Shown here piece after piece: positions 1 to 64,000 of a stretch of DNA of 64,000 bases. How positions within the stretch are numbered: position 1 is the stretch's first letter; the number at the start of each line of letters is the position of its first letter. Position numbers and translations under genes: made by a program. The DNA is from Alkalispirochaeta sp. (GTDB lineage: Bacteria > Spirochaetota > Spirochaetia > DSM-27196 > Alkalispirochaetaceae), in the NCBI GenBank assembly GCA_965601925.1, contig OZ271854.1, forward strand, positions 832,001 through 896,000, given 5' to 3'. Under the pieces are notes generated by a model. It had not been told where the DNA came from and made no database searches. It saw only the letters and a program-made list of their open reading frames with translations.

Positions 1-4
1 GACT

Positions 5-409
5 ATGCGTATATCCCGGCAAAGCCCAAACCCTGAGATTGTCGAAATCCATGGAAAAGTTTGCAGAAAACTACTGGCCGTGCCGGATGACAACAACCCC
101 GATGCAATTGTGATCTTCTATCTTCTGGTTGACGGTCTATGGCTTCGTATGTTCCTGGACGCCGGACTCCTTTTTGTACATGAGGTCGAAGGTCCCGACC
201 CCGTGGATGACTTGAATGGCGGTCAAGATTACTTGGACTTGACGGATCAATTTGATTGTGCCGGAACCACTATCGTTTCGGCAGTTATGCGCGATCGTGT
301 GTTCACACTACAGTTGGACGGTGGAACTGAGTTCTGTTTCTCAGAACGAGATGACGACACCATACTTGAAGTAAAGCACTCGTCGTCTGGGCCGGAGAAT
401 CCTAGGTGA
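5..409 (+). CDS. hypothetical acidic protein (immunity-like context)
   Basis: 134 aa ORF, D/E-rich, lower GC than the flanking core genes; no family recognised. Confidence 0.65.
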   Translation: MRISRQSPNPEIVEIHGKVCRKLLAVPDDNNPDAIVIFYLLVDGLWLRMFLDAGLLFVHEVEGPDPVDDLNGGQDYLDLTDQFDCAGTTIVSAVMRDRVFTLQLDGGTEFCFSERDDDTILEVKHSSSGPENPR

Positions 410-419
410 CTGAGCTGGG

Positions 420-959
420 ATGATAGTTATCAAAAAGAGGTACATAAAAAAGGTAAGGCGCATCGTCCTCTGCCTTGCGGTTACCATCTTGATCGGTTAC
501 GGATCTGAACGCCCGGCACGTGCGGACGCGCCTGATGGAAGCCGGGAACCAGATGTAACACTGGACTTAGTTCAGATTAGTAACGGCGCCGTGCAGTTCT
601 ATCTCGCCTTTGGCGCCGATAGTGCCGTGCTCGGTTTCTGGGCCATGAACGATTCCGGCGACCGAAGGTATTTCCCGATGTACGGTTCCTCTTATCGCGG
701 GATTCCACCTGTGACGCTGGAGGTATTCGTATCGGATACTGAAGAAGAGATGTGGGTCCATTCCTCGTGGTCGGGGTACGAGGAGCTGGCCTACCATCGT
801 ATAGGTACCGACCGGTTAACAACTGTCTACGGAGAGATGAGCTCGTTTGAAGAGCCTCTACCTGAGAGTCTTGTAGGAAGAACACGCGCCTTCCCAACGA
901 TGGACACTCAAAATGTGTCGAAGGTAGCCACCTTGCACTATCCTGACCAGGAACGGTGA
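420..959 (+). CDS. hypothetical exported protein
   Basis: 179 aa; basic N-terminus plus hydrophobic stretch (IVLCLAVTILIG) ending ARA. Confidence 0.65.
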   Translation: MIVIKKRYIKKVRRIVLCLAVTILIGYGSERPARADAPDGSREPDVTLDLVQISNGAVQFYLAFGADSAVLGFWAMNDSGDRRYFPMYGSSYRGIPPVTLEVFVSDTEEEMWVHSSWSGYEELAYHRIGTDRLTTVYGEMSSFEEPLPESLVGRTRAFPTMDTQNVSKVATLHYPDQER

Positions 960-1013
960 TGCTCGCATAGCGGTAGTAGGACGATAAATGTATTTCACGA
1001 TACGATAGCGTTC

Positions 1014-1313
1014 ATGCGAGAATCACGGCGTGCCGCGCTGTCGGCTGCGATTCACGATATTCTGATTCGCGATTGGGATCCGATCGGTCTGGGAGATGAG
1101 CAAGACGTTCAAGACGAGTACGACTCCTACATTCCCGGCATCCTGCGACTGCTCACCGCTGGAGCGGATCGGGTCAAAATTGCTGCGCACCTCACGCAGA
1201 TTGCCCGCGTATCGATGGGCCTATCTCCCGATCCGGACGACGGCGCGCAGGCGGTCGCCGATCGGATCATCGAGACGTACCGGCTAAAGCGCGAGTACGA
1301 GCCGGAAGGATGA
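1014..1313 (+). CDS. DUF1871-like small helical protein
   Basis: WDPIGL...DEYDSY motif; overlaps next gene by ATGA; TACGAT 7 nt upstream of ATG. Confidence 0.7.
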   Translation: MRESRRAALSAAIHDILIRDWDPIGLGDEQDVQDEYDSYIPGILRLLTAGADRVKIAAHLTQIARVSMGLSPDPDDGAQAVADRIIETYRLKREYEPEG

Positions 1314-1927
1314 CGGTAGTCGACAGAAGCCGCGGCCCGGTCGGCAAGTGGACGGCGCTGATGCCCGATCCGCCCCAGCCGAGCGATGTATTCGACGCTC
1401 TACCCCACTACTTCAACGTGCTAAACGCAGTCGCCGGCATTTTGGAACGCGAACAGTTGCTCACGCCGCAACGCGTGCATTGCGCGGATTGGGTACATTG
1501 GAACGAACCGCTCGAACTGGTGCGTGCGTCCAGGCCGCCTGCTACTTTGGACTGGGAAGATGTGCAGCGCCTCACATACGATGAGTTTTTGTTCGATCGC
1601 CCGACGCGCACCGTTCCGTTGGAGATATCGGTCGACGGCGTCGGCATCGTCTACAACGAACATGGGGCCGCCGTAGAGATTTGCGACGCCGTCTGGATCG
1701 GTTACGCCTACTTCGTCGAGCCGTATCTGAGCATTCAAACGCAGACCGATGCGTGGCTGGCCCGCGATCTCGACGGCGCCGAGCAGCCGGCGATACACGC
1801 GGCCAATCGCGACCGCCTCGCCCGCGGCCTCGCGGCGGTACAGGCATTTCTGGGCGAGCCGCTCGAGTCGGAAGAGGACATGAAGTTCGGTACCGCCGAC
1901 GGCTTTTACCTGCGGAACGTTCCGTGA
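1310..1927 (+). CDS. hypothetical protein, distant paralogue of 6996..7694
   Basis: 205 aa; shares D-x-WL-xxx-LDG-xx-Q...R-xx-L motif with 6996..7694. Confidence 0.7.
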   Translation: MTVVDRSRGPVGKWTALMPDPPQPSDVFDALPHYFNVLNAVAGILEREQLLTPQRVHCADWVHWNEPLELVRASRPPATLDWEDVQRLTYDEFLFDRPTRTVPLEISVDGVGIVYNEHGAAVEICDAVWIGYAYFVEPYLSIQTQTDAWLARDLDGAEQPAIHAANRDRLARGLAAVQAFLGEPLESEEDMKFGTADGFYLRNVP

Positions 1928-1990
1928 GCGAAGCGGCGATCGAGGCGACACACACTGTACCCGGCCACGACGACCGGGCATAATCGATTC

Positions 1991-2550
1991 ATGGAACGCT
2001 TCAAGAAGTTCTTCGACACCTACGGACCGGGCACGCGGTACGGCGCGATTAACGCGAACGCCTGGAGTAGTACCGCGAGGCGCTCGGCGCCGATATCTAC
2101 GCGTTGCTCGCCTACGAAGGCGGCTCAAGTTACATAGACGGTTTTCTGTGGACCCTCGACCCAGCGCCACACGTCCAGTGGGTCGTCGCCGACTCGCCCT
2201 GCATCCCCTTTGCCCGAACCGCCTTCACCGATCTGTCCTTTGTGCGCGACCGGGAGGTCATGATCCTGTTTACCGACAAGGGTCTGCTTGACTACGCGAC
2301 CGGCCTGGGCGATTGGTTCTTCAATCGCTATCTGACCGACGCCACGTACATGGACGAGGATTTTCGCCGGCGGCTTTTCTTTCATATACCCGAACACAGC
2401 GGTATCGGCCCCGACGAGTGCTTTGGGTTTACGCCGCTGTTGTCGCTCGGCGGGTCCGAGACGGTGGAGCATATCGAGCCGGTGAAGCTCGACGAGTACT
2501 TGCTACTCCTGTCGCAAGCCTCGGACGAGCTCGACTTTGTGCAACATTGA
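1991..2550 (+). pseudogene. GAD-like / T6SS Tdi1 C-terminal (DUF1851) immunity protein, disrupted
   Basis: C-terminal part has the ECFGFTPLLSLGG...VKLDEYL motif. The ATG 1991 frame joins the 2104..2550 frame only via a 1-nt shift near 2056 and read-through of TAG 2068-2070 (LE*YREALG...YIDGFLWTLDP). Confidence 0.75.
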
Positions 2551-2594
2551 AGTCACGCTACCCGCGAGATATCGTGGTCCAAAGGAGGCTCACG

Positions 2595-3038
2595 ATGCAC
2601 CCGCGCCGACCGGTTTCGCTCCCGCCGCTGCAAGAGGTCTCGCTGGAGATCAGCGCGATCAAGACCGCGTGTTACATGTGGCGGATCAAGCGCCGATCGA
2701 TCTATGCCGGCTATACCGTGGTTAGCGGCGTCTACCGAGAAGGATCTGCAGGGGCTCAGGACGCCACCTATATCCACTGGAGGCTGAACGAGTTTTGCGA
2801 TCTGACTCACCCGGCTTTGATACAAGGGCTCGTGGTCGACTTCACCAACTTGGAATACACCTACGGTGACGATCTGGAGATCACGCCGGATCGGATCGTT
2901 CGTATGCGCTTGCCGCTTCGAATCGTCGTTCCGGCGGACAAGCGCGACCGGTTCGAGCCGGTGTTGGGGTCGGAGCACCTCAGCACGTCGCTTGAAGACG
3001 CGTTTGGATACGTGCAGCGCTCACTGGAGCAGGGTTAA
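2595..3038 (+). CDS. hypothetical protein, possibly STAS-like fold
   Basis: AAAGGAGG RBS at 2581 then ATG 2595; motif SGVY..GSAG..DA...VVDFTNLEYTYGDD. Confidence 0.7.
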   Translation: MHPRRPVSLPPLQEVSLEISAIKTACYMWRIKRRSIYAGYTVVSGVYREGSAGAQDATYIHWRLNEFCDLTHPALIQGLVVDFTNLEYTYGDDLEITPDRIVRMRLPLRIVVPADKRDRFEPVLGSEHLSTSLEDAFGYVQRSLEQG

Positions 3039-3367
3039 TGTCGTTTCCGGACTGTATCAACACGTGTATAGAGGCCACGCTGGCCGCGCCCGGCACACCG
3101 CAGCGCCTCGGGCCGCTGGGGGAGCGGACGGCGGGCGATCGCTTCCTCGTGGCGTACGAGACGCTGCACGAACGGTTCGGCCCGCCCGATGCGCCGGCGA
3201 TCGAGAGTCCGATCGACTACCGATCGATCTTGGAGGTGGAAGCGGAGATGTTCGCTCTGTGGGAGTTCGACTACTACCAACTATCGTTGCGCCTGGAATC
3301 GGAACTGGACCAGGGCTATGTTGTCATCCAGCGACATGAGCCGTCTTCCCATGCCTTGGAAAGCTAA
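3038..3367 (+). CDS. hypothetical acidic protein
   Basis: 109 aa; TAATG stop/start coupling with the previous gene. Confidence 0.6.
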   Translation: MSFPDCINTCIEATLAAPGTPQRLGPLGERTAGDRFLVAYETLHERFGPPDAPAIESPIDYRSILEVEAEMFALWEFDYYQLSLRLESELDQGYVVIQRHEPSSHALES

Positions 3368-3374
3368 CGCGTCT

Positions 3375-3722
3375 GTGATCCGGCGCAACGCGATCAGTTG
3401 TGTAATCGCTGCGACTGCCGTACTGCTCGCCCTATCGTCGTGCGCCGGCCGTCACGCCGTCGGCGCCGAATACCGACGCTTCACCGCTCCCGACGGGCGT
3501 TACGCGGTCGTTGTGCGGTTCGACGCCGCGTCCCCGGCGCCGATCGTCCCCGGATCCAGCGGCGACCGAGCCGGCTTCGTGCAACTGGTGGACCGACACG
3601 GCGAAGTGGTGCAACAGGTGGCGGTAGACATGGTGAGCCGGGTCGATCAAGTGACGTGGCACGCGGATGAGGTGGAGGTGAAGCTTGTTGCTACATGGCG
3701 GCTTGAGAGCACGACGCAGTGA
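3375..3722 (+). CDS. putative lipoprotein
   Basis: GTG 3375 within ORF 3189..3722; hydrophobic signal ending LSS-C; APDGRY motif. Confidence 0.65.
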   Translation: MIRRNAISCVIAATAVLLALSSCAGRHAVGAEYRRFTAPDGRYAVVVRFDAASPAPIVPGSSGDRAGFVQLVDRHGEVVQQVAVDMVSRVDQVTWHADEVEVKLVATWRLESTTQ

Positions 3723-3959
3723 ACCTGTGTTATGGCGGGGCTATGGTAAAAGCGCGACACTCTCGCGTAACTGCCCGGAGTATTGTTGGGTCTGGACGAC
3801 CGGGGGCGAGGCGGATGACCCATTACCGGGCTCGCCGGCACCTACACCGACACGCGCCACCTGTGATATAACGGCGCGCGCCGGGTGGCGGCTCATATCG
3901 CGTCCAGCGATTTGGGTTCGATCGACGAAGGAACGGAAGTCGCCGCCCGGTGAGGCTTC

Positions 3960-4526
3960 GTGACGAAAACCGCAATGGATGATCTCGTTCGTGGACATTT
4001 CGAGCGTTTTGCAGAGTCGCTGGCATACCCGGTACGCTACTCAATAACGCATCTCGATGACGTATGGAAGGCGGATTACCTCGTTCAACACCCGTTGTTT
4101 GGACCAATCCATTGTATTCCGGACATTACGTTGTCATTCACGAACCGACGCGGGAAGTACGAGTCGCACGTGCTTGCCATGTTTTATGCATCCCAAAAGC
4201 GATTGCAAACGCGAAACTTCGGAGCACCCATACTCTCCGGCGTCTACGATTCTGAGAACGCGGCGTGGGACCGTTGGCAGTGGAGCATCGACGAGTTTGA
4301 TGAGTTCGAAACGGTACTACCAGCGGAACATGGTCCGTTGAACAATCAAATGGAAGATGTGAACCTTGACTCTGATATCAACAGGCTCAGGTTGTTGGAA
4401 GCGTGCTTCGCGGTGCCGTTTACCGGGAAGGGACTCCACGATTCGTTTTGGGAAGCTGAATCCGATATCGTTTTGGGACCGTTTCAGGTACGGTTGCACG
4501 TTAGAGTCCCGTTGGGCGGGAACTAG
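3960..4526 (+). CDS. hypothetical acidic protein
   Basis: 188 aa ORF, lower GC than flanks, aromatic/acidic composition. Confidence 0.65.
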   Translation: MTKTAMDDLVRGHFERFAESLAYPVRYSITHLDDVWKADYLVQHPLFGPIHCIPDITLSFTNRRGKYESHVLAMFYASQKRLQTRNFGAPILSGVYDSENAAWDRWQWSIDEFDEFETVLPAEHGPLNNQMEDVNLDSDINRLRLLEACFAVPFTGKGLHDSFWEAESDIVLGPFQVRLHVRVPLGGN

Positions 4527-4769
4527 AACGAATGGTTGGTGGCTATCGCGATTCGGGGCGAGCACGTAGCCATCGGCAATTATGAAGGCGATTGGATGGT
4601 GTTTGGGCTTGAGAAGACCGATGGTTTCCCTGCTCTTACCCCCAAAGAACTCGTATGGTGGGATGACGATAGCCACAGATTTGCCGGCCGCGAGCAGCGA
4701 CAAGACTCTTGAACCCGGCAATGGCCCGACGCGCGCCGAATCCCCTGCGAAGCGGGCTACCGTGGCCGC

Positions 4770-5138
4770 TCAGTCCCACAGAGAATAGTAACGTCGCGAC
4801 TCGGCGCCCATCAGTGGTGCGATCGTGTCGGTGAACCCTTCGCCGGCGATGTTCTCCAAAAAGCAGGTGGTCGCCGCGCCGGATAGATCGGGCGCGGCGC
4901 TACGCACCGACACTTCGACCAGGGTAAAGAGATCGGAAAGCTGATTCTGAGAAAGCGTCGTGAAATTGTCGCGAAAATAATGGCTGAAGTGGGCGTAGAT
5001 GCCGTAAAACGAGTAGTCGTCGGGGCCGTCGCGAAAGAGGTTCTCGTCGCTATCCCAGTACGGCCCGAAGTCGGGAACGATGGCTACAAGCGCGGCCAAC
5101 AGCTCCCGCGGGTCGTTGGCAACAGGCGGCGGCTTCAT
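4770..5138 (-). CDS. small helical immunity-like protein
   Basis: 122 aa; C-terminal AATTCFLENI...LMG.ESR.Y..W pattern; own promoter directly upstream. Confidence 0.7.
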   Translation of the reverse strand: MKPPPVANDPRELLAALVAIVPDFGPYWDSDENLFRDGPDDYSFYGIYAHFSHYFRDNFTTLSQNQLSDLFTLVEVSVRSAAPDLSGAATTCFLENIAGEGFTDTIAPLMGAESRRYYSLWD

Positions 5139-5144
5139 GCGTCG

Positions 5145-5173
5145 ACGATATGCCCGTGCCGCAAGATCGTCAA
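5145..5173 (-). promoter_or_regulatory. sigma70-type promoter, leaderless transcript
   Basis: Minus strand TTGACG (5173-5168)-17 nt-TATCGT (5150-5145)-6 nt-ATG (5138); no SD. Confidence 0.65.
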
Positions 5174-5296
5174 TCAGCGTACCCTACGTGTCGACCTCGT
5201 CCTCGTGATCGTAGTTCGCATTGTTCAGCGGCTTGTCTCAGCCCGCACACCAAGCCATGAGACTGATCATCTGTGCCACCGCGAGTAATACTACTT

Positions 5297-5680
5297 TCAC
5301 CAGATTGGCTCCACAACAAACTCAAAAACTGATTGATGATATATCGGATCGTCATCGCGCCACTCTTGGTGTGGAAAAAACTCATCCCAAATCAAGATGA
5401 ACACTTTTTTTGTTTCCTCTTCTTCAAGAAAGGAATGCATCGCTCCTTTCACCATGAGATCATTCAGTCTAACGAGTTCATTATTTAGTATAAACTTCAA
5501 AACAAATTTTAAACCATGCAGATATTTCGTCTGACCTTCAGAATCGCCCGCACCAAATACTTTTTCTTTATAGAACTGTATGAAACATAGATAGTCTTCA
5601 GGGCTGGGCATCTCAAAATATTGGCCCTCGATCATATATGCTGTTATGTCCAATAGATATCTTATATTGACCTCGGTCAT
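5297..5680 (-). CDS. AT-rich immunity-like protein (CdiI-like context)
   Basis: 127 aa; markedly AT-rich; GGAGA RBS; ATGA overlap with an upstream peptide remnant. Confidence 0.75.
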   Translation of the reverse strand: MTEVNIRYLLDITAYMIEGQYFEMPSPEDYLCFIQFYKEKVFGAGDSEGQTKYLHGLKFVLKFILNNELVRLNDLMVKGAMHSFLEEEETKKVFILIWDEFFPHQEWRDDDPIYHQSVFEFVVEPIW

Positions 5681-5745
5681 TTCAATCTCCCGGTTTCTAA
5701 AGCAGGAATACTTGTCATTGTTCTAAACATAGGAATGCCGGCAAA
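5677..5745 (-). pseudogene. remnant C-terminus of an upstream gene (probable toxin tip)
   Basis: Frame reads ...FAGIPMFRTMTSIPALETGRLK* with its TGA overlapping the ATG of 5297..5680; shares the AT-rich composition. Confidence 0.45.
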
Positions 5746-5830
5746 GCTGAAGTCGCTTCGCGAGACGGACACGCGGAGGCACCCTCTTTGAACCCCTTCG
5801 GAACGGGGGGCGACCCGCGGTCATTCATCC

Positions 5831-6157
5831 TCATCGTCCCAACCCTGCCAAAACGCGTTGTCTGCGTCGTTCAATGCGTCTCCATCGGATTCGGGGTGCC
5901 CTTCCAGCCGTCCCTCCAACGCCGTAATCGTGACATGAGGCGGCCGCCGCAACTCGCGCCGCGAGAGTCCGGTCATCGAGCGACGCTACCTCATCGGCCG
6001 AGAGCACGATCATACTGAGTCGATCGCGATATTCATCGTCCGGCCGCTCGAGGCGACGCCGTAAGCGCACGACGCGCAGCACGCCGTCGGCATCGACCAT
6101 CGCCGCGGTGGCGGCCTCTTCCCACTCGCTTACCTCGAGTCGAAACTCGCGCTCCAC
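5831..6157 (-). CDS. hypothetical protein
   Basis: 108 aa ORF; N-terminal half protein-like, C-terminus Arg-rich and doubtful. Confidence 0.4.
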   Translation of the reverse strand: MEREFRLEVSEWEEAATAAMVDADGVLRVVRLRRRLERPDDEYRDRLSMIVLSADEVASLDDRTLAARVAAAASCHDYGVGGTAGRAPRIRWRRIERRRQRVLAGLGR

Positions 6158-6982
6158 GACCGCTTAGACGGCGCCGGCCGAACGGCACCAACCCGACCTC
6201 GTGTTGCGCCAACAGGGCGATCTCGTCCGGTGTGCTTCGCGCCAGCTCGGCCAGACACTCTTGCAGCGATTTTATCAAGACCTCAACGTCCGTCTCGAAA
6301 GGATCGGCCAACTGGTCGGTCGCAAGGACTTGCAGCGGCGCCGCGAGCGAGCCCAGCAGGTCGCGGTAGGTATCGATAAGCTCCGCGGCGTCGGGAAGCG
6401 GTTCGATGCGCGCCCCGTAGCGCTCCGCCAACCGGTCAAGCTGCGGCCGATGAAATTGAGCGCAGATCGCAACCAACACCTCCAGTCGCGCGGGCTCATC
6501 CGGCGGCCACGGGTCGGTCCAGATTTCCGGATCGATACGCGCCGGCTCGACCTGGTTGGCTACCAGCGGGTCGGCCGACTCGTCCCGGTTGTCGATAGCC
6601 AAGGCATCACATAGGACGAGACACCGTTCGGCCGCTTCGCAGAGCGCCCTGCGATACGCCACGAGCGGCACAGTGGCGCGTGGCAAGGTTTCCGTTTCGC
6701 CGTCCGGTGTGCCGCGCAAGAACGATACGACGAAGGCGCCCGACGCCTGCGAGAGCGTAAAGGTGTACGGCCCTTCCATGAAGGAATTGGTCTGCTGCGA
6801 CTCCGGGGCGCGACCGCTTGCGAAGGTCAGGTAGTCTTCGATTCACCGCCCGCGCACGATGACCGATTGATCGTACCGTCGGTCGCCGGAAAAACGCGGC
6901 CGGCGATCTCCAGGAAAACTGTGGTCGTGAGTTTGCCGGGTTGTGTCGCCAGATTGTCGTTGCCCAATCGCATCACGACCAT
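6033..6982 (-). pseudogene. decayed hypothetical gene (FP..W.D...WW...FMEGPY type), probably fused to a second fragment
   Basis: ATG 6982 reads MVVMRLG...GRVFPATD; 1-nt shift near 6877; in-frame TGA 6845-6843; continues IEDYLTF...SFMEGPY into ORF 6033..6779. Confidence 0.55.
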
Positions 6983-6995
6983 CGTGGATGAATCC

Positions 6996-7694
6996 TTAGA
7001 GCGGAATCCTTCTCAACAATGTTCCTTCGTGCACCGAATACATATCGAACGGAACGCCGTCCAGCGACTCATTCGTCGGCATGTACGTCTGTTTATCGTA
7101 GATGACAAACCGATTCTCCCACTCCGGCTCGATTTCGTACCGCGCGCCGTAGCTATCCTGCAGAAACCGCATCAGCGCCTGAAGTTGTCGCCGCGCTCCG
7201 GTAGCAGCCTCGCATTGCATTCCGCCGTCGAGAGTATGCGGAAGCCACACGTCGTAGTACGAGGCGAGTGTGATGACTCGCGTATCGAGGACGGTGGCGC
7301 GCACCACCAAAAGATCGTCTAACGGTTCCGTTTCGCCCGATAGAAGCCCGCTTCCGCTGCAGTGGGCCGCGATGCCCAGTTGCATGTCGGAAGTCGCCGC
7401 TTCGGTCCGCCGTTTGTCCGCGATCAGTAACACATCGGTGCGAGCGAGCAACTCCTCGACGCGCTCGGCCGCGTCCGCGTCGCCACCGGCCGCGATCTCG
7501 ACTATGCAGGGTTCGGCAATGTGCGTGGCGACGACCCGTTCAACGATGCCTATCGCGTCCTGAGTCACATCGAGAAGATGTTGAGTTCGCCTATGAATAG
7601 GAAACGCTGCATTGCTCGTCAGCGATATCTCGAAGATCGGATAGAGACGGTGGGTCGACTTGATGACGTATTTGTTCGTGTTGCTCCTTTTCAT
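6996..7694 (-). CDS. hypothetical protein, distant paralogue of 1310..1927
   Basis: 232 aa; YDVWLPHTLDGGMQ...RRQLQALMRFLQDSYG motif. Confidence 0.7.
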   Translation of the reverse strand: MKRSNTNKYVIKSTHRLYPIFEISLTSNAAFPIHRRTQHLLDVTQDAIGIVERVVATHIAEPCIVEIAAGGDADAAERVEELLARTDVLLIADKRRTEAATSDMQLGIAAHCSGSGLLSGETEPLDDLLVVRATVLDTRVITLASYYDVWLPHTLDGGMQCEAATGARRQLQALMRFLQDSYGARYEIEPEWENRFVIYDKQTYMPTNESLDGVPFDMYSVHEGTLLRRIPL

Positions 7695-7721
7695 AGCCGC
7701 GCGAACCGCGGACGTCGCCCG

Positions 7722-8423
7722 TTACAATCGCGCCTTCACCTGCCGCAACCGCTCTGCGTGGTAGCTGAAGTCGCGCTCGGGGAAGATCGTCGGCAAGAGC
7801 CTGACGGCGCGCTCCATATCTTCCAACGCGGCCTCGACGTGTGGCATGTCCTTGGCGATATCGATGTAGAAGTATTGCCACCCCTTGACCGCGCATGAGG
7901 CGAACATCGCGTCATAGTACTGCGAAAGTGAGAACTCCATCGGTACATACCAGTTGCGATCAAAGAAGGCGATGTGCGGCGGGAAGGTCCCGGGCTTGCG
8001 GACGAAGCAACCGAAACGCCAGTCGTCGCCCCACGCCTGCTGCTCGAACCAACCCAGCTTCTCGAAGTGCGCCAGGTTCTCCGGTACCTCGACATCCGGC
8101 GGCAACGAGAAGTCGACCTTCCAGAACTGCGACGGTACCGCCAGCGACTCCCACAGGCCGTTGATCTTGAAGCCGCCGTAGAGGAACTCATCGTCGGCGA
8201 CGTGCCACATCAAGGAGGCGCCGTCAAAGTCGATGTAATCGGTATCGCCGCCCGAAAGCGTAACCCCGCAGTCCCGGGCGATATCCTCGACGACCATCTC
8301 CAACACGCCCTCTTCCGAAACCTCAGGATCGACCCACTGTTCCCGATCGTCTGGACCGGCCAGCCGTGGACCGTTCAGAAGCTCTTCTTTGAACGTCTGG
8401 AACTGCTCGATAACGCTTGCCAT
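7722..8423 (-). CDS. SUKH (SMI1/KNR4)-like immunity protein
   Basis: 233 aa, acidic; DG..L.W, YGGFKI, SLSQYY, GWQYFY and LP.IFP..DF motifs resemble SUKH-derived immunity proteins. Confidence 0.65.
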   Translation of the reverse strand: MASVIEQFQTFKEELLNGPRLAGPDDREQWVDPEVSEEGVLEMVVEDIARDCGVTLSGGDTDYIDFDGASLMWHVADDEFLYGGFKINGLWESLAVPSQFWKVDFSLPPDVEVPENLAHFEKLGWFEQQAWGDDWRFGCFVRKPGTFPPHIAFFDRNWYVPMEFSLSQYYDAMFASCAVKGWQYFYIDIAKDMPHVEAALEDMERAVRLLPTIFPERDFSYHAERLRQVKARL

Positions 8424-8773
8424 GGTTGGATGGCGCCCCCTTGACTATCGGCGTCGTGATCGTCGCGTTGTTGCGCCAGCCACTCTTCGTCGTGCGCCTT
8501 TTGCGTGTAGTTGTAGAGCAAATCCATGTCTGCGGCGAGTCGTCGCGATATGACCAGTGTGCCGTCGGAGGTGGTCCGATACGGCTCGCGGTAGAAGCTC
8601 AAAACGAACTCGAGGTTGGAGATGAACTCAGGGTCGTCGATAGGCGGTTCGAAGACGTACTGGTCGCCCGCGACCGTTACCGGACGAAATGCGGCATCGA
8701 TCAGAGAGCTACAGGAGAATGTTACGAGGAAAAGGAGCGTAACAAGGGTAATGCGTGCGATCAGTTTTAACAC
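8375..8773 (-). CDS. putative lipoprotein
   Basis: GGAGAG RBS, GTG 8773; signal ...LVTFS-C; NLEFVLSFY...DLLYNYTQKA.D.EWL. C-terminus runs into the next gene, so the stop may be lost. Confidence 0.6.
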   Translation of the reverse strand: MLKLIARITLVTLLFLVTFSCSSLIDAAFRPVTVAGDQYVFEPPIDDPEFISNLEFVLSFYREPYRTTSDGTLVISRRLAADMDLLYNYTQKAHDEEWLAQQRDDHDADSQGGAIQPWQALSSSSRRSKKSF

Positions 8774-8808
8774 GACTCGTCTCTCCGACACCACAGTATC
8801 ACTTTGGC

Positions 8809-8843
8809 GAGGCTCTTTCAAAACTGCGTTTTGTAAGAGCCTC
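8809..8843. repeat. 16-3-16 inverted repeat
   Basis: GAGGCTCTTTCAAAAC-TGC-GTTTTGTAAGAGCCTC; 15/16 paired. Confidence 0.85.
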
Positions 8844-9572
8844 ACTATCGGACCGATACCGGTCACAACGGTGAGGACGTCCGTCTCCGAACCGGCTCTA
8901 TCAGATCTTCGCTTTCGCCGACGCGTAGTCTTCTTGCTTCGAATGCCGGAGGTCCCGATAGCCCCGCAGCATCTACCCCTGTGGGCGGGAGAGCAACGGT
9001 GCGCGTATACAGGCTCATTGCGCGATAGGAAGACGCCATTCCGCCGGTAGAGCTCCTCTCCCGTGATAATCGGCCGCCCTACGGCTTTTTGTGCTCCACG
9101 GAGGAGTACGACGACACGAAAAAGGTGATCGATGGCTCCGGGGTAACGTCGAGGGGTGTGTCCCAATGGGGTTTTTTAGCATCTCTTTCCGGGGTGCATT
9201 GGTACACGATGTTCGGCCGGGATACTGAGTCGGGCGCCGACGCGGTACGACTCCCACTCGGACCGGTGCGTACTAGTCTCGTCCTCGCTGCACGCACACA
9301 GGCCGTCGCCGTGTCCCAACGCCGAGGCGAGGCGTTGCAAGCATTCTCACAGTCGATATGGGGGCCGATGCCCGGCTATCACGCGAACCCCCGACGTGCT
9401 CGCAGAGTTGACGCAGGATGCATCGCCGAGCAGCACCTATTTGCGTGCGCCCAGGGGCCGATCGCCGGCGGTCGTCGTCCGGCCCGGTTGCGTACCGCAG
9501 GCGAAGCCAAGGAACGCAGCCTCTGCCCCCTGCGGGATTTCCTCCCTTCGCCTTCACGCTCGTTCTGTGGTG

Positions 9573-10601
9573 TGTGTGCCTCATAGACATCATTTCACGT
9601 CTTGAACTGTTTTTTCAATTGAAGATCAAGCCGGTAATTCTGTTCCTGATGTCTTTCTTGAGAGATATCGAACTTCGATTCAGCTTCGTCCCAAAGGGTG
9701 TTGGTTTTGACCGGTCTCCGATCCGATCAATGGGAGATTTTCTATTCAAAGAGCCGTGTGGCCGATCCCAGTTATAGAAATACTACCACTCCGCTAAAAG
9801 CAGGTCGAGCTCTTCAAGACCGGTTATCAAAATCTACGTGGGGTAAAACTCCCGTAAGTCTGTTTGCTGTGAACGTTCGACCTTCCCGTTCAAATGCGGA
9901 GATACAGGCCGTGTGGGTCGGAATTTGATACCGTATTCTTGAAGCCTTTCCTGAACAGAACACGCAAGGAACTCTCTACCACGATCCGTCTGAAGTCTTT
10001 GGATGAGGAATGGCATTTCCTCGACCGCGCAATCGATAAAATCCAAAGTATTCTTAGCTGTTCGACGGTTATAGACCCGTAGGACGCGATATCGCGTGCA
10101 ATCATCAACCGTTGTGTACTGATACCGTCCGCTTTTCATCTTGCAGCTGTCCAGTTGCACTCCCGGGATTGCCTTCTCATATCGTCTGTATCGTTTTTCA
10201 CGTTTTGGTCTACGGAGAAGCATCACTGATGGATGCGTGAGAACCTCGTGAATAGACGTGCGGAAAAGCGTAATATCACGCTTTCTCGGCAGTTCTAATT
10301 GGATTATCCGGTTTCCAATGTCTTGGTCTGTTCACATTGAAAAAATGAGTACGACTACATCATCCGTCAACGTAAGAGCAGGACCATTCTTCAAGTTTCG
10401 ACTTCGCGAGTGAAGACCTTCGACTCCCGACTCCTTGTATCGGTTTAACCACTTCCGCAAAGTCGGTCGAGAAACTCCGCATCTCCGACAGGTCAATCCT
10501 GAGTCTCGGGTCTCGTTATGTACGTCAACCCATTTTAATCGTGCTCTAATTTCACGATCCATTTCAGGATTCCAATTGAAACCATGTCTACGAGTTACAC
10601 A
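9573..10601 (-). mobile_element. IS481-family insertion sequence, decayed
   Basis: 25-bp terminal IRs starting TGT (9573-9597 TGTGTGCCTCATAGACATCATTTCA vs revcomp of 10577-10601 TGTGTAACTCGTAGACATGGTTTCA, 20/25); about 1.03 kb; no target duplication seen. Confidence 0.85.
9595..10562 (-). pseudogene. IS481-family transposase (HTH + rve), multiple nonsense/frameshift lesions
   Basis: MDREIRARLKW...CGVSRPTLRKW HTH; VQLD, VDDCTR, QTDRGREF, NGKVER; stops at 10334-10332 and 9836-9834 plus further lesions around YNWDRPHGSL. Confidence 0.9.
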
Positions 10602-10806
10602 TAATGCGATACCTCTTGGTCGCTCTCTCAATGTTCGGCGATGTGTACTACGTACATGCATAGTTTCTCCTTCATCTGATGATGTCCAAAGATGACCGAT
10701 GCGCGAGCTCAGCCACCAATAGATTGTGGGAATGGCGCGACATCCTGCAGTTATATCTCAACAGCATCGGAGAGATGCATTATTTGTATGTTTTTGCTTG
10801 ATAATA

Positions 10807-11418
10807 CTATATCGCGATCGCGACACCACCGGTCAGCGGAAACAGTCGACCCGGCCCGCCGAATACCTCCCGCGTCCAAATCGTCCGCACCGTGAGCGGT
10901 GAGTCCGCGAGGTAGCGACCGATGTCACGAGTAAGCTCGCATCCGGCGACGGCGCGTTGTACCGGGTTGAGACGGCGCTGCCACGCGAGGACACGTCTAT
11001 CGCCGTGCGCGCCATGCTCCAAGAAACGATACTGACCGCCGGGCTTGAGCACGCGCCGGATCTCGTCGAGCACACGCGCAGGATCGGCTACGCCGCACAA
11101 CAAGAGGGTACTGACCACGAAGTCAAAGCGCCCCTCCGAAAAGGGAAGTGCCTCCGCCCGGCCGGTAACCCAATGCGTCGGCGGAGCCGCATCACGAAGC
11201 CGCGACTCGACGCGTGCCCTCATACCCGCGGCCTCATCGAGCACGGTGAGCTCGCGCACGAGTGGGGAGTAGTGCGGCAGGTTGTTTCCCGTCCCGACAC
11301 CGATCTCGAGACCCACCCCGGATAGATCAACCACCTGTTGAGTCCGCAACGTCCGAAGCGGCGGGAGGTCGGCGACGTCGAAAAGAAGGCCGCGCAACCG
11401 TTCGATTCCGCTACCCAT
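10807..11418 (-). CDS. class I SAM-dependent methyltransferase
   Basis: LEIGVGTG motif I; AEALPF..GRFD; VLKPGG..FLEH. Confidence 0.9.
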   Translation of the reverse strand: MGSGIERLRGLLFDVADLPPLRTLRTQQVVDLSGVGLEIGVGTGNNLPHYSPLVRELTVLDEAAGMRARVESRLRDAAPPTHWVTGRAEALPFSEGRFDFVVSTLLLCGVADPARVLDEIRRVLKPGGQYRFLEHGAHGDRRVLAWQRRLNPVQRAVAGCELTRDIGRYLADSPLTVRTIWTREVFGGPGRLFPLTGGVAIAI

Positions 11419-11462
11419 ACGCCACCGGAGTACGCCGCAACGCAGATCGTCCGTTCATCTGT

Positions 11463-12149
11463 TCAACCGAAAAAACCGTCGTCGAGAGCCTCCTCGACGA
11501 ATACCGCCGCATCCCGAACGTTATCGATCGATCGACTCGTGTCGCGATCCGTATCCTCAAAGAGATGCCCCGCGTTCTCTACGACGAACACGCGCCCGTT
11601 GCGCGCCTTCTGAAGCGCGCCGACGAGCGATCGATCGTAGTACGGATCGCGGTCGCCGATCGCCATTAACGTGGGGGCGTCGTCGGCGATGAGGATATCG
11701 AGCAGCTCACGCTGACGTTCCGTGGGTGTGAGCAGCACATATCCCACGCGTTGAGCTGCGCCGCGCACCTCGGCCTCGGAGAGCATCGTGAATAACGCCG
11801 TCGTTCCCAACGACTTACCGATCAATAGTAGGTGGTCGCAATCGAGTGTATCGACCACGTACTTACCGATCTTTTGGTGTTCGCGCCGAAGGAAATCGTC
11901 CTTATCCTCGTCCCCCAATGCAAGAAACGCATCGTGCTCGCTATATCGATAGTCGATGGCGAGTACGTCCCAACGGCGCTTGATGAACACGAGCTTGAGA
12001 TAGAAAAGAAGCGGCGCCTCGGCGCTATAGGCGAAGCCGGGGAGTAACACCGCCGTCCGACGCGATAACGCGTCGGAAGCCGTCCAACGCGTGGTCCGAA
12101 TTCTTCTGCCGTCAACTCCGGTCAGATCCGATACATGTACGCTACGCAT
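11463..12149 (-). CDS. alpha/beta-fold hydrolase
   Basis: LLPG..Y, GKSLG nucleophile elbow, GDRDP, NAGH; GGAGGAG RBS. Confidence 0.85.
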   Translation of the reverse strand: MRSVHVSDLTGVDGRRIRTTRWTASDALSRRTAVLLPGFAYSAEAPLLFYLKLVFIKRRWDVLAIDYRYSEHDAFLALGDEDKDDFLRREHQKIGKYVVDTLDCDHLLLIGKSLGTTALFTMLSEAEVRGAAQRVGYVLLTPTERQRELLDILIADDAPTLMAIGDRDPYYDRSLVGALQKARNGRVFVVENAGHLFEDTDRDTSRSIDNVRDAAVFVEEALDDGFFG

Positions 12150-12239
12150 GCACTCCTCCCATGAACTCGCACGGTACGAATCGCAGTTGAAGATTATCGT
12201 ACATTCCCTCGCGCGCCGCGTCTCGACGTGACGCGCGCT

Positions 12240-13202
12240 TCAAATCGTAATAATCACCTTTCCGAGAGCGCGTCCATCCGCCAAATACTGGAGCGCGGCG
12301 GGGAGCTCGACCAACGGATACCGTCTATCGATGACCGGGGCGATCTTCCCCGCTCCGACGAGCTCCGCGAGGTTTGCCAGCTCCTTGTTGGGTTCATGTG
12401 CCAAAATCCGCAACGTTTTGCTCCCGAGGAGAGAGAGCGACGGACCTAAGAGTATAAACTGTAGAATCGTGCCGACCCCTCCCCCGATGACGATACACGC
12501 CCCGCCGCTTCGTAGGGCGCGCTGATAGTCGAGGATCGACCTCCGAGCCACGCTATCGATGATCAGGTCGTAGCGTCGTCGCGAGGCGGTGTAGTCCTCG
12601 TTCCGGTAGTCGATGAGATAGTCGGCGCCCGCCTCGCGCATCGTATCGAACTTCTCGGCTCCATCCACGGCGGTTACCTCGGCTCCCGCCGTCTTCGCCA
12701 TCTGGATTGCAAAGGTACCCACTCCTCCGCCCGCGCCGTTTATGAGTACCCTCCGACCGCGAAGGGCCGTCCCACGATCACGAACGGCCTGCCACGCCAT
12801 TACGGCCGCCTGCGGTATCGCGGCCGCTTCCTCAAACGATACGCCGGACGGTTTGCGGGTCAATACGGCCTCATCGGCGCACACGTACTCGGCAAAACCG
12901 CCCCACCCCGACGCGCACAAGTCGCCGAAGACCTCGTCGCCCACCCGGAATCGCGATACACCGCGGCCGATACCGGCGACGCGGCCGGCGATGTCCGCCC
13001 CGAGGATGCGATACTTCGGCTTGAAGAATCCCCACATACGAAAGGCGATGGGCCTACCGGTCACGAGATCCCAATCCCACGAATTGACGGAGGCGGCGTG
13101 TACGCGCACGAGCACCTCGTTATCCCTTGGTGACGGTTTCGGTACCTCTCGGAGTCGGAGCACGGACGGCGGTCCGTACCGGGTGTATACCATAGCCTGC
13201 AT
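12240..13202 (-). CDS. NAD(P)-dependent MDR/quinone-oxidoreductase-like alcohol dehydrogenase
   Basis: YGPPSVL...VHAASVN, GADIAG, GAGGGVG, GKVII. Confidence 0.92.
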   Translation of the reverse strand: MQAMVYTRYGPPSVLRLREVPKPSPRDNEVLVRVHAASVNSWDWDLVTGRPIAFRMWGFFKPKYRILGADIAGRVAGIGRGVSRFRVGDEVFGDLCASGWGGFAEYVCADEAVLTRKPSGVSFEEAAAIPQAAVMAWQAVRDRGTALRGRRVLINGAGGGVGTFAIQMAKTAGAEVTAVDGAEKFDTMREAGADYLIDYRNEDYTASRRRYDLIIDSVARRSILDYQRALRSGGACIVIGGGVGTILQFILLGPSLSLLGSKTLRILAHEPNKELANLAELVGAGKIAPVIDRRYPLVELPAALQYLADGRALGKVIITI

Positions 13203-13402
13203 CTATCGCCCCCACGATCGCGTGTTTTTCAGGATATCACGACCAGGCGAGAGTATGGTCTCCGTATAGATTCGTCTCATCACCGGCATATCGTCGGACG
13301 AGATGTGCACCACCGGAAGGTGTCGAACATCGATGGCGGGATCGTGATGTCCCGGGTGGGGGACGTTCCCACACCCGGGATGGGTATGTCGGCGCCGGTA
13401 TC

Positions 13403-14881
13403 TCAGCGCACGATCACCATCGAGTGCGCGCCGCGCGTAACGGGAACCGAGTACTCCGACTTCACCAACTCTACACGCTCCGGGTCGAGGGGATCGCCGG
13501 CGATGCGCCAGAAGTCGACCGAGCCGCCGACGCGTCGATCGTCGAAGTGGTCGTAGGTGACCACCGCAATGGAGCTACTCGAGTTGTCGAAGACCGCCGC
13601 CTCGGGCAGTATTCCGTCGTAGGTGTAGTCTCCGATGCGCGTGAGAGCGCCGGTCTCCGGGTCGAGGCGCACCAACGTAAGGGAGCTGAACCACGTGATG
13701 CGCGGGTCGTCGTAGGGGAGGTAGCTCCGCTCGAGGTTGGTCGTGACGACCCACCGTCCGTCGGGGCTCACCGCCAAACCTTCAGGAGAGACGCCGGTTA
13801 TGGCGCGCGAGACGAGGGCGTGACGCGGCGTTCCGTCGGGGTACGTTCCGGCGTTCATCCGCACCGAGAAGACCGACCCGCGTGGAGCCTCATTCCAGAA
13901 TCCCTGGACGTCGACGCCCCAGTAGAGGGCGTTGGCGACGACGTGGCGCCCGTCGGGAGTAAACTCGATCCGGTACTGTGCCTTTTCCGTCTCTACGACG
14001 TTCCCGTACAGCTCGAGGGTCAGCTCTCCGCCGTCACGGACGATCTCCACGAAGCGCACATTCGCGCCGACCTCGTTTAACAGGGCGAGGATATCGCCGT
14101 CGGGATGAAAGTCGAGGTCGATCAAGCGATCTCCGGCCGTCCATTGTGGGATTGCGGGGAAGACCGCCTCGCCGACGCGCCCGCCCTCGAAGGGGTAGAG
14201 ACCTATCGGCGTCTCGGCGCCGGCGCCTTCCGGATTGAAGCCGATCGCGACCAGCCCGCCGTCGGGACTCACCCTGACCGCGTCGGGTCGCGCCGGAATA
14301 GTGACCTCTTGATGGAGCACCGGATTCCGCGGGTTCGAGAGATCGATGACCGACAATCGATCTCCGACGGAGAAATCGGCGAATGTGTGCGTCATCTCGT
14401 CGCCGCCGTCGGGCCGCCGGGTGAAGGTCTCGATCACAAAAGCGTACCGCCCGTCCGGTGTGACGTCGACCGCCGCAGGGGGACCGGCGACGGAGTTACT
14501 CGCCTCTACTTCATAGGCGCGCCATTCTCTGGGGTCGTCGGTGAGAGGAATGACGCTCACGGCGTCGGTACCCTCCCGCGGTCCCAACATTCCGTTAACG
14601 TACGCAGAGGAGACCATGTCGGCATCGGAGACCGAGACGATGTAACGCCCGGCAAAGTCGAGACGGCCGAAAAGGTCACGGTCGGGGGCGTTGATCTCCT
14701 CCGGGGTAAAGACGCTCCCGGTCTGCGCTACCGACGTGTCCTCCGCACCGCCGCTTTCGCGAGTGCCGCGAGCCGACGCCGTCTCCGGCGAGGTGAAAGA
14801 CGAGACCACGACGAGTAGCGCTACGAGGGCGCCGCGCGTCGCACCGTCCAGCAGAAGATGGGATTCACCATACGTATCCAT
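13403..14881 (-). CDS. exported beta-propeller (lactonase-like) protein
   Basis: Signal peptide ASA-RGTRE; repeated TPDG/SPDG/HPDG blade motifs; AAGGAG RBS. Confidence 0.8.
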   Translation of the reverse strand: MDTYGESHLLLDGATRGALVALLVVVSSFTSPETASARGTRESGGAEDTSVAQTGSVFTPEEINAPDRDLFGRLDFAGRYIVSVSDADMVSSAYVNGMLGPREGTDAVSVIPLTDDPREWRAYEVEASNSVAGPPAAVDVTPDGRYAFVIETFTRRPDGGDEMTHTFADFSVGDRLSVIDLSNPRNPVLHQEVTIPARPDAVRVSPDGGLVAIGFNPEGAGAETPIGLYPFEGGRVGEAVFPAIPQWTAGDRLIDLDFHPDGDILALLNEVGANVRFVEIVRDGGELTLELYGNVVETEKAQYRIEFTPDGRHVVANALYWGVDVQGFWNEAPRGSVFSVRMNAGTYPDGTPRHALVSRAITGVSPEGLAVSPDGRWVVTTNLERSYLPYDDPRITWFSSLTLVRLDPETGALTRIGDYTYDGILPEAAVFDNSSSSIAVVTYDHFDDRRVGGSVDFWRIAGDPLDPERVELVKSEYSVPVTRGAHSMVIVR

Positions 14882-14959
14882 GCATCGCTCCTTTGGTAGA
14901 TGATGACCAAAGGTCGGCCCGACCGCCCTCTGGCGGCCAATAGATGTATGGAATGGCGC

Positions 14960-14976
14960 GATAGCCGATCGCTATC
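14960..14976. promoter_or_regulatory. LysR-type T-N11-A operator
   Basis: GATAGC-CGATC-GCTATC dyad (ATAG-N7-CTAT) about 80 nt upstream of the beta-propeller gene. Confidence 0.5.
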
Positions 14977-14982
14977 TCCGGA

Positions 14983-15534
14983 TTACGAGCGACCGAGGAG
15001 AGCGACCCGGCCCTCTACAAGAGAAAGTCCGAGATCGAAGGCGTCGAGCGCCCTCCTGCGGGTACCGAAGCGCTCGGCAACGGCCGCCCTAAGAGAATCA
15101 CAGCCGACAATTCCGGTGAGGCTCGCTACGGAGCCCAGCATGCAGATATTCGCCGAACGATCGCTGCCGAGCTTCTCGGCCGCGGATCGGCTGAAGGGGA
15201 GCTCGACGCAGCGCGCATCGGTGGAGCGGTCGACGGTAACGTGGCTCGCATCGGTAACGAGGAGCGCTCCGGGTCGAATCAACCGCAGATTGGCGGTAAG
15301 CGCCTTTTGGTGCATGCAGACGAGAATATGTGCTTGCGTTACTTTGGGATACATCACCGGCCCGTCGGAGATGGTGACGTCGGCGCGACTCAGTCCGCCA
15401 CGCATCTCCGCTCCGTAGGTTTGCGTCTGCACGGCGTGGCGCCCCTCGTGTATGACTGCCGCCTCGCCCAGGAGGATACCGGCGCTTACGACCCCTTGCC
15501 CACCGAGGCCCGCGAATATCACCTTCCACGTCAC
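14983..15534 (-). CDS. korC: 2-oxoacid:ferredoxin oxidoreductase gamma subunit
   Basis: AGLGGQG, YGAEMRGG, NICMLG; GTG 15534 overlaps the beta stop (GTGA). Confidence 0.9.
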   Translation of the reverse strand: MTWKVIFAGLGGQGVVSAGILLGEAAVIHEGRHAVQTQTYGAEMRGGLSRADVTISDGPVMYPKVTQAHILVCMHQKALTANLRLIRPGALLVTDASHVTVDRSTDARCVELPFSRSAAEKLGSDRSANICMLGSVASLTGIVGCDSLRAAVAERFGTRRRALDAFDLGLSLVEGRVALLGRS

Positions 15535-16352
15535 GACTCGTCCTCCCCGACACCCACGGCCACGCGCGCCACCATACGCCCGTACTCCTCGCAGTACTCC
15601 GGCCGTTCGGTCTCGACGAATACGCCGCGGGGGATAAGACTCGGATCGTCGGTACGCTTCGGCGAGTCTTTGGGAACGGTTCGCTCTTTGAAGGTGGTGA
15701 GCATCTCCACCGCCTCGGTGGACCCGTTCCGGCGGCCGAAGTGCGTCGGACACTGAGAGAGAATCTCGACGAGGGAGAAGCCGGTGTGGCTGATGGCGCG
15801 AGTGATAAGTTGTTGCATCTCGCGGACGTGGTAGGTGGTCGTGCGGGCGACAAACGTCGCGCCGGCGCCCCGAGCGAGCTCCACCGTGTCGAAGGAGTGG
15901 TCGATGGTGGAGTACGGGGCGGTAGAGGCGCGGATGCCGCACCCCGAAAGGGGTGAGTGCTGTCCGCCGGTCATGCCGTAGATGCGATTGTTAAAGATCA
16001 AAACCGTGATGTCGATGTTCCGCCGGGCGGCGTGAATGAGGTGGTTCCCGCCGATCGCCATAGCGTCGCCGTCGCCCATGGGCACGATGATCTTGAGGTC
16101 GGGACGGCTCATCTTAACCCCCGTAGCAAAGGCGAGGGCCCGCCCATGCAGCGTATGAAGGGTATGAAAGTCCAGATATCCCGATATGCGCGCCGAGCAC
16201 CCGATGCCGGAGACTACGACGATATCGTTCTTCTCCAGCTCCAACTCGTCTATCGATCGTATGAGGGCGTTGAGTATCGTACCGTGCCCGCACCCGGGGC
16301 ACCAAATATGCGGGAAGAATCGCTTTCTGATGTACTTCTTGACCACCGACAC
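15531..16352 (-). CDS. korB: 2-oxoacid:ferredoxin oxidoreductase beta subunit (TPP-binding)
   Basis: WCPGCG, GIGCS, HGRA, GDGD...NN..YGMTGGQ, QCPT. Confidence 0.95.
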   Translation of the reverse strand: MSVVKKYIRKRFFPHIWCPGCGHGTILNALIRSIDELELEKNDIVVVSGIGCSARISGYLDFHTLHTLHGRALAFATGVKMSRPDLKIIVPMGDGDAMAIGGNHLIHAARRNIDITVLIFNNRIYGMTGGQHSPLSGCGIRASTAPYSTIDHSFDTVELARGAGATFVARTTTYHVREMQQLITRAISHTGFSLVEILSQCPTHFGRRNGSTEAVEMLTTFKERTVPKDSPKRTDDPSLIPRGVFVETERPEYCEEYGRMVARVAVGVGEDES

Positions 16353-16353
16353 G

Positions 16354-17565
16354 TTACACCCCCTGCCCTTCGACGATGCGTAAGACGCTGCGGATATCGC
16401 GCGGCGTGATAAACTGCCCGTCGACCCGATTTGCGAGAAAGACGGTACGCGGATCCTCCACCGCGTGTCTGACCTGTTGGTGAACTTGGCCCATGTTCAT
16501 CTCGACGACCACCGTAGCCCGACTTCCCGCGCACGCCTCGCGTACCGCGCCGGTGGGAAAGGGCCACAGAGTCTGAAGCTCCAACAGACCGAGTCGTCGC
16601 CCGTTCTGGCGCGCCTCGTGGACGACCTGTAGGGCGGAACGCGCCGGCGACCCATAGGAGACGAGAATCGTGTCCGCATCGTCGAGATGGAAGCGCTTTG
16701 CCGATGCAAACTCATCGGCGCGTTGCTCGATCTTATCGTGGAGATGATGTGCCAGGTCGTCTACGACCGACGGATTCGTGGACGGAAAGCCCCACATGTC
16801 GTGATAGAGGCCGGTGACGTTGTAGCGATGGATCCCCCCGAAGTCGGACATGGGGAGGCGTCCGTCCTCCCGGGCGAGGTACGGATGGTAGTCGACCCCC
16901 TCCGACACGGACGTCTGGAGTCGGTCCACCAGCTCGAGCTCCCCGCGCTCCGGTATCACCAACCGCTCGCGCATATGACCCAACAACTCGTCAAAGAGCA
17001 CCACCACGGGAGTGCGGTACGTCTCGGCGAAGTTGAAGGCGCGCACCGTAACCTCGAAGAGGTCCTGGTGGTTACTCGCCGTGAGGGCGACGATCGCGTG
17101 GTCGCCGTGGGTACCCCAGCGTACCTGGTTGATATCGCCCTGACTCGGTTGCGTCGGCAACCCCGTCGAGGGGCCACCGCGCATTACGTGGGCGACGACG
17201 CAGGGAATCTCGGACATGACCGCGAAACCCAACGCCTCCTGCATGAGAGAGAAACCGGGCCCGCTGGTGGCGGTCATGACCTTCTGCCCCGTCAGAGAGG
17301 CGCCGATAATGGCCGCCATGGAGGCGATCTCGTCCTCCATCTGAATGTAGGTTCCCCCGATACGGGGCAGTTGAGCGGAGAGAAACTCGGCGATTTCCGA
17401 TGACGGCGTTATCGGGTATCCGGCAAAAAAGCCGAGCCCCGCATATAAGGCGCCCTCGGCGCATACCTGATTACCTTGGATGAAAAGCGGCCGGCCGGCA
17501 GCCGGCCGGCTCGGCGTGGATCCCGTCTTCGATTCCGTCCGAGTCCCTTCGACCGCGGCCTTCAT
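16354..17565 (-). CDS. korA: 2-oxoacid:ferredoxin oxidoreductase alpha subunit
   Basis: GYPITP, QMEDE, TATSGPG, RGGPSTG, EMNMGQ; ATG 17565 overlaps the delta stop. Confidence 0.95.
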   Translation of the reverse strand: MKAAVEGTRTESKTGSTPSRPAAGRPLFIQGNQVCAEGALYAGLGFFAGYPITPSSEIAEFLSAQLPRIGGTYIQMEDEIASMAAIIGASLTGQKVMTATSGPGFSLMQEALGFAVMSEIPCVVAHVMRGGPSTGLPTQPSQGDINQVRWGTHGDHAIVALTASNHQDLFEVTVRAFNFAETYRTPVVVLFDELLGHMRERLVIPERGELELVDRLQTSVSEGVDYHPYLAREDGRLPMSDFGGIHRYNVTGLYHDMWGFPSTNPSVVDDLAHHLHDKIEQRADEFASAKRFHLDDADTILVSYGSPARSALQVVHEARQNGRRLGLLELQTLWPFPTGAVREACAGSRATVVVEMNMGQVHQQVRHAVEDPRTVFLANRVDGQFITPRDIRSVLRIVEGQGV

Positions 17566-17777
17566 ACGGCGGCCTCCTTCCACTCGAGCTCTATCGCCAG
17601 CTCCGGGCAAAGCCGTTCGCACAATTCGCACGAGATGCACTTCTCGACGTGCACCGCGTCTATCGTACCGTCCTCGTCACAATCAAAGACGCTCTTCGGG
17701 CAGAAGGCGACGCAAATGCCGCACCTCTTACACCACTCCCGATTGATATCAATCGCCTCAACCCGTGATCTCGCCAC
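17562..17777 (-). CDS. korD: 2x[4Fe-4S] ferredoxin, oxidoreductase delta subunit
   Basis: CKRCGICVAFCP and CISCELCERLCP. Confidence 0.93.
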   Translation of the reverse strand: MARSRVEAIDINREWCKRCGICVAFCPKSVFDCDEDGTIDAVHVEKCISCELCERLCPELAIELEWKEAAV

Positions 17778-17886
17778 AGGGACCTCTCTCTCCGACTCCC
17801 GATATGTCGTTGGGAACGGATCATCTGTTTGCGGTATGTGCTATTTAAACACGGCCGAGAAAAAGCGGCAACAGAAAGATGCGAAC

Positions 17887-18780
17887 CTACGCCGCATAGT
17901 GGTGCTTGAGCCGTTCGACGAACGAGGAAAGCTCGCTCGATAGGGGACGTCGGGAAACGGCGATGCCCGTCTCCAGGCGCGGAAGTCCGGGCACCTCCAG
18001 GAGCGAGACGGTGGAGCTCCCCTCGGCCATCGCCTTGGGCACCACCGAATACCCCAGTCCCGCTTCGGCCATCATGAACCTGCTCGCAAACCCTTCACTC
18101 TCGTGGATGATAAAAAAGGAATCCAGATGTTTGCTCAGCGCCTCGTAGATTGCGGCGTACAGCGTCGGACCGCTGTCGTAGGGAAACATGATCACCGGTA
18201 GGCCATCTCGACCGGCCTCTCCGCCGCACCGCCCCGACCGTGGGCCCGCGAGTACCAGCGGCTCACTGTACAGCGCTTCCACGCTGAGGCCGTCGCGACT
18301 CACGGGAAGGTGCACAAGGGCGGTGTCGATGCGTCCTTCTACCAACAGACGCAACAACCCCTCGGTACATTCCGTCTCCAAAAAAATCGAAAGATTGGGC
18401 TCACGACGGCGTATGGTAGTGAGAAAACGGCGAAATCCCGCGTTCGCGACGATCTCGGTGACGCCGAGACGCACGACTTTGGCGTCCCACGTCCGTTGCT
18501 GCACGGCACGCGTAGCGTCGTCGGCGGCACGTAAGATGGACCACGCATAGGGAAGAAACTGCTTACCCGCCGCAGATAGCGCCGTCCCGCGTCCATTACG
18601 GTGAAAGAGACGTACGGACAGGCCCTCTTCCAGGTCGCGTATCTGCTTTGTCAGAGCTGGCTGAGCGAGATAGAGGCGCTCGGCCGCGGCGTGAAAGTTG
18701 AGCGTCTCGGCCAAAACGACGAACGATCGCACATGGCGCAGCTCGAAGGGAAACTGTCTCGTGGACGGTCGGTCTTGCAT
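17887..18780 (-). CDS. LysR-family transcriptional regulator
   Basis: NFHAAAERLYLAQPALTKQIRDLEEGL HTH. Confidence 0.95.
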   Translation of the reverse strand: MQDRPSTRQFPFELRHVRSFVVLAETLNFHAAAERLYLAQPALTKQIRDLEEGLSVRLFHRNGRGTALSAAGKQFLPYAWSILRAADDATRAVQQRTWDAKVVRLGVTEIVANAGFRRFLTTIRRREPNLSIFLETECTEGLLRLLVEGRIDTALVHLPVSRDGLSVEALYSEPLVLAGPRSGRCGGEAGRDGLPVIMFPYDSGPTLYAAIYEALSKHLDSFFIIHESEGFASRFMMAEAGLGYSVVPKAMAEGSSTVSLLEVPGLPRLETGIAVSRRPLSSELSSFVERLKHHYAA

Positions 18781-18892
18781 ACTACGAGGGTACCATCACC
18801 CCATAACGCGCCATTGTCAACTCCGCGGCCGGAGTCGGCTCGCCGCACCCCTCGTCCCATTCACGTCGCCGCAAGGCCGTATCGGCGCCTCA

Positions 18893-19582
18893 TCACCACG
18901 GAAGCGGCTTTCCGTCCCGGAAGAATCCACCCGTCGGACCGTCGTCGGATACGGTAACCGCCCACACGACGCTCGCCGCGCCGTCGGTCACCGGTCGACC
19001 TCCGGAGCCGCCCATGTCGGTTGCGACCCACCCGGGGCAGATCGAGTTGACGAGAATGCCGTCGCTTTTCAGATCGGCGGCGAGTTGGCGCGTGAACGCG
19101 TTGAGGGCAGCCTTCGTCATACTGTAGACGGGCGCGCCCCCGCTCATTCCGGCGAGCGAGCCCGCCTCGCTGGAGACGTTGACGATGCGTCCGCGGGAGC
19201 TCTTGCGCACCAACGGTACGAATGCGCGAGCCATACGCCATGGTCCGTAGACGTTGGTCTCCACGGCGCGCCGCATCCTATCCAGGTCGACGGTGGAGGC
19301 GCGTTGGTCCATGTCGTAGTCGATCCCGGCGTTGTTGACCAACACGTCGAGCACTCCGTATTCCGATTCGATCCACTTCCGAAGCGCCTCGACGCTCGAT
19401 GGATCGGTAACGTCGAGGCGTCGGGGAATCACACGCTCGTGATCCATACCCGTGGCGGCGCGACGGCCCTTCTTCTCGTCTCGCGCTCCGAGTACGACCG
19501 TGTAGCCCAGTGCCGCCAACTGCCGCACGACCTCAAGGCCGATTCCTCGGTTGGCGCCGGTTACTACTGCAATACCGTTCAA
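18893..19582 (-). CDS. SDR oxidoreductase (carbonyl-reductase-like)
   Basis: TGANRGIG, NNAG, YSMTK, PGWVATDM; TTG start with GAGGAGGAG RBS. Confidence 0.93.
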   Translation of the reverse strand: MNGIAVVTGANRGIGLEVVRQLAALGYTVVLGARDEKKGRRAATGMDHERVIPRRLDVTDPSSVEALRKWIESEYGVLDVLVNNAGIDYDMDQRASTVDLDRMRRAVETNVYGPWRMARAFVPLVRKSSRGRIVNVSSEAGSLAGMSGGAPVYSMTKAALNAFTRQLAADLKSDGILVNSICPGWVATDMGGSGGRPVTDGAASVVWAVTVSDDGPTGGFFRDGKPLPW

Positions 19583-19643
19583 TGTACTCCTCCTCGCGGC
19601 CCGCCCTCTCCCGACCCATTCCGGCGACGCCGAGCCCGTCGCA

Positions 19644-20294
19644 CTACCGTTGCCCGTGGACGAGCGCCTTCAGCGCGGTTGCATCCAGCTCCAGGGTGTA
19701 GAGCTCCCGGTTGGGCTGCATCACCCCGGTACGATCCAAACCTCCAACGTCCACGGCGGCGAAACCGATGTCGGTCAACAGCGCCTCAACGACCTCTCGC
19801 GCCGAACCGTCGTCGGCGGCAAAGGGGATCGCCAGCCGGCCCGGACCCGATTCAAACGCGCGGTCGCGGAGCGTCTTGAAGTAGATCGTATTGAACACCT
19901 TCGCAACCGAAGCGCCGGAAAAGTAATGCGCAACCCATTCGGTCTCCGAGAGACCGCGCTCCTCCATCTCTCGCCCCGGCCGATCACCGTCCCGCCCGGG
20001 ATAGTAGTTACCGGCGTCCAAGAGTACCTTTCCCGCGAGCGGACCGATCAGGTTCGCCGTATCGGGAACCAAACCGAAGGGAATTGCCAGGAGTATAACC
20101 TCGCCGACCGCGGCGGCATTCTCGACAGTGTCCGCACGAGCGTCCGGTCCCGCCTCGGACACGAGTCCGCCCAAACGCTCGGGATGACGGGAGCTGAACA
20201 CGACGCGATGACCGGCCCGAGCGAAATGTACGCCGACGGTACCGCCGATATTGCCTGAGCCGATCACGCCGATGGTGTAGGGGCTACGCTCCAT
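19644..20294 (-). CDS. NADPH-dependent F420-reductase-family oxidoreductase
   Basis: IGSGNIG, LLDAGN, VAKVFNT, GFAAVDVG. Confidence 0.9.
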   Translation of the reverse strand: MERSPYTIGVIGSGNIGGTVGVHFARAGHRVVFSSRHPERLGGLVSEAGPDARADTVENAAAVGEVILLAIPFGLVPDTANLIGPLAGKVLLDAGNYYPGRDGDRPGREMEERGLSETEWVAHYFSGASVAKVFNTIYFKTLRDRAFESGPGRLAIPFAADDGSAREVVEALLTDIGFAAVDVGGLDRTGVMQPNRELYTLELDATALKALVHGQR

Positions 20295-20476
20295 ATGTTA
20301 CTCCTTGTTCCTCTGAAGGGGATGCGTCGCCGGTACACGGGAACGACGGGCCGCCTCACCGACGGCCTCGGTAAAGGTACGACGATCCACACGGAGACGA
20401 CAAACGGAGATTAGAGGGACGCCGTCGAAGGTCCGATGCCGGAGCGCTTCGTCGGCGACGACGCTTTCGTGCCCAC

Positions 20477-20887
20477 CTACCGCAGGTCCCACGCGACGAT
20501 GAGACCGTCTCGAACGGTGAAATAATAGTTCGCTTGACCGTTCCAACCGGTCGAGCGGAATCGACCGGCGAGTCGGACGTCGTCTCCATCTTCGGCGAGC
20601 TCGTACTCCTCGATTCGGCCGGCGACGTCGAAGATGTCGGTACTCCACCAGCTATCGAGGCGAGTGTGACTGAGGCACGATCCGCCGTAGCCGATACACG
20701 CGTCGTCCGAGACCAGCGCGAGAGCGGCATCGCGATCACCGCTGTTGATCGCCTCGACAAACTGCATCACGACCGAAACGGTAGGACTCGACTGAGCCGC
20801 ATCGGTCGTTTGAGACGTGACGACGCTCGACACGCCTAGAAAGAAGACCACTATACACAGTGCACGGCTTCTCAATGTAGTTTTCAA
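20477..20887 (-). CDS. exported NTF2/SnoaL-like protein
   Basis: Signal peptide; FVEAINSGD..AALAL..DDA; FTVRDGLI; AGGAGG RBS. Confidence 0.8.
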   Translation of the reverse strand: MKTTLRSRALCIVVFFLGVSSVVTSQTTDAAQSSPTVSVVMQFVEAINSGDRDAALALVSDDACIGYGGSCLSHTRLDSWWSTDIFDVAGRIEEYELAEDGDDVRLAGRFRSTGWNGQANYYFTVRDGLIVAWDLR

Positions 20888-21050
20888 AACAATACCTCCT
20901 GGGACGGGAGTGGCTTATACTCACGCTCGATCGTGTCGATGCGGCGTTTCGACGGATACGGGCTCGAACCCGCCGCCTGCGCCCGTGCAGACGATGATAA
21001 CCGTACGACTCGCCGTCGGTCGAGAACGGCGACCATCATGCTTGTGCACG

Positions 21051-21614
21051 CTACGGCGTGACGGGGACGTACGTTCGTACCACGTCGTTGCCGCGCATGT
21101 AGGTGGCGACGAACGTCATGCCGGTTACCATCCACCGACCGTCGATTCGCTCCAAAGTGTGCGTATAGTCACCCCACACCTCCCACAGATCGTCGGGCGC
21201 CTCGCTCGGGAGGTGGTTGAACGCGTAGCCCTTGGAGAAGACCTCCGCCGTAACGCCGTCGATCGTGACGCGATGGTTGCCGTACATGTGGTAACTCGGT
21301 TTGCCGTCGAACAGCGCAATACTCCAGCCCGCCGCAAGATCGCGCGACGCCATTGTACCCGGTCGGCCGCCGGCCAACGAGGTGAAATCGACGTATATCT
21401 CCTCGGTAAAGAACGACGCGACGGCGTCCCAATCCTTCTCGTCGACGGCGATCGCGATGCCTTCGATTGCCCGCACGATTTCGTACTCGTCCACAATGTG
21501 TTGTACTACCTCGTCCCGTGTCGCCTCCCGTTCTCCGCCGGCAAACACTCCGGCGATACCGGCTACGGCGAGTAATCCCAACCCCATGGAGACCGTTCGT
21601 GTGCTGTTCTTCAT
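21051..21614 (-). CDS. exported NTF2/SnoaL-like protein
   Basis: ATG 21614; signal VFA-GGERE; AVDEKDWD..FTE..VDF; H..GNH.V.IDG..A. Confidence 0.85.
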   Translation of the reverse strand: MKNSTRTVSMGLGLLAVAGIAGVFAGGEREATRDEVVQHIVDEYEIVRAIEGIAIAVDEKDWDAVASFFTEEIYVDFTSLAGGRPGTMASRDLAAGWSIALFDGKPSYHMYGNHRVTIDGVTAEVFSKGYAFNHLPSEAPDDLWEVWGDYTHTLERIDGRWMVTGMTFVATYMRGNDVVRTYVPVTP

Positions 21615-21628
21615 TCGTCTCTCCGTAC

Positions 21629-22534
21629 TCACAATGTTTGTGCGAAATGGTTCGCCGCAACGGCAACCGCTTTTCCGACCTGCGGCTCTTGATCGTAGAA
21701 ATCGAACTGTGCGCCTTGCGTCCAGAAGATGTCCTTGGGACCGGCGAGGTTTGCAAAGAACTGTCGCGCACCGTCCGGGACGGCGGCGCCTTCCGAGTGA
21801 ACCACCACCGTCGGTGCATCGATGTCCGCCCCGTATCGCACGCCGTCGAACCGCAACCACTCGGGCCACGACATGACGGCGAAACGATTCGTCCACTCGG
21901 GGATCGCACCGCGCGCCGGATCGAGGTAAAAGGTGAAGGGGCCGTACATCGCAGCCGCCTCGTCGGTGTCACTGCACGCCGGCACATAGTCGACCTCACC
22001 GGTGCGCTCGTACCGCTCGCGCGCCGCCTCGCCGGCGTCGATCTTCCGCGCCACGCCGTCCGCACCTCCGTAGATCGCCTCGACGATCGGGGAGTTGTGC
22101 AGCCACGGGGCGACCAACGCGAGGGATTTGATTCGTCGATCACGCGCGGCGGTGCCGGACATGTACCCGGCGCTCGCGCAGATACCGATCGCGCCGATTC
22201 GGTCCCCATCGACAAACGGTAACGACGCGAGATAGGTGACCGCGTTACGGTTGTCCTCCATCTTCAGCGTCGGCGACTCGTACTGACGCGGCTCACCCTC
22301 ACTCTCGCCGTAGTTGCGAAAGTCGTAGTCCAGCGTGACGAACCCCGAGCGCGAAAGCCGCTCGGCGTATCGATCCGACATCTGCTCCTTTACCGACGTC
22401 CACGTACCTCCTACAACGACTCCGGGATATCCATGATGCGGATTGAAGTCCGGAGGGAGAAACAGATTTCCCTTCAGTGTAACGTCGCCGCTGGTGAACG
22501 ACGTCGAGTTTTTCCCCGACTCGAATGCACTCAC
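21629..22534 (-). CDS. alpha/beta hydrolase, Cys-nucleophile (YcjY-like)
   Basis: SVKEQ, GESEGEPR, GICASAG; GGAGGAGG RBS. Confidence 0.88.
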   Translation of the reverse strand: MSAFESGKNSTSFTSGDVTLKGNLFLPPDFNPHHGYPGVVVGGTWTSVKEQMSDRYAERLSRSGFVTLDYDFRNYGESEGEPRQYESPTLKMEDNRNAVTYLASLPFVDGDRIGAIGICASAGYMSGTAARDRRIKSLALVAPWLHNSPIVEAIYGGADGVARKIDAGEAARERYERTGEVDYVPACSDTDEAAAMYGPFTFYLDPARGAIPEWTNRFAVMSWPEWLRFDGVRYGADIDAPTVVVHSEGAAVPDGARQFFANLAGPKDIFWTQGAQFDFYDQEPQVGKAVAVAANHFAQTL

Positions 22535-22599
22535 TACTTCGTACCTCCTCCACCGGTAGATGTTGGACAGAACCTACCGCCGCAGGCCGAGCGGGGCTT

Positions 22600-22635
22600 G
22601 TACATTTCTGCGGAGATGGCTGGACATTCTTGCGG
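22600..22635 (-). promoter_or_regulatory. tandem direct repeat, candidate AraC-type activator site
   Basis: Minus strand CCGCAAGAATGTCC and CCGCAGAAATGTAC, 22 nt apart, upstream of TAGGTT (22576-22571). Confidence 0.4.
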
Positions 22636-22702
22636 TCGTGTGAGCGGAGACGCCCGAGTGGTCGTGGTCGTCTCCGCGGTGCACGCTCTTACAATGGCCG
22701 GG

Positions 22703-23689
22703 TCATGACGGCTCCTCGACAGGCTGTAGACTCGTGGACTCCGAAAGCGGGCGGGACGTGGAGGATCCCGCTCCCGAGTCGCCGGCACGCAGCCGTGCTG
22801 GCACTGCGCGGCCCGGGTCGAACGTTGCCGGAATCGGTACGCGCTCGAGCTCCCGCAGACTTCGGACACCCAGCCAGTTGCGATCGCGCCACCACCCGAG
22901 CTCGAACGTCATCAGACCGGCCAACTTCTCAAGCTGCGCGGCTCCTTCGGGCCCCCGCTTGCTCAAGATTTTTTCAATCATCCGTACCAAAAGGCGCGGA
23001 GGGTCGGGCTGACCGGCGATCGGCCCCCTGTGGAGATAATGGACCGCGTAAGTGCCCGCCATTTTCCGTTTCATGACTCGAAACATTCTTCGGTTCCAGG
23101 CCGTCGCCGGGGGAGTCCGCCCGGCGGCCAGCGTTCGCGCTACGCGCTTGGCAAGCCCCGCATATCGTGCCGTTTCAGACTCCTTGCGCGGGAAGAAGCC
23201 GGGGGTAAAGGCGCCTCGTGCGGCAACGGTTCCAAACGAGTGGGTTCCGTAGGTTGCCAGCATCTTCTCCAGGAAACGGCCGGTTGGACCGCATCCGTCA
23301 TTCCCGGTCGTGACGACCGACAGGCTGGGTTTGCCCAGAAGGGGGAAGACGTGGCACCACGTGAAGAGCCGATCGAAAAACGCCTTCATCTGGGCGGTCA
23401 CCTGGTTGGTGTAGACCGGGCTCGCCAGAACCAGCATGTCGCACTCGAGCATTGCCGATTGGATCTTTGCAAGATCATCGCCGCTGAGTGGACATGCGTG
23501 TCCGGTGGTGCAGGCCCAGCAACCCCGACACGGACGAACGTCGACGGCTCCCAGGATCACGACCTCTCGACTCAGTCGTACGCCGTGCTCCTCGACACGA
23601 TCCAAAACGTTCTCGGCGAATGCCGCGGTGTTGGAGCCCCTCTTATGCGGGCTTCCGACAATGACGAGTACTTTTATCGGTTGCTTCAT
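22703..23689 (-). CDS. flavodoxin-fold NADPH-dependent FMN reductase / iron-sulfur flavoprotein family
   Basis: GSPH..GSNT, CRGCWAC....ACP, ASPVY, MKAFFDR; long C-terminal extension. Confidence 0.88.
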   Translation of the reverse strand: MKQPIKVLVIVGSPHKRGSNTAAFAENVLDRVEEHGVRLSREVVILGAVDVRPCRGCWACTTGHACPLSGDDLAKIQSAMLECDMLVLASPVYTNQVTAQMKAFFDRLFTWCHVFPLLGKPSLSVVTTGNDGCGPTGRFLEKMLATYGTHSFGTVAARGAFTPGFFPRKESETARYAGLAKRVARTLAAGRTPPATAWNRRMFRVMKRKMAGTYAVHYLHRGPIAGQPDPPRLLVRMIEKILSKRGPEGAAQLEKLAGLMTFELGWWRDRNWLGVRSLRELERVPIPATFDPGRAVPARLRAGDSGAGSSTSRPLSESTSLQPVEEPS

Positions 23690-23967
23690 GGTTCGATACC
23701 TCCGCTCGGTGCCCAGATCGTGTGTCGCACCAGTCCGAGCGGACGGAGAGCAGCGACAACGCAGGCACCGAATCGGCTACCGTGCTCTCCCTCCGGGACA
23801 TCCGCGTGCGAGATGTGGACACTGAAGTCCGTCGAGACCGAAAGACTTCGGAACACGGTGACGGGAGCCGTACGACGGCTTCCGAAAAGCAACTCCAACC
23901 GGTGTTCCACCGCTCCCACCGACTCTCGCGCGGCACGGAGCTCTATGATTTCGAGCCACATCTTCAC
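23686..23967 (-). CDS. small hypothetical protein, first gene of the sigma-54 transcript
   Basis: WLEIIELR...TDFSVHI...GLVRHTIW; GTG 23967 or ATG 23961 just after the -24/-12 promoter; ATGA coupling to the next gene. Confidence 0.7.
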   Translation of the reverse strand: MKMWLEIIELRAARESVGAVEHRLELLFGSRRTAPVTVFRSLSVSTDFSVHISHADVPEGEHGSRFGACVVAALRPLGLVRHTIWAPSGGIEP

Positions 23968-23978
23968 ATCAGGAGATA

Positions 23979-23994
23979 AGCAATCGGCGTGCCA
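23979..23994 (-). promoter_or_regulatory. sigma-54 (-24/-12) promoter
   Basis: Minus strand TGGCACG-CCGA-TTGCT, a perfect match to TGGCACG-N4-TTGCW. Confidence 0.9.
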
Positions 23995-24064
23995 GGTCAA
24001 AACCGGCGTCGAAGAGGCGGGCGGCGGGGCATCCGGCCCTATTCTCTGCTCTAAGACCTGGGCG

Positions 24065-24103
24065 ACTGCGATATTTCGCGACTGCACACTGCGATATATC
24101 GCG
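24065..24103. promoter_or_regulatory. tandem palindromic enhancer (UAS) sites
   Basis: ACTGCGATATTTCGCG (24065-24080) and ACTGCGATATATCGCG (24088-24103); core GCGATATATCGC palindrome; 23-nt period. Confidence 0.7.
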
Positions 24104-24124
24104 GAATCGCGCGCTCGCGTTCGA

Positions 24125-25645
24125 CTACGAGTTCCTGCCGTACGGAATCCTCAGCTTGTCCATGCGGCTCCGAAGGGTGCTGGGCTTAAGTCCGAGTATT
24201 GCGGCCGCGCCCTCTTTTCCATCGACTTGCCCTCCCGTCCTGGCGAGCACCTCGCGGATGTGGCGAACCGTCACGGTGTCCAGCCGATCGCACGCTCCTC
24301 CGCCCTCGTGAAGAGATGGGCCGGTGACGATACCGAGATGCGCAGGCTCGACGGGTCGGTTCCACGCCAGAATGAGGGCGCGTTCTATGACGTTGGCGAG
24401 CTCGCGTATGTTTCCCGGCCATCCGTATTGAGCGAGACGGTCCATCGCAGCCTCCGTCACCGCCGGTACGGAGGAGAGCTTCAGTTCCTTTGCCTTGAGG
24501 ACGAGAAAGTGTCGGACCAGAGCTGGGAGATCGATCATTCTCTCCCGTAGCGGAGGAACGTGAATCGGAAAGACACTGAGCCGAAACCAGAGATCGCTGC
24601 GGAACTCGCCGCTTGTAACCATTCCTTCGAGATTGCGATTGGTGGCCGCAAGAACCCGGATGTCCAGAGTGATCGTCTCGCTTCCGCCCACGCGCTCAAT
24701 GGTGCGATCTTGGAGGACGCGCAGAAGCTTGACTTGCGCCTGGGGAGGGAGCTCGCCGACCTCGTCGAGAAAGATGGTTCCCCCGTCGGCTCGCTCGAAC
24801 CGGCCCCGTTGTCTACTGAGGGCGCCGGTAAAGGCGCCCCTCTCGTGTCCAAACAGCTCGCTGTCCAGCAGGCTCTCGGGAATCGCGCCGCAATTGACGG
24901 ATATGAACGGACCCTCGCGTCTGGATGAGGCGGCGTGTATCGCATTGGCGATGACGTCCTTTCCGACACCGGTCTCTCCGAGAAGCAGCACCGGGCTGTC
25001 CAGGCGCGCGACGCGCATTGCCTGATCCATGACGGACTTGAGTCCGAAATCGGCGCCGACGATCGTCTCGCCTCCGTCGCGCGCGAGCTCCCCGCGAAGA
25101 TACCGATTCTCGTCGGCCAGAAGCTCCTTGAGGTGATTCACCTCGGCGTGCCGTAGTGCATTGGAGAGCGCTACGGCAAACGGCTCCCGCAGCAGACACA
25201 TCAGCTCCGCGTGGTGCTCGGTAAACGGCTCGCCCTGCGAGATCAAAACGGCGTTCCCCAACATCGCGTCCGCCGGACCCACGGGCAGGACCATCAGAGA
25301 ACGAGCCCGTTGACGGTGAAAGGTAAGGAGCTCTCGCGCCGGCGACTGGTTCTCCGGATCCGTGTACACGTACGGCCCCGGGGCGCCGTCCTGCAACCAC
25401 CGCTTCATGATCGCGCGAGCCCGGCCGTCCAGAGGCGCCAGAGTATCCGCCCCTCTCCCCGCCTCGACGTCCGCTTCCGCAATCGTCCGTACCGCAGAGA
25501 GCCCTTGGTCGTAGTACTCGACGAAGAGTTTGTCCACCGGGATGGTCGGTCTGAGGTACCGTAGAAGCTCTACCATCGCGTGGTGGATCTCGAGATTTCC
25601 GCAGATCCTCAGCGTCGCCTGACGGAAGAACTCGGCTTCATCCAT
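24125..25645 (-). CDS. sigma-54-dependent activator (GAF-AAA+-HTH, FhlA/NifA-like)
   Basis: GETGVGKD, SELFGHERGAFTGA, FLDEVGE, WPGNIREL, C-terminal GAAAILGLKPSTL. Confidence 0.96.
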   Translation of the reverse strand: MDEAEFFRQATLRICGNLEIHHAMVELLRYLRPTIPVDKLFVEYYDQGLSAVRTIAEADVEAGRGADTLAPLDGRARAIMKRWLQDGAPGPYVYTDPENQSPARELLTFHRQRARSLMVLPVGPADAMLGNAVLISQGEPFTEHHAELMCLLREPFAVALSNALRHAEVNHLKELLADENRYLRGELARDGGETIVGADFGLKSVMDQAMRVARLDSPVLLLGETGVGKDVIANAIHAASSRREGPFISVNCGAIPESLLDSELFGHERGAFTGALSRQRGRFERADGGTIFLDEVGELPPQAQVKLLRVLQDRTIERVGGSETITLDIRVLAATNRNLEGMVTSGEFRSDLWFRLSVFPIHVPPLRERMIDLPALVRHFLVLKAKELKLSSVPAVTEAAMDRLAQYGWPGNIRELANVIERALILAWNRPVEPAHLGIVTGPSLHEGGGACDRLDTVTVRHIREVLARTGGQVDGKEGAAAILGLKPSTLRSRMDKLRIPYGRNS

Positions 25646-26945
25646 ATCGATTTCCGCCCCCGTGGACGAACGCGGTCGGTACTCGTCGTCTTCTACGGCG
25701 GAGCCGTCCCGACGGCGGCCCGCCGGTCCCCGGCGCCTCTTCGGGTCGGTACCACTCGCGACTCCAGCCGCTCAGGGCGTCGAGTGCCGCCCGAGGACCT
25801 CCCGTTGCGCGGAGCTTTCGACCGAGCGCCGCCGCCCTCTCTCGATACGTCTCGCGCTTCGCAAGCACGTCGCGAAGCCACGTCGGATTAAACTCGGACA
25901 GTTCTCCCATTTCGCCGGCTCCCGTGTGCTTCAGGTGCATCGCGTTAAACCGTCGCTCGAAAACCGACCCCGGGAAGGCGATTACGGGCACGTCGTGGAT
26001 GAGGGACCGAACAATGGAGTTTTGGCCGCCGTGGCAAATCGTCCAGTCGCAGAGCGGCAGAACTCGCTCGACGGGAAGATAGGGGTGAAATTCGACCGAG
26101 GCGATTCTACGAGGTCTTCGTATCGACTGAGAAGCGACGAGGCACGTGCACTCACCACGGTCGGGAAAGACCGCCGGCAAGACGTCCTTGAGTGTCGAGA
26201 GAGGCACGGACCCGGTTCCGACGTATACGAAGACGAAACGGCGAGACCGGTCAACTTCAACATCCGTCGGGATATCGAGGTCGGCGAGAAGCGGGCCGAC
26301 GTAGCGAACGTGGGGATCGTCCGGGTCGGCGTCGTCGAGGTCCGGAACGGAAGGAACAAGCTTAAGTACGTGATTTCCGAAACAAAGATCCTCCGGCGCC
26401 ATCGACGACGCCGTTCCCCGCGTAAGCACTCGATTCGTCGCGGCTTTGAAAACCTTCCATAGGAACGACCTCCGTCCCGTGAGGACGACGGAAGAGAAGG
26501 TGCTCGCGACCGGTATCCGGAGCATGACCGCCGAGAGGAAGGCGACGGGGTTGTAGTCGGTGAGGATGACATCGGGACGAAAAGACTCGATCGCGCGCCG
26601 CTCGGCCCGCACGGCTCGAGTAAGGTACGAAACGTCGGCGTATCCCGAGAATACGAACACCATCCACATCGAGCCGATCGAACGCCCATCGGTCGCCGGT
26701 GCGGAGCTTCGTTGCGATCGCGACACGACGAGATCCGACACGGCACGAGGCAGGCCGAGAATCCGCGGCTCCGGCGCGGGAGCCACGTCGAAGCCTCGCG
26801 AAACCATGACGGTCCGTGCAGGCTCCGCGGCACTCACCAGTACGCCGTGCCCGGAGCGCCGCGCCTCTTCGGCGAGGGAAAGAACGCGCGTAAGGCCTCC
26901 CCACGTGGCGGCGGGGGGCGAAAACACCGATATGAAAATCTTCAT
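25638..26945 (-). CDS. GT-B glycosyltransferase (GT1/MGT-like)
   Basis: WGGLTR.L.LA, FRPDVI, VGP, YVGTGS, ICHGGQNS; ATG 26945 with GGAGG RBS. Confidence 0.82.
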   Translation of the reverse strand: MKIFISVFSPPAATWGGLTRVLSLAEEARRSGHGVLVSAAEPARTVMVSRGFDVAPAPEPRILGLPRAVSDLVVSRSQRSSAPATDGRSIGSMWMVFVFSGYADVSYLTRAVRAERRAIESFRPDVILTDYNPVAFLSAVMLRIPVASTFSSVVLTGRRSFLWKVFKAATNRVLTRGTASSMAPEDLCFGNHVLKLVPSVPDLDDADPDDPHVRYVGPLLADLDIPTDVEVDRSRRFVFVYVGTGSVPLSTLKDVLPAVFPDRGECTCLVASQSIRRPRRIASVEFHPYLPVERVLPLCDWTICHGGQNSIVRSLIHDVPVIAFPGSVFERRFNAMHLKHTGAGEMGELSEFNPTWLRDVLAKRETYRERAAALGRKLRATGGPRAALDALSGWSREWYRPEEAPGTGGPPSGRLRRRRRRVPTAFVHGGGNRYG

Positions 26946-26985
26946 CACCGCGCCTCCGCTCTCATCATACACCCCGTACGGGCTC

Positions 26986-27894
26986 TCAGCTATCGACGTG
27001 ACCCACGCGATCGTTGCATACCGGTAGTCGACGGTCGTCTCCCCGAGCCTCCTTCGGTACCGATACGCGTTGCGCCGTCACGACGCTTGCACACACGACG
27101 AGCATGCCCGATAGCTGAATCGGGGAGAAGGTCTGATCCAATACGACGATGCCGGCGACGACCGCCACGATGGGGCTGAGCAACACGAGCACCGATACGT
27201 GCCAAGCCTTGGGGATTCGTTCGATTCCGCGAAACCACGCGACGTAGGCGACGCCGGTGTTAAGAACCACGAGCCACGTTAATCCGATGAGGTTGCCGAA
27301 AGTGAACGCCGGTACGGAAGGCGCCGTCACGAGGGCAATTATTCCAACCACGAAGGCACCGGCGCTAAGCTGCCAACCGGTAAACGATACGAGCGACACC
27401 GGCCGCCCCCAACGTTTTGTCAGCACGACGCCGACTGCCATGGAAATCGCGGCGCCGATCGCGGAGAGAACGCCGACGGCGTCCCAACTCGAACCGGGGC
27501 CGAGGACCAACAAACCGACTCCAAGCACGCCGGTACAAGAGGCGGCCACAGCCGCCGGTGACGGTCGTTGACCGTCGAGAGGCCACGAAAGCAGGAGAAC
27601 CACGATGGGCTGTATCGCGCCGACGGTCGTTATCACTCCACCGGGGAGTCTGTACGCTGCAAAGAACAGCAGCGCAAAGAACATGCCTATGTTAAGGGTG
27701 CCGAGGACCAGACTACGCCACCACCAGACACCGTGCGGCAAGGTACGGCCCACAACCGTAAGGACCACGCCGACCGGCAGGGCTCGAAATGTTGCGGCGA
27801 GGAAGGGGTGAAACCCAGGCAAGAGCTCCGTGCTTACGACATAGGTCGTACCCCACAAAATCGGCGCCAACGAGGCCACGATAACGTTATGCAT
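26986..27894 (-). CDS. pecM: EamA/DMT transporter, PecM-like
   Basis: APILWGTTYVV.TELLP, RALPVG, AAYRLPGG, LTKRWGRP; about 10 TM; divergent from a MarR gene. Confidence 0.88.
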   Translation of the reverse strand: MHNVIVASLAPILWGTTYVVSTELLPGFHPFLAATFRALPVGVVLTVVGRTLPHGVWWWRSLVLGTLNIGMFFALLFFAAYRLPGGVITTVGAIQPIVVLLLSWPLDGQRPSPAAVAASCTGVLGVGLLVLGPGSSWDAVGVLSAIGAAISMAVGVVLTKRWGRPVSLVSFTGWQLSAGAFVVGIIALVTAPSVPAFTFGNLIGLTWLVVLNTGVAYVAWFRGIERIPKAWHVSVLVLLSPIVAVVAGIVVLDQTFSPIQLSGMLVVCASVVTAQRVSVPKEARGDDRRLPVCNDRVGHVDS

Positions 27895-27899
27895 AATAC

Positions 27900-27977
27900 C
27901 TCCATATAAAGCTTCTTTATATCAAGATACTTTATATAAAGAATATAGATGACATATATCTTTGCGTCAAGATATAT
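27900..27977. promoter_or_regulatory. array of CTT-N6-AAG MarR/PecS-type operators
   Basis: Sites at 27900 (CTC variant), 27915, 27930 and 27960; best is ATATATCTT-TGCGTC-AAGATATAT (27954-27977). Confidence 0.75.
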
Positions 27978-28012
27978 ACGTGAACAGTATGCGCTGTTAT
28001 ACTCGAACCATC

Positions 28013-28516
28013 GTGAGTGACCATGTCGATTTCATATTGTCCCAGTGGACCGGCGAACGCCCCGATATAGACCCGTCGCCTATAGGTGTCGTCGGAAGGG
28101 TCTCGCGCCTGTCGCGCTACCTCGAAGCACGTATGGAAGAGGACTACGCCCAGTTCGGACTCAACGGAGCCGATTTCGACGTGCTGGCGACCTTGAGACG
28201 AAGTGGCACACCGTATCAACTCACGCCGACGGCGCTGTACAAGGCGACGATGCTCTCATCGGGGGCGATGACCAACCGTCTCGATAGACTCGAACGGAGG
28301 GGTCACATCGAGCGCAGGCCCCATCCCGAAGACCGAAGGGGAACGCTCGTTACGTTGACCGAGCAGGGCCTCGAGACGATCAATGCCGCGGTCCCCTCGC
28401 ACGTGAGCTACGAAGCGGAGCTGCTGAAAACGCTCGACGGACATGAACGACGCGTCCTGGCGCAGCTGCTGAGGAAGCTCTTGATATCCCTCGGAGATGT
28501 ACACAAGGCTCATTGA
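28013..28516 (+). CDS. pecS: MarR-family regulator, PecS-like
   Basis: DHVD.I..QW..ERPD, FDVLATLRRSG.PY.LTPT, SSGAMTNRLDRLE, DRRG; GTG 28013 after TGnTATACT. Confidence 0.88.
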   Translation: MSDHVDFILSQWTGERPDIDPSPIGVVGRVSRLSRYLEARMEEDYAQFGLNGADFDVLATLRRSGTPYQLTPTALYKATMLSSGAMTNRLDRLERRGHIERRPHPEDRRGTLVTLTEQGLETINAAVPSHVSYEAELLKTLDGHERRVLAQLLRKLLISLGDVHKAH

Positions 28517-28610
28517 GCCCCAAGGCATCGAGCCCTCCGAGAGCGGACACGGTCTTCTTCGTCTCCCGGTGCGCTTCCGTCCATCCGGTCGCGCATGCGG
28601 CTTCGGACCG

Positions 28611-29513
28611 TTACCTCTGCGCAGTGTCGTCGCGCGGAGGACGGCCGAAATGCCGTTTGTAGTGACGATTGAGATGGCTATGGTCCGAGAAGCCGACACG
28701 CAGCGCGATCTCTCCGACGGTCAGCCGCGATCTCTGCAAGAGAACTCGTGCCTTCTCGACGCGACGGCGAATGACGTATTGGTGCGGCGATATGTTGTAG
28801 ACCTCTTTGAATCGTCGACAGAAGTAGTGCGGCGTCAGATGTACCACCGCCGCGATGTCGGAGAGCGATAAATCGTCGGCGAGACGGTCGTTGATGTACT
28901 CCACGGCTCTCTCAAGGCGACGGGCGCGATCGGTGTTCTGCACATCTCGCGCGCCCTCCCGACGCCCCGCCCCGGCGCCGTAACATCGGAGAAGATGGAT
29001 AACCAGCTGTACGGCGAGCGTCTCGACGTAGAGCCGGCCGCCGGATCGCGAATCGGCAACCTCGTCAAAGAGATCACGGCCTATACGATGGAGTCTGATG
29101 TCCGTCGCCCCGAAATCGTCCCGGAGAGCAACGTGATCGGGCGGTATCACGCCCTGATCGGCTACGTCTCGAACGTAGGAAGGATCGATGGAAATGTACA
29201 GCGCGTCCACCTCGCTCCCGTGCGCGTAGTGTATCGGCGATCCGGCGGCCGTAAAAACCACGTCGCCGGGATGAAAACGATGCGCCTCTTCTCTCCCGTC
29301 GCGCCGGTGTAGGACGGTTACCGGGTCACCGAGATGTACGCCCAGAAGATGCCGCGGCAATCTGTTGCTGTTATAGCCCGGCGATGTCTTGACGCGGGCG
29401 ATGCTTAGACCAGGCACAACATCGTCGTAGCGCGCTCCGATAGGGGTAAAAATCGACGCACGATGCGGATACTTCACGGCGCCCGATGTCGCGCCGGTCG
29501 TCCCGTGTCGCAT
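28611..29513 (-). CDS. AraC-family transcriptional regulator
   Basis: C-terminal LSLSDIA...YFCRRFK...SPHQY...GFSDHSH. Confidence 0.93.
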   Translation of the reverse strand: MRHGTTGATSGAVKYPHRASIFTPIGARYDDVVPGLSIARVKTSPGYNSNRLPRHLLGVHLGDPVTVLHRRDGREEAHRFHPGDVVFTAAGSPIHYAHGSEVDALYISIDPSYVRDVADQGVIPPDHVALRDDFGATDIRLHRIGRDLFDEVADSRSGGRLYVETLAVQLVIHLLRCYGAGAGRREGARDVQNTDRARRLERAVEYINDRLADDLSLSDIAAVVHLTPHYFCRRFKEVYNISPHQYVIRRRVEKARVLLQRSRLTVGEIALRVGFSDHSHLNRHYKRHFGRPPRDDTAQR

Positions 29514-29653
29514 AGGCTGAAAATACTCATCCCTGACCCGTTACGTCGTCACGGCGGCGAAGCGGTCGGAGCGCGCTGGGAACGCAAAACCGCGAGGTAG
29601 AGCAACCCCGATCGATGCTCCTCAGCCGGCGCGAAACGTGAGGTCGGCGGAAG

Positions 29654-31087
29654 TCAACGCCGACCGCCGGTCGAGGACGAACTTCTTCGAGTCGGTCGCG
29701 GGAGCTCCACGCCGTATTGGCCAAACAGTTTGACAATTTTGGCCTTCTTGCCCGAAAGCTGAAGTAATCCTCCGCGTTTTTGGAGGTAGACGTGCAGTTT
29801 CAGAAGGTAGCGAATCGCCGTTTGGTCGATCGTCTCCACCTCTCGCAGGTCGATGAAGATCCGCTGACTTCCCCGTTTGAGAAGGAGATTTACCATCGTC
29901 GTGACGTACTCAAGATTTCCCTCCACCAAATTCTCCCGAATCACGATGTGGCCCGGCCTGGCGGAATCCATGAGGATACAGATCGGCACGTTCTCGGCGA
30001 CCGGTTCGTCTTCCGTACTCTGCCTGCGAACCTCCCGCTCCAACATGTCGTTCGTTTGGCGCAGACGGACGACGAGACTGCGCACTATTTCCATGAACCA
30101 ATTCGGAAGTTTATAAAGATTTCTGTTGAAATCATCGACCGAGAGCTTGTACACGACACACGTCCGTTCGGCCCGCACGTTCGCTGATCGCGTACCCTCT
30201 TTGAGCAGATTTAGCTCACCGATGACGTCACCCGCCTCGGCGTGCCCCAGGAGTATCTCCTCACCGTCTACCTCTCTCGTGATCGATAATCGCCCCGTTT
30301 TGACGACGTACATGACGTTTCCGACCTCATTTTGTCGGATGAGGTACTCGTACTGCGTTACCCGCACCTGGGGAAGCTGACTCCGTGCGACGATGCGTTC
30401 TATTCCTTTGATCGATAGGATTTTGCTCCGGACGAGTTGAACGTTCCTGATTGAGAGCTCGAGGTTATACGTATTCGAATCCCCCGTAATCTGAACAAGG
30501 AAATCAAGGACCGCCTTATCTATGTCGGGCACACCGGCAAAGTCGATTACCGCCTGTGTAAAGCCGCGCGCGGCGTACGTTCTCAGTACTTTTTTTAACT
30601 CGTTGAGGTGCTTTCCGTAGAAATAGCCTTTGAGGTAGACGACGACTCGTTGTTCGGCAACTTCGTCGCGCAGCCCGAACTCATTGATCGTCTCCCCCGA
30701 CGATTCGTGCCCCGCCACGGCCGCCGCATTGCGATACTCGCCGATCAAATTGGTCGTTCGCCGAACTCGGTCCGCGATGACTCGTGCGATATTGACAGCC
30801 CAGTCGTTAATTCCGAACGGATCGGATTTCAGGACCTCGCTCGAGACCAAACTGGCACTGACGTCTTCCCGTGCGACCACGGTGGCGGAACGCGGCAGCC
30901 CCGAGATAAACGACATCTCACCGACAAAACTTCCCTCACCCAAAACGGCAATGGGAATGACTCCGTTGTCGGAGATCTTCGAGACCTGGACCGTTCCCGA
31001 TCGGACGATATACAGATCTCGCGTCGTATCACCCTCTTTGAAGAGAACATCGTTCGCTTCGAATCGTACAAGTTGTGTCTTGGACAT
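29654..31087 (-). CDS. tandem cNMP-binding + STAS protein (cNMP-STAS-cNMP-STAS)
   Basis: Two cNMP cassettes (GEMSF...PRSAT; GELNL...TRSAN), each followed by a STAS-like segment (VIDF.GV.DID; FIDL.EV.TID); no HTH. Confidence 0.82.
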   Translation of the reverse strand: MSKTQLVRFEANDVLFKEGDTTRDLYIVRSGTVQVSKISDNGVIPIAVLGEGSFVGEMSFISGLPRSATVVAREDVSASLVSSEVLKSDPFGINDWAVNIARVIADRVRRTTNLIGEYRNAAAVAGHESSGETINEFGLRDEVAEQRVVVYLKGYFYGKHLNELKKVLRTYAARGFTQAVIDFAGVPDIDKAVLDFLVQITGDSNTYNLELSIRNVQLVRSKILSIKGIERIVARSQLPQVRVTQYEYLIRQNEVGNVMYVVKTGRLSITREVDGEEILLGHAEAGDVIGELNLLKEGTRSANVRAERTCVVYKLSVDDFNRNLYKLPNWFMEIVRSLVVRLRQTNDMLEREVRRQSTEDEPVAENVPICILMDSARPGHIVIRENLVEGNLEYVTTMVNLLLKRGSQRIFIDLREVETIDQTAIRYLLKLHVYLQKRGGLLQLSGKKAKIVKLFGQYGVELPRPTRRSSSSTGGRR

Positions 31088-31246
31088 CTCTCAAATCTCC
31101 GCAGACCATGGATAATAGCACGGCGGTCACGCCGATACCACGAACGCGACGATCGCGGTGGTGGACCGCCGGACCGCGACGGTGCGCACGTACGGATAGT
31201 GTGGTTCGATGACACGTATGCCGGGCGTGCGCCGCCGGGGACCAAT

Positions 31247-31276
31247 AAAAAAGGCCCGCCCCGTTGGGGGCGGACC
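31247..31276 (-). terminator. Rho-independent terminator after the sulfurtransferase
   Basis: Minus strand GGTCCGCCCC-CAAC-GGGGCGGGCC-TTTTTT. Confidence 0.85.
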
Positions 31277-31307
31277 CGATACCGCGAATCCGTTGGTGTG
31301 GTGCGGT

Positions 31308-32318
31308 TTAGTTACCGGCGAGGCGCATCTCAACGTCGGCGGGCATGCCCGTTTCCAGGGCGAGCTGCTCGTTGTGCGACCACTCGATCCAGGAGCCGTC
31401 GTAGTTCCGTACGTCCTCGAAACCGAGCAGGCTCGCAAGGACGAAGGTCGTGTGAGCGGAACGTACGCCGCTCTGGCAATAGGCGATAATCGTCTTGTCG
31501 GGGGTCACACCGATCTCGGCAAACTGAGCGCGAAGCGTCTCTACGTCGAGGAAGGTCGTGTTCTCGCCGAGGCTCGCCTTGTACTCGAGCCATACCGAAC
31601 CGGGAATGCGTCCGGCACGAACGGCGCCGTTCTTCATATCTTCTCCGGTAAACTCGCCGATGGAACGGGTGTCGAGAATAACGACGTTGGGGTCGTTCTG
31701 GGCGGCGATAACGTCGGCAACCGTCGCGACGCGTTGCACGTTCTCTTCGTTGATGAAGCGAAAATCGGTCGCCTCGACTACCGCGGAGGAAGCGCCCGTG
31801 GCGACCTCATAACCGGCGGCCTCCCACGCGTTGATACCGCCGTCGATCAACTTCACGTTGCGGAAGCCCTGCATGTCGAGCTGCCACCAGAAACGCGCCG
31901 CGTCGTAATCACCCTTGGCGTCGTAAGCCAGGATCATCGTTTCGTCGGTTACGCCCATCTGTCCGAGAAGCGCTTCGAGACCGGCGCGGTCGGTGCGCAT
32001 ACCGCCGAAGCCGTATACGGAAGAGTCGGCGCTGTAGTCGCCGCGGAAGATGTTCTGCGAACCCGGGATGTGGCCCAACGCGAAGTCGGCGGCCTTGCGA
32101 ATGTCGACGACGACGACGTCGTCGAGCGTACCGATCAGGTTACGGGCCGTGGCGACGGTGATGATGTGGCTCGACTCAACGTAGGTGTCGATCTTGAGCT
32201 CCGCAGCGTCGAGGTCTTCCACGGCAACGGTGATCTCTTCGCTACCGAAGGCGGTGAAAATGAGTGCCGCGGCGAGGGCGACAACCAGAACGGAAAGGGC
32301 GATAACTGCCTTTTTCAT
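31308..32318 (-). CDS. exported tandem-domain rhodanese / sulfurtransferase
   Basis: GHIPGS, AARFWW, LIDGG..AW, GRIPGS, active-site YCQSGVRS, YDGSWIEW; signal FTA-FGSEE. Confidence 0.93.
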   Translation of the reverse strand: MKKAVIALSVLVVALAAALIFTAFGSEEITVAVEDLDAAELKIDTYVESSHIITVATARNLIGTLDDVVVVDIRKAADFALGHIPGSQNIFRGDYSADSSVYGFGGMRTDRAGLEALLGQMGVTDETMILAYDAKGDYDAARFWWQLDMQGFRNVKLIDGGINAWEAAGYEVATGASSAVVEATDFRFINEENVQRVATVADVIAAQNDPNVVILDTRSIGEFTGEDMKNGAVRAGRIPGSVWLEYKASLGENTTFLDVETLRAQFAEIGVTPDKTIIAYCQSGVRSAHTTFVLASLLGFEDVRNYDGSWIEWSHNEQLALETGMPADVEMRLAGN

Positions 32319-32402
32319 GACAATCCTCCATGGATGTGATGTGCGTCGTCCGGAGGCTCGCCGACACGGGCGAGCCTGACCGGTACGATAAGTGGTGCGA
32401 TT

Positions 32403-34988
32403 TCAGCTCGCGGCAACGCCGCGCGATCGGCGAGCATACGCTCGTCGATGTTGTTTACCTGCATTTTCCAGCGCCTTTTTGGCCTTGTAGCGGTTGGCCC
32501 ACGCCTTGAGCGGTCCGCCGCCGACGCCGATGAACTCGGTCTCCTTCGTCTTGGTCGGGTCGAAGACGAGGTCGAGGATGTGAGCCGCCTCTTTGCCGCC
32601 TTTAACCATCGACTCGCGACACGCCGCGCAGTAGGTCACCATATGGTCGCTCTCGACCTCCGAGGTCCTGCGACTCATGACGCGCAACGCAAGCTCGGGG
32701 TTGGCCGGAACGACCATACCGCCGAATCCACAGCACCGCGCCGTCTCTCGAGTGTGCGGCGGCTCCTCGGTCTCGTATCCCAGCTCGTTCATGATCCAAC
32801 GGATACCGTCGTGGATACCCGAACGATCACGAGTCGAGCAGCTGTCGTGGATCGCGAAGGTAAGGTCGCTCCCCTTACCCCGTTGCGCCGCGCCCTCGGG
32901 CAGGCCGATCTCCGGCATGATCTCCCACAATGAACGTACGCGCTGGTTGGGGCTGTAGGCGCTCATGTTGAGGAAGCAGCTCTGACAGGCAACGATGATC
33001 TCCTCGGCGCCGAGCTTATCGATCTCCGCCTGCAGCTGCCCGTACCGTTGCTTGAACTGGTCCGCCTGGCCGAGTGCCTTGGTGGGCTTACCGCAGCACT
33101 TGAGGATCGCACCGGTATTACCCAGACGCTCCTGCAAGTGGGTGAAAATCTTACCGACCGCCTCCGGGTTGTGGCTCGGGAGCGAACACCCGGGGATGAA
33201 CACGCGTTTGGTGGTACCTTCGGGCGCCGCAACGGTCGTGTTGAACGTCTTGGAGAAGCCGAGCTTCTGGTGCATGTATATGACGTTGTGGCCCTTCATC
33301 GGGCTCTTGCCGTTGTTGGCCGACACCATCTCCTGACGCATACCGCCGAAGACTCCCTGCATATCGAACTCTTTGGGACAGACGATGGTGCACTGCTTAC
33401 ACATGTTGCAGCTGTACGGGATGATCGGGGCGACCTCGGGCGACTCGAGCATCTCACGAAAGAGCTGCTTGGGGCACTCGGAGAAGTCGGAGAGCATCTC
33501 GCACTCTTTGACGCACTTCAGACACTCGCACTTGAGACATCCGCCCGCCTCGTCCCGCGCCTGCTCTTCGGTGATACCGAAATCGTACTCGCCGAAGTCG
33601 CCGACGCGCTCCGCCGCGGGGCGCTTTTCCGAAACGACCCTGTCGCGTCGCACTGCGTCGTCGGGGATCTCCGTCTCGAGCTTGCTCTCGTAGGCGCGCT
33701 CCAGCTCTCTGTCGGCCGCAATATCCAGCCCATCGAAGAAGCGCACCAAGGTGGTAGCCGCTTTGCGCCCCTCCGCCATCGCCTCGACCGCAATGACCGA
33801 CTGGCCCGAGGCGTCTCCGGCGACCACGACGTTGGGAATCGAGGTCTGAAGCGTCGTCTCGTCGACGACGAATCGGCCGCCGCGCGTCGTCTCAAGGGTC
33901 GACGCGAAACTTCCGTCGGTGGCTTGCCCGACGGCAAAAATCACGCTCTCGACGTCCAGGGAGATCACGTCGTTCTCATCGTACTGAGGATCGAATCGTC
34001 CTTCATCGTTAAACACTGCGGTACAACGTTTGAGCTCGATCGCCTCGACACGATCGGATCCGGCGACGCGAACCGTGCCGCGGCCGTAGTGAATCTGCAC
34101 GCCCTCTTCCAACGCCTCTTCGATCTCCCAATTGTGGGCGGGAGACTCATCGATGTCACCTTCGAGCATGATCAGGTGCACATCTTCGATACCGATGCGA
34201 CGGGCGCTTCGTACGACGTCGACGGCTACATTACCGCCGCCGATTACCGCTATGCGCGATCCGAGTCCCTCGAACGCGCCGTTCAAGCTGACATCGCGGA
34301 GAAAATCGACGGCGTTAAATACACCGGTCAGTTCGTGGCCCGGCACGGGAATCACCACGCCGCGGTGTGCGCCGACGGCGATCACGACACCGTCGTACTC
34401 TTTTTCGATCTCGTCGAAAGAGATGTCGTTTCCGATATCGACGCCGAGGCGAAACTCGACGCCCATCATCTTGAGAATCTCGTACTCTGCGGTGATCACG
34501 TTGCGCGGCAACCGATAGGCGGGGATTCCGACGTGCAGCATACCGCCGACTACCGGCAGACGGTCGAACACCGTGACGCGGAAGCCCTCTTTGGCGAGGT
34601 CGAACGCCGCCTGGGCACCGGCAGGTCCGGCGCCGATCACCGCGACTCGCTCATCACGGGCCGAAGCGGTCGTCGTATCCCACAAATCGGGATTGTCGTA
34701 ATTGTCGGCGACGAACCGCTTGAGCGCCGCGATGGACATGGCGCTTCCCAACTCGTTGCGCTTGCAGGAGCCTTCGCAGGGGTGGGCGCATACACGGCCG
34801 AGCGTTGCGGGGAGAAAAAGCTGTTCGCGGATCAACTCGATCGCCTCGACGAACTTGCCTTCGGCGATGAGATTAACATACCCCTTGATGTCGGTATGCA
34901 TCGGACAGGCGGCCTGACAGTACGGCGCCTCTTCTCCGAGACAGTTGTCGACGATGTCTTGCATTTTTGTGACCAAAGTGGTGTTCAT
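32403..34988 (-). CDS. GltD-like FAD/NAD(P) oxidoreductase fused to 4Fe-4S and two CCG domains
   Basis: C.....PYCQAACP and VCAHPCEGSC; GAGPAG; GGGNVA; CLKCECLKCVKEC; CNMCKQCTIVCP; PGCS..CCG..CQSC; HDSC..CCGFGG..YCAAC. Confidence 0.92.
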   Translation of the reverse strand: MNTTLVTKMQDIVDNCLGEEAPYCQAACPMHTDIKGYVNLIAEGKFVEAIELIREQLFLPATLGRVCAHPCEGSCKRNELGSAMSIAALKRFVADNYDNPDLWDTTTASARDERVAVIGAGPAGAQAAFDLAKEGFRVTVFDRLPVVGGMLHVGIPAYRLPRNVITAEYEILKMMGVEFRLGVDIGNDISFDEIEKEYDGVVIAVGAHRGVVIPVPGHELTGVFNAVDFLRDVSLNGAFEGLGSRIAVIGGGNVAVDVVRSARRIGIEDVHLIMLEGDIDESPAHNWEIEEALEEGVQIHYGRGTVRVAGSDRVEAIELKRCTAVFNDEGRFDPQYDENDVISLDVESVIFAVGQATDGSFASTLETTRGGRFVVDETTLQTSIPNVVVAGDASGQSVIAVEAMAEGRKAATTLVRFFDGLDIAADRELERAYESKLETEIPDDAVRRDRVVSEKRPAAERVGDFGEYDFGITEEQARDEAGGCLKCECLKCVKECEMLSDFSECPKQLFREMLESPEVAPIIPYSCNMCKQCTIVCPKEFDMQGVFGGMRQEMVSANNGKSPMKGHNVIYMHQKLGFSKTFNTTVAAPEGTTKRVFIPGCSLPSHNPEAVGKIFTHLQERLGNTGAILKCCGKPTKALGQADQFKQRYGQLQAEIDKLGAEEIIVACQSCFLNMSAYSPNQRVRSLWEIMPEIGLPEGAAQRGKGSDLTFAIHDSCSTRDRSGIHDGIRWIMNELGYETEEPPHTRETARCCGFGGMVVPANPELALRVMSRRTSEVESDHMVTYCAACRESMVKGGKEAAHILDLVFDPTKTKETEFIGVGGGPLKAWANRYKAKKALENAGKQHRRAYARRSRGVAAS

Positions 34989-35037
34989 GGTACTGACCTC
35001 TCAATATCGTGAAGGCGATTTTTTTGTATAATTTATT

Positions 35038-35089
35038 GTTGGGTTATCGTGACTACATTCACGATAACCCAACGTTATCTATGTGTCAA
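35038..35089 (-). promoter_or_regulatory. sigma70 promoter overlapped by a perfect 15-6-15 inverted repeat (operator)
   Basis: TTGACA (35089-35084)-17-TATCGT (35066-35061); GTTGGGTTATCGTGA-CTACAT-TCACGATAACCCAAC at 35038-35073. Confidence 0.75.
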
Positions 35090-35227
35090 TAAATTATCGA
35101 TAAAACTTTATTCCGTCGTTATTGAGATATGATTTATTGAAATTTTTTTGCCCTTGTGAAAAATATTACTACTTGTAATGCGCCGTTCACGCGTTGCACG
35201 GGGCGCCGAAGGCCGCCTGGAATGTAA

Positions 35228-36073
35228 TTACGCGACGCCTGTCATGAGACGTCGGCGATAATAACGTGCGAGGGTTCGGTCAAGGACGAGAAATAGTATC
35301 AGAGGTACCAGAACAAAAACAACGGTCAATACCGAGCCGAGCGTACGATCCCCGGATGAAAGAAATGGAAAGAGATAGCCGGTATAGGATCGTACCGCGC
35401 CGCCGCCGATAAGAAAGACTAAAAAATAATCGGAGAACGCAACCAGGAACACAACGGATCCACCGGCGAGTATCGCCGGACCCAAGAGGGGGAGGTACAC
35501 CGTCAGTAGTCGTCTGAGCGGCGTAGCTCCCAAATTGGCGGCGCACACGTCGTAGTTCGGATCGATCTGTTGAAAGCCCGCAATGAGCGATCGCAGCATG
35601 TACGGATATGACGCGGCCGTAAGCACCAAGACGACCCCGATCATGCCGTTGGCGACGCCCAGACGTATGAAGATGAAGTGGATCCCCATACCGTAGGTTA
35701 TCGCCGGGACGAGTACCGGTGAGAGAAAGAGCGTCTCAACGAACAGCCGTCCCCGAAACTCGTATCTGGCCAGCACGTTGGCCGGAAGCACGCATACTAC
35801 AAACGACAGCACAACGGTGAGTATCGAATACGCCGTTGAGGAGAGGAGGGACTCTATGATTCCCTCGCGGTTATCCACGAGAAATCGAACGCCCCGGGCG
35901 CTGAAGGCGGTCGGCAATATGTCGGGATAGACCCACCGTGCCGCAGCGGCGTAGAGAGCCAGCACGAGAAGCGGCACGACGAAAAAGACGACCATAAGAG
36001 CGAATAGAACGCCCCATCGCATCCCTCCTTTTTCATAAGGTTCGGCTGCGCGTCGGGTATCCTTCATCCTCAC
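35228..36073 (-). CDS. ABC transporter permease (YnjC C-half-like)
   Basis: W.YPDILP; EAA-like CAANLGA; FLIGGG; about 6 TM. Confidence 0.88.
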   Translation of the reverse strand: MRMKDTRRAAEPYEKGGMRWGVLFALMVVFFVVPLLVLALYAAAARWVYPDILPTAFSARGVRFLVDNREGIIESLLSSTAYSILTVVLSFVVCVLPANVLARYEFRGRLFVETLFLSPVLVPAITYGMGIHFIFIRLGVANGMIGVVLVLTAASYPYMLRSLIAGFQQIDPNYDVCAANLGATPLRRLLTVYLPLLGPAILAGGSVVFLVAFSDYFLVFLIGGGAVRSYTGYLFPFLSSGDRTLGSVLTVVFVLVPLILFLVLDRTLARYYRRRLMTGVA

Positions 36074-36987
36074 AACGGACGCTCCCAGGCGGAAAACCGT
36101 CGGGCCAGACGCGAGTACAGTAACACGAAGACCACGGCGGTCGCCGCCAGAAGCGTAAGGGCCGCCATCGCAATCGGTCGGTCGGTAAGTTGACCCTGAA
36201 AGTACAGCGAATAGACGGTCATCGGTATCATCTGCGGATTACTCGCCCCCAAGAGCCAGGGGATATCGAATCCACCCAAGGCGAATAGAAAAAGAATGAT
36301 AAACGTCTGATTCAGAATCGGCAGAATGAGAGGCAACACAACGCTGAAGAACACTCTGACCGGTCCCGCACCCAGCATGCGCGCCGTCGTCACCATCCGC
36401 TCCGGGATACGTTGCAGAACACCGAGGGTCAACAACATGACGAACGGAAACTCTTTGTAGATGTAGGCGAGAATCATTCCGATACCGTTGCGGGAAAACA
36501 GCAGGGGCGGGAAGCCGGGCTCGCCCACATCGATGTTGAGAGCGTGGAATACCGATGCAATGACGCCGCTCTGAGACCAAAACAACACGGTCAGAAAGGC
36601 CACGACGATGTGGGGAAGTATGATCGGCAACCGATACACCGACGCGGCGGCGGAAAACCAGCGCGGCCCTCTCCACAACAGATACGCAGCCACGGCGCCG
36701 AACACGACCGAAATCACCGCCGACACGCCGGATACAAACAGACTATGCAGGAGCGACGCGAGAAACTCAGGGCGCGTCAAGAGCTCCCGGTAGGCGTAGA
36801 GCACCCCCATATCGCCCCTCCGTAACGCAAAGAGCGACGGTCCCGCAAGCGAAAAGGATTGAAGCAGTCCATGGACGAGCCCCAACCCCACCGTCAGTGC
36901 AAAGAAGACCAACAGCGGTGCGAGTTTGAGGGCGACGCGCCGCCGCTCTCGCCGGTCGCCCGATACGGCGCGTCGTTGAATCGTCAC
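36070..36987 (-). CDS. ABC transporter permease (YnjC N-half-like)
   Basis: LPHIVVA; YKEFPF; TARMLGA; about 6 TM. Confidence 0.88.
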   Translation of the reverse strand: MTIQRRAVSGDRRERRRVALKLAPLLVFFALTVGLGLVHGLLQSFSLAGPSLFALRRGDMGVLYAYRELLTRPEFLASLLHSLFVSGVSAVISVVFGAVAAYLLWRGPRWFSAAASVYRLPIILPHIVVAFLTVLFWSQSGVIASVFHALNIDVGEPGFPPLLFSRNGIGMILAYIYKEFPFVMLLTLGVLQRIPERMVTTARMLGAGPVRVFFSVVLPLILPILNQTFIILFLFALGGFDIPWLLGASNPQMIPMTVYSLYFQGQLTDRPIAMAALTLLAATAVVFVLLYSRLARRFSAWERPL

Positions 36988-36999
36988 GGGTTGGTGTGC

Positions 37000-38262
37000 T
37001 CAGCGAAGACGAACGTATTCGTCCCAGCCGGTTTCCAACGCCTCCCAATACTCGGAGGGAATTTCAGGCACGCCGTAGCGGTCGAAATCCTCCAGCGCGA
37101 CGGTCGCTTCGCCGAGATCGAGCGCTTCGAAGCGCGTCCGATACTCTTCGGGAACTCGATCCAGGGCGAGAACGGTGAAGTCGCCCCAATTCTCCAACGT
37201 GTTTTTGGAGTATTGCGCCTCGGGTGAGAGGAGAAAGTCGGCCAGCACGAGCGCGGCGGGGGTGTTGGGCGCGTTGAACGGAATCGCTACGAAATGGGTG
37301 TTGAAGAGCGACCCGTCGGTCATAATGACCGAACGCACCGAGTCGGGATACCGTCCGTTGGCGATGCGCGTCGCCGCATTGGTCTGGGTGAACGACATGG
37401 TGAAGTCCACCTCGCCACGCTCGAAGAGCGTATCGAGGGCTGCCAAATCGCGCGGATAGCTCTCACCACCTTGCCAGAGATAGGGTTCAATTTCGTTCAG
37501 AAAGTCCCACAAACGCGGCGCTTGGGCCGCGAACAGCTCCTCGTCGAAGCCGTCGAGATACTGCTCGTGTCCACCGGTAAGCGCATAAAATGCCTGGCGA
37601 ATAAAGGCCGACCCGGTGAAATCCGGCGGTTGCGGATAGGTGAACCGTCCGGGATTCTCGCGCACCCAGCGGGACAAGGCGGCAAAATCGGTCGGGGGAT
37701 CGGGCACACGCGCGATATCCACATCGAAGTTGAATTGCGCTTTGCCCCATGGCGCCTCGTATCCGTCTACCGGAAAACCGGCGTCGGTTGCGGCGGTAGC
37801 GGGGTCCACGTAGCGGGCGAAGTTGGGCAGCATGTGCGTAAAGGGGCCGTAGAGAAGATCGGCGTCGCGCGCGTTCCGGAAGTTCTCTCCGTTTATCCAT
37901 ACAAGATCGATCGTACCGGTGTCTTGACCGGCCTGCATCTCGGTAAACAGCCGGTTCACGAAGACCGCCGCATCCATCGGCACGCGCTCGACGTCGATAT
38001 CGTACAGCTCCTCCATACGGTCGGAGACGAAGCCGTCGATCCACGCGTTGATCGTGTCCGATCCGCCCCACATGTAAAATCCGACTTCACTTCCGCGAGC
38101 ACGTTCGACGATCTCCTCGAAACTGAGCTCGCCGAGATCCTCGCGCGGCTCCTCGGCGCGACCGCCGGCCGACACAAGCGCAAGAGAACCGCACAACGCC
38201 ATCACGCCGAAAAGGGCCGCCTTAGACCCAAGGGGGAGTCGCCTCCCCGTTCGTGCGCTCAT
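37000..38262 (-). CDS. ynjB: ABC substrate-binding protein, YnjB-like
   Basis: FYMWGGS, IDLVWINGENF, EAPWGKAQF, YPQPPDFTG, NTHFVAIPFNA, FLLSPEAQ; ATG 38262 with GGAGG RBS. Confidence 0.9.
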   Translation of the reverse strand: MSARTGRRLPLGSKAALFGVMALCGSLALVSAGGRAEEPREDLGELSFEEIVERARGSEVGFYMWGGSDTINAWIDGFVSDRMEELYDIDVERVPMDAAVFVNRLFTEMQAGQDTGTIDLVWINGENFRNARDADLLYGPFTHMLPNFARYVDPATAATDAGFPVDGYEAPWGKAQFNFDVDIARVPDPPTDFAALSRWVRENPGRFTYPQPPDFTGSAFIRQAFYALTGGHEQYLDGFDEELFAAQAPRLWDFLNEIEPYLWQGGESYPRDLAALDTLFERGEVDFTMSFTQTNAATRIANGRYPDSVRSVIMTDGSLFNTHFVAIPFNAPNTPAALVLADFLLSPEAQYSKNTLENWGDFTVLALDRVPEEYRTRFEALDLGEATVALEDFDRYGVPEIPSEYWEALETGWDEYVRLR

Positions 38263-38293
38263 AAGACCTCCTTGCCGTGGGCGCTTGCGCCCG

Positions 38294-39280
38294 CTAAGAC
38301 TCCAGCGTAAAGACTTCCGTCGCGTAGAGCGACACCGTATCGCCGATATGATATCCCTCTCGGGCGGCGCGAACCGTCGCGTCCCAATCTCTGAAGGCGA
38401 CAATATAATGAGCGTTTCCCCCTACGAGTCGCAGGTCCGTTATCGTCCCCGGGCCGTCCTCTTCCGACCTGAGGTCGAACGACTCAGCCCGGGCGCACAC
38501 CAGACGCGACGCGACCATGTCGGAGCGTAGTGAGGTCAGCGTATCGTAAAGGTGCTCGGGTATAATATTGACGGGGCCGAACATACGAGCGACCTCCAGA
38601 TCGTGAGGATGAAAGTAGACCTCATGAAAACTCGCGATCTGCCGGAGCCGTCCCTCGATGATGACGCCGATTCTGTCGGATATCTCACTGGTCTCCTCCA
38701 AATCGTGGGAGACGACCACCGTGGTAACGCCCAGATCCTGCTGCAATGAACGAATGAACTGCGCCGTTTCGCGCTTGAGATTCTTATCAAGATTGGCAAA
38801 CGGCTCGTCGAGGAGGAGGAGCGCCGGCTCCATCACCAGTGCTCGCGCCAGAGCGACGCGCTGTCGCTGCCCGCCGGATAGTTGACCCGGCCAGTGGTCG
38901 GCCCTATCGGCAATACCCAACTGATCGAGATAGCGCATGACTCGCTCGCGTATCTCCACGCGAGTGGCGCGACAACGCCGACGTCGCGACCGCAAGCCGA
39001 ACGCGACGTTATCGAACACGGTCATATGGGGAAACAGGAGATAATCCTGGAATACGAGAATGGCGGGGTGATCTCGCGTGATCGCCTTTTCGTAGCGTAT
39101 CGATCCCGAGGACGGCGCCTCCAAGCCGGCGAGCATTCGTAGGAGCGTCGTCTTTCCGGCTCCGGACGGACCCACGAGGGAGAGGAGCTCGCCGCGCTTG
39201 ACGCCGAAACTGACCGACTCAAGGGCGGCAAATGCGCCGAAGCGCTTCGAGATAGCTTGAAGCTGCACATATTCACCCAT
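38294..39280 (-). CDS. ABC transporter ATP-binding protein (YnjD/PotA-like)
   Basis: GPSGAGKT, FQD.LLFPH, LSGGQ, LLLDEPF; TOBE-like tail; alternative TTG start at 39301. Confidence 0.92.
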   Translation of the reverse strand: MGEYVQLQAISKRFGAFAALESVSFGVKRGELLSLVGPSGAGKTTLLRMLAGLEAPSSGSIRYEKAITRDHPAILVFQDYLLFPHMTVFDNVAFGLRSRRRRCRATRVEIRERVMRYLDQLGIADRADHWPGQLSGGQRQRVALARALVMEPALLLLDEPFANLDKNLKRETAQFIRSLQQDLGVTTVVVSHDLEETSEISDRIGVIIEGRLRQIASFHEVYFHPHDLEVARMFGPVNIIPEHLYDTLTSLRSDMVASRLVCARAESFDLRSEEDGPGTITDLRLVGGNAHYIVAFRDWDATVRAAREGYHIGDTVSLYATEVFTLES

Positions 39281-39334
39281 TACGTGCTGAAATATCCTCA
39301 ATAACGGTTTAGTTTGTCCACATGAGAAGTCAGG

Positions 39335-39973
39335 ATGCTTGATCGAGTTACACGAGACCTCAAAGACCGGGCGCTGGACTCGTTCGTACGGTTCGTGCCC
39401 AAACGCGTCTCACCCACGGCCGTGACGGTCGCGTCTCTCCCCGTCGGTCTCGCCTCGGCGGTGAGTGCCGCCTACGGGTTGTGGTGGTGGGCGGTTGCGC
39501 TTTTCTGGGTCAATCGGCTCATGGACGGGCTGGACGGACTGATCGCCCGTTCCCGAAATCTTCAATCCGACGTCGGCGGCTACCTCGATATTATGGTCGA
39601 CTTCGTCGTGTACGCGACGATTCCGATCGGTGTGTGGCTCGGTCGCGGCGGGGGAGTGTCCGGCCGAGCGGCCCCTGCATGGCCCCTCGTGACGCTTCTG
39701 GCGGTGTTTTACGTCAACGGCGCGTCGTGGATGTATCTCTCGGCGCTCATCGAAAAACGGCGTCGCGAGTCGGCGGCGCCGGAGGCCGAGGAGAAACAAT
39801 CGATCACCAGCGTCGTCATGCCGACGGGGTTAATAGAAGGTACCGAGACGGTCGTGTTCTATACTCTTTTTTTCCTGTTTCCCGGGCAATATGCGCCTCT
39901 ATTCACGATCATGTCGGCGGCGACCCTCGTCGGAGTAGTCCAACGGATAGTGTGGGCTCGCCGCACACTGTAG
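39335..39973 (+). CDS. ynjF: CDP-alcohol phosphatidyltransferase family, YnjF-like
   Basis: NRLMDGLDGLIAR...GGYLDIMVDFVVY signature; GLIEGTET. Confidence 0.88.
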   Translation: MLDRVTRDLKDRALDSFVRFVPKRVSPTAVTVASLPVGLASAVSAAYGLWWWAVALFWVNRLMDGLDGLIARSRNLQSDVGGYLDIMVDFVVYATIPIGVWLGRGGGVSGRAAPAWPLVTLLAVFYVNGASWMYLSALIEKRRRESAAPEAEEKQSITSVVMPTGLIEGTETVVFYTLFFLFPGQYAPLFTIMSAATLVGVVQRIVWARRTL

Positions 39974-39975
39974 CG

Positions 39976-40791
39976 CTACCGTCCGATCGCGTCCCGCAGC
40001 CCCTCGCCCAGAAGATTGACCGACAAGACGCTCATCATGATCATCGCTCCCGGAAAGACCGCGAGCCACCACGCCTCGGGCAGATACTGCCGGGAGGAGG
40101 CCAACATCATGCCCCAATCGGCCGTCGGGGGTTGCGTCCCCAATCCGAGAAAACTTAGGCTCGCGGTCGCCAGAATCGCATAACCGATGTTGAGCGTGCT
40201 TTGTACGACGAGCGGGGTCATGACGTTGGGCAACAGATGGCGCCACATGATTCCACCTCTGCTCGCCCCGGCGACGACGGCGGCGGAGACAAAGTCGGCC
40301 TCCCTCACCGACAACACCTGCCCACGAGTCATTCTCGCGTATCCCGGAATACTCACCACCGCCACCGCCAGCATGGCATTGAGGAGTCCAGGCCCCAGAC
40401 TCCCTACGACCGCCAGGGCCAAAAAGAGCGCCGGGAAGGCGAGCAGCACATCCATGACGCGCATAATCGCAAGGTCCCATCGCCCCCCCAGGAACCCGGC
40501 GACGAGTCCGGCGGCGATACCGATCACGGCACCGATCGCGACCGGTATGACGCCGGCGGCCAGACTTATCCGGCCGCCGTGGAGGACGCGGGCCACCATA
40601 TCCCGACCGAACTCATCGGTCCCCAGAGGATACCCGGGCCCGGGCGGCTCCAGACGCCGGGTCCAGTCTTGAGCCGCGGGATCGTACGGAGAAACGAGCT
40701 CCGCGGCGAGGGAGAGCACCGCCAATACGACGATTCCCATCGCACCGGTGACCGCGCCGCGGTGGCGTACAAAGCGCTTCCAAACGATCAT
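39976..40791 (-). CDS. peptide/nickel ABC permease (DppC/OppC-type)
   Basis: LGTDEFGRD, RHLLPN, LSFLGLG.QPP.ADWG.M. Confidence 0.93.
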   Translation of the reverse strand: MIVWKRFVRHRGAVTGAMGIVVLAVLSLAAELVSPYDPAAQDWTRRLEPPGPGYPLGTDEFGRDMVARVLHGGRISLAAGVIPVAIGAVIGIAAGLVAGFLGGRWDLAIMRVMDVLLAFPALFLALAVVGSLGPGLLNAMLAVAVVSIPGYARMTRGQVLSVREADFVSAAVVAGASRGGIMWRHLLPNVMTPLVVQSTLNIGYAILATASLSFLGLGTQPPTADWGMMLASSRQYLPEAWWLAVFPGAMIMMSVLSVNLLGEGLRDAIGR

Positions 40792-40800
40792 TGCCGCACC

Positions 40801-41730
40801 TTAGCGATACCTGATGCGGGGATCCACGGCGACGTACAGCACATCAACCACAAGATTTACCAGATTGAACACGACGGCGATCCAGAGAATCGCTCCCTGG
40901 ATCATCGGTAAGTCGCGCGCCTGAATCGCATCCACGGTAAGACGTCCGAGACCCGGAAGGCCGAAGATCGTCTCCACCACGACGGCACCGCCGAGGAGAG
41001 AGCCGAACTGAAGTCCGACGGTGGTGAGTACGGGAATCATGGTCCCGCGTAGCGCGTGGCGCCCCACCACGACGAGCTCTCGCAACCCTTTGGCGCGCGC
41101 CGTGCGCACGTAGTCCTCTCCCAACTGTTCCATGAGAGCCGACCGCGTCATGCGGGCGATGAACGCGACGCTTGCGAAGGCGATCGTCGCCGCCGGCAGG
41201 ACCATATGGCGCCAGGTGCCGCTCCCCGACGGCGGTAACCAGCGTAGATTGAGCGAGAACGCCTGCATCAGGAGAATACCGAGCCAAAACACCGGCATGG
41301 AGACGCCCATCAACACGACACCCATCACCGCGATATCGGGCCACCGCCTCGCTCGCAGCGCGGCAACGACACCGGCCGGAACGCCCACGAGCACCGCGAT
41401 CAGCAACGAGATCGCCGCCAATCGCGCGGTAAACGGGAAACGGGAGGCAATTTCTTCCAGTACCGGCCGCCCGGTACGAAACGAACGGCCCAAGTCACCG
41501 CGCGTCGCGCGGGATAGGAAGGCGACGTATTGTACGTACCACGGCCTATCCAGTCCCAACTGCTCGCGAATGCGTTCCACTTCCTCGGCGGATATGCCCT
41601 GTCCCGCCTCGCCCAACATCGCACGAACCGAGTCGCCCGGTGTGAGATGAAAGATCAAGAACACCAGGAACGATACGCCGACGAGAACGGGTACGAACAA
41701 TACGAGGCGACGAACGATATACGCCGGCAT
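40801..41730 (-). CDS. peptide/nickel ABC permease (DppB/OppB-type)
   Basis: GDLGRS, DYVRTARAKGL, ETIF.LPGLG, DPRIR. Confidence 0.93.
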   Translation of the reverse strand: MPAYIVRRLVLFVPVLVGVSFLVFLIFHLTPGDSVRAMLGEAGQGISAEEVERIREQLGLDRPWYVQYVAFLSRATRGDLGRSFRTGRPVLEEIASRFPFTARLAAISLLIAVLVGVPAGVVAALRARRWPDIAVMGVVLMGVSMPVFWLGILLMQAFSLNLRWLPPSGSGTWRHMVLPAATIAFASVAFIARMTRSALMEQLGEDYVRTARAKGLRELVVVGRHALRGTMIPVLTTVGLQFGSLLGGAVVVETIFGLPGLGRLTVDAIQARDLPMIQGAILWIAVVFNLVNLVVDVLYVAVDPRIRYR

Positions 41731-41742
41731 CGGCTGCGACCG

Positions 41743-43269
41743 CTATTCGATACGCGCGTCGCGTAGATCGAGAGAAATGGGAGAAAACCCGTACGCCTCT
41801 CCGACGAGCCGATCATTCTTTGCGTACGACGAGAGCGGGTAATAGAGCGTCAGATACGGGACGTCCCGCACCACCGCCTCGTGGACCCGCGCGTAGAGCT
41901 CACGTCGTTCCTGAGCGTCTCCCGCGGCACGCGCCTCCTCCAACATTCGATCGACCTCGTCGTTCGCATAAAGCGATCGGTTATCCGCATCGTGCTGAGC
42001 GGAGTGTAACAACGCATAGAGCGTATAGTCGGCGTCCAGCGTTACCGTTCCCCACGTGGTGAGCCACAAGTCGTGGTCGCTCGCCGAGGTCGCCGCGGCA
42101 AACGCGCCATAGTCGGTGATCTCGGCCTCGACCGCAATCCCGACGTCCGCGAGTTGCGCCTGAATGGCGGTGGCGAGCTGACGCGTTTCCGCCCGTTCGA
42201 ACGTATTGAGCGCGATGGTCAGCGGCAGCTCGACGCCGGCATCTTCCAGGAGCCTGCGCGCTCGGTCGGGATCGAAGGGAATCGCCTCCGCATCGGTCTG
42301 CGATCCGAACACGGTGTCGGGGATCATGGCGACCGCAGGCAGCGCCATACCCTCACGCAAATTGTCGATAATTCCCTGCCGATCTATGGCGAGAGCGATA
42401 GCCCGACGCACCCGTTCGTCGGCGAGAGGTCCCCGAAGCGTGTTGTATCCGAGGTAAACCGATCCCCATCCGAGAAACCGTTCGGCGCTCAACTCCGGAT
42501 CGTCATCGATCGAGGCAAATCGCTCGGGCGGTACGTCGGAAACGAGGTCGACCGTCCCCGTCTGAAGCGCCACCAACTGCGTTCCCGTCTCCGGGATAAC
42601 CTGAAATGTGATGTTCCGAATCGTCGGCGCTCCGCCCCAATACTCGACGTTGGCGCGTAGACGAAGATCGGTATTGCTCGATCGACTCTCAAAGACGAAC
42701 GGACCGGTACCGACGGGATCGACTCCCAAGTCGCCGGCGGCGGCCGCGGGACTGACGATCGCCGTCACCGGATGGGACAGATGGGCCGGAAGGGGCGCGA
42801 AGGGGCGATCGGTAACGATACGTATCGTTCGCTCGTCGATGACGCTCACCTCCTCCACCATCGTGAGAATGAATGAGCCGATCGCCCGCGTCTCGGGGTT
42901 CAAAAGACGATCGATACTGAATCTGACCGCCTCGGCATCGAAGGCCGTGCCGTCGTGAAACCGCACCCCGTCGCGAAGCGTGAACTCCCACGTCGTATCG
43001 TCGATCGCACTCCACGATTCGGCCAACTCCGGCTCCAACGTTCCGTCCGGAGCGCGGTGGACCAACGTCTCGTATATCTGATTCGTAACGGTGAAGACGA
43101 AACCGTTGAAGGATCGGTGCGGATCCAAAGTAGACGGGTCGCCGCCGAGCGCGATGGTAACCGTCTGCTGCCGCACCTCATCGCTCTCGGAGGTCCCGGA
43201 CGCCCGGACGCCCGCTCCCGCCGTAATCAGCAAAACGACGATCAATGCACTTCGAATACATCTCTCCAT
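41743..43269 (-). CDS. ABC substrate-binding protein, family 5 (DppA/GsiB-like)
   Basis: TLDPH, LAESW, LRDGVRFHDG, PVGTGPF, VRRAIALAIDR; ATG 43269; signal VRA-SGTSE. Confidence 0.92.
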   Translation of the reverse strand: MERCIRSALIVVLLITAGAGVRASGTSESDEVRQQTVTIALGGDPSTLDPHRSFNGFVFTVTNQIYETLVHRAPDGTLEPELAESWSAIDDTTWEFTLRDGVRFHDGTAFDAEAVRFSIDRLLNPETRAIGSFILTMVEEVSVIDERTIRIVTDRPFAPLPAHLSHPVTAIVSPAAAAGDLGVDPVGTGPFVFESRSSNTDLRLRANVEYWGGAPTIRNITFQVIPETGTQLVALQTGTVDLVSDVPPERFASIDDDPELSAERFLGWGSVYLGYNTLRGPLADERVRRAIALAIDRQGIIDNLREGMALPAVAMIPDTVFGSQTDAEAIPFDPDRARRLLEDAGVELPLTIALNTFERAETRQLATAIQAQLADVGIAVEAEITDYGAFAAATSASDHDLWLTTWGTVTLDADYTLYALLHSAQHDADNRSLYANDEVDRMLEEARAAGDAQERRELYARVHEAVVRDVPYLTLYYPLSSYAKNDRLVGEAYGFSPISLDLRDARIE

Positions 43270-43345
43270 GTCGGTACCCCCTGAATGAATGTTGTATTGC
43301 AGACCGAACGACATCTGCAATACGAACCGCCCCGTCGGCGCGTGT

Positions 43346-44584
43346 CTACGCCGACTCGATCGAGACTTTAATCGGGCCCACCAGCGTACGGTGCACCGGA
43401 CAACGATGGGCGATCTCCACAAGGCGCGCCCGCTGGTCGTCGTCCAACGCGCCGCGGAGCGCCAACGACACCCGAATATGCGTCCCCTGGCCCCGCGTTT
43501 CTCGAGCCCACTCGGCGGGAAACCCGAGTTCTTCGGCGGCGTGCCTACTATACTTAAGGTGTGTCGTTACCTCCTCCAACGGCCACTCCTTCCGATCCGC
43601 GTACATTCGTACCGTCATAACGGTGCATGCGGCGAGTCCCCACAGGAGATAGTCGAACGGCGTTCCGCCGAGGTCACCACCGCCGGCATCGGACGGTTCA
43701 TCGGCCAGCTGGTGGTGCCGACCGTCGGATAGCGTCACCCGATAGTGATCGCGCCCGATCCGTCCCGTGACGTTCCAGCCCTCGGCGGGTTCGACGAACC
43801 CGTCGCTCGACGGTGCAGGGGCGGGCAAAAACGAGTCCGCCCACGCCGCCAGGACGCGCGCAACGTGACGTGCGTCGCGCGCATTCGACAACAGATGATC
43901 GGCCCGATCGAGAGAGACGAAACTTTTGGGATGGCGTACGGCGGTGTATATGTCCTGCGCGTTGGAGATATCGACTACGTTGTCGATCGGACTATGAAAT
44001 ATGAGAACGCGCGTGCGGAGCTCGCCGAGCCACGTCGACGGCGGATGCGCTCGAAGATCGTCGATAAACTCCTTCCGTATGGAGAACGGGCGACCACCGA
44101 TCGAGACGCGCGCCTCCCCGGTGCGCTCTATCTCTTCGACCTCACAGGTAAACAGCTTCGTAACGTGCACCGGATCCGCGGGCGCCCCGATCGTTGCGAT
44201 ACCCTCGACGCCGTCTATCTTGCGTGCGGCAAAGAGCGTCGCGGTTCCTCCGAGGGAGTGACCGATCATGATCGCGGGCGACGAACCGTACTCGGCCTTC
44301 ATAAATGCGGCCGCAGCGACCAAGTCGGCGGCTTGGGAAGAGAAGGTCGTCTCCGAAAACGATCCTTCGCTCTCTCCCAGACCGGCAAAGTCGAAACTGA
44401 GTACCGCAATCCCCTCGTCGGCAAGTGAGCGCGCGATACGTCTGACTGCGAGCAGGTTCTTGGTGCACGTGAAGCAGTGGGCGAACAACGCCCATGCGCG
44501 CGGCGGGCCGTCCGCCGGAACGTCGACTTTGGCGGCAAGCGCCTCTCCCCGATCATTGAGAAAACGTACCGTTGTCCCCTGCAT
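43346..44584 (-). CDS. bifunctional alpha/beta hydrolase / OsmC-family protein
   Basis: FAHCFTC, GHSLGG, ADHLL; OsmC part ADEP...GG...LAACT...MYA.RK.W...CPVHRTL. Confidence 0.93.
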   Translation of the reverse strand: MQGTTVRFLNDRGEALAAKVDVPADGPPRAWALFAHCFTCTKNLLAVRRIARSLADEGIAVLSFDFAGLGESEGSFSETTFSSQAADLVAAAAFMKAEYGSSPAIMIGHSLGGTATLFAARKIDGVEGIATIGAPADPVHVTKLFTCEVEEIERTGEARVSIGGRPFSIRKEFIDDLRAHPPSTWLGELRTRVLIFHSPIDNVVDISNAQDIYTAVRHPKSFVSLDRADHLLSNARDARHVARVLAAWADSFLPAPAPSSDGFVEPAEGWNVTGRIGRDHYRVTLSDGRHHQLADEPSDAGGGDLGGTPFDYLLWGLAACTVMTVRMYADRKEWPLEEVTTHLKYSRHAAEELGFPAEWARETRGQGTHIRVSLALRGALDDDQRARLVEIAHRCPVHRTLVGPIKVSIESA

Positions 44585-44694
44585 TCGGATCCTCCGATTT
44601 CACGAGTACATTACGTTCACCCTCAATGTACTATTGCGGGCCGCCGACGGTCGATTAGTTGACGATACAAGTAATCGTGATAACTTTATGCTCC

Positions 44695-45504
44695 ATGAAA
44701 TGCGCACGTATTCATGGCGTCTTTGGGGTGGTTTTGGCGGGTCTCCTTGTTCCGGCGGCGCTCACGGCCGCACCGCAAGCCGAACTATGGCCGCGCTGGG
44801 AATCTCACGATCCGACGAGCACCATCGTGGTGGATCACGACCTGTGGCAGGAGTTCATCGACGAGTACATCGTTACCGACCATCCCACGGGGGTCGTCCG
44901 GGTCGACTATGCCGCAGTGACCGACGGCGACCGCCGGGACCTCCAGGCATACATCCGGGCGATGGAGGCCGTTCCGGTCGACGACCTCTCGCGGAACGAG
45001 CAACTTCCCTATTGGCTCAATCTATACAATGCGATAACCGTGGAGCTGATCCTGGAACACTATCCTTTGGATAGCATACGCGATATCAACCGTCCTTGGG
45101 ATACGCCGATCGCTACGGTGGAGGGTATCGAGGTCACGCTCAACGATATCGAGCATCGCATCATTCGGCCGATATGGATGGATCCGCGCATTCACTACGT
45201 TATCAACTGCGCGAGTTACGGCTGTCCCGATCTCTACCCTGTGGCGCTCACAGGGGATAACATCGACGGGATCATGGACCGCGCCGCAAGAATGTATCTC
45301 GCCCACCCCCGCGGCGTACGGTTCGAGGGAAATCGCCTGATCCTATCGAGCATTTTCGACTGGTTTCAGCCCGACTTCGGCACCGACGAGGAGGAGGTGC
45401 TCGCTCACATCGCGCAGTACGCACCGGCCGAGGTATCCTCGCGGTTTTCCCAGCGGAGGGGACGCATCCGGTACGAATACGATTGGGCGCTCAACAGCCC
45501 GTAA
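44695..45504 (+). CDS. exported DUF547-domain protein
   Basis: YWLNLYNA, LNDIEH.IIR, DPRIHYVINCASYGCP, SSIFDWF..DF, YDWALN. Confidence 0.93.
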   Translation: MKCARIHGVFGVVLAGLLVPAALTAAPQAELWPRWESHDPTSTIVVDHDLWQEFIDEYIVTDHPTGVVRVDYAAVTDGDRRDLQAYIRAMEAVPVDDLSRNEQLPYWLNLYNAITVELILEHYPLDSIRDINRPWDTPIATVEGIEVTLNDIEHRIIRPIWMDPRIHYVINCASYGCPDLYPVALTGDNIDGIMDRAARMYLAHPRGVRFEGNRLILSSIFDWFQPDFGTDEEEVLAHIAQYAPAEVSSRFSQRRGRIRYEYDWALNSP

Positions 45505-45740
45505 ACCGAACGACCGCTTCGGCGTCCCGTTGTTGACGAGACGCCCCCTACCTACCTTATACCATTCCGGGTACCGAAACGGATGGTGGATAATTGCCGC
45601 CCTTCGATATATCATAGAGGCGGCGGACCGTTGCCGGGACGTTCGATTACACGCTCCGGCTCGGCTTCGGTCAGCCTCTTCACGTGTGGCTTGTCTTTCT
45701 CTGATTATTTCAGTTAGGTTTATCGTAGGGGGTAGTGACT

Positions 45741-46208
45741 ATGCTTGCACATGCAATTGATAAGAAGAAACGGACCGTATACAGCCCCAGTGATTTCGCC
45801 GATATCCACAGCATCTGCATCGCGACCAATATCGGAAAGGCGAACAGGATCGTCAGTAGAATCTATGAAGAGGCGTTCCGCGAGGTCGGTATATCGTCGC
45901 CGCAGTTTGCGCTTTTGGTCGCGTTGGTCATCAGTCCCGGATCAACCTCCAGCGAAATCGCAGAGACTCTGGGCTCGGACCCGAGCACGGTATCCCGAAA
46001 TACCGAGCTCCTCGTCAAACGCGGTCTCATTTCAGTAAAGCCCGGCGTCGACCGGCGAGTACGTACGTTTTCGCTTACCGAACACGGCGAGCATACGATC
46101 CAATGCTGCGTTCCGCGGTGGAAACGGGCGCAACGCGCGGCACTGCGCAAGATCGGCCGCTCTCACTGGCGGGACATTCGGCGAAGCTTGAGACGCCTCG
46201 CCGGCTGA
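45741..46208 (+). CDS. MarR-family regulator
   Basis: CIA.NI.KA.R....Y, QFALL, DPSTVSR, DRRVR..SLT..G. Confidence 0.9.
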   Translation: MLAHAIDKKKRTVYSPSDFADIHSICIATNIGKANRIVSRIYEEAFREVGISSPQFALLVALVISPGSTSSEIAETLGSDPSTVSRNTELLVKRGLISVKPGVDRRVRTFSLTEHGEHTIQCCVPRWKRAQRAALRKIGRSHWRDIRRSLRRLAG

Positions 46209-46215
46209 ATATCCG

Positions 46216-46263
46216 TTGCATTTACAAACAATTATTGACGACGGCGTGTCTCCGCGGTAGCTT
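46216..46263 (+). promoter_or_regulatory. sigma70 promoter (leaderless) with upstream TTGCA-N2-TRCAA dyad
   Basis: TTGACG (46235)-17-TAGCTT (46258), ATG at 46271; TTGCATTTACAA at 46216 resembles TTGCACATGCAA at 45745. Confidence 0.55.
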
Positions 46264-46270
46264 TCTGGCC

Positions 46271-47011
46271 ATGAGACCTGGAAATATTGTGCGTTTCGCG
46301 CTTATCGCCGCCATAGTCGTTCTGGCGATTGTCCTGGGAGTTCGATTCGATGTGCAGTCAATACTCCGCGATCTGCTCGGCTGGGTCGAATCACAAGGGT
46401 TCACCGGGGTGTTGGTCTTCATTGCGGTCTACATTTTTGCAACGGTGTTCTTCATTCCCGGCAGCATTTTGACCCTCGGCGCGGGCGCGGTCTTCGGCGT
46501 CGGCGCGGGCACCGCGTGGGTATCCGCCGCGTCAACGCTGGGCGCCTTTGCGGCATTTCTCACCGGGCGCTACATCGCACGTGGATGGGTCGCCGCCAAG
46601 ATCGACGACAATCCGCGCTTCGCGGCGATCGATACGGCGGTCGGTCGCGAGGGGTGGAAGATCGTTCTCCTCACGCGACTCTCACCGATTTTCCCCTTTA
46701 ACCTACTCAACTACGCGTACGGCCTCACGGCGGTTTCCGCATCGTCGTATTTCTTTGCATCGTGGATAGGAATGCTTCCGGGAACGGTCATGTACGTGTA
46801 TATCGGCTCGTTGGCGGCAAATCTCGCGACGCTCGGCAGCGCTTCGGGAGAACGCGATATGGTGCAATGGATTCTATACGGTGTCGGACTCGTGGCCACG
46901 ATTGCGGTGACGCTATTCGTAACGCGTGTCGCCAGACGAGCGTTGAAAACGGCCATCGACGACACGCCCGATACACCCACTACGCACGGCAACCAGGAGG
47001 TAGAGTCATGA
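46271..47011 (+). CDS. TVP38/TMEM64 (VTT/DedA) membrane protein
   Basis: IPGSILTLGAGAVFG, GRY.AR, LTRLSPIFPFNLLNYAYGLT, GMLPGT. Confidence 0.93.
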   Translation: MRPGNIVRFALIAAIVVLAIVLGVRFDVQSILRDLLGWVESQGFTGVLVFIAVYIFATVFFIPGSILTLGAGAVFGVGAGTAWVSAASTLGAFAAFLTGRYIARGWVAAKIDDNPRFAAIDTAVGREGWKIVLLTRLSPIFPFNLLNYAYGLTAVSASSYFFASWIGMLPGTVMYVYIGSLAANLATLGSASGERDMVQWILYGVGLVATIAVTLFVTRVARRALKTAIDDTPDTPTTHGNQEVES

Positions 47012-48549
47012 AACGGCCCGAAGTTCTTCCCGCGGATCGATACAACACGGTCTTACTCGACAACGTCCACCCGCTCGATTGGACCAATCCGGAACCCTCG
47101 GGCACATACAACGTCGTCGTCGTCGGCGCCGGAACCGCAGGCCTCATCAGCGCCTCGATCGCCGCCTCTCTCGGCGCCCGCACGGCGCTCGTAGAGCGGC
47201 ACTTCTTGGGTGGAGACTGTCTCAACGTCGGGTGCGTACCGTCCAAGGGCGTAATCCGCGGAGCCCGCGCACAAGCCGAGTTGAACTGGCTTCGCACGAG
47301 CGAGCTTGTCGACGACTCCTCGACAATGCCGCGGGTGTCGTTCCCCGCAGTCATGGAACGCCTCCGCCGCATCCGCTCGGAGATCAGCGGGCACGATTCG
47401 GCCGCTCGCTATCGTGACGAGTTCGGCGTCGACGTGTACATCGGCTCCGGACATTATACCGGAAGAAAGACACTGGAGGTTGTCGGAGACGACGGAACGA
47501 CGCGCCAACTACGCTTCTCCCGTTCCATTATCGCTACCGGCGCTCGCGCCGCCGCGCCCCCCATTCCGGGCCTCGATACCGTGCCCTACCTCACGAATGA
47601 AAATCTGTTCTGGCTCACCGAGCTCCCGGAATCGTTGGTCATTATCGGCGCCGGACCAATCGGTTGCGAGATGGCGCAGAGCTTCGCCCGCCTCGGAAGC
47701 AGGGTGGAGCTCGTCGATATGGCTCCCCGTATCCTGCCGCGCGAGGACGCCGACGTTGCGGAAATCGTGCAGAAGGAGCTTGAGCACGCGGGCGTCCACC
47801 TCCATTTGGGTGTTGCCGTAAAAGAGGTCGGCGGCGGCGAGGAAGCAATCGAGGTGCGCTATACTTCCGGGGCGGGTTCCGCCGGTACGGCCGGGGGACG
47901 GAAACTCCTGGTGGCGGTCGGTCGCGCCGCCAATCTCGACGGTCTCGGGCTCGAGGCGGCGGGCGTAAAAGCTCACAAGCGCGGCATTGCGGTCAACGAC
48001 TTTCTACAAACGAGCAATCGCCGCATATACGCCGCCGGAGACGTAGCGAGCCCGTACCAGTTCACCCATACCGCCGAGGCGAATGCGTCGATTGTCGTGC
48101 AGAACGCGCTGTTTATGCGTACGGCGCGTACGAGTCGCCTCGTCGTCCCGTGGTCGACCTATACCAGTCCGGAGGTCGCGCACGCCGGTATCTCCGAGCA
48201 GGATGCGCAAAAGAGCGGGATCGCCGTCGACGTCTATCGTCACGAGCTTTCGGGGGTAGACCGAGCGCGCCTCGACGGCGAGACCGAGGGGTTCGTGAAG
48301 CTCATTACCCCCCGAGGAAAAACGCGCATCCTGGGTGCGACGATCGTAGCAGCCCACGCCGGCGAGATGATGGGAGAGATCGTCTTGGCGATGCAAAACG
48401 GGCTGGGGGTCGACAAGCTGGCCTCAGTCATTCATCCTTACCCCACTCAAGCCGAGGCGGTGAAGCGCGCCGCGGCGGGATACATCAAGAAGAAGCTGAC
48501 GCCGCGTACCAAGCGGATCTTCAGTACGTGGTTTCGTTGGAATCGGTAG
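47008..48549 (+). CDS. class I pyridine nucleotide-disulfide oxidoreductase (MerA/Lpd-like, no C-terminal Cys pair)
   Basis: GAGTAG, GGDCLNVGCVPSK, GAGPIGCE, AAGD, HPYPTQAE; ATGA-coupled to the VTT gene. Confidence 0.92.
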   Translation: MKRPEVLPADRYNTVLLDNVHPLDWTNPEPSGTYNVVVVGAGTAGLISASIAASLGARTALVERHFLGGDCLNVGCVPSKGVIRGARAQAELNWLRTSELVDDSSTMPRVSFPAVMERLRRIRSEISGHDSAARYRDEFGVDVYIGSGHYTGRKTLEVVGDDGTTRQLRFSRSIIATGARAAAPPIPGLDTVPYLTNENLFWLTELPESLVIIGAGPIGCEMAQSFARLGSRVELVDMAPRILPREDADVAEIVQKELEHAGVHLHLGVAVKEVGGGEEAIEVRYTSGAGSAGTAGGRKLLVAVGRAANLDGLGLEAAGVKAHKRGIAVNDFLQTSNRRIYAAGDVASPYQFTHTAEANASIVVQNALFMRTARTSRLVVPWSTYTSPEVAHAGISEQDAQKSGIAVDVYRHELSGVDRARLDGETEGFVKLITPRGKTRILGATIVAAHAGEMMGEIVLAMQNGLGVDKLASVIHPYPTQAEAVKRAAAGYIKKKLTPRTKRIFSTWFRWNR

Positions 48550-48558
48550 CGAGCAGTA

Positions 48559-50202
48559 ATGAAAACGGGCAAACAACAGTCAGTCAGTATCACGATTTTA
48601 GTCTCATTGGCGGTAGCCATATTGGTCATCGAGGCGATTATCCTCGGTTTTTCGGCGCTCTCTCAGCGTCAAACGCTTCTGGATCATTATCGCTTCAAAG
48701 GTGCGATCATCGGGCTGAGCGTGGGAGAGGACGCCGCTACGGATCCCGATCTCTTGGATCGCGCCGCGGCCCGTCTCGCCGACGAAAACGTCATCGCCAT
48801 CTACGATGCCGCAACCTCGCCCCACGCGAACCGGGAGTGGCGGCGGGACGACTTTGGTGGGGAGCATATTCTGGGCGACGATGCGACGATGCACTATCGC
48901 ATAGCGGGTGTAGAGGTCGTCATCGACATTGCGAGTCTTCCCGGCCAACTGCGCGCATACGCCCTGCGAATCGTCGGTCTGGTGGTGATCATCGTGGTGT
49001 TTGTGACCGTGAGCGGCTACATCGTGCTGTACCCGCAGTTGGTCACGCCGCTTCGCCGTCTGGAGGCGCGTCTTACGGCGATATCGGGCGCCGAGGCTGA
49101 CCTCACCGAGCGGCTGGACGTATCGCGCGGCGATGAGATCGGACGTATCGCCAACTCCTTCGATCAGTTCTCGGAAAATCTGCGGCAAATCATGTGCGTC
49201 GTCCAGACGCGCTCCGACGATCTGTTGGAGAGCTCCGATCGCCTCGTGTCGGAGAGCCAGCGTGCGGCGGATAACGTTTCGGCAAACGGCGAAACGGTGC
49301 GCGAAGTGCACACCGAGTTGGAACACCTCGACGGCGAGCTGCAGGCCGCCTCGTCGTCGGTATCGGAGATTACCAACTCGATCACCGGCCTCAATACGTC
49401 GGTTTTGCGTCAGTCGGACGCGCTCGCCGACTCCCTGGCAGCGGTCGAGGAGATGGACGCGTCGATCCGCAGCTTGGACAAGATCGCCAAGGACAAGAAA
49501 CGCCTCACCGACGATCTGGTCGCCCTTGCCAACGAGGCGGGAGAGCAGATCGGTGAGTCGGTATCGGCGATCGGGATGGTCGAGACCTCCACGCAAGATA
49601 TGCTCGACATGATCGACGTGATTAACGCCGTGGCCGAACAGACGAACCTCCTGGCGATGAACGCCGCGATAGAGGCGGCGCACGCCGGCGAATACGGAAA
49701 GGGCTTTGCCGTAGTCTCCGACGAGATCAGAAAGCTCTCGGAGCTCTCCGGCGAGAACGCGAGCAAGATCAACGCCAATCTTCAGCGCGATGTGGCGCGT
49801 ATCCACGACGCGGGCGAGATCAACCGAAAAGCGCGCGAAGCGTTCGAACGAATCGTCGAGAGTATTCAAGACGTAGCGCAGTCCATGGGAGAGATGTTGG
49901 CGAGCCTCAATGAGCAGTCCGAGGCGAGCCGAGAGATCGTAAAGGCGCTCACGGAAATCAGAGAGGTGACCGATCGCGTGCAGTCGGAGTCGGAACGCAT
50001 CAACGGCAGGGTCGGCTCCATTAACGAGACCGTGGAAGAGCTCGCCGGGTCATCCAGCGCCGTCAATACTCGCATGCAGACGGTCGGCGAACGGATCGGC
50101 AACATCATCGGCGCCATCTCGGAGGTCAACGAGATCGTGCAGGGCAATCAAGAACAGATGCGAGAGCTGATCGGCCTCGTACGGCGGTTTCGCACCACTT
50201 GA
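48559..50202 (+). CDS. methyl-accepting chemotaxis protein
   Basis: Two TM, HAMP (DEIG), [35 protein letters not shown]. Confidence 0.96.
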
Positions 50203-50244
50203 CGAAGCGTCTCTCACGCCCGTACACTCGCTGCAGACACTATT

Positions 50245-50340
50245 ATCGTATACGGGGAGCTGGAGATTCCGGCTGAGAGGAAGCGTAGCGCTTCGACCCA
50301 TCGAACCTGATCCGGATAATGCCGGTGTAGGGAATCGGAG
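50245..50340 (+). ncRNA. TPP riboswitch (THI element)
   Basis: GGGGAGC...GCTGAGA...GACCC..GAACCTGATCCGGATAATGCCGGTGTAGGGA; lies upstream of a NMT1/THI5-family gene. Confidence 0.95.
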
Positions 50341-50351
50341 TCGACTTGTAG

Positions 50352-50380
50352 AGCCTTTCGCCCCGGTGGAAGGTTTTTTT
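50352..50380 (+). terminator. riboswitch attenuator terminator
   Basis: AGCCTTTCGC-CCCG-GTGGAAGGTT followed by a U-tract. Confidence 0.75.
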
Positions 50381-50473
50381 ATTTCCTTCACGGACTAAAA
50401 CCGACCATTCCGCCCGGCGCGACACCCCTTCCTCTTCACAGCCCACCCTCGTTCCATCGTCCCCGGGGAGGAA

Positions 50474-51511
50474 ATGATGAATCGACGATTTCACAGATCG
50501 ATCGCGATATTCGCGATTCTGAGCGTATCGGCACTTCCGTTGTCGGCGGCGGGACGGGGAGAGCGGCGGGCCGATGAGGCGACACCCCGATCCGACGATA
50601 CTCAATTACAACCGATCACGGTGGTTCTGGACTGGCTTCCCAACACCAACCACGCCGGGCTCTATCTCGCCGTGGACCGCGGCCGGTTTGCCGATGAGGG
50701 GCTCGACGTAGAAATCGTGCAGCCGTCGGAGGTGGGGAGTGAGGCGCTCGTCGCCGCCGGCGCCGGACAGTTCGGCATCAGTCACCAGGAGGCGCTTACC
50801 TTTGCCCGCACCGCGGATGCGCCGCTGCCCATCGTGGCGATCGCCACGATTCTACAGCATAATACCTCCGGTTACGCCGCTCCCTCCGCACGCGGCTTCG
50901 CGAATCCCGGCGCCTTCGAAGGTGCGCGATACGGCGGATGGGGAACGCCGTACGAGGACGCGATGCTCGACGCGGTGATGGGTCCATTCGGCGGCGACGC
51001 GAGTAGTGTAGAGGTAGTAAACGTCGGCACGATGGATATCCTGGTCGCATTTGAACGAGAGATCGACTTCACGTGGATCTTCTACGGTTGGGATGGCGTC
51101 CGCGCCGAGGTTCAAGGCGTCGAGTTGGATTACTTTCCCTTGGTGGAGTTTGACGAGCGGCTGGATTACTATACCCCGATCTTTATCACCAGCGAACAGA
51201 TGATTGTCGACAGTCCCGAGACGGTCGAGGCGTTTCTCCGCGCTCTTTCACGGGGATACGAGGAGGCGATCGACGACCCGGCCGAGGCCGCGGCGGTGCT
51301 GAGGCGTTATGCGCCGGAGATCGCGGACGAGCACGCCCGACGCAGTCTCGACTACCTCGCCTCCTATTTTCGTGCCGATGCGGACCGTTGGGGCGTCATG
51401 GATCGAGCGGTGTGGGAAAACTTCACGACATTTATGGATGAAAACGGATTGTTACCCCGACCGCTCGATGTCGAGGCGGCGTTTACGAACGAGTACCTAC
51501 CCCGCGAGTAG
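50474..51511 (+). CDS. thiY: NMT1/THI5-family ABC substrate-binding protein (ThiY-like)
   Basis: LDWLPNTNH.G, QHNTSG, YGGWG, WIFYGW, DYYTP, AFTNEYLP; TPP riboswitch. Confidence 0.88.
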   Translation: MMNRRFHRSIAIFAILSVSALPLSAAGRGERRADEATPRSDDTQLQPITVVLDWLPNTNHAGLYLAVDRGRFADEGLDVEIVQPSEVGSEALVAAGAGQFGISHQEALTFARTADAPLPIVAIATILQHNTSGYAAPSARGFANPGAFEGARYGGWGTPYEDAMLDAVMGPFGGDASSVEVVNVGTMDILVAFEREIDFTWIFYGWDGVRAEVQGVELDYFPLVEFDERLDYYTPIFITSEQMIVDSPETVEAFLRALSRGYEEAIDDPAEAAAVLRRYAPEIADEHARRSLDYLASYFRADADRWGVMDRAVWENFTTFMDENGLLPRPLDVEAAFTNEYLPRE

Positions 51512-51547
51512 CGCGAGACGCGGCGGCGAAGTCGGCCGGAGGGTGTG

Positions 51548-51997
51548 TTAACACCGCCCTCCGTCAATGCCGAGTTCTTCGCGCACAAATCGGGATGCAG
51601 CCTCGCGGATTCGGTCTCGAATCGGTCGGATCGCCGCACGCTTGTCGTCCTCGGTACCGCCTGCACGAGAGGGGTCGGGAAAGGGCCAGTGCAACCGCTT
51701 GCGTTCGGCGGGAAAGATAGGGCACCGCTCCGCGACTTCGGGGTCGCATACGGCAATGACGTAATCGTAGGCCGCCCCTCGCCGGTGAAGATCAAAGACG
51801 CTCTTCGTCGCCTTGCCGCGGATGTCGATCCCGTCCTCCAAAAGGAGCTCGACGACAATTGGGTTGAGCGTACCGGGCTCAAGACCGGCACTTTCGACTT
51901 CTACGGCGTCGCCTGCGCACAACCGGATAAACTCTTCAGTCATCTGGCTTCGCGCGCTATTGTGAATACAGATAGCCAGGACTCGCGGCTTGGACAC
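51548..51997 (-). CDS. arsC: LMW-PTP-fold arsenate reductase (thioredoxin type)
   Basis: CIHNSARSQM P-loop, SAGLEP, VCD....ERCPIFP, HW.FPDP; GTG 51997 with GGAGG RBS. Confidence 0.85.
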   Translation of the reverse strand: MSKPRVLAICIHNSARSQMTEEFIRLCAGDAVEVESAGLEPGTLNPIVVELLLEDGIDIRGKATKSVFDLHRRGAAYDYVIAVCDPEVAERCPIFPAERKRLHWPFPDPSRAGGTEDDKRAAIRPIRDRIREAASRFVREELGIDGGRC

Positions 51998-52191
51998 GAA
52001 CTTCGACCTCCCTGGAGGGCCGAGTTGCACAGACCGCCGGTCGAAGACGACACCGCGCCCCCCTGAGCGCGTCTTCGACATACCGTCGGTCTCAATGTAA
52101 CGCTCGCCGGAGGGCGGAGAAAAGCAGAATACACGCTCATAACACGCTCGCCCTCACCGAATCCTCACGATTGCACGACACAATTCACATC

Positions 52192-53094
52192 ATGACTGAG
52201 TCCGATCTTCGAAAACGACTCAATGTCGTCGACGTAGCGACGGGGTTCGTCTTCGGATCCGCTGCGCTCGTGACCGCTTCGGTCACGTTCGTCATACTCA
52301 TATTTTTCCTGAACGAATCGCGCGGATTCTTTCAAGCCTCGACATTTTCCTTTAGGGAGTTTTTCCTCGGAACGTCGTGGAGACCGGCGCTGGAGGAGTT
52401 CGGCATCTTGCCGCTACTCGTTCCGACGGTCGTAGTAGCGGCAATCGCCGTCGCAGTCGCCATGCCGTTCGGGATATCTATCGCGGTACTACTCAACGAA
52501 TACGCGAGTCCCGTTGCGCGGCGTATCTTCAAGCCGATACTGGAGATGGTCGCCGGTATTCCGACGGTCGTGTTCGGTTACTTCGCGCTCACAAAGCTCA
52601 CGCCGTTCTTGCAGAATCTCTTGGGCCCGGAGCGCGTCGAGCCGTTCAACCTGCTCTCGGCGGGACTTACGATCGGACTGCTCATTACACCGACGGTCTT
52701 CACCATTATGGACGAGCGCTTCTCACGGATCCCCGCGCATCTGCGTGAGGCGCCGCTGTCGGTCGGCGCAAACCGCTTCGAGGCGTTTCGTAAGGCGGTC
52801 ATGCCCGCAAGCAAAACAACGATGAGAGCGACGTTGGTTCTCACCTTTTCGCGCGCCGTCGGGGAATCGATGATCGTCTCCCTCGCTGCGGGTAGCGGAT
52901 CGGTACTGACGGCCAATCCGTTACGGGGAGCGGAGACGATGACCGGATACATCGTACGCATCACCCGCGGCGATGTGGCGTTCGGAACGTTCGATTACAC
53001 AAGCATCTTTGCCCTGGCGGTCGCGTTGTACCTCATCTCGCTCTGCATGATCGTCATCAGTCGACGAAGCGACAAAAAAGGTATCGGAGTATGA
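52192..53094 (+). CDS. pstC: phosphate ABC permease PstC
   Basis: FGILPLL, EYAS, KPILE.VAGIPTVVFGYF, SRAVGESM. Confidence 0.93.
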   Translation: MTESDLRKRLNVVDVATGFVFGSAALVTASVTFVILIFFLNESRGFFQASTFSFREFFLGTSWRPALEEFGILPLLVPTVVVAAIAVAVAMPFGISIAVLLNEYASPVARRIFKPILEMVAGIPTVVFGYFALTKLTPFLQNLLGPERVEPFNLLSAGLTIGLLITPTVFTIMDERFSRIPAHLREAPLSVGANRFEAFRKAVMPASKTTMRATLVLTFSRAVGESMIVSLAAGSGSVLTANPLRGAETMTGYIVRITRGDVAFGTFDYTSIFALAVALYLISLCMIVISRRSDKKGIGV

Positions 53095-54356
53095 GTTCAA
53101 CACATCTCATCGATAGCGCCCAGCTCAGTCTGGTACGGGTACGACACAGGGTCGGTATTGTATGGGTGTCGCTCCTTATGGTAGCGGCCGCCGCCGCCTG
53201 CGTCATGATAACGTGGCTTCTTCTCGGGATCGTGAACGACGCATTCGGGTACGTTTTGGTCTCCTATGAAGTAGACCCGCCGGCAGGGATAGAGGAGTAC
53301 GACGAGGCCGCGCTGGCGGAGCTGGTTCGCGCGGACGCCGGCGCCGGAATCGTGCGTCGCTACGAGCAGGAGGGCGCGCTCGAAGCTCTCTCTCGCGCGC
53401 GCCTGCGGGAGATTGCCGAGACTCACGTATTTCGGCCGTCGGTAGTCGACACGTGGTCATTATCCGAATCGTTGCTTCGGACTTCATACATTCGCGATCG
53501 TATGGACGAGACGACGGGCACCGAACTGCGTTTTCGCGCATGGATTCGTCCCTCCTTTCTCACCCAACCGCTGGAGCGCCGCCCACTCACCACCGGTATT
53601 CGCACGGCGCTGCTCGGTACGGTCTGGATCGTTGCGGTGAGTCTTGCGATCGCATTTCCCATCGGCGTGGCGACGGCGGTGTTTTTGACCGAATATGATC
53701 GCGGCGGACGGTTTTCCCGGTTCGTTCGCAGCAACATCGAAACGATGGCTTCAATTCCGTCGATCATCTACGGAATACTCGGCTTGGCGCTCTTTGTTCG
53801 GAGCTTAGGCCCCATCACCAGCGGGGCCGCATTCGGAGTAGACGGAGTGGGGACGGTGGGACGTACGGTACTATCGGCGGCGCTCACCCTGGCGATTCTT
53901 GTACTTCCGTCGATCGTCATAAACAGCCGAGATATCCTGGAGCAGATCCCCCACAGTTATCGCGAAGCGTGCTATGCCGTCGGTGCGTCGCGTTCGGCGG
54001 TCGTTCTGAGGCGCATTCTTCCGGCGGTGTCGGGACAGCTCATCACGGTGCTTTTTCTCGGGATATCACGGGTCATCGGTGAGACGGCGCCGCTATTGGT
54101 CGTCGGCGCCGCAGCGTTTATATCGGTAGATCCGCAGGGCGTCTTCTCGCGCTTCACCGCGTTACCGGCTCAGGTTTTTTACTGGTCCGCACGGCCCGGT
54201 CTCGAGTATCAACGCCTTGCCGCGGCGGCGATCATCGTTCTACTCGCCCTATCGACAACGATCAATCTCGGACTGAGAGCCCTCGGCAAGCACTTGGATC
54301 GCCGATCGTCGGTAGGGGTGGAAAAACGCGAAGCGGGGGAACACAATGCACGATAA
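53091..54356 (+). CDS. pstA: phosphate ABC permease PstA with large extracytoplasmic loop
   Basis: PSIIYGILGL, LTLAILVLP, SRVIGETAP, FTALP.Q. Confidence 0.92.
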   Translation: MSSTHLIDSAQLSLVRVRHRVGIVWVSLLMVAAAAACVMITWLLLGIVNDAFGYVLVSYEVDPPAGIEEYDEAALAELVRADAGAGIVRRYEQEGALEALSRARLREIAETHVFRPSVVDTWSLSESLLRTSYIRDRMDETTGTELRFRAWIRPSFLTQPLERRPLTTGIRTALLGTVWIVAVSLAIAFPIGVATAVFLTEYDRGGRFSRFVRSNIETMASIPSIIYGILGLALFVRSLGPITSGAAFGVDGVGTVGRTVLSAALTLAILVLPSIVINSRDILEQIPHSYREACYAVGASRSAVVLRRILPAVSGQLITVLFLGISRVIGETAPLLVVGAAAFISVDPQGVFSRFTALPAQVFYWSARPGLEYQRLAAAAIIVLLALSTTINLGLRALGKHLDRRSSVGVEKREAGEHNAR

Positions 54357-55221
54357 CGCCATTCAGTTTCAGGGAGCATCTCCTCGGACAACGGATCCCA
54401 ACCTCCTACCCGAGGCGAAGCAACCGGTCATCGAGACCAAACAGCTGTCCGTAGCATTTCGCAACCAACCGGTCATTCGAAACGTGGATCTCTCATTTCA
54501 CGTCGGAACCGCGACCTCGATCGTCGGACCCTCCGGGAGCGGCAAGACGAGCTTCCTTCGGACGCTCAATCGGATCATAGAAATAGAACCGCACGCTCGC
54601 GTTACCGGGAGTGTGTTCTACCACGGAATCGATATCTATCGGCACGACATCGACCCGACATTGGTGCGTCGCCGCATCGGCATGGTATTTCAACGAGCCA
54701 ACCCCTATCCGACCAGCATATGGGACAACGTCGCCTGGGGTCTCCAGATAAACGGCATTCGCGACCGTTTGGGAGACCGAATCGAAGAGGCGCTCACTCG
54801 TGCTGCGCTGTGGTCCGAAGTAAAAAAGAACTTACGACGCAACGCACTCGAACTGTCGGGCGGTCAACAACAACGGCTGTGCATCGCCCGCGCCATCGCG
54901 CTCAATCCCGATGTGCTCCTCTTTGACGAGCCGACGAGTCACCTCGATCCGGTTACCGCGGGGGAGATCGAGGAGCTCATCGGCCGGCTGAAACAAGATC
55001 ATACCATCCTGGTCGTTACCCACGATCTCAACATGGCCGCACGCGTCTCGGATTACGTAGCGTTTTTCCGTCTCGACGAAGAGGGCGTCGGATACTTGGA
55101 AGTGTACGACTCGAACATCAACTTCTTCGTGCGGTCCGCGAGCCGCGTCGTGAACGAATACATAACACGCAACCAATGGATGTGGCAGGAACCGATCGAC
55201 GGAGCGGGCACGATCGGATAA
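54346..55221 (+). CDS. pstB: phosphate ABC ATPase PstB
   Basis: GPSGSGKTS.LR.LNR, GMVFQ.ANP, LSGGQQQRLCIARAIA, DEPTS.LDP. Confidence 0.95.
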   Translation: MHDNAIQFQGASPRTTDPNLLPEAKQPVIETKQLSVAFRNQPVIRNVDLSFHVGTATSIVGPSGSGKTSFLRTLNRIIEIEPHARVTGSVFYHGIDIYRHDIDPTLVRRRIGMVFQRANPYPTSIWDNVAWGLQINGIRDRLGDRIEEALTRAALWSEVKKNLRRNALELSGGQQQRLCIARAIALNPDVLLFDEPTSHLDPVTAGEIEELIGRLKQDHTILVVTHDLNMAARVSDYVAFFRLDEEGVGYLEVYDSNINFFVRSASRVVNEYITRNQWMWQEPIDGAGTIG

Positions 55222-55348
55222 AAGGAGCGTAGCGCGTCGTTACCTCCTATCGCCGCGGAACATCGTCTTTATCATGCGAAAATTCGGCCTCTGTCGGTGA
55301 AAAGTGCTACCATTTGGTTAATGCATCGGCTTACGCTATCATTACATC

Positions 55349-56359
55349 GTGGAACGAGGTAATCGCGAGGCTGATACATACAACACCATTGCGATGCGAT
55401 CCGGGAGTGATGCGCACGACGTGCTACACTTCTCTCGCACGCGCAGGATACTCTTCATCGTAGTTCCGCTGATCGTCGTAGCCGCCGGGTGGAGCGGCGT
55501 GGTAGCACGCAGCGCTCGTCCGACGCAAACGATCATCATGAGCTGCCGGGACGCCCAGGCGACGAGCATAAACGGAGCCGTGCAAGGCATGACGGTGAAC
55601 ATCGATGTGTTGACTATGATCGGCGTTACCCTCATTACCTCGCTGGCGTCTCTCTTACTCTTCAATAAAGACGAGAAGATCGAACTCATGCGGCTGCGCA
55701 CCGCGAACGAGAAACTGTGCGCATCCAACGAACACAAAGAAACGCTCATACGCGATCTCTACCATCGAACCAAAAATAACATGCACGTCATTCACTCGAT
55801 GTTGAACCTTGCGGCGTCGGACAGCACGTCGCCGGAAGTCGCCGATATTGCGCTGGAGGTGGGTAACCGCGTGCAGTCCCTGGCCCTTGTGCACGAGAAG
55901 CTCCATCGGGCGCACGATCTCTCGCGCATAAACCTCGGAGAGTACGTATCGGATGTAGTCGCGATGATCATTGGAAGCTACTCGGCGTTTCGTGACCGCA
56001 TCAGAATCGCATGTTCGACCGAGGAGATACCGGTCTGCATTGATACCGCCGCTCCGTGCGGCTTTGTGGTGAGCGAGCTGCTTTCCAACGCGGCAAAACA
56101 TGCGTTTCCCGTCGGTCACGAGGGTATGGTCAGCATAGACGTACGCAGAGACGGCGCCGACGGAGTCGTGTTCGAGTACGCTGACGACGGCAAAGGCGTG
56201 CCTCCGGAGTTCGACTTCACCGCACAGTCCGGCACGGGCGTTAAGACGCTGATCTCCCTTGTCGAGCATCAGCTCCGGGGAACCATACGGTTTGATAGTA
56301 GCCGAGGCGTCGCGGTGAGCATAACGTTTCCGAGCGGTCTTCACGGGGAGAACGTGTGA
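55349..56359 (+). CDS. HisKA_2/HWE-type sensor histidine kinase
   Basis: LYHRTKNN H-box, RVQSLALVHEKL, ELLSNAAKHAF, DDGKG; start uncertain. Confidence 0.88.
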   Translation: MERGNREADTYNTIAMRSGSDAHDVLHFSRTRRILFIVVPLIVVAAGWSGVVARSARPTQTIIMSCRDAQATSINGAVQGMTVNIDVLTMIGVTLITSLASLLLFNKDEKIELMRLRTANEKLCASNEHKETLIRDLYHRTKNNMHVIHSMLNLAASDSTSPEVADIALEVGNRVQSLALVHEKLHRAHDLSRINLGEYVSDVVAMIIGSYSAFRDRIRIACSTEEIPVCIDTAAPCGFVVSELLSNAAKHAFPVGHEGMVSIDVRRDGADGVVFEYADDGKGVPPEFDFTAQSGTGVKTLISLVEHQLRGTIRFDSSRGVAVSITFPSGLHGENV

Positions 56360-56733
56360 TGGGCTCTCCTACCCATCGAGTCTTGATCGCCGAGGATGAG
56401 GCGTTGGTCGCCCTCGCCCTGGAAGACGAGCTTGTCAATGCGGGATACGAAACCGACATGGCCGCAACTGCAGAAGAGGTGGTGCGATCGGCACTATCCC
56501 GCAATCCCTCGCTCGTGATTATGGATGTTCATCTTGCCGGCAACACCGATGGGATAGAGGCCGCACACGCAATTCGCGCTCACAGCGACGTGCCGATCGT
56601 CTTCATATCCGGGTATCACGACTCCCGGGTGAAAAAACGCGCGGCGAAAGTTCGTCCCGTCGCGTTCCGCGTCAAGCCGGTGTCGATATCGGAGCTGCGA
56701 GAGATCGTCGAGGCGGTCATACCGGCGACATAG
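56356..56733 (+). CDS. single-domain response regulator
   Basis: IAEDE, IMDVHL..DGI, FISG, VKP. Confidence 0.93.
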   Translation: MMGSPTHRVLIAEDEALVALALEDELVNAGYETDMAATAEEVVRSALSRNPSLVIMDVHLAGNTDGIEAAHAIRAHSDVPIVFISGYHDSRVKKRAAKVRPVAFRVKPVSISELREIVEAVIPAT

Positions 56734-56833
56734 CGCCGCGCGGGAGGCGGGGAACAACCGAGACCATTCGCCGCACGTGCGGTGGGGCGGGGACGAATGG
56801 GGCCGATGTCCGCCTACGAGCGTGCGACCGATC

Positions 56834-57895
56834 CTATCGAACAGTGTCGATATCGCGAATGGGTTCGGCTGACGGCTTGGCAAAGAGATATCCCTGAGCA
56901 AGGTCGACGTTCGCGCGCCGCAGAAACGCCAGCTCCTCGGGCGTCTCGACACCCTCCGCCAAGACTTTGATCGAGTTCTGTCGCGCAATGTCCATGAGGG
57001 CGCGGAAGATCGACTGCTTCATCTCATCACGATCGATCCCGCGGATCAAATTCATGTCGATTTTGATAAAGTCGGGCTTGATGTCCGCCAGCATATTGAG
57101 CGAGCTATATCCGCTGCCGACATCGTCCAACGCCACGCGAAATCCCCGGTCGTGATAGTAGTTCAAAATGCCGATCAGATGACGAACATCGGTGATGCGC
57201 TCCGTCTCCACGACCTCAAACACGATTTTCCGAAAATCGAAGTCCAGCCGCTCCGCCCACTCCACGGTGCTTTTGAGGCAGTTCTCCGGATCGTAGATCG
57301 TCGACGGCAGGAAGTTGATAAATACGTTGACGTCGATACGCTTGACCGCGGCGGTCTTGAGGGCGGTCTCTCGCGCCAATCGATCGAGATTGAACGTGAG
57401 GTCCGCGCGCGTCGCCTGCTCCAACAGCACATTGGGCGGGATGAGCGTACCGTCCGAACGCACGCCGCGCAACAGACACTCGTGCGCGAACACCGCATGC
57501 GACTCGATCTCCACAATCGGCTGAAAATGGGTGGTGATCGATTTGGTTTTGAGAACCTCAATGAGATCGGTGGCGGCGGCGATATTGCACAATCGCTCCA
57601 GCGGCACGATGCGGCTGAAATGAGTTACATCGAGCTCTTCGTCGTCGGATAACACAACCGCGTTGATATCCTGTTTCTCGATGTCCGAAAGTTGGAGATC
57701 GCGACAGATCGTCATCAAAAGTCCCCGTACGTTTTCGGTAGCGACGGCAATATAGCCGGCCGGCTCATATCGGTACTGAATCCGCTCTACGATCTTCGAT
57801 CGAAAGACTTCTATTACGTCGCTATTACCGGACATAAAAAAAATCTTCCCCGGAACGTCGTAGTCGGACGGCACCGTTTCACACCTACACGCCAT
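56834..57895 (-). CDS. EAL-domain c-di-GMP phosphodiesterase
   Basis: FQPIV, HECLLR, FINF.P, FEVVE, ALDDVGSGYSSL, IKID, AEGVE, QGYLF. Confidence 0.93.
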   Translation of the reverse strand: MACRCETVPSDYDVPGKIFFMSGNSDVIEVFRSKIVERIQYRYEPAGYIAVATENVRGLLMTICRDLQLSDIEKQDINAVVLSDDEELDVTHFSRIVPLERLCNIAAATDLIEVLKTKSITTHFQPIVEIESHAVFAHECLLRGVRSDGTLIPPNVLLEQATRADLTFNLDRLARETALKTAAVKRIDVNVFINFLPSTIYDPENCLKSTVEWAERLDFDFRKIVFEVVETERITDVRHLIGILNYYHDRGFRVALDDVGSGYSSLNMLADIKPDFIKIDMNLIRGIDRDEMKQSIFRALMDIARQNSIKVLAEGVETPEELAFLRRANVDLAQGYLFAKPSAEPIRDIDTVR

Positions 57896-58005
57896 GTATC
57901 AATCATAAGAGGATACCCACGCCTGAGCAACACGGGTGCGGCACCGTCATACGAGCTTGCCCAACGAGTGTGCGCTCACTATTTTTTCGAAATGGAGGCA
58001 CAATA

Positions 58006-58587
58006 ATGGCAGCAACCCAGTCGACAATGCGGGAGCTCGGAACGCCCGCGCCGGACTTTTCCCTTCCGTCTGCCGACGGAACGACGGTATCGCGCAGCGA
58101 CTTTGCGGGCAAACCGCTGTTGATCGGATTCATCTGCAACCATTGTCCGTTTGTGAAGCATATCGCCGGCAAACTCGGAGAACTCGCGTCCGCCTACACG
58201 AAACGGGGCGTCGCGTTCGTCCTCATTAGCTCCAACGACATTGCGTCTTATCCGGAAGATGCACCGGAGAACATGCCGGCTTTCCTCGCCCAGTACGGTA
58301 TTGCCGCACCGTATCTCTACGATGAGAGTCAGGAGGTCGCAAAGGCGTACGAGGCGGCGTGCACACCCGACTTTTTTCTCTTCGATGCCGATCACAAGTT
58401 ACGGTATCGAGGACAGTTTGACGATGCTCGACCCGGCAACGCCGAGCCCGTTACCGGCGCGGACCTCGGCCGTGCGTTGGACGCAGTGTTGGCGCGGGAC
58501 AAACCCATCGAGCCGCAAAAGCCCAGCGTGGGCTGCAACATCAAGTGGAAGCGCGGAAACGAGCCGGCGTTCTCTACGATTCACTAA
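58006..58587 (+). CDS. thioredoxin-fold redoxin (AhpC/TSA-like)
   Basis: APDFSL, FICNHCPFV, SSND..YPED, ACTPDF, YRGQ.DD, SVGCNIKW. Confidence 0.93.
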   Translation: MAATQSTMRELGTPAPDFSLPSADGTTVSRSDFAGKPLLIGFICNHCPFVKHIAGKLGELASAYTKRGVAFVLISSNDIASYPEDAPENMPAFLAQYGIAAPYLYDESQEVAKAYEAACTPDFFLFDADHKLRYRGQFDDARPGNAEPVTGADLGRALDAVLARDKPIEPQKPSVGCNIKWKRGNEPAFSTIH

Positions 58588-58611
58588 CGCGGAAGGGGCG
58601 GGCGGCTGCGC

Positions 58612-61600
58612 TTAATGCGCAACCGCCTTTTTGTTTCGTCTCTTCTCCAACAAACGATACTTAATGCTCAACATCGCCGGCACGACGATAAGCGTGGTGA
58701 CCGTTGCAAAGGTCAATCCGTAGAGCATCGTCCACGCAAACGCCCTCCAATACTCACTGGACTCGCTACCGACGATAACGCGAAACTCATGGACGCTGAA
58801 GCTCACGCCGAGCGCCATCGGTACGAGGGCGAGCACCGTCGTGAGCGCCGTAAGAATGACCGGGCGCAACCGCGTCCGTCCGGCTTCTACCACCGCCTGC
58901 CGCCACGGCTCGCCCTCCCGCAGCAGCTTATGCGTGTAGTCCACCAAAACGATGCAGTTATTCACCGCGACGCCGGCGAGGGCGATCGTCCCGATGCCGG
59001 ACATGATGATGATGAAGTTTTGCTGCCCGAGAGCGAATCCCCACATGACGCCGCCGATACTCAGGAACACCGCGTACAGAATGATGAAGGGGTCGGCGAG
59101 GGAGTTGAACTGCGCGACCAGCACGATGAAGATCAAAAAGATCGCCACCAGAAACGCCTGTACGAGAAAGGTCGTCGACTCGTCGCGAACATCAAAGCCG
59201 GCGCCGGCGCCGATGGAGTACCCCAACGGCAGGGAAGCGCGCAACGCCTCGACCTCTTGCTCGATGGCCGCACTGATCTCGCTACGGTTCTCCGTATCGG
59301 GGTTGAAGTTGGCCCACACGTTGACCGCGCGATTGAAATTACGTCGCCGTATGACGCTCACGGTCGCTTGCGGCTCGAACGCCGCGACGGTACTGAGCGG
59401 AACGCGCGTCCCGTCGTAGGCGACGACATGAATGTTCCGCAGCATCTGGAGCGAATCGCGTGCGTCGTCACGGTAGCGAACGACAATATCGTACTCCTCC
59501 TCGTCGTATCGAAACGCACCGGCGGTAGATCCGGTGACAGCCGTACGAACGGTGCTCGCGATGTCGGCGGTGCTCAATCCGTAGTAAGCGGCACGTTGGC
59601 GATCGATGTTGACGGCGATCTCGGGCAGACTCGACTCGTAGTCGTTGTCGAGGGTACGGAAGGAGTCCTGATGCGGACGCAGTATCGCCATCAGTTCTGA
59701 GGTGATCTCGCCCATAATCGTGTAGTCGGCGCCGCGAACCTCGTACGAAACGTCGTCTCCCGCGGGCGGGCCGGAGTTACTCTCCTCGACGGTTACGATC
59801 GCTCCGGTTATTGCCTGGACCTGCTGTTGGAGCCGTCTGACCGCCGTGGCGCCGGGAATCTCTCGCTCGGCGTAGGGTGAAAACGTCACGTCGACCCGTC
59901 CACGATGGCTTCCGCCGCCCTGCCCCGTCACCGCTTCGAAACTATCCATCGACATCGGCACCAACGGAATCGATGCCTCTACCTGATTGACGATGACGTC
60001 GGTCCGCTCGAGCGGCGTTCCCTGAGGCGCCTCGACCTCGATGCGAGCCCGCTCGGGATCGAGACTGGGAAAAAAGAGCGTCTCTGCCGAGATGAGTCCA
60101 TAGGTTACAAAGCCGGCGAACACAACCGCCGTTACGGCCAAAACGGTCTTAAAGGCGTGTTTCGTCGCCCTTTCTAAAGTGCGGGTGTACCAGTCCTGAA
60201 TGCGGGTGAACGTGCCGCTTCCCTGCTCCATTTTGAGCCGTTGCTTCTCGGTAACCTTGAGATACTGAGCACAGAACGTAGGATTGATCACGATCGCCAC
60301 GAAGAGCGAAGAGGCCAACACCACGATTACCGTCCGCGGCAGATAGCTCATGAAGTCACCCATTATTCCCGGCATAAATATGATGGGGAAAAAGGCCAGG
60401 AGGGTGGTGAGCGTACTCGCGGCGATGGGGCCCGCTACCTCTTTGGAGCCGTCGATGGCGGCCTGCACGCGCGTCTTACCCAACGCCTGGTGCCGGTAGA
60501 TGTTCTCTACGATAACGATCCCGTTATCCACCAACATTCCGAGGGCGAGGATCAGACTGAACAGCACGATCATATTGAGGGTAATCCCCATGAGCTGCAG
60601 GATGAAAAACGACATCAGCATCGACAGAGGTATCGCCATCGAGACGAAGAGGCTGTTGCGAAATCCCAGAAAGAAGATCGTGACCAGGAGCACCAGAACG
60701 AAACCGGTCGCCATGTTGTTCTCCAGATCGGCGAGCATATCGCGAATGTAGCGACTCTCGTCGTAGGAGACGAACACTTCGGTGCCGACCGGGAGTTGGG
60801 GGGTCATCCGATCGATCGTTGCGCGCGTCTCCTCCACAAGATCGAGAATGTTGGCGCCCAACCGCTTCTTAATGCTCAACGTAATCGCGGGCGTTCCGTT
60901 CAGGCGCGAGAGTGTATCGTCGTCGGCGTTCTGAAATGCGACGTGGGCGATATCGCCCAAGGGCACCTGCACGTCTCCGCCGGAGACCATGATATCTCGG
61001 AAACGCCACTCTTCGGTAATCTCTCCGGTTACCGCCAGGGAGTAGTTCTTCTCGCGGTTCTCCAGCGATCCGCCGGGAATGGAGACGTGCTCTCGATCGA
61101 TCGCCGTCGTAACGTCCGATACGGACAGACCGTATGAGGCCATCCGAAAGGGGTCGAGCTCGATGGCAAGTTCCCGATCCGGCTTGCCCGACATTTCGAC
61201 CTCCAACACGCCGGAGACGCTCTCCAACTCATCGCGAAACACCTCGGCGGCCTCGTCGATGACCGCCACTCCGTTCGGATGAGAGAGGGTCACGACGAAT
61301 ATCGGCCAATCCGACACGCTAAACTCTTCGACGTGCGGTTCATCGGCGTCGTCGGGCAGATCGGCGAGATCGACGCGGTCCTTTGTCCGCCGCAGCGCCT
61401 CTTCTACCGTTACGTCCGAAGAAAACTCGACGAAAATCGAAGAGACGTTCTGCCGACTCTCACTGGTAAGCTCGGCGAGCCCTTCGACACCTTCCAACTC
61501 GTCCTCGATCGGTTCGGTGACGAGCGTTTCGATATCTGAGGCCGAAACACCCACGTAGGTGGTTGTGATGAAGATGTAGGGTTGCTTGATCTCAGGCGAC

Positions 61601-61701
61601 GACTCCCGGGGCAACGTAATATAGGCGATTACCCCGAGAATGACGATCAAAACGGCGAATGAGAAAACCGCCGTGTGTTTTTTGATAAAGAGACTTATCA
61701 T
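58612..61701 (-). CDS. RND efflux permease (AcrB/AcrD/AcrF family)
   Basis: 1029 aa; LGMLVDNGIVIVENI, GVAVNN.IVLVD, RLRPVILT. Confidence 0.96.
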   Translation of the reverse strand: MISLFIKKHTAVFSFAVLIVILGVIAYITLPRESSPEIKQPYIFITTTYVGVSASDIETLVTEPIEDELEGVEGLAELTSESRQNVSSIFVEFSSDVTVEEALRRTKDRVDLADLPDDADEPHVEEFSVSDWPIFVVTLSHPNGVAVIDEAAEVFRDELESVSGVLEVEMSGKPDRELAIELDPFRMASYGLSVSDVTTAIDREHVSIPGGSLENREKNYSLAVTGEITEEWRFRDIMVSGGDVQVPLGDIAHVAFQNADDDTLSRLNGTPAITLSIKKRLGANILDLVEETRATIDRMTPQLPVGTEVFVSYDESRYIRDMLADLENNMATGFVLVLLVTIFFLGFRNSLFVSMAIPLSMLMSFFILQLMGITLNMIVLFSLILALGMLVDNGIVIVENIYRHQALGKTRVQAAIDGSKEVAGPIAASTLTTLLAFFPIIFMPGIMGDFMSYLPRTVIVVLASSLFVAIVINPTFCAQYLKVTEKQRLKMEQGSGTFTRIQDWYTRTLERATKHAFKTVLAVTAVVFAGFVTYGLISAETLFFPSLDPERARIEVEAPQGTPLERTDVIVNQVEASIPLVPMSMDSFEAVTGQGGGSHRGRVDVTFSPYAEREIPGATAVRRLQQQVQAITGAIVTVEESNSGPPAGDDVSYEVRGADYTIMGEITSELMAILRPHQDSFRTLDNDYESSLPEIAVNIDRQRAAYYGLSTADIASTVRTAVTGSTAGAFRYDEEEYDIVVRYRDDARDSLQMLRNIHVVAYDGTRVPLSTVAAFEPQATVSVIRRRNFNRAVNVWANFNPDTENRSEISAAIEQEVEALRASLPLGYSIGAGAGFDVRDESTTFLVQAFLVAIFLIFIVLVAQFNSLADPFIILYAVFLSIGGVMWGFALGQQNFIIIMSGIGTIALAGVAVNNCIVLVDYTHKLLREGEPWRQAVVEAGRTRLRPVILTALTTVLALVPMALGVSFSVHEFRVIVGSESSEYWRAFAWTMLYGLTFATVTTLIVVPAMLSIKYRLLEKRRNKKAVAH

Positions 61702-61716
61702 ATGGCAGCACCTCGC

Positions 61717-62871
61717 CTACCCGACTATTTCGACCGGCATTCCGTCGGTAAGACGGTTGAACCCCTCGATTACCAGCTGTGTACCGGAATCGAGTCCGTC
61801 GAGGATGACCGTCTGCTCGATGCCGACCGCACCCGTGCGTACGGGAACTTCGCGAGCGGTCCCGTCGACCACGACCATGACGAAGGTTCCGTCGTTGCGT
61901 GTAACAACGACGCTCGAGGGGACGGCGACCACGTCGCGATAGCGGCGCAGAACCAAACGAACGCGCGCGGTCTGCCCCGAGACGATAAGCCCCTCGGAGT
62001 TTTCCACCTCGATATCGACCTCGTAGCTCAGCGTCCGATCGGATCGTCCGCGAGCGAAACTCGTCGGCGTGCCGAGAAACACCCTATTGGGAAAGGCGGC
62101 GAACGTTATCTCCGCCTCTTCCAGTTCGCGCACGCCGGCGATGTCGGCCTCAGGCACGCCGACCGATATCGTAATCCGGCTCAAATCGGCGACATCGAAG
62201 GTCGGATCGCCCTCTTCCAAATCCTGGTGCAGCTCAATGTGCCGATTCAACACCGTGCCGTTGATCGGGGTGATCGCAAACGCACCCTCACGCGTCTTGT
62301 CGGCGTCGAGGAGCGACGAGCGCGCCTGGAGCCACGCCAGATGCGCCTCATCTACCCTGAGCTGAAACGAGTTACCTTGCTGAAGAAAACGCTGTTCGCG
62401 TTCGTAAGTCTCACGGGTGATGCGCTCGTTGAGCACCGCCGTCTCGTACGTTGCGCGCGCCAGCTCGGGATCGACTTCGGCCAGCGATTCGCCCCGCGCG
62501 ACCTGGTCACCCTCTTCGGCCAGGAGTGCGGTCACTCGCCCGCCGGCATCGGCGGTAAGCCGCACCTCCGATACACCGCGCGCCTCGCCGACGTACTCGC
62601 CGTAATCGACGAAGTCGGTGAGCTCGGTCATCGCCACTCGTACCGGAATCCGACGCTCAGCCTCGGTTGTGCGCTCCGGGGGCGAACCGTCGGAGTCGAG
62701 CCCCTGCGCCTCGGCCGGATGACCGCACGACGTAACCACGAGAAAAACCGCGAATATCGCCGCGCCTACCACCAGGCCGACGAACCTCCTCAATGAGAAC
62801 CGGGAAGAGCGAAGCGTACCGTCGGCATTTCGCCCGGTGGCGCGCTCCCTCTTGTAATAAAAAAAATTCAT
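61717..62871 (-). CDS. RND periplasmic adaptor (MFP) lipoprotein
   Basis: LVVTS-C lipobox-like; GGRV...EEGDQV..G, TPING.V, VPSS.V, V.TG...GL..G; start uncertain. Confidence 0.9.
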   Translation of the reverse strand: MNFFYYKRERATGRNADGTLRSSRFSLRRFVGLVVGAAIFAVFLVVTSCGHPAEAQGLDSDGSPPERTTEAERRIPVRVAMTELTDFVDYGEYVGEARGVSEVRLTADAGGRVTALLAEEGDQVARGESLAEVDPELARATYETAVLNERITRETYEREQRFLQQGNSFQLRVDEAHLAWLQARSSLLDADKTREGAFAITPINGTVLNRHIELHQDLEEGDPTFDVADLSRITISVGVPEADIAGVRELEEAEITFAAFPNRVFLGTPTSFARGRSDRTLSYEVDIEVENSEGLIVSGQTARVRLVLRRYRDVVAVPSSVVVTRNDGTFVMVVVDGTAREVPVRTGAVGIEQTVILDGLDSGTQLVIEGFNRLTDGMPVEIVG

Positions 62872-63043
62872 ACAAAACACCCTTTTTGTTTTGTCATCCG
62901 TTGGTGACGTCGAAGTTCCACACTTCGACCCCTGGATCAAGCGTTCATTACGCCAAAGATATAATACTACAAAGGTGGTGAGAAAAAGAAGCTCATATGC
63001 AATATTGCTGGACGTATTACGTGGTCGAGGCTACGCTGTGTCC

Positions 63044-63775
63044 ATGCAGGAGGCGGGCGAAGGCGAACGCCGGTTCAGCGGTGCGTTGGCCGAGGAGTAC
63101 GAACTCATTACCCTCGCATACCCCGACTTCGAGTCGTTTCAACGCCGCATGATCGATGTGATCGGCCGCGAGGCACCCGACGCCGCGCATATCCTGGAAG
63201 TCGGCACGGGAAACGGGTTTACCACGCGTATGATCATGGAGATCCCGGCCCCTGAGGTCATATCGATCGACAATGATCCGCATATGGTTGCACAGGCCCG
63301 GTCTCACCTTTCCGACTACCATACGGGGTCGGACGGTGGGCGTTTGACGATAGAGGAGGCCGACGCGCTGGCGTTTTTGCACCGCCAGACAGACGGACGG
63401 TTCGACGTCGTCGTATCCGCCTTCACCCTCCACAACATGGAACACGAGTATCGTACGGATGTGGAGAAAGAGATCTTTCGCGTACTGGCACCCGGCGGCC
63501 TGTTCGTCAATGCGGATAAGTACGCTCCCGACGACGAAGAGCGGTTCGACGCCTTGATCCACCAAGTCGAGCGATTCTTCGACGCCTTTGCAGCGCGCGG
63601 TAAGCTCGACCTCCTGCGCCGGTGGGTCGTGCACAACATCGCAGACCAATCGCCGCGATACGTTATGCGTGCCTCGGAGTCGATCGGACGCTTGGGGGCG
63701 CTGGGATTCGATGCGATCCACATCGGTGAACGCGCCGACATGCAGGCAATCCTTCACGCCCGTAAGCCGAGGTAG
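63044..63775 (+). CDS. class I SAM-dependent methyltransferase
   Basis: LEVGTGNG, FD.VVS.FTLHN, LAPGGLFVNAD; ATG 63044 follows TGGACG-17-TACGCT-6. Confidence 0.9.
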   Translation: MQEAGEGERRFSGALAEEYELITLAYPDFESFQRRMIDVIGREAPDAAHILEVGTGNGFTTRMIMEIPAPEVISIDNDPHMVAQARSHLSDYHTGSDGGRLTIEEADALAFLHRQTDGRFDVVVSAFTLHNMEHEYRTDVEKEIFRVLAPGGLFVNADKYAPDDEERFDALIHQVERFFDAFAARGKLDLLRRWVVHNIADQSPRYVMRASESIGRLGALGFDAIHIGERADMQAILHARKPR

Positions 63776-63942
63776 GTGTGGATACGGGCGGAGCGAGTAC
63801 TCTGCGGCTGCGCGGTCTCGGCCGTCATTGACCCGCCGTAGAGGTGCCGTCTATACTTGCGACCACAAATCGAAAGGAAACGAAAGTGTCTCAGGTGCGG
63901 CACCACCGTTTTTTCGGGTCCGATAACTCCGGAGGGTCCATC

Positions 63943-64000
63943 GTGGAAGAGGTAATGAAATGGGGCGGTCCCGATGAGGATCTTACACCGAACCAGATTC
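63943..64000 (+). CDS. possible 5' end of a gene running off the window
   Basis: TTGACC-18-TATACT at 63828-63857; GGAGG then GTG 63943; open to the window end. Confidence 0.4.
   Translation, partial: MEEVMKWGGPDEDLTPNQI

What the first reader, a model, noticed from the sequence alone, without database searches (positions are those of the whole stretch)
31308..48549. Candidate undescribed system: extended ynj-type transport, sulfur-transfer, thiol-redox and lipid-head-group locus
Seen within 17 kb: exported rhodanese, GltD/Fe-S/CCG oxidoreductase, YnjB-type ABC transporter with split permease, divergent YnjF-type CDP-alcohol transferase, OsmC-hydrolase fusion, exported DUF547 (CxxxxC), MarR, and a DedA/VTT protein coupled to a MerA-like disulfide reductase. 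Knowledge: E. coli has the poorly understood ydjXYZ-ynjABCD, ynjE (rhodanese), ynjF neighbourhood, where YdjX/YdjZ are DedA-family. I recall DUF547, VTT and MerA-like genes recurring beside ynjBCD and beside arsenosugar-associated genes. Inference: one conserved pathway that imports a substrate, reduces or sulfurates it through Cys relays on both sides of the membrane, and attaches it to a CDP-activated lipid. An organo-arsenic, sulfur or selenium head group is a testable guess. The Dpp-type genes may be an unrelated insertion.
Basis: partly seen in the sequence, partly recalled or inferred. Interest (0 to 1): 0.85.

Follow-up and report, generated by a model that had tools for sequence, protein, structure and literature searches.

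The report
Likely arsenosugar import and arsenolipid locus
A spirochaete gene cluster matching E. coli's unexplained ydj-ynj operon probably imports arsenic-containing sugars made by algae and other microbes and builds them into a membrane phospholipid, which would give a testable job to genes that have had none.

Summary
The genes are real but lie in at least five transcription units. The core is conserved across phyla: YnjBCD importer, YnjF, VTT/DedA, a cytoplasmic reductase (MerA-like or GltD-CCG), exported rhodanese and DUF547. The OsmC-hydrolase and dppABC are an insertion.

Across 89 ynjB loci, 49 carry ynjF and 19 carry an APH kinase, nearly always with the arsenosugar glycosyltransferase families TIGR04282/04283; only 1 carries both. 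20 carry arsenosugar genes, scattered over the whole YnjB tree. MerA-like and GltD-CCG replace each other (both only here). VTT is found fused to MerA-like, to rhodanese and to CCG. This genome and 60 relatives lack ArsS, while 42 of 61 have YnjB, a salvage pattern.

Best reading (0.55): YnjBCD imports a dimethylarsinoyl-riboside of glycerol; YnjF joins it to CDP-diacylglycerol to give arsenosugar phospholipid; VTT flips it; the reductase and rhodanese set the As redox/sulfur state. Linkage is shown; every chemical step is inferred. No paper found states this.

The parts
31252..31277 (-). Intrinsic-terminator-like hairpin after the rhodanese gene
   Evidence: 11-pair stem, T tail
31308..32318 (-). 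Two-domain rhodanese with N-terminal hydrophobic segment and single Cys281 in a CQSGVR loop; core accessory member
   Evidence: PF00581 x2; 24% to YnjE; loop QSGVR is the commonest at CCG loci; fused to VTT in L068, L095, L105
32403..34988 (-). GltD-like FAD/NAD(P)H + Fe-S + two CCG domains, 861 aa; anaerobic-type reductase module; sibling of, not a canonical, NF045663 protein
   Evidence: 530.8 vs cutoff 530, profile positions 192-664 of 759; CCG profile hits 9ojn, and HdrB weakly; context
35037..35170 (-). Promoter region of gltD-CCG: TTGACA-17-TATCGT, a perfect 15-bp inverted repeat over the -10, a TATCGATA box next to the -35, two Rex-like boxes
   Evidence: the Rex consensus is recalled
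35228..36073 (-). ABC permease, second half of YnjC
   Evidence: PF00528; 27% to YnjC C-terminal part
36070..36987 (-). ABC permease, first half of YnjC
   Evidence: PF00528; 25% to YnjC N-terminal part
37000..38262 (-). YnjB substrate-binding protein, type II fold, no Cys in the mature part; proposed arsenoriboside receptor
   Evidence: NF008633 507.9 > 203; 39% to E. coli YnjB, only hit in genome; model pLDDT 95.3; fold; 55-61% identical to YnjBs beside TIGR04282/04283
38294..39280 (-). ABC ATPase (YnjD position; 328 aa, longer than E. coli YnjD)
39335..39973 (+). YnjF CDP-alcohol phosphotransferase; proposed arsenosugar-phospholipid synthase
   Evidence: PF01066; D64/D67/G68/R72/G81/D85/D89 invariant in 28 orthologues; two other PF01066 genes elsewhere in the genome
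39976..43269 (-). dppC, dppB, dppA without an ATPase; insertion, not part of the system
   Evidence: DppA in 2 of 89 loci against 9 of 252 genome tiles; ynjF and DUF547 ORFs 41 bp apart in G722/L082
43346..44584 (-). Alpha/beta-hydrolase-OsmC fusion; part of the insertion
   Evidence: only the window among 89 ynjB loci
44695..45504 (+). DUF547 protein with N-terminal hydrophobic segment and CxxxxCP motif; goes with the MerA-like version of the module
   Evidence: PF04784; motif in 13 of 13 copies; with MerA-like in 8 of 11 loci, with CCG in 1 of 11
45741..46208 (+). Cys-bearing MarR regulator; lineage-limited
   Evidence: 3 of 89 loci
46271..47011 (+). VTT/DedA (YdjX-like) membrane protein without Cys; proposed flippase for the modified lipid
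   Evidence: PF09335; 32% to YdjX; 50 of 89 loci
47008..48549 (+). PRK06370-type flavin disulfide reductase with CLNVGC, no C-terminal Cys pair, basic/aromatic C-terminal tail
   Evidence: NF004991 670 > 620; MerA TIGR02053 382 < 454

Best explanation
This is the salvage branch of the bacterial arsenosugar pathway, ending in a membrane lipid. (1) YnjBCD imports a 5-deoxy-5-dimethylarsinoyl-riboside, most likely the glycerol riboside (AsSug328). Inferred from gene context. (2) YnjF transfers phosphatidyl from CDP-diacylglycerol to the free primary hydroxyl of its glycerol, giving arsenosugar phospholipid in one step. Enzyme class shown, acceptor inferred. Other genomes reach the same product through nucleoside hydrolase + kinase (or ArsM/ArsS + an MTA-phosphorylase-like enzyme) and the TIGR04282/04283 transferases. 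(3) VTT/DedA moves the lipid between leaflets. Inferred. (4) A membrane-attached NAD(P)H reductase, MerA-like in some lineages and GltD-CCG in others, reduces the As(V)=O or As=S head group on the inner face; the exported rhodanese or DUF547 acts on it at the outer face. This is the weakest step (about 0.3). The window holds both reductase versions; dppABC and the OsmC-hydrolase are inserted. Shown: gene identity, conserved linkage, fusions and replacement patterns. Not shown: any ligand, reaction or product.
For: 20 of 89 unique ynjB loci carry TIGR04282, TIGR04283 or ArsS (HMM confirmation). That label needs at least 10 changes on an 87-row YnjB tree and occurs in all main clades; the window's YnjB is 55-61% identical to such copies. 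In a 251-genome sample, the 4 genomes with both YnjB and TIGR04282 have them 3, 3, 4 and 22 kb apart. ynjF only 48, kinase only 18, both 1 of 89. Kinase with TIGR04282 23 of 25; nucleoside hydrolase with kinase 6 of 6; ArsS with kinase 0 of 27; phosphorylase with ArsS 2 of 3. L095 joins GltD-CCG, rhodanese::VTT, an MTAP-like gene, ArsS::ArsM, ynjB, permeases and ynjF. Salvage pattern: ArsS in 0 of 61 relatives, YnjB in 42 of 61; ArsS in 103 of 251 but in none of the 20 YnjB genomes. MerA-like only 20, CCG only 23, both only the window. CCG::VTT fusion between a rhodanese and TIGR04282/04283/ArsM-like genes in a genome picked without regard to ynjB (L223). VTT or MerA-like also flank ArsS in 9 of 20 ArsS loci. 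Top VIA-align fold matches of YnjB are glycoside-binding proteins (Z 27-28, rmsd about 3, 12% identity), tied with other classes.
Against: No arsenosugar gene is in this locus: no ArsS, no TIGR04282, best TIGR04283 109.6 < 182; arsM lies about 200 kb away. 69 of 89 ynjB loci have no arsenosugar gene nearby. ynjF/kinase exclusivity is not strict: both occur in L121 and L221, and 2 of 5 kinase-type genomes have ynjF elsewhere. The three full-length GltD-CCG orthologues among relatives are not beside ynjB, two of them on complete chromosomes. Only 3 of 67 ynjB-anchored loci carry CCG, all one genus. The kinase's best solved relative is choline kinase LicA (E 1.9e-5) and no MtnK hit appeared. YnjB's fold does not name a ligand; Foldseek favours PotD, 2-AEP and sugar-phosphate binders. 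The names of TIGR04282/04283 come from NCBIfam, which does not show tested function. Samples are phylogenetically clustered.
Confidence: 0.55

Rival explanations
1. Same architecture, but the cargo is a sulfur or selenium analogue (a 5-substituted riboside such as a methylthio or sulfonium ribose), and the 'arsenosugar' gene set handles arsenic only incidentally.
For: Rhodanese at 19 of 89 loci; YeeE/YedE sulfur-transport genes with CCG in 6 of 6 cases; HdrB-like CCG domains; ArsS in 41% of a genome sample, which is frequent for a detoxification side path; the hydrolase/kinase versus phosphorylase pattern copies methylthioadenosine salvage (recalled).
Against: ArsM-type methyltransferases sit in the same clusters (L035, L095, L223), as does TIGR04169. 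ArsS is described as adenosylating arsenic (passages of PMC12159101; bioRxiv 2024.02.01.577332).
Confidence: 0.18
2. The cargo is a choline-like cation (choline or arsenocholine): YnjF acts like phosphatidylcholine synthase and the kinase plus CofC-like transferase like LicA/LicC.
For: Kinase profile's best structures are choline kinases; YnjB profile hits PotD weakly; the one-step versus kinase-route logic fits equally.
Against: It does not explain the nucleoside hydrolase, the MTAP-like gene, the GT2 enzyme or ArsS. YnjF aligns best to inositol-type transferases (DIPPS E 1e-18, PIPS E 4e-15), less to choline phosphotransferases.
Confidence: 0.09
3. Catabolic scavenging or detoxification: arsenosugars are imported for their ribose, glycerol or phosphate; arsenic is reduced and expelled.
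For: Two reductases in the locus; an arsC-like gene 3 kb to the right and arsM elsewhere; bacterial mineralisation of organoarsenicals proposed for a soda lake (abstract of PMC7345539).
Against: The constant partners are transferases, fatty-acid hydroxylase and a DedA protein, which point to lipid synthesis. arsC is in none of the first 30 loci. Efflux genes were not searched systematically.
Confidence: 0.1
4. Sulfur supply for molybdenum cofactor: the rhodanese and GltD-CCG serve Moco enzymes, as the E. coli annotation of YnjE and the context of NF045663 suggest; the importer is a bystander.
For: YnjE is annotated molybdopterin synthase sulfurtransferase; canonical NF045663 genes lie beside a molybdopterin aldehyde oxidoreductase; fdhD/mobA-like genes flank two ynjB loci.
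Against: Canonical members score 778-1034 bits over the full profile, the window 530.8 over positions 192-664. None of 5 canonical loci has VTT, rhodanese or ynj genes. YnjE is periplasmic with unclear substrate (passages of PMC10215317).
Confidence: 0.05
5. A chance pile-up of unrelated genes.
For: Five strand blocks, a separate promoter, one real insertion.
Against: Single-copy families in one tile, recurrence across phyla and three kinds of VTT fusion.
Confidence: 0.03

Closest known systems
E. coli K-12 ydjX-ydjY-ydjZ-ynjA-ynjB-ynjC-ynjD, ynjE, ynjF (b1750-b1758)
   Same: YnjB 39%, YnjF 34%, YdjX 32%, YnjD 34%, YnjC halves 25-27%, an exported rhodanese. The E. coli operon and ynjE are direct FNR targets (passages of PMC3688515), in line with Rex-like boxes here.
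   Different: Split permease; no YdjY or YnjA hit in this genome; two-domain rhodanese with a different loop; MerA-like, GltD-CCG and DUF547 instead of the AhpD-like YnjA. The E. coli locus has no assigned ligand.
ArsM/ArsS arsenosugar gene set (TIGR04167, TIGR04282, TIGR04283, TIGR04169)
   Same: Shares VTT, MerA-like, DUF547, DUF3047 and fatty-acid hydroxylase neighbours; physically merged with ynjBCD/ynjF in L035 and L095.
   Different: This genome lacks ArsS and TIGR04282; it has an importer and YnjF instead.
Methylthioadenosine salvage (MtnP, or MtnN + MtnK); recalled
   Same: Phosphorylase versus hydrolase-plus-kinase alternation in related loci.
   Different: Those enzymes are absent from the window; the kinase showed no MtnK hit.
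Mercuric reductase MerA
   Same: Closest solved structure (5x1y, E 2.7e-73); CxxxxC centre; Tyr in the HPYPT motif aligns to MerA PYLT.
   Different: No C-terminal Cys pair in 35 of 35 copies; below the TIGR02053 cutoff; no mer genes seen in the finding's interval.
NF045663 diclust_near_Sec (aldehyde oxidoreductase cluster)
   Same: Flavin, Fe-S and CCG domains; score just over cutoff.
   Different: Partial profile coverage, about half the score, different neighbours.
COG0398 DedA subfamily (Todor et al., bioRxiv 2023.01.04.522824; whole text read)
   Same: Putative phospholipid scramblases; the commonest fusion is to a pyridine nucleotide-disulfide reductase.
   Different: That paper links them to aerobic metabolism and names no arsenic link; here VTT also pairs with an Fe-S/CCG reductase.

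Membership tests
E. coli ydj-ynj locus | YnjB-family binding protein | tested here: met
   NF008633 507.9 > 203; only genome hit of E. coli YnjB
E. coli ydj-ynj locus | YnjF orthologue adjacent | tested here: met
   only tblastn hit of E. coli YnjF in the genome
E. coli ydj-ynj locus | YdjX/YdjZ DedA protein | tested here: met
   best YdjX hit in the genome, 32%
E. coli ydj-ynj locus | Three-domain YnjE with CGTGWR loop | tested here: not met
   two domains, CQSGVR loop, third-best YnjE hit in the genome
E. coli ydj-ynj locus | YdjY and YnjA | tested here: not met
   no tblastn hit at E 1e-5 in the genome
Arsenosugar biosynthesis gene set | ArsS (TIGR04167) | tested here: not met
   best 39 bits, cutoff 300; genome 96.7% complete, one contig
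Arsenosugar biosynthesis gene set | TIGR04282 and TIGR04283 | tested here: not met
   no match; 109.6 < 182
Arsenosugar biosynthesis gene set | ArsM | tested here: met
   316.4 > 263, but about 200 kb from the locus
Arsenosugar biosynthesis gene set | Formation of arsenosugar or arsenolipid | not testable with these tools
   needs ICP-MS lipidomics
MerA mercuric reductase | Redox CxxxxC near FAD | tested here: met
   Cys71/Cys76
MerA mercuric reductase | C-terminal Cys-Cys pair and family cutoff | tested here: not met
   absent; 382.5 < 454.45. The Cys-pair criterion is recalled.
NF045663 diclust_near_Sec | HMM cutoff | tested here: met
   530.8 vs 530
NF045663 diclust_near_Sec | Full-length match and aldehyde-oxidoreductase context | tested here: not met
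   profile 192-664 of 759; canonical copies 1-758 beside NF045668
CDP-alcohol phosphotransferases | DxxDGxxAR...GxxxDxxxD motif | tested here: met
   invariant in 28 rows
CDP-alcohol phosphotransferases | Membership of a named subfamily (PgsA, PssA, PIPS, DIPPS) | tested here: not met
   all far below cutoff
COG0398 DedA scramblases | VTT domain | tested here: met
   PF09335 93.8 > 33.9
COG0398 DedA scramblases | Lipid flipping activity | not testable with these tools
   needs proteoliposome assay
PotD / TbpA / AfuA / sugar-binding proteins | Ligand-defining relationship | tested here: inconclusive
   12-18% identity, tied Z-scores across ligand classes

The most novel reading that the evidence does not exclude
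Many bacteria, E. coli included, deliberately acquire arsenosugars as a cofactor and use the arsenosugar phospholipid as a redox or sulfur shuttle across the inner membrane: a cytoplasmic NAD(P)H enzyme (MerA-like or GltD-CCG) reduces the head group to As(III), VTT flips it, and the exported rhodanese or DUF547 discharges it in the periplasm. The lipid would replace the membrane cysteines of a DsbD-type relay, which explains why VTT has none yet is fused to partners on both sides.
Probability: 0.12. Interest if true: 0.95.

Novelty: new variant of a known kind. Interest (0 to 1): 0.76.

Why it matters
It gives a precise, cheap test for E. coli's FNR-activated ydjXYZ-ynjABCD, ynjE and ynjF genes, which have no known ligand or substrate. 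It names candidates for the unassigned late steps of arsenosugar-phospholipid synthesis. It suggests heterotrophic bacteria in sediments, soda lakes and guts take up algal or dietary arsenosugars on purpose, which bears on the arsenic cycle and on the fate of seafood arsenic. It would make arsenic useful to the cell, not only something to detoxify.

Tried and rejected
Single-sequence fold of YnjB failed (pLDDT 35); redone with 56 sequences. phmmer found no solved relative of YnjB or DUF547. ESM Atlas gave only the known Pfam families. The first YnjB tree lost 28 of 89 rows to my motif filter; it was replaced by an 87-row FastTree (L039 and L078 too short). Many recurrent ORF clusters were antisense frames and were ignored. 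Repeat search showed no insertion-boundary repeats around dpp/osmC. The palindrome in the gltD promoter is unique in the genome and not kept in orthologues, so no regulon could be built. Rejected: MerA identity, canonical NF045663 identity, YnjF as housekeeping PgsA (two other PF01066 genes), OsmC-hydrolase and Dpp as members, a Cys relay through VTT, strict ynjF/kinase exclusivity. Ten paper searches found no paper linking ynj genes to arsenic; most subscription journals are outside the library and no supplements were read.
Full report
Observation. All named genes are present with the stated domains. They form at least five strand blocks: gltD-CCG + rhodanese (-), with a promoter-like site and a terminator; ynjD-B-C1-C2 (-); ynjF (+), divergent from ynjD; osmC-hydrolase-dppABC (-); DUF547-marR-VTT-reductase (+). 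YnjB, YnjF, DUF547, the PRK06370-type reductase and the CCG protein are each found in 1 of 252 20-kb tiles of the genome, all within this region. Close relatives are labelled Spirochaetaceae. E. coli YnjB and YnjF each have one hit in the genome, in the window; YdjX's best hit is the window VTT; YnjE's best two hits are elsewhere; YdjY and YnjA have none.

Data set. I mapped 30 ynjB loci from named genomes, 7 from a Spirochaetota sample, 19 from a Pseudomonadota sample, relatives, and 77 metagenome loci found with the CCG part (41 of them of 5 kb or more drawn, all 77 counted). After dropping 4 duplicates there are 89 ynjB loci: 67 anchored on ynjB, 20 found through CCG, the window and E. coli. 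Families were called by BLAST thresholds against references, with representative members confirmed by HMM. Many loci are cut by contig ends and many are close kin, so counts are descriptive. One genome, G251 (= L033), is flagged unpublished; it is the centre of the Pseudomonadota sample and one row in these counts.

What belongs. In the 89 loci: VTT 50, ynjF 49, CCG 24, MerA-like 21, rhodanese 19, kinase 19, DUF547 8, OsmC-hydrolase 1 (window), DppA 2. In G722 ynjF and DUF547 are 41 bp apart, against 4.7 kb here, so osmC-hydrolase-dppABC is an insertion. GltD-CCG first looked unrelated: absent from the first 30 loci, in 3 of 67 ynjB-anchored loci, and far from ynjB in G722 and G742. Anchoring on it changed that: of 20 CCG loci of 13 kb or more, 20 have VTT, 19 rhodanese, 11 ynjB, 9 TIGR04282, none MerA-like. 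That set was retrieved with two short patterns from 7 close orthologues, so it describes this subfamily only. In a Desulfobacterota sample chosen without regard to ynjB, canonical NF045663 proteins (778-1034 bits) sit beside an aldehyde oxidoreductase with no VTT, rhodanese or ynj gene in 5 of 5 loci. Of 4 full-length window-type proteins, one has rhodanese and VTT, one has ArsS and TIGR04282 within 8 kb, and two are cut by contig ends. A further genome has a Fer4/CCG::VTT fusion between a rhodanese and TIGR04282, TIGR04283 and an ArsM-like fusion. VTT is also fused to MerA-like and to rhodanese. MerA-like and CCG meet in 1 of 85 CCG loci, the window.

The arsenic link. 20 of 89 ynjB loci carry TIGR04282, TIGR04283 or ArsS. 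On an 87-row FastTree the label needs at least 10 changes, 9 forced by well-supported branches, and the sister group of the window's clade (support 94) is mostly kinase + glycosyltransferase loci, at 55-61% identity. Rhodanobacter L035 holds ynjBCD, ynjF, ArsS (443.7 > 300), an ArsM-like gene and hits to both transferases at its edge. L095 holds GltD-CCG, rhodanese::VTT, an MTAP-like gene, ArsS::ArsM, ynjB, permeases and ynjF, with both transferases slightly under cutoff. In 251 Pseudomonadota genomes, YnjB is in 20, TIGR04282 in 131, ArsS in 103; 4 have YnjB and TIGR04282, 3, 3, 4 and 22 kb apart, and none has YnjB and ArsS. Among 61 relatives YnjB is in 42 and ArsS in 0. Of 20 ArsS loci, 9 have VTT or MerA-like, 2 DUF547, none ynjB or ynjF. 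So VTT/reductase/DUF547 is shared by makers and importers, as expected for a downstream step.

Two routes. ynjF alone 48, kinase alone 18, both 1, neither 22. The kinase goes with TIGR04282 in 23 of 25 loci, a nucleoside hydrolase goes with the kinase in 6 of 6, ArsS goes with the kinase in 0 of 27, and a phosphorylase goes with ArsS in 2 of 3. This mirrors methylthioadenosine salvage (recalled) and points to a 5-substituted ribose. Against strict exclusivity: L221 also has both, and G498 and G334 have ynjF elsewhere, while G382, G252 and G151 do not. For it: 4 of 5 genomes whose ynjB has neither neighbour have ynjF elsewhere. A linear path, kinase to transferases to YnjF, fits as well and leaves YnjF's role unchanged.

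Mechanism. ArsS adenosylates arsenic in oxo-arsenosugar synthesis (passages of PMC12159101, and bioRxiv 2024.02.01.577332; the primary papers were not read). AsSug328 is a dimethylarsinoyl-riboside of glycerol, converted to its thio form in an artificial gut with enteric bacteria (abstract of PMC6656958). Arsenosugar phospholipids, AsSugGly and AsRib occur in a soda-lake food web (passages of PMC7345539). That arsenosugar phospholipid equals phosphatidyl joined to the glycerol of AsSug328 is my recall of its structure; it is the product a CDP-alcohol phosphotransferase would make in one step. YnjF keeps the catalytic motif, aligns best to inositol-type transferases, and has EGTE where PIP synthase has ERPER. 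Reading this as a non-phosphorylated acceptor rests on recalled roles of those arginines. YnjB is a type II binding protein without Cys in the mature part; its fold matches do not identify a ligand. COG0398 DedA proteins are proposed scramblases, often fused to disulfide reductases (Todor et al., whole text). The window VTT has no Cys, so it cannot carry a thiol relay. The reductase lacks MerA's terminal Cys pair in 35 of 35 copies and mostly ends in a basic, aromatic tail, which I read as membrane attachment. E. coli YnjE is periplasmic with an unclear substrate (passages of PMC10215317); its operon is FNR-activated (passages of PMC3688515) and weakly BaeR-induced (passages of PMC2731931).

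Comparison and novelty. It works like a salvage branch of the ArsM/ArsS pathway but is not a member of the biosynthetic gene set. It is a variant of the E. coli ydj-ynj locus, lacking YdjY, YnjA and a true YnjE. Ten searches found no paper joining ynj genes to arsenic; subscription journals and supplements were not covered. Earlier AI notes of this scan reached similar links in other genomes; I saw them after forming this reading and do not count them as support.

Verdict. Real conserved system, confidence about 0.9. Tied to the arsenosugar gene set, about 0.85. Arsenoriboside import plus lipid attachment, 0.55. Specific redox role, about 0.3. Interest 0.76; new variant of a known kind.

Noticed in passing
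window 35037-35170: AT-rich gltD-CCG promoter with a perfect 15-bp inverted repeat over the -10, unique in the genome; two Rex-like boxes (2 of 78 genome-wide at up to 3 mismatches); a TATCGATA box near the -35 recurs upstream of orthologues L072, L077, L079, L080, L081. The genome has two PF06971 genes.
   Followed up: partly
window 51548-52081 and 52171-54356: Thioredoxin-type arsC-like gene (below cutoff) followed by two ABC permeases, 3 kb right of the locus; not conserved beside ynjB in the first 30 loci.
   Followed up: partly
window 48559-51511: MCP and an NMT1/THI5 binding protein follow the reductase; the NMT1 gene also follows it in G722 (L082).
   Followed up: no
window 29654-31087: Protein with two cNMP-binding and two STAS domains just downstream of the rhodanese terminator.
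   Followed up: no
L068-L076 (G708, G718, G719, G730, G737, G745, G752, G753): A second, divergent YnjB clade in relatives, with ynjF; in G708, G718 and G719 it is beside rhodanese::VTT and split GltD/CCG genes (a small methyltransferase lies between in L069). G719 has both YnjB types.
   Followed up: partly
L094, L104, L108, L113, L120, L121: Split YeeE/YedE sulfur-transport genes, usually with a LysR regulator, accompany the GltD-CCG version only.
   Followed up: partly
L033-L036, L067: TonB-dependent receptor directly upstream of or near ynjB in Gammaproteobacteria, suggesting a scarce solute.
   Followed up: no
G000 C1:116381, 1004430, 601710, 2289232: DUF3047, DUF1499 and YHS-domain genes, which are neighbours of ynj/ars loci elsewhere, are dispersed in this genome.
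   Followed up: no
L223:506-3724: 1072-aa radical SAM + ArsM-like + DUF5714 fusion after TIGR04282/04283; the radical SAM part gave no TIGR04167 hit at E 1e-30.
   Followed up: no
L185, L187, L188: TIGR04282/04283 clusters with a MerA-like gene and an ORF only weakly similar to ArsS, possibly another radical SAM variant.
   Followed up: no
L068:14472-17062 (G718): The NF045663 match runs through one TGA at the GltD/CCG junction; mapped as two overlapping genes, selenocysteine not examined.
   Followed up: no
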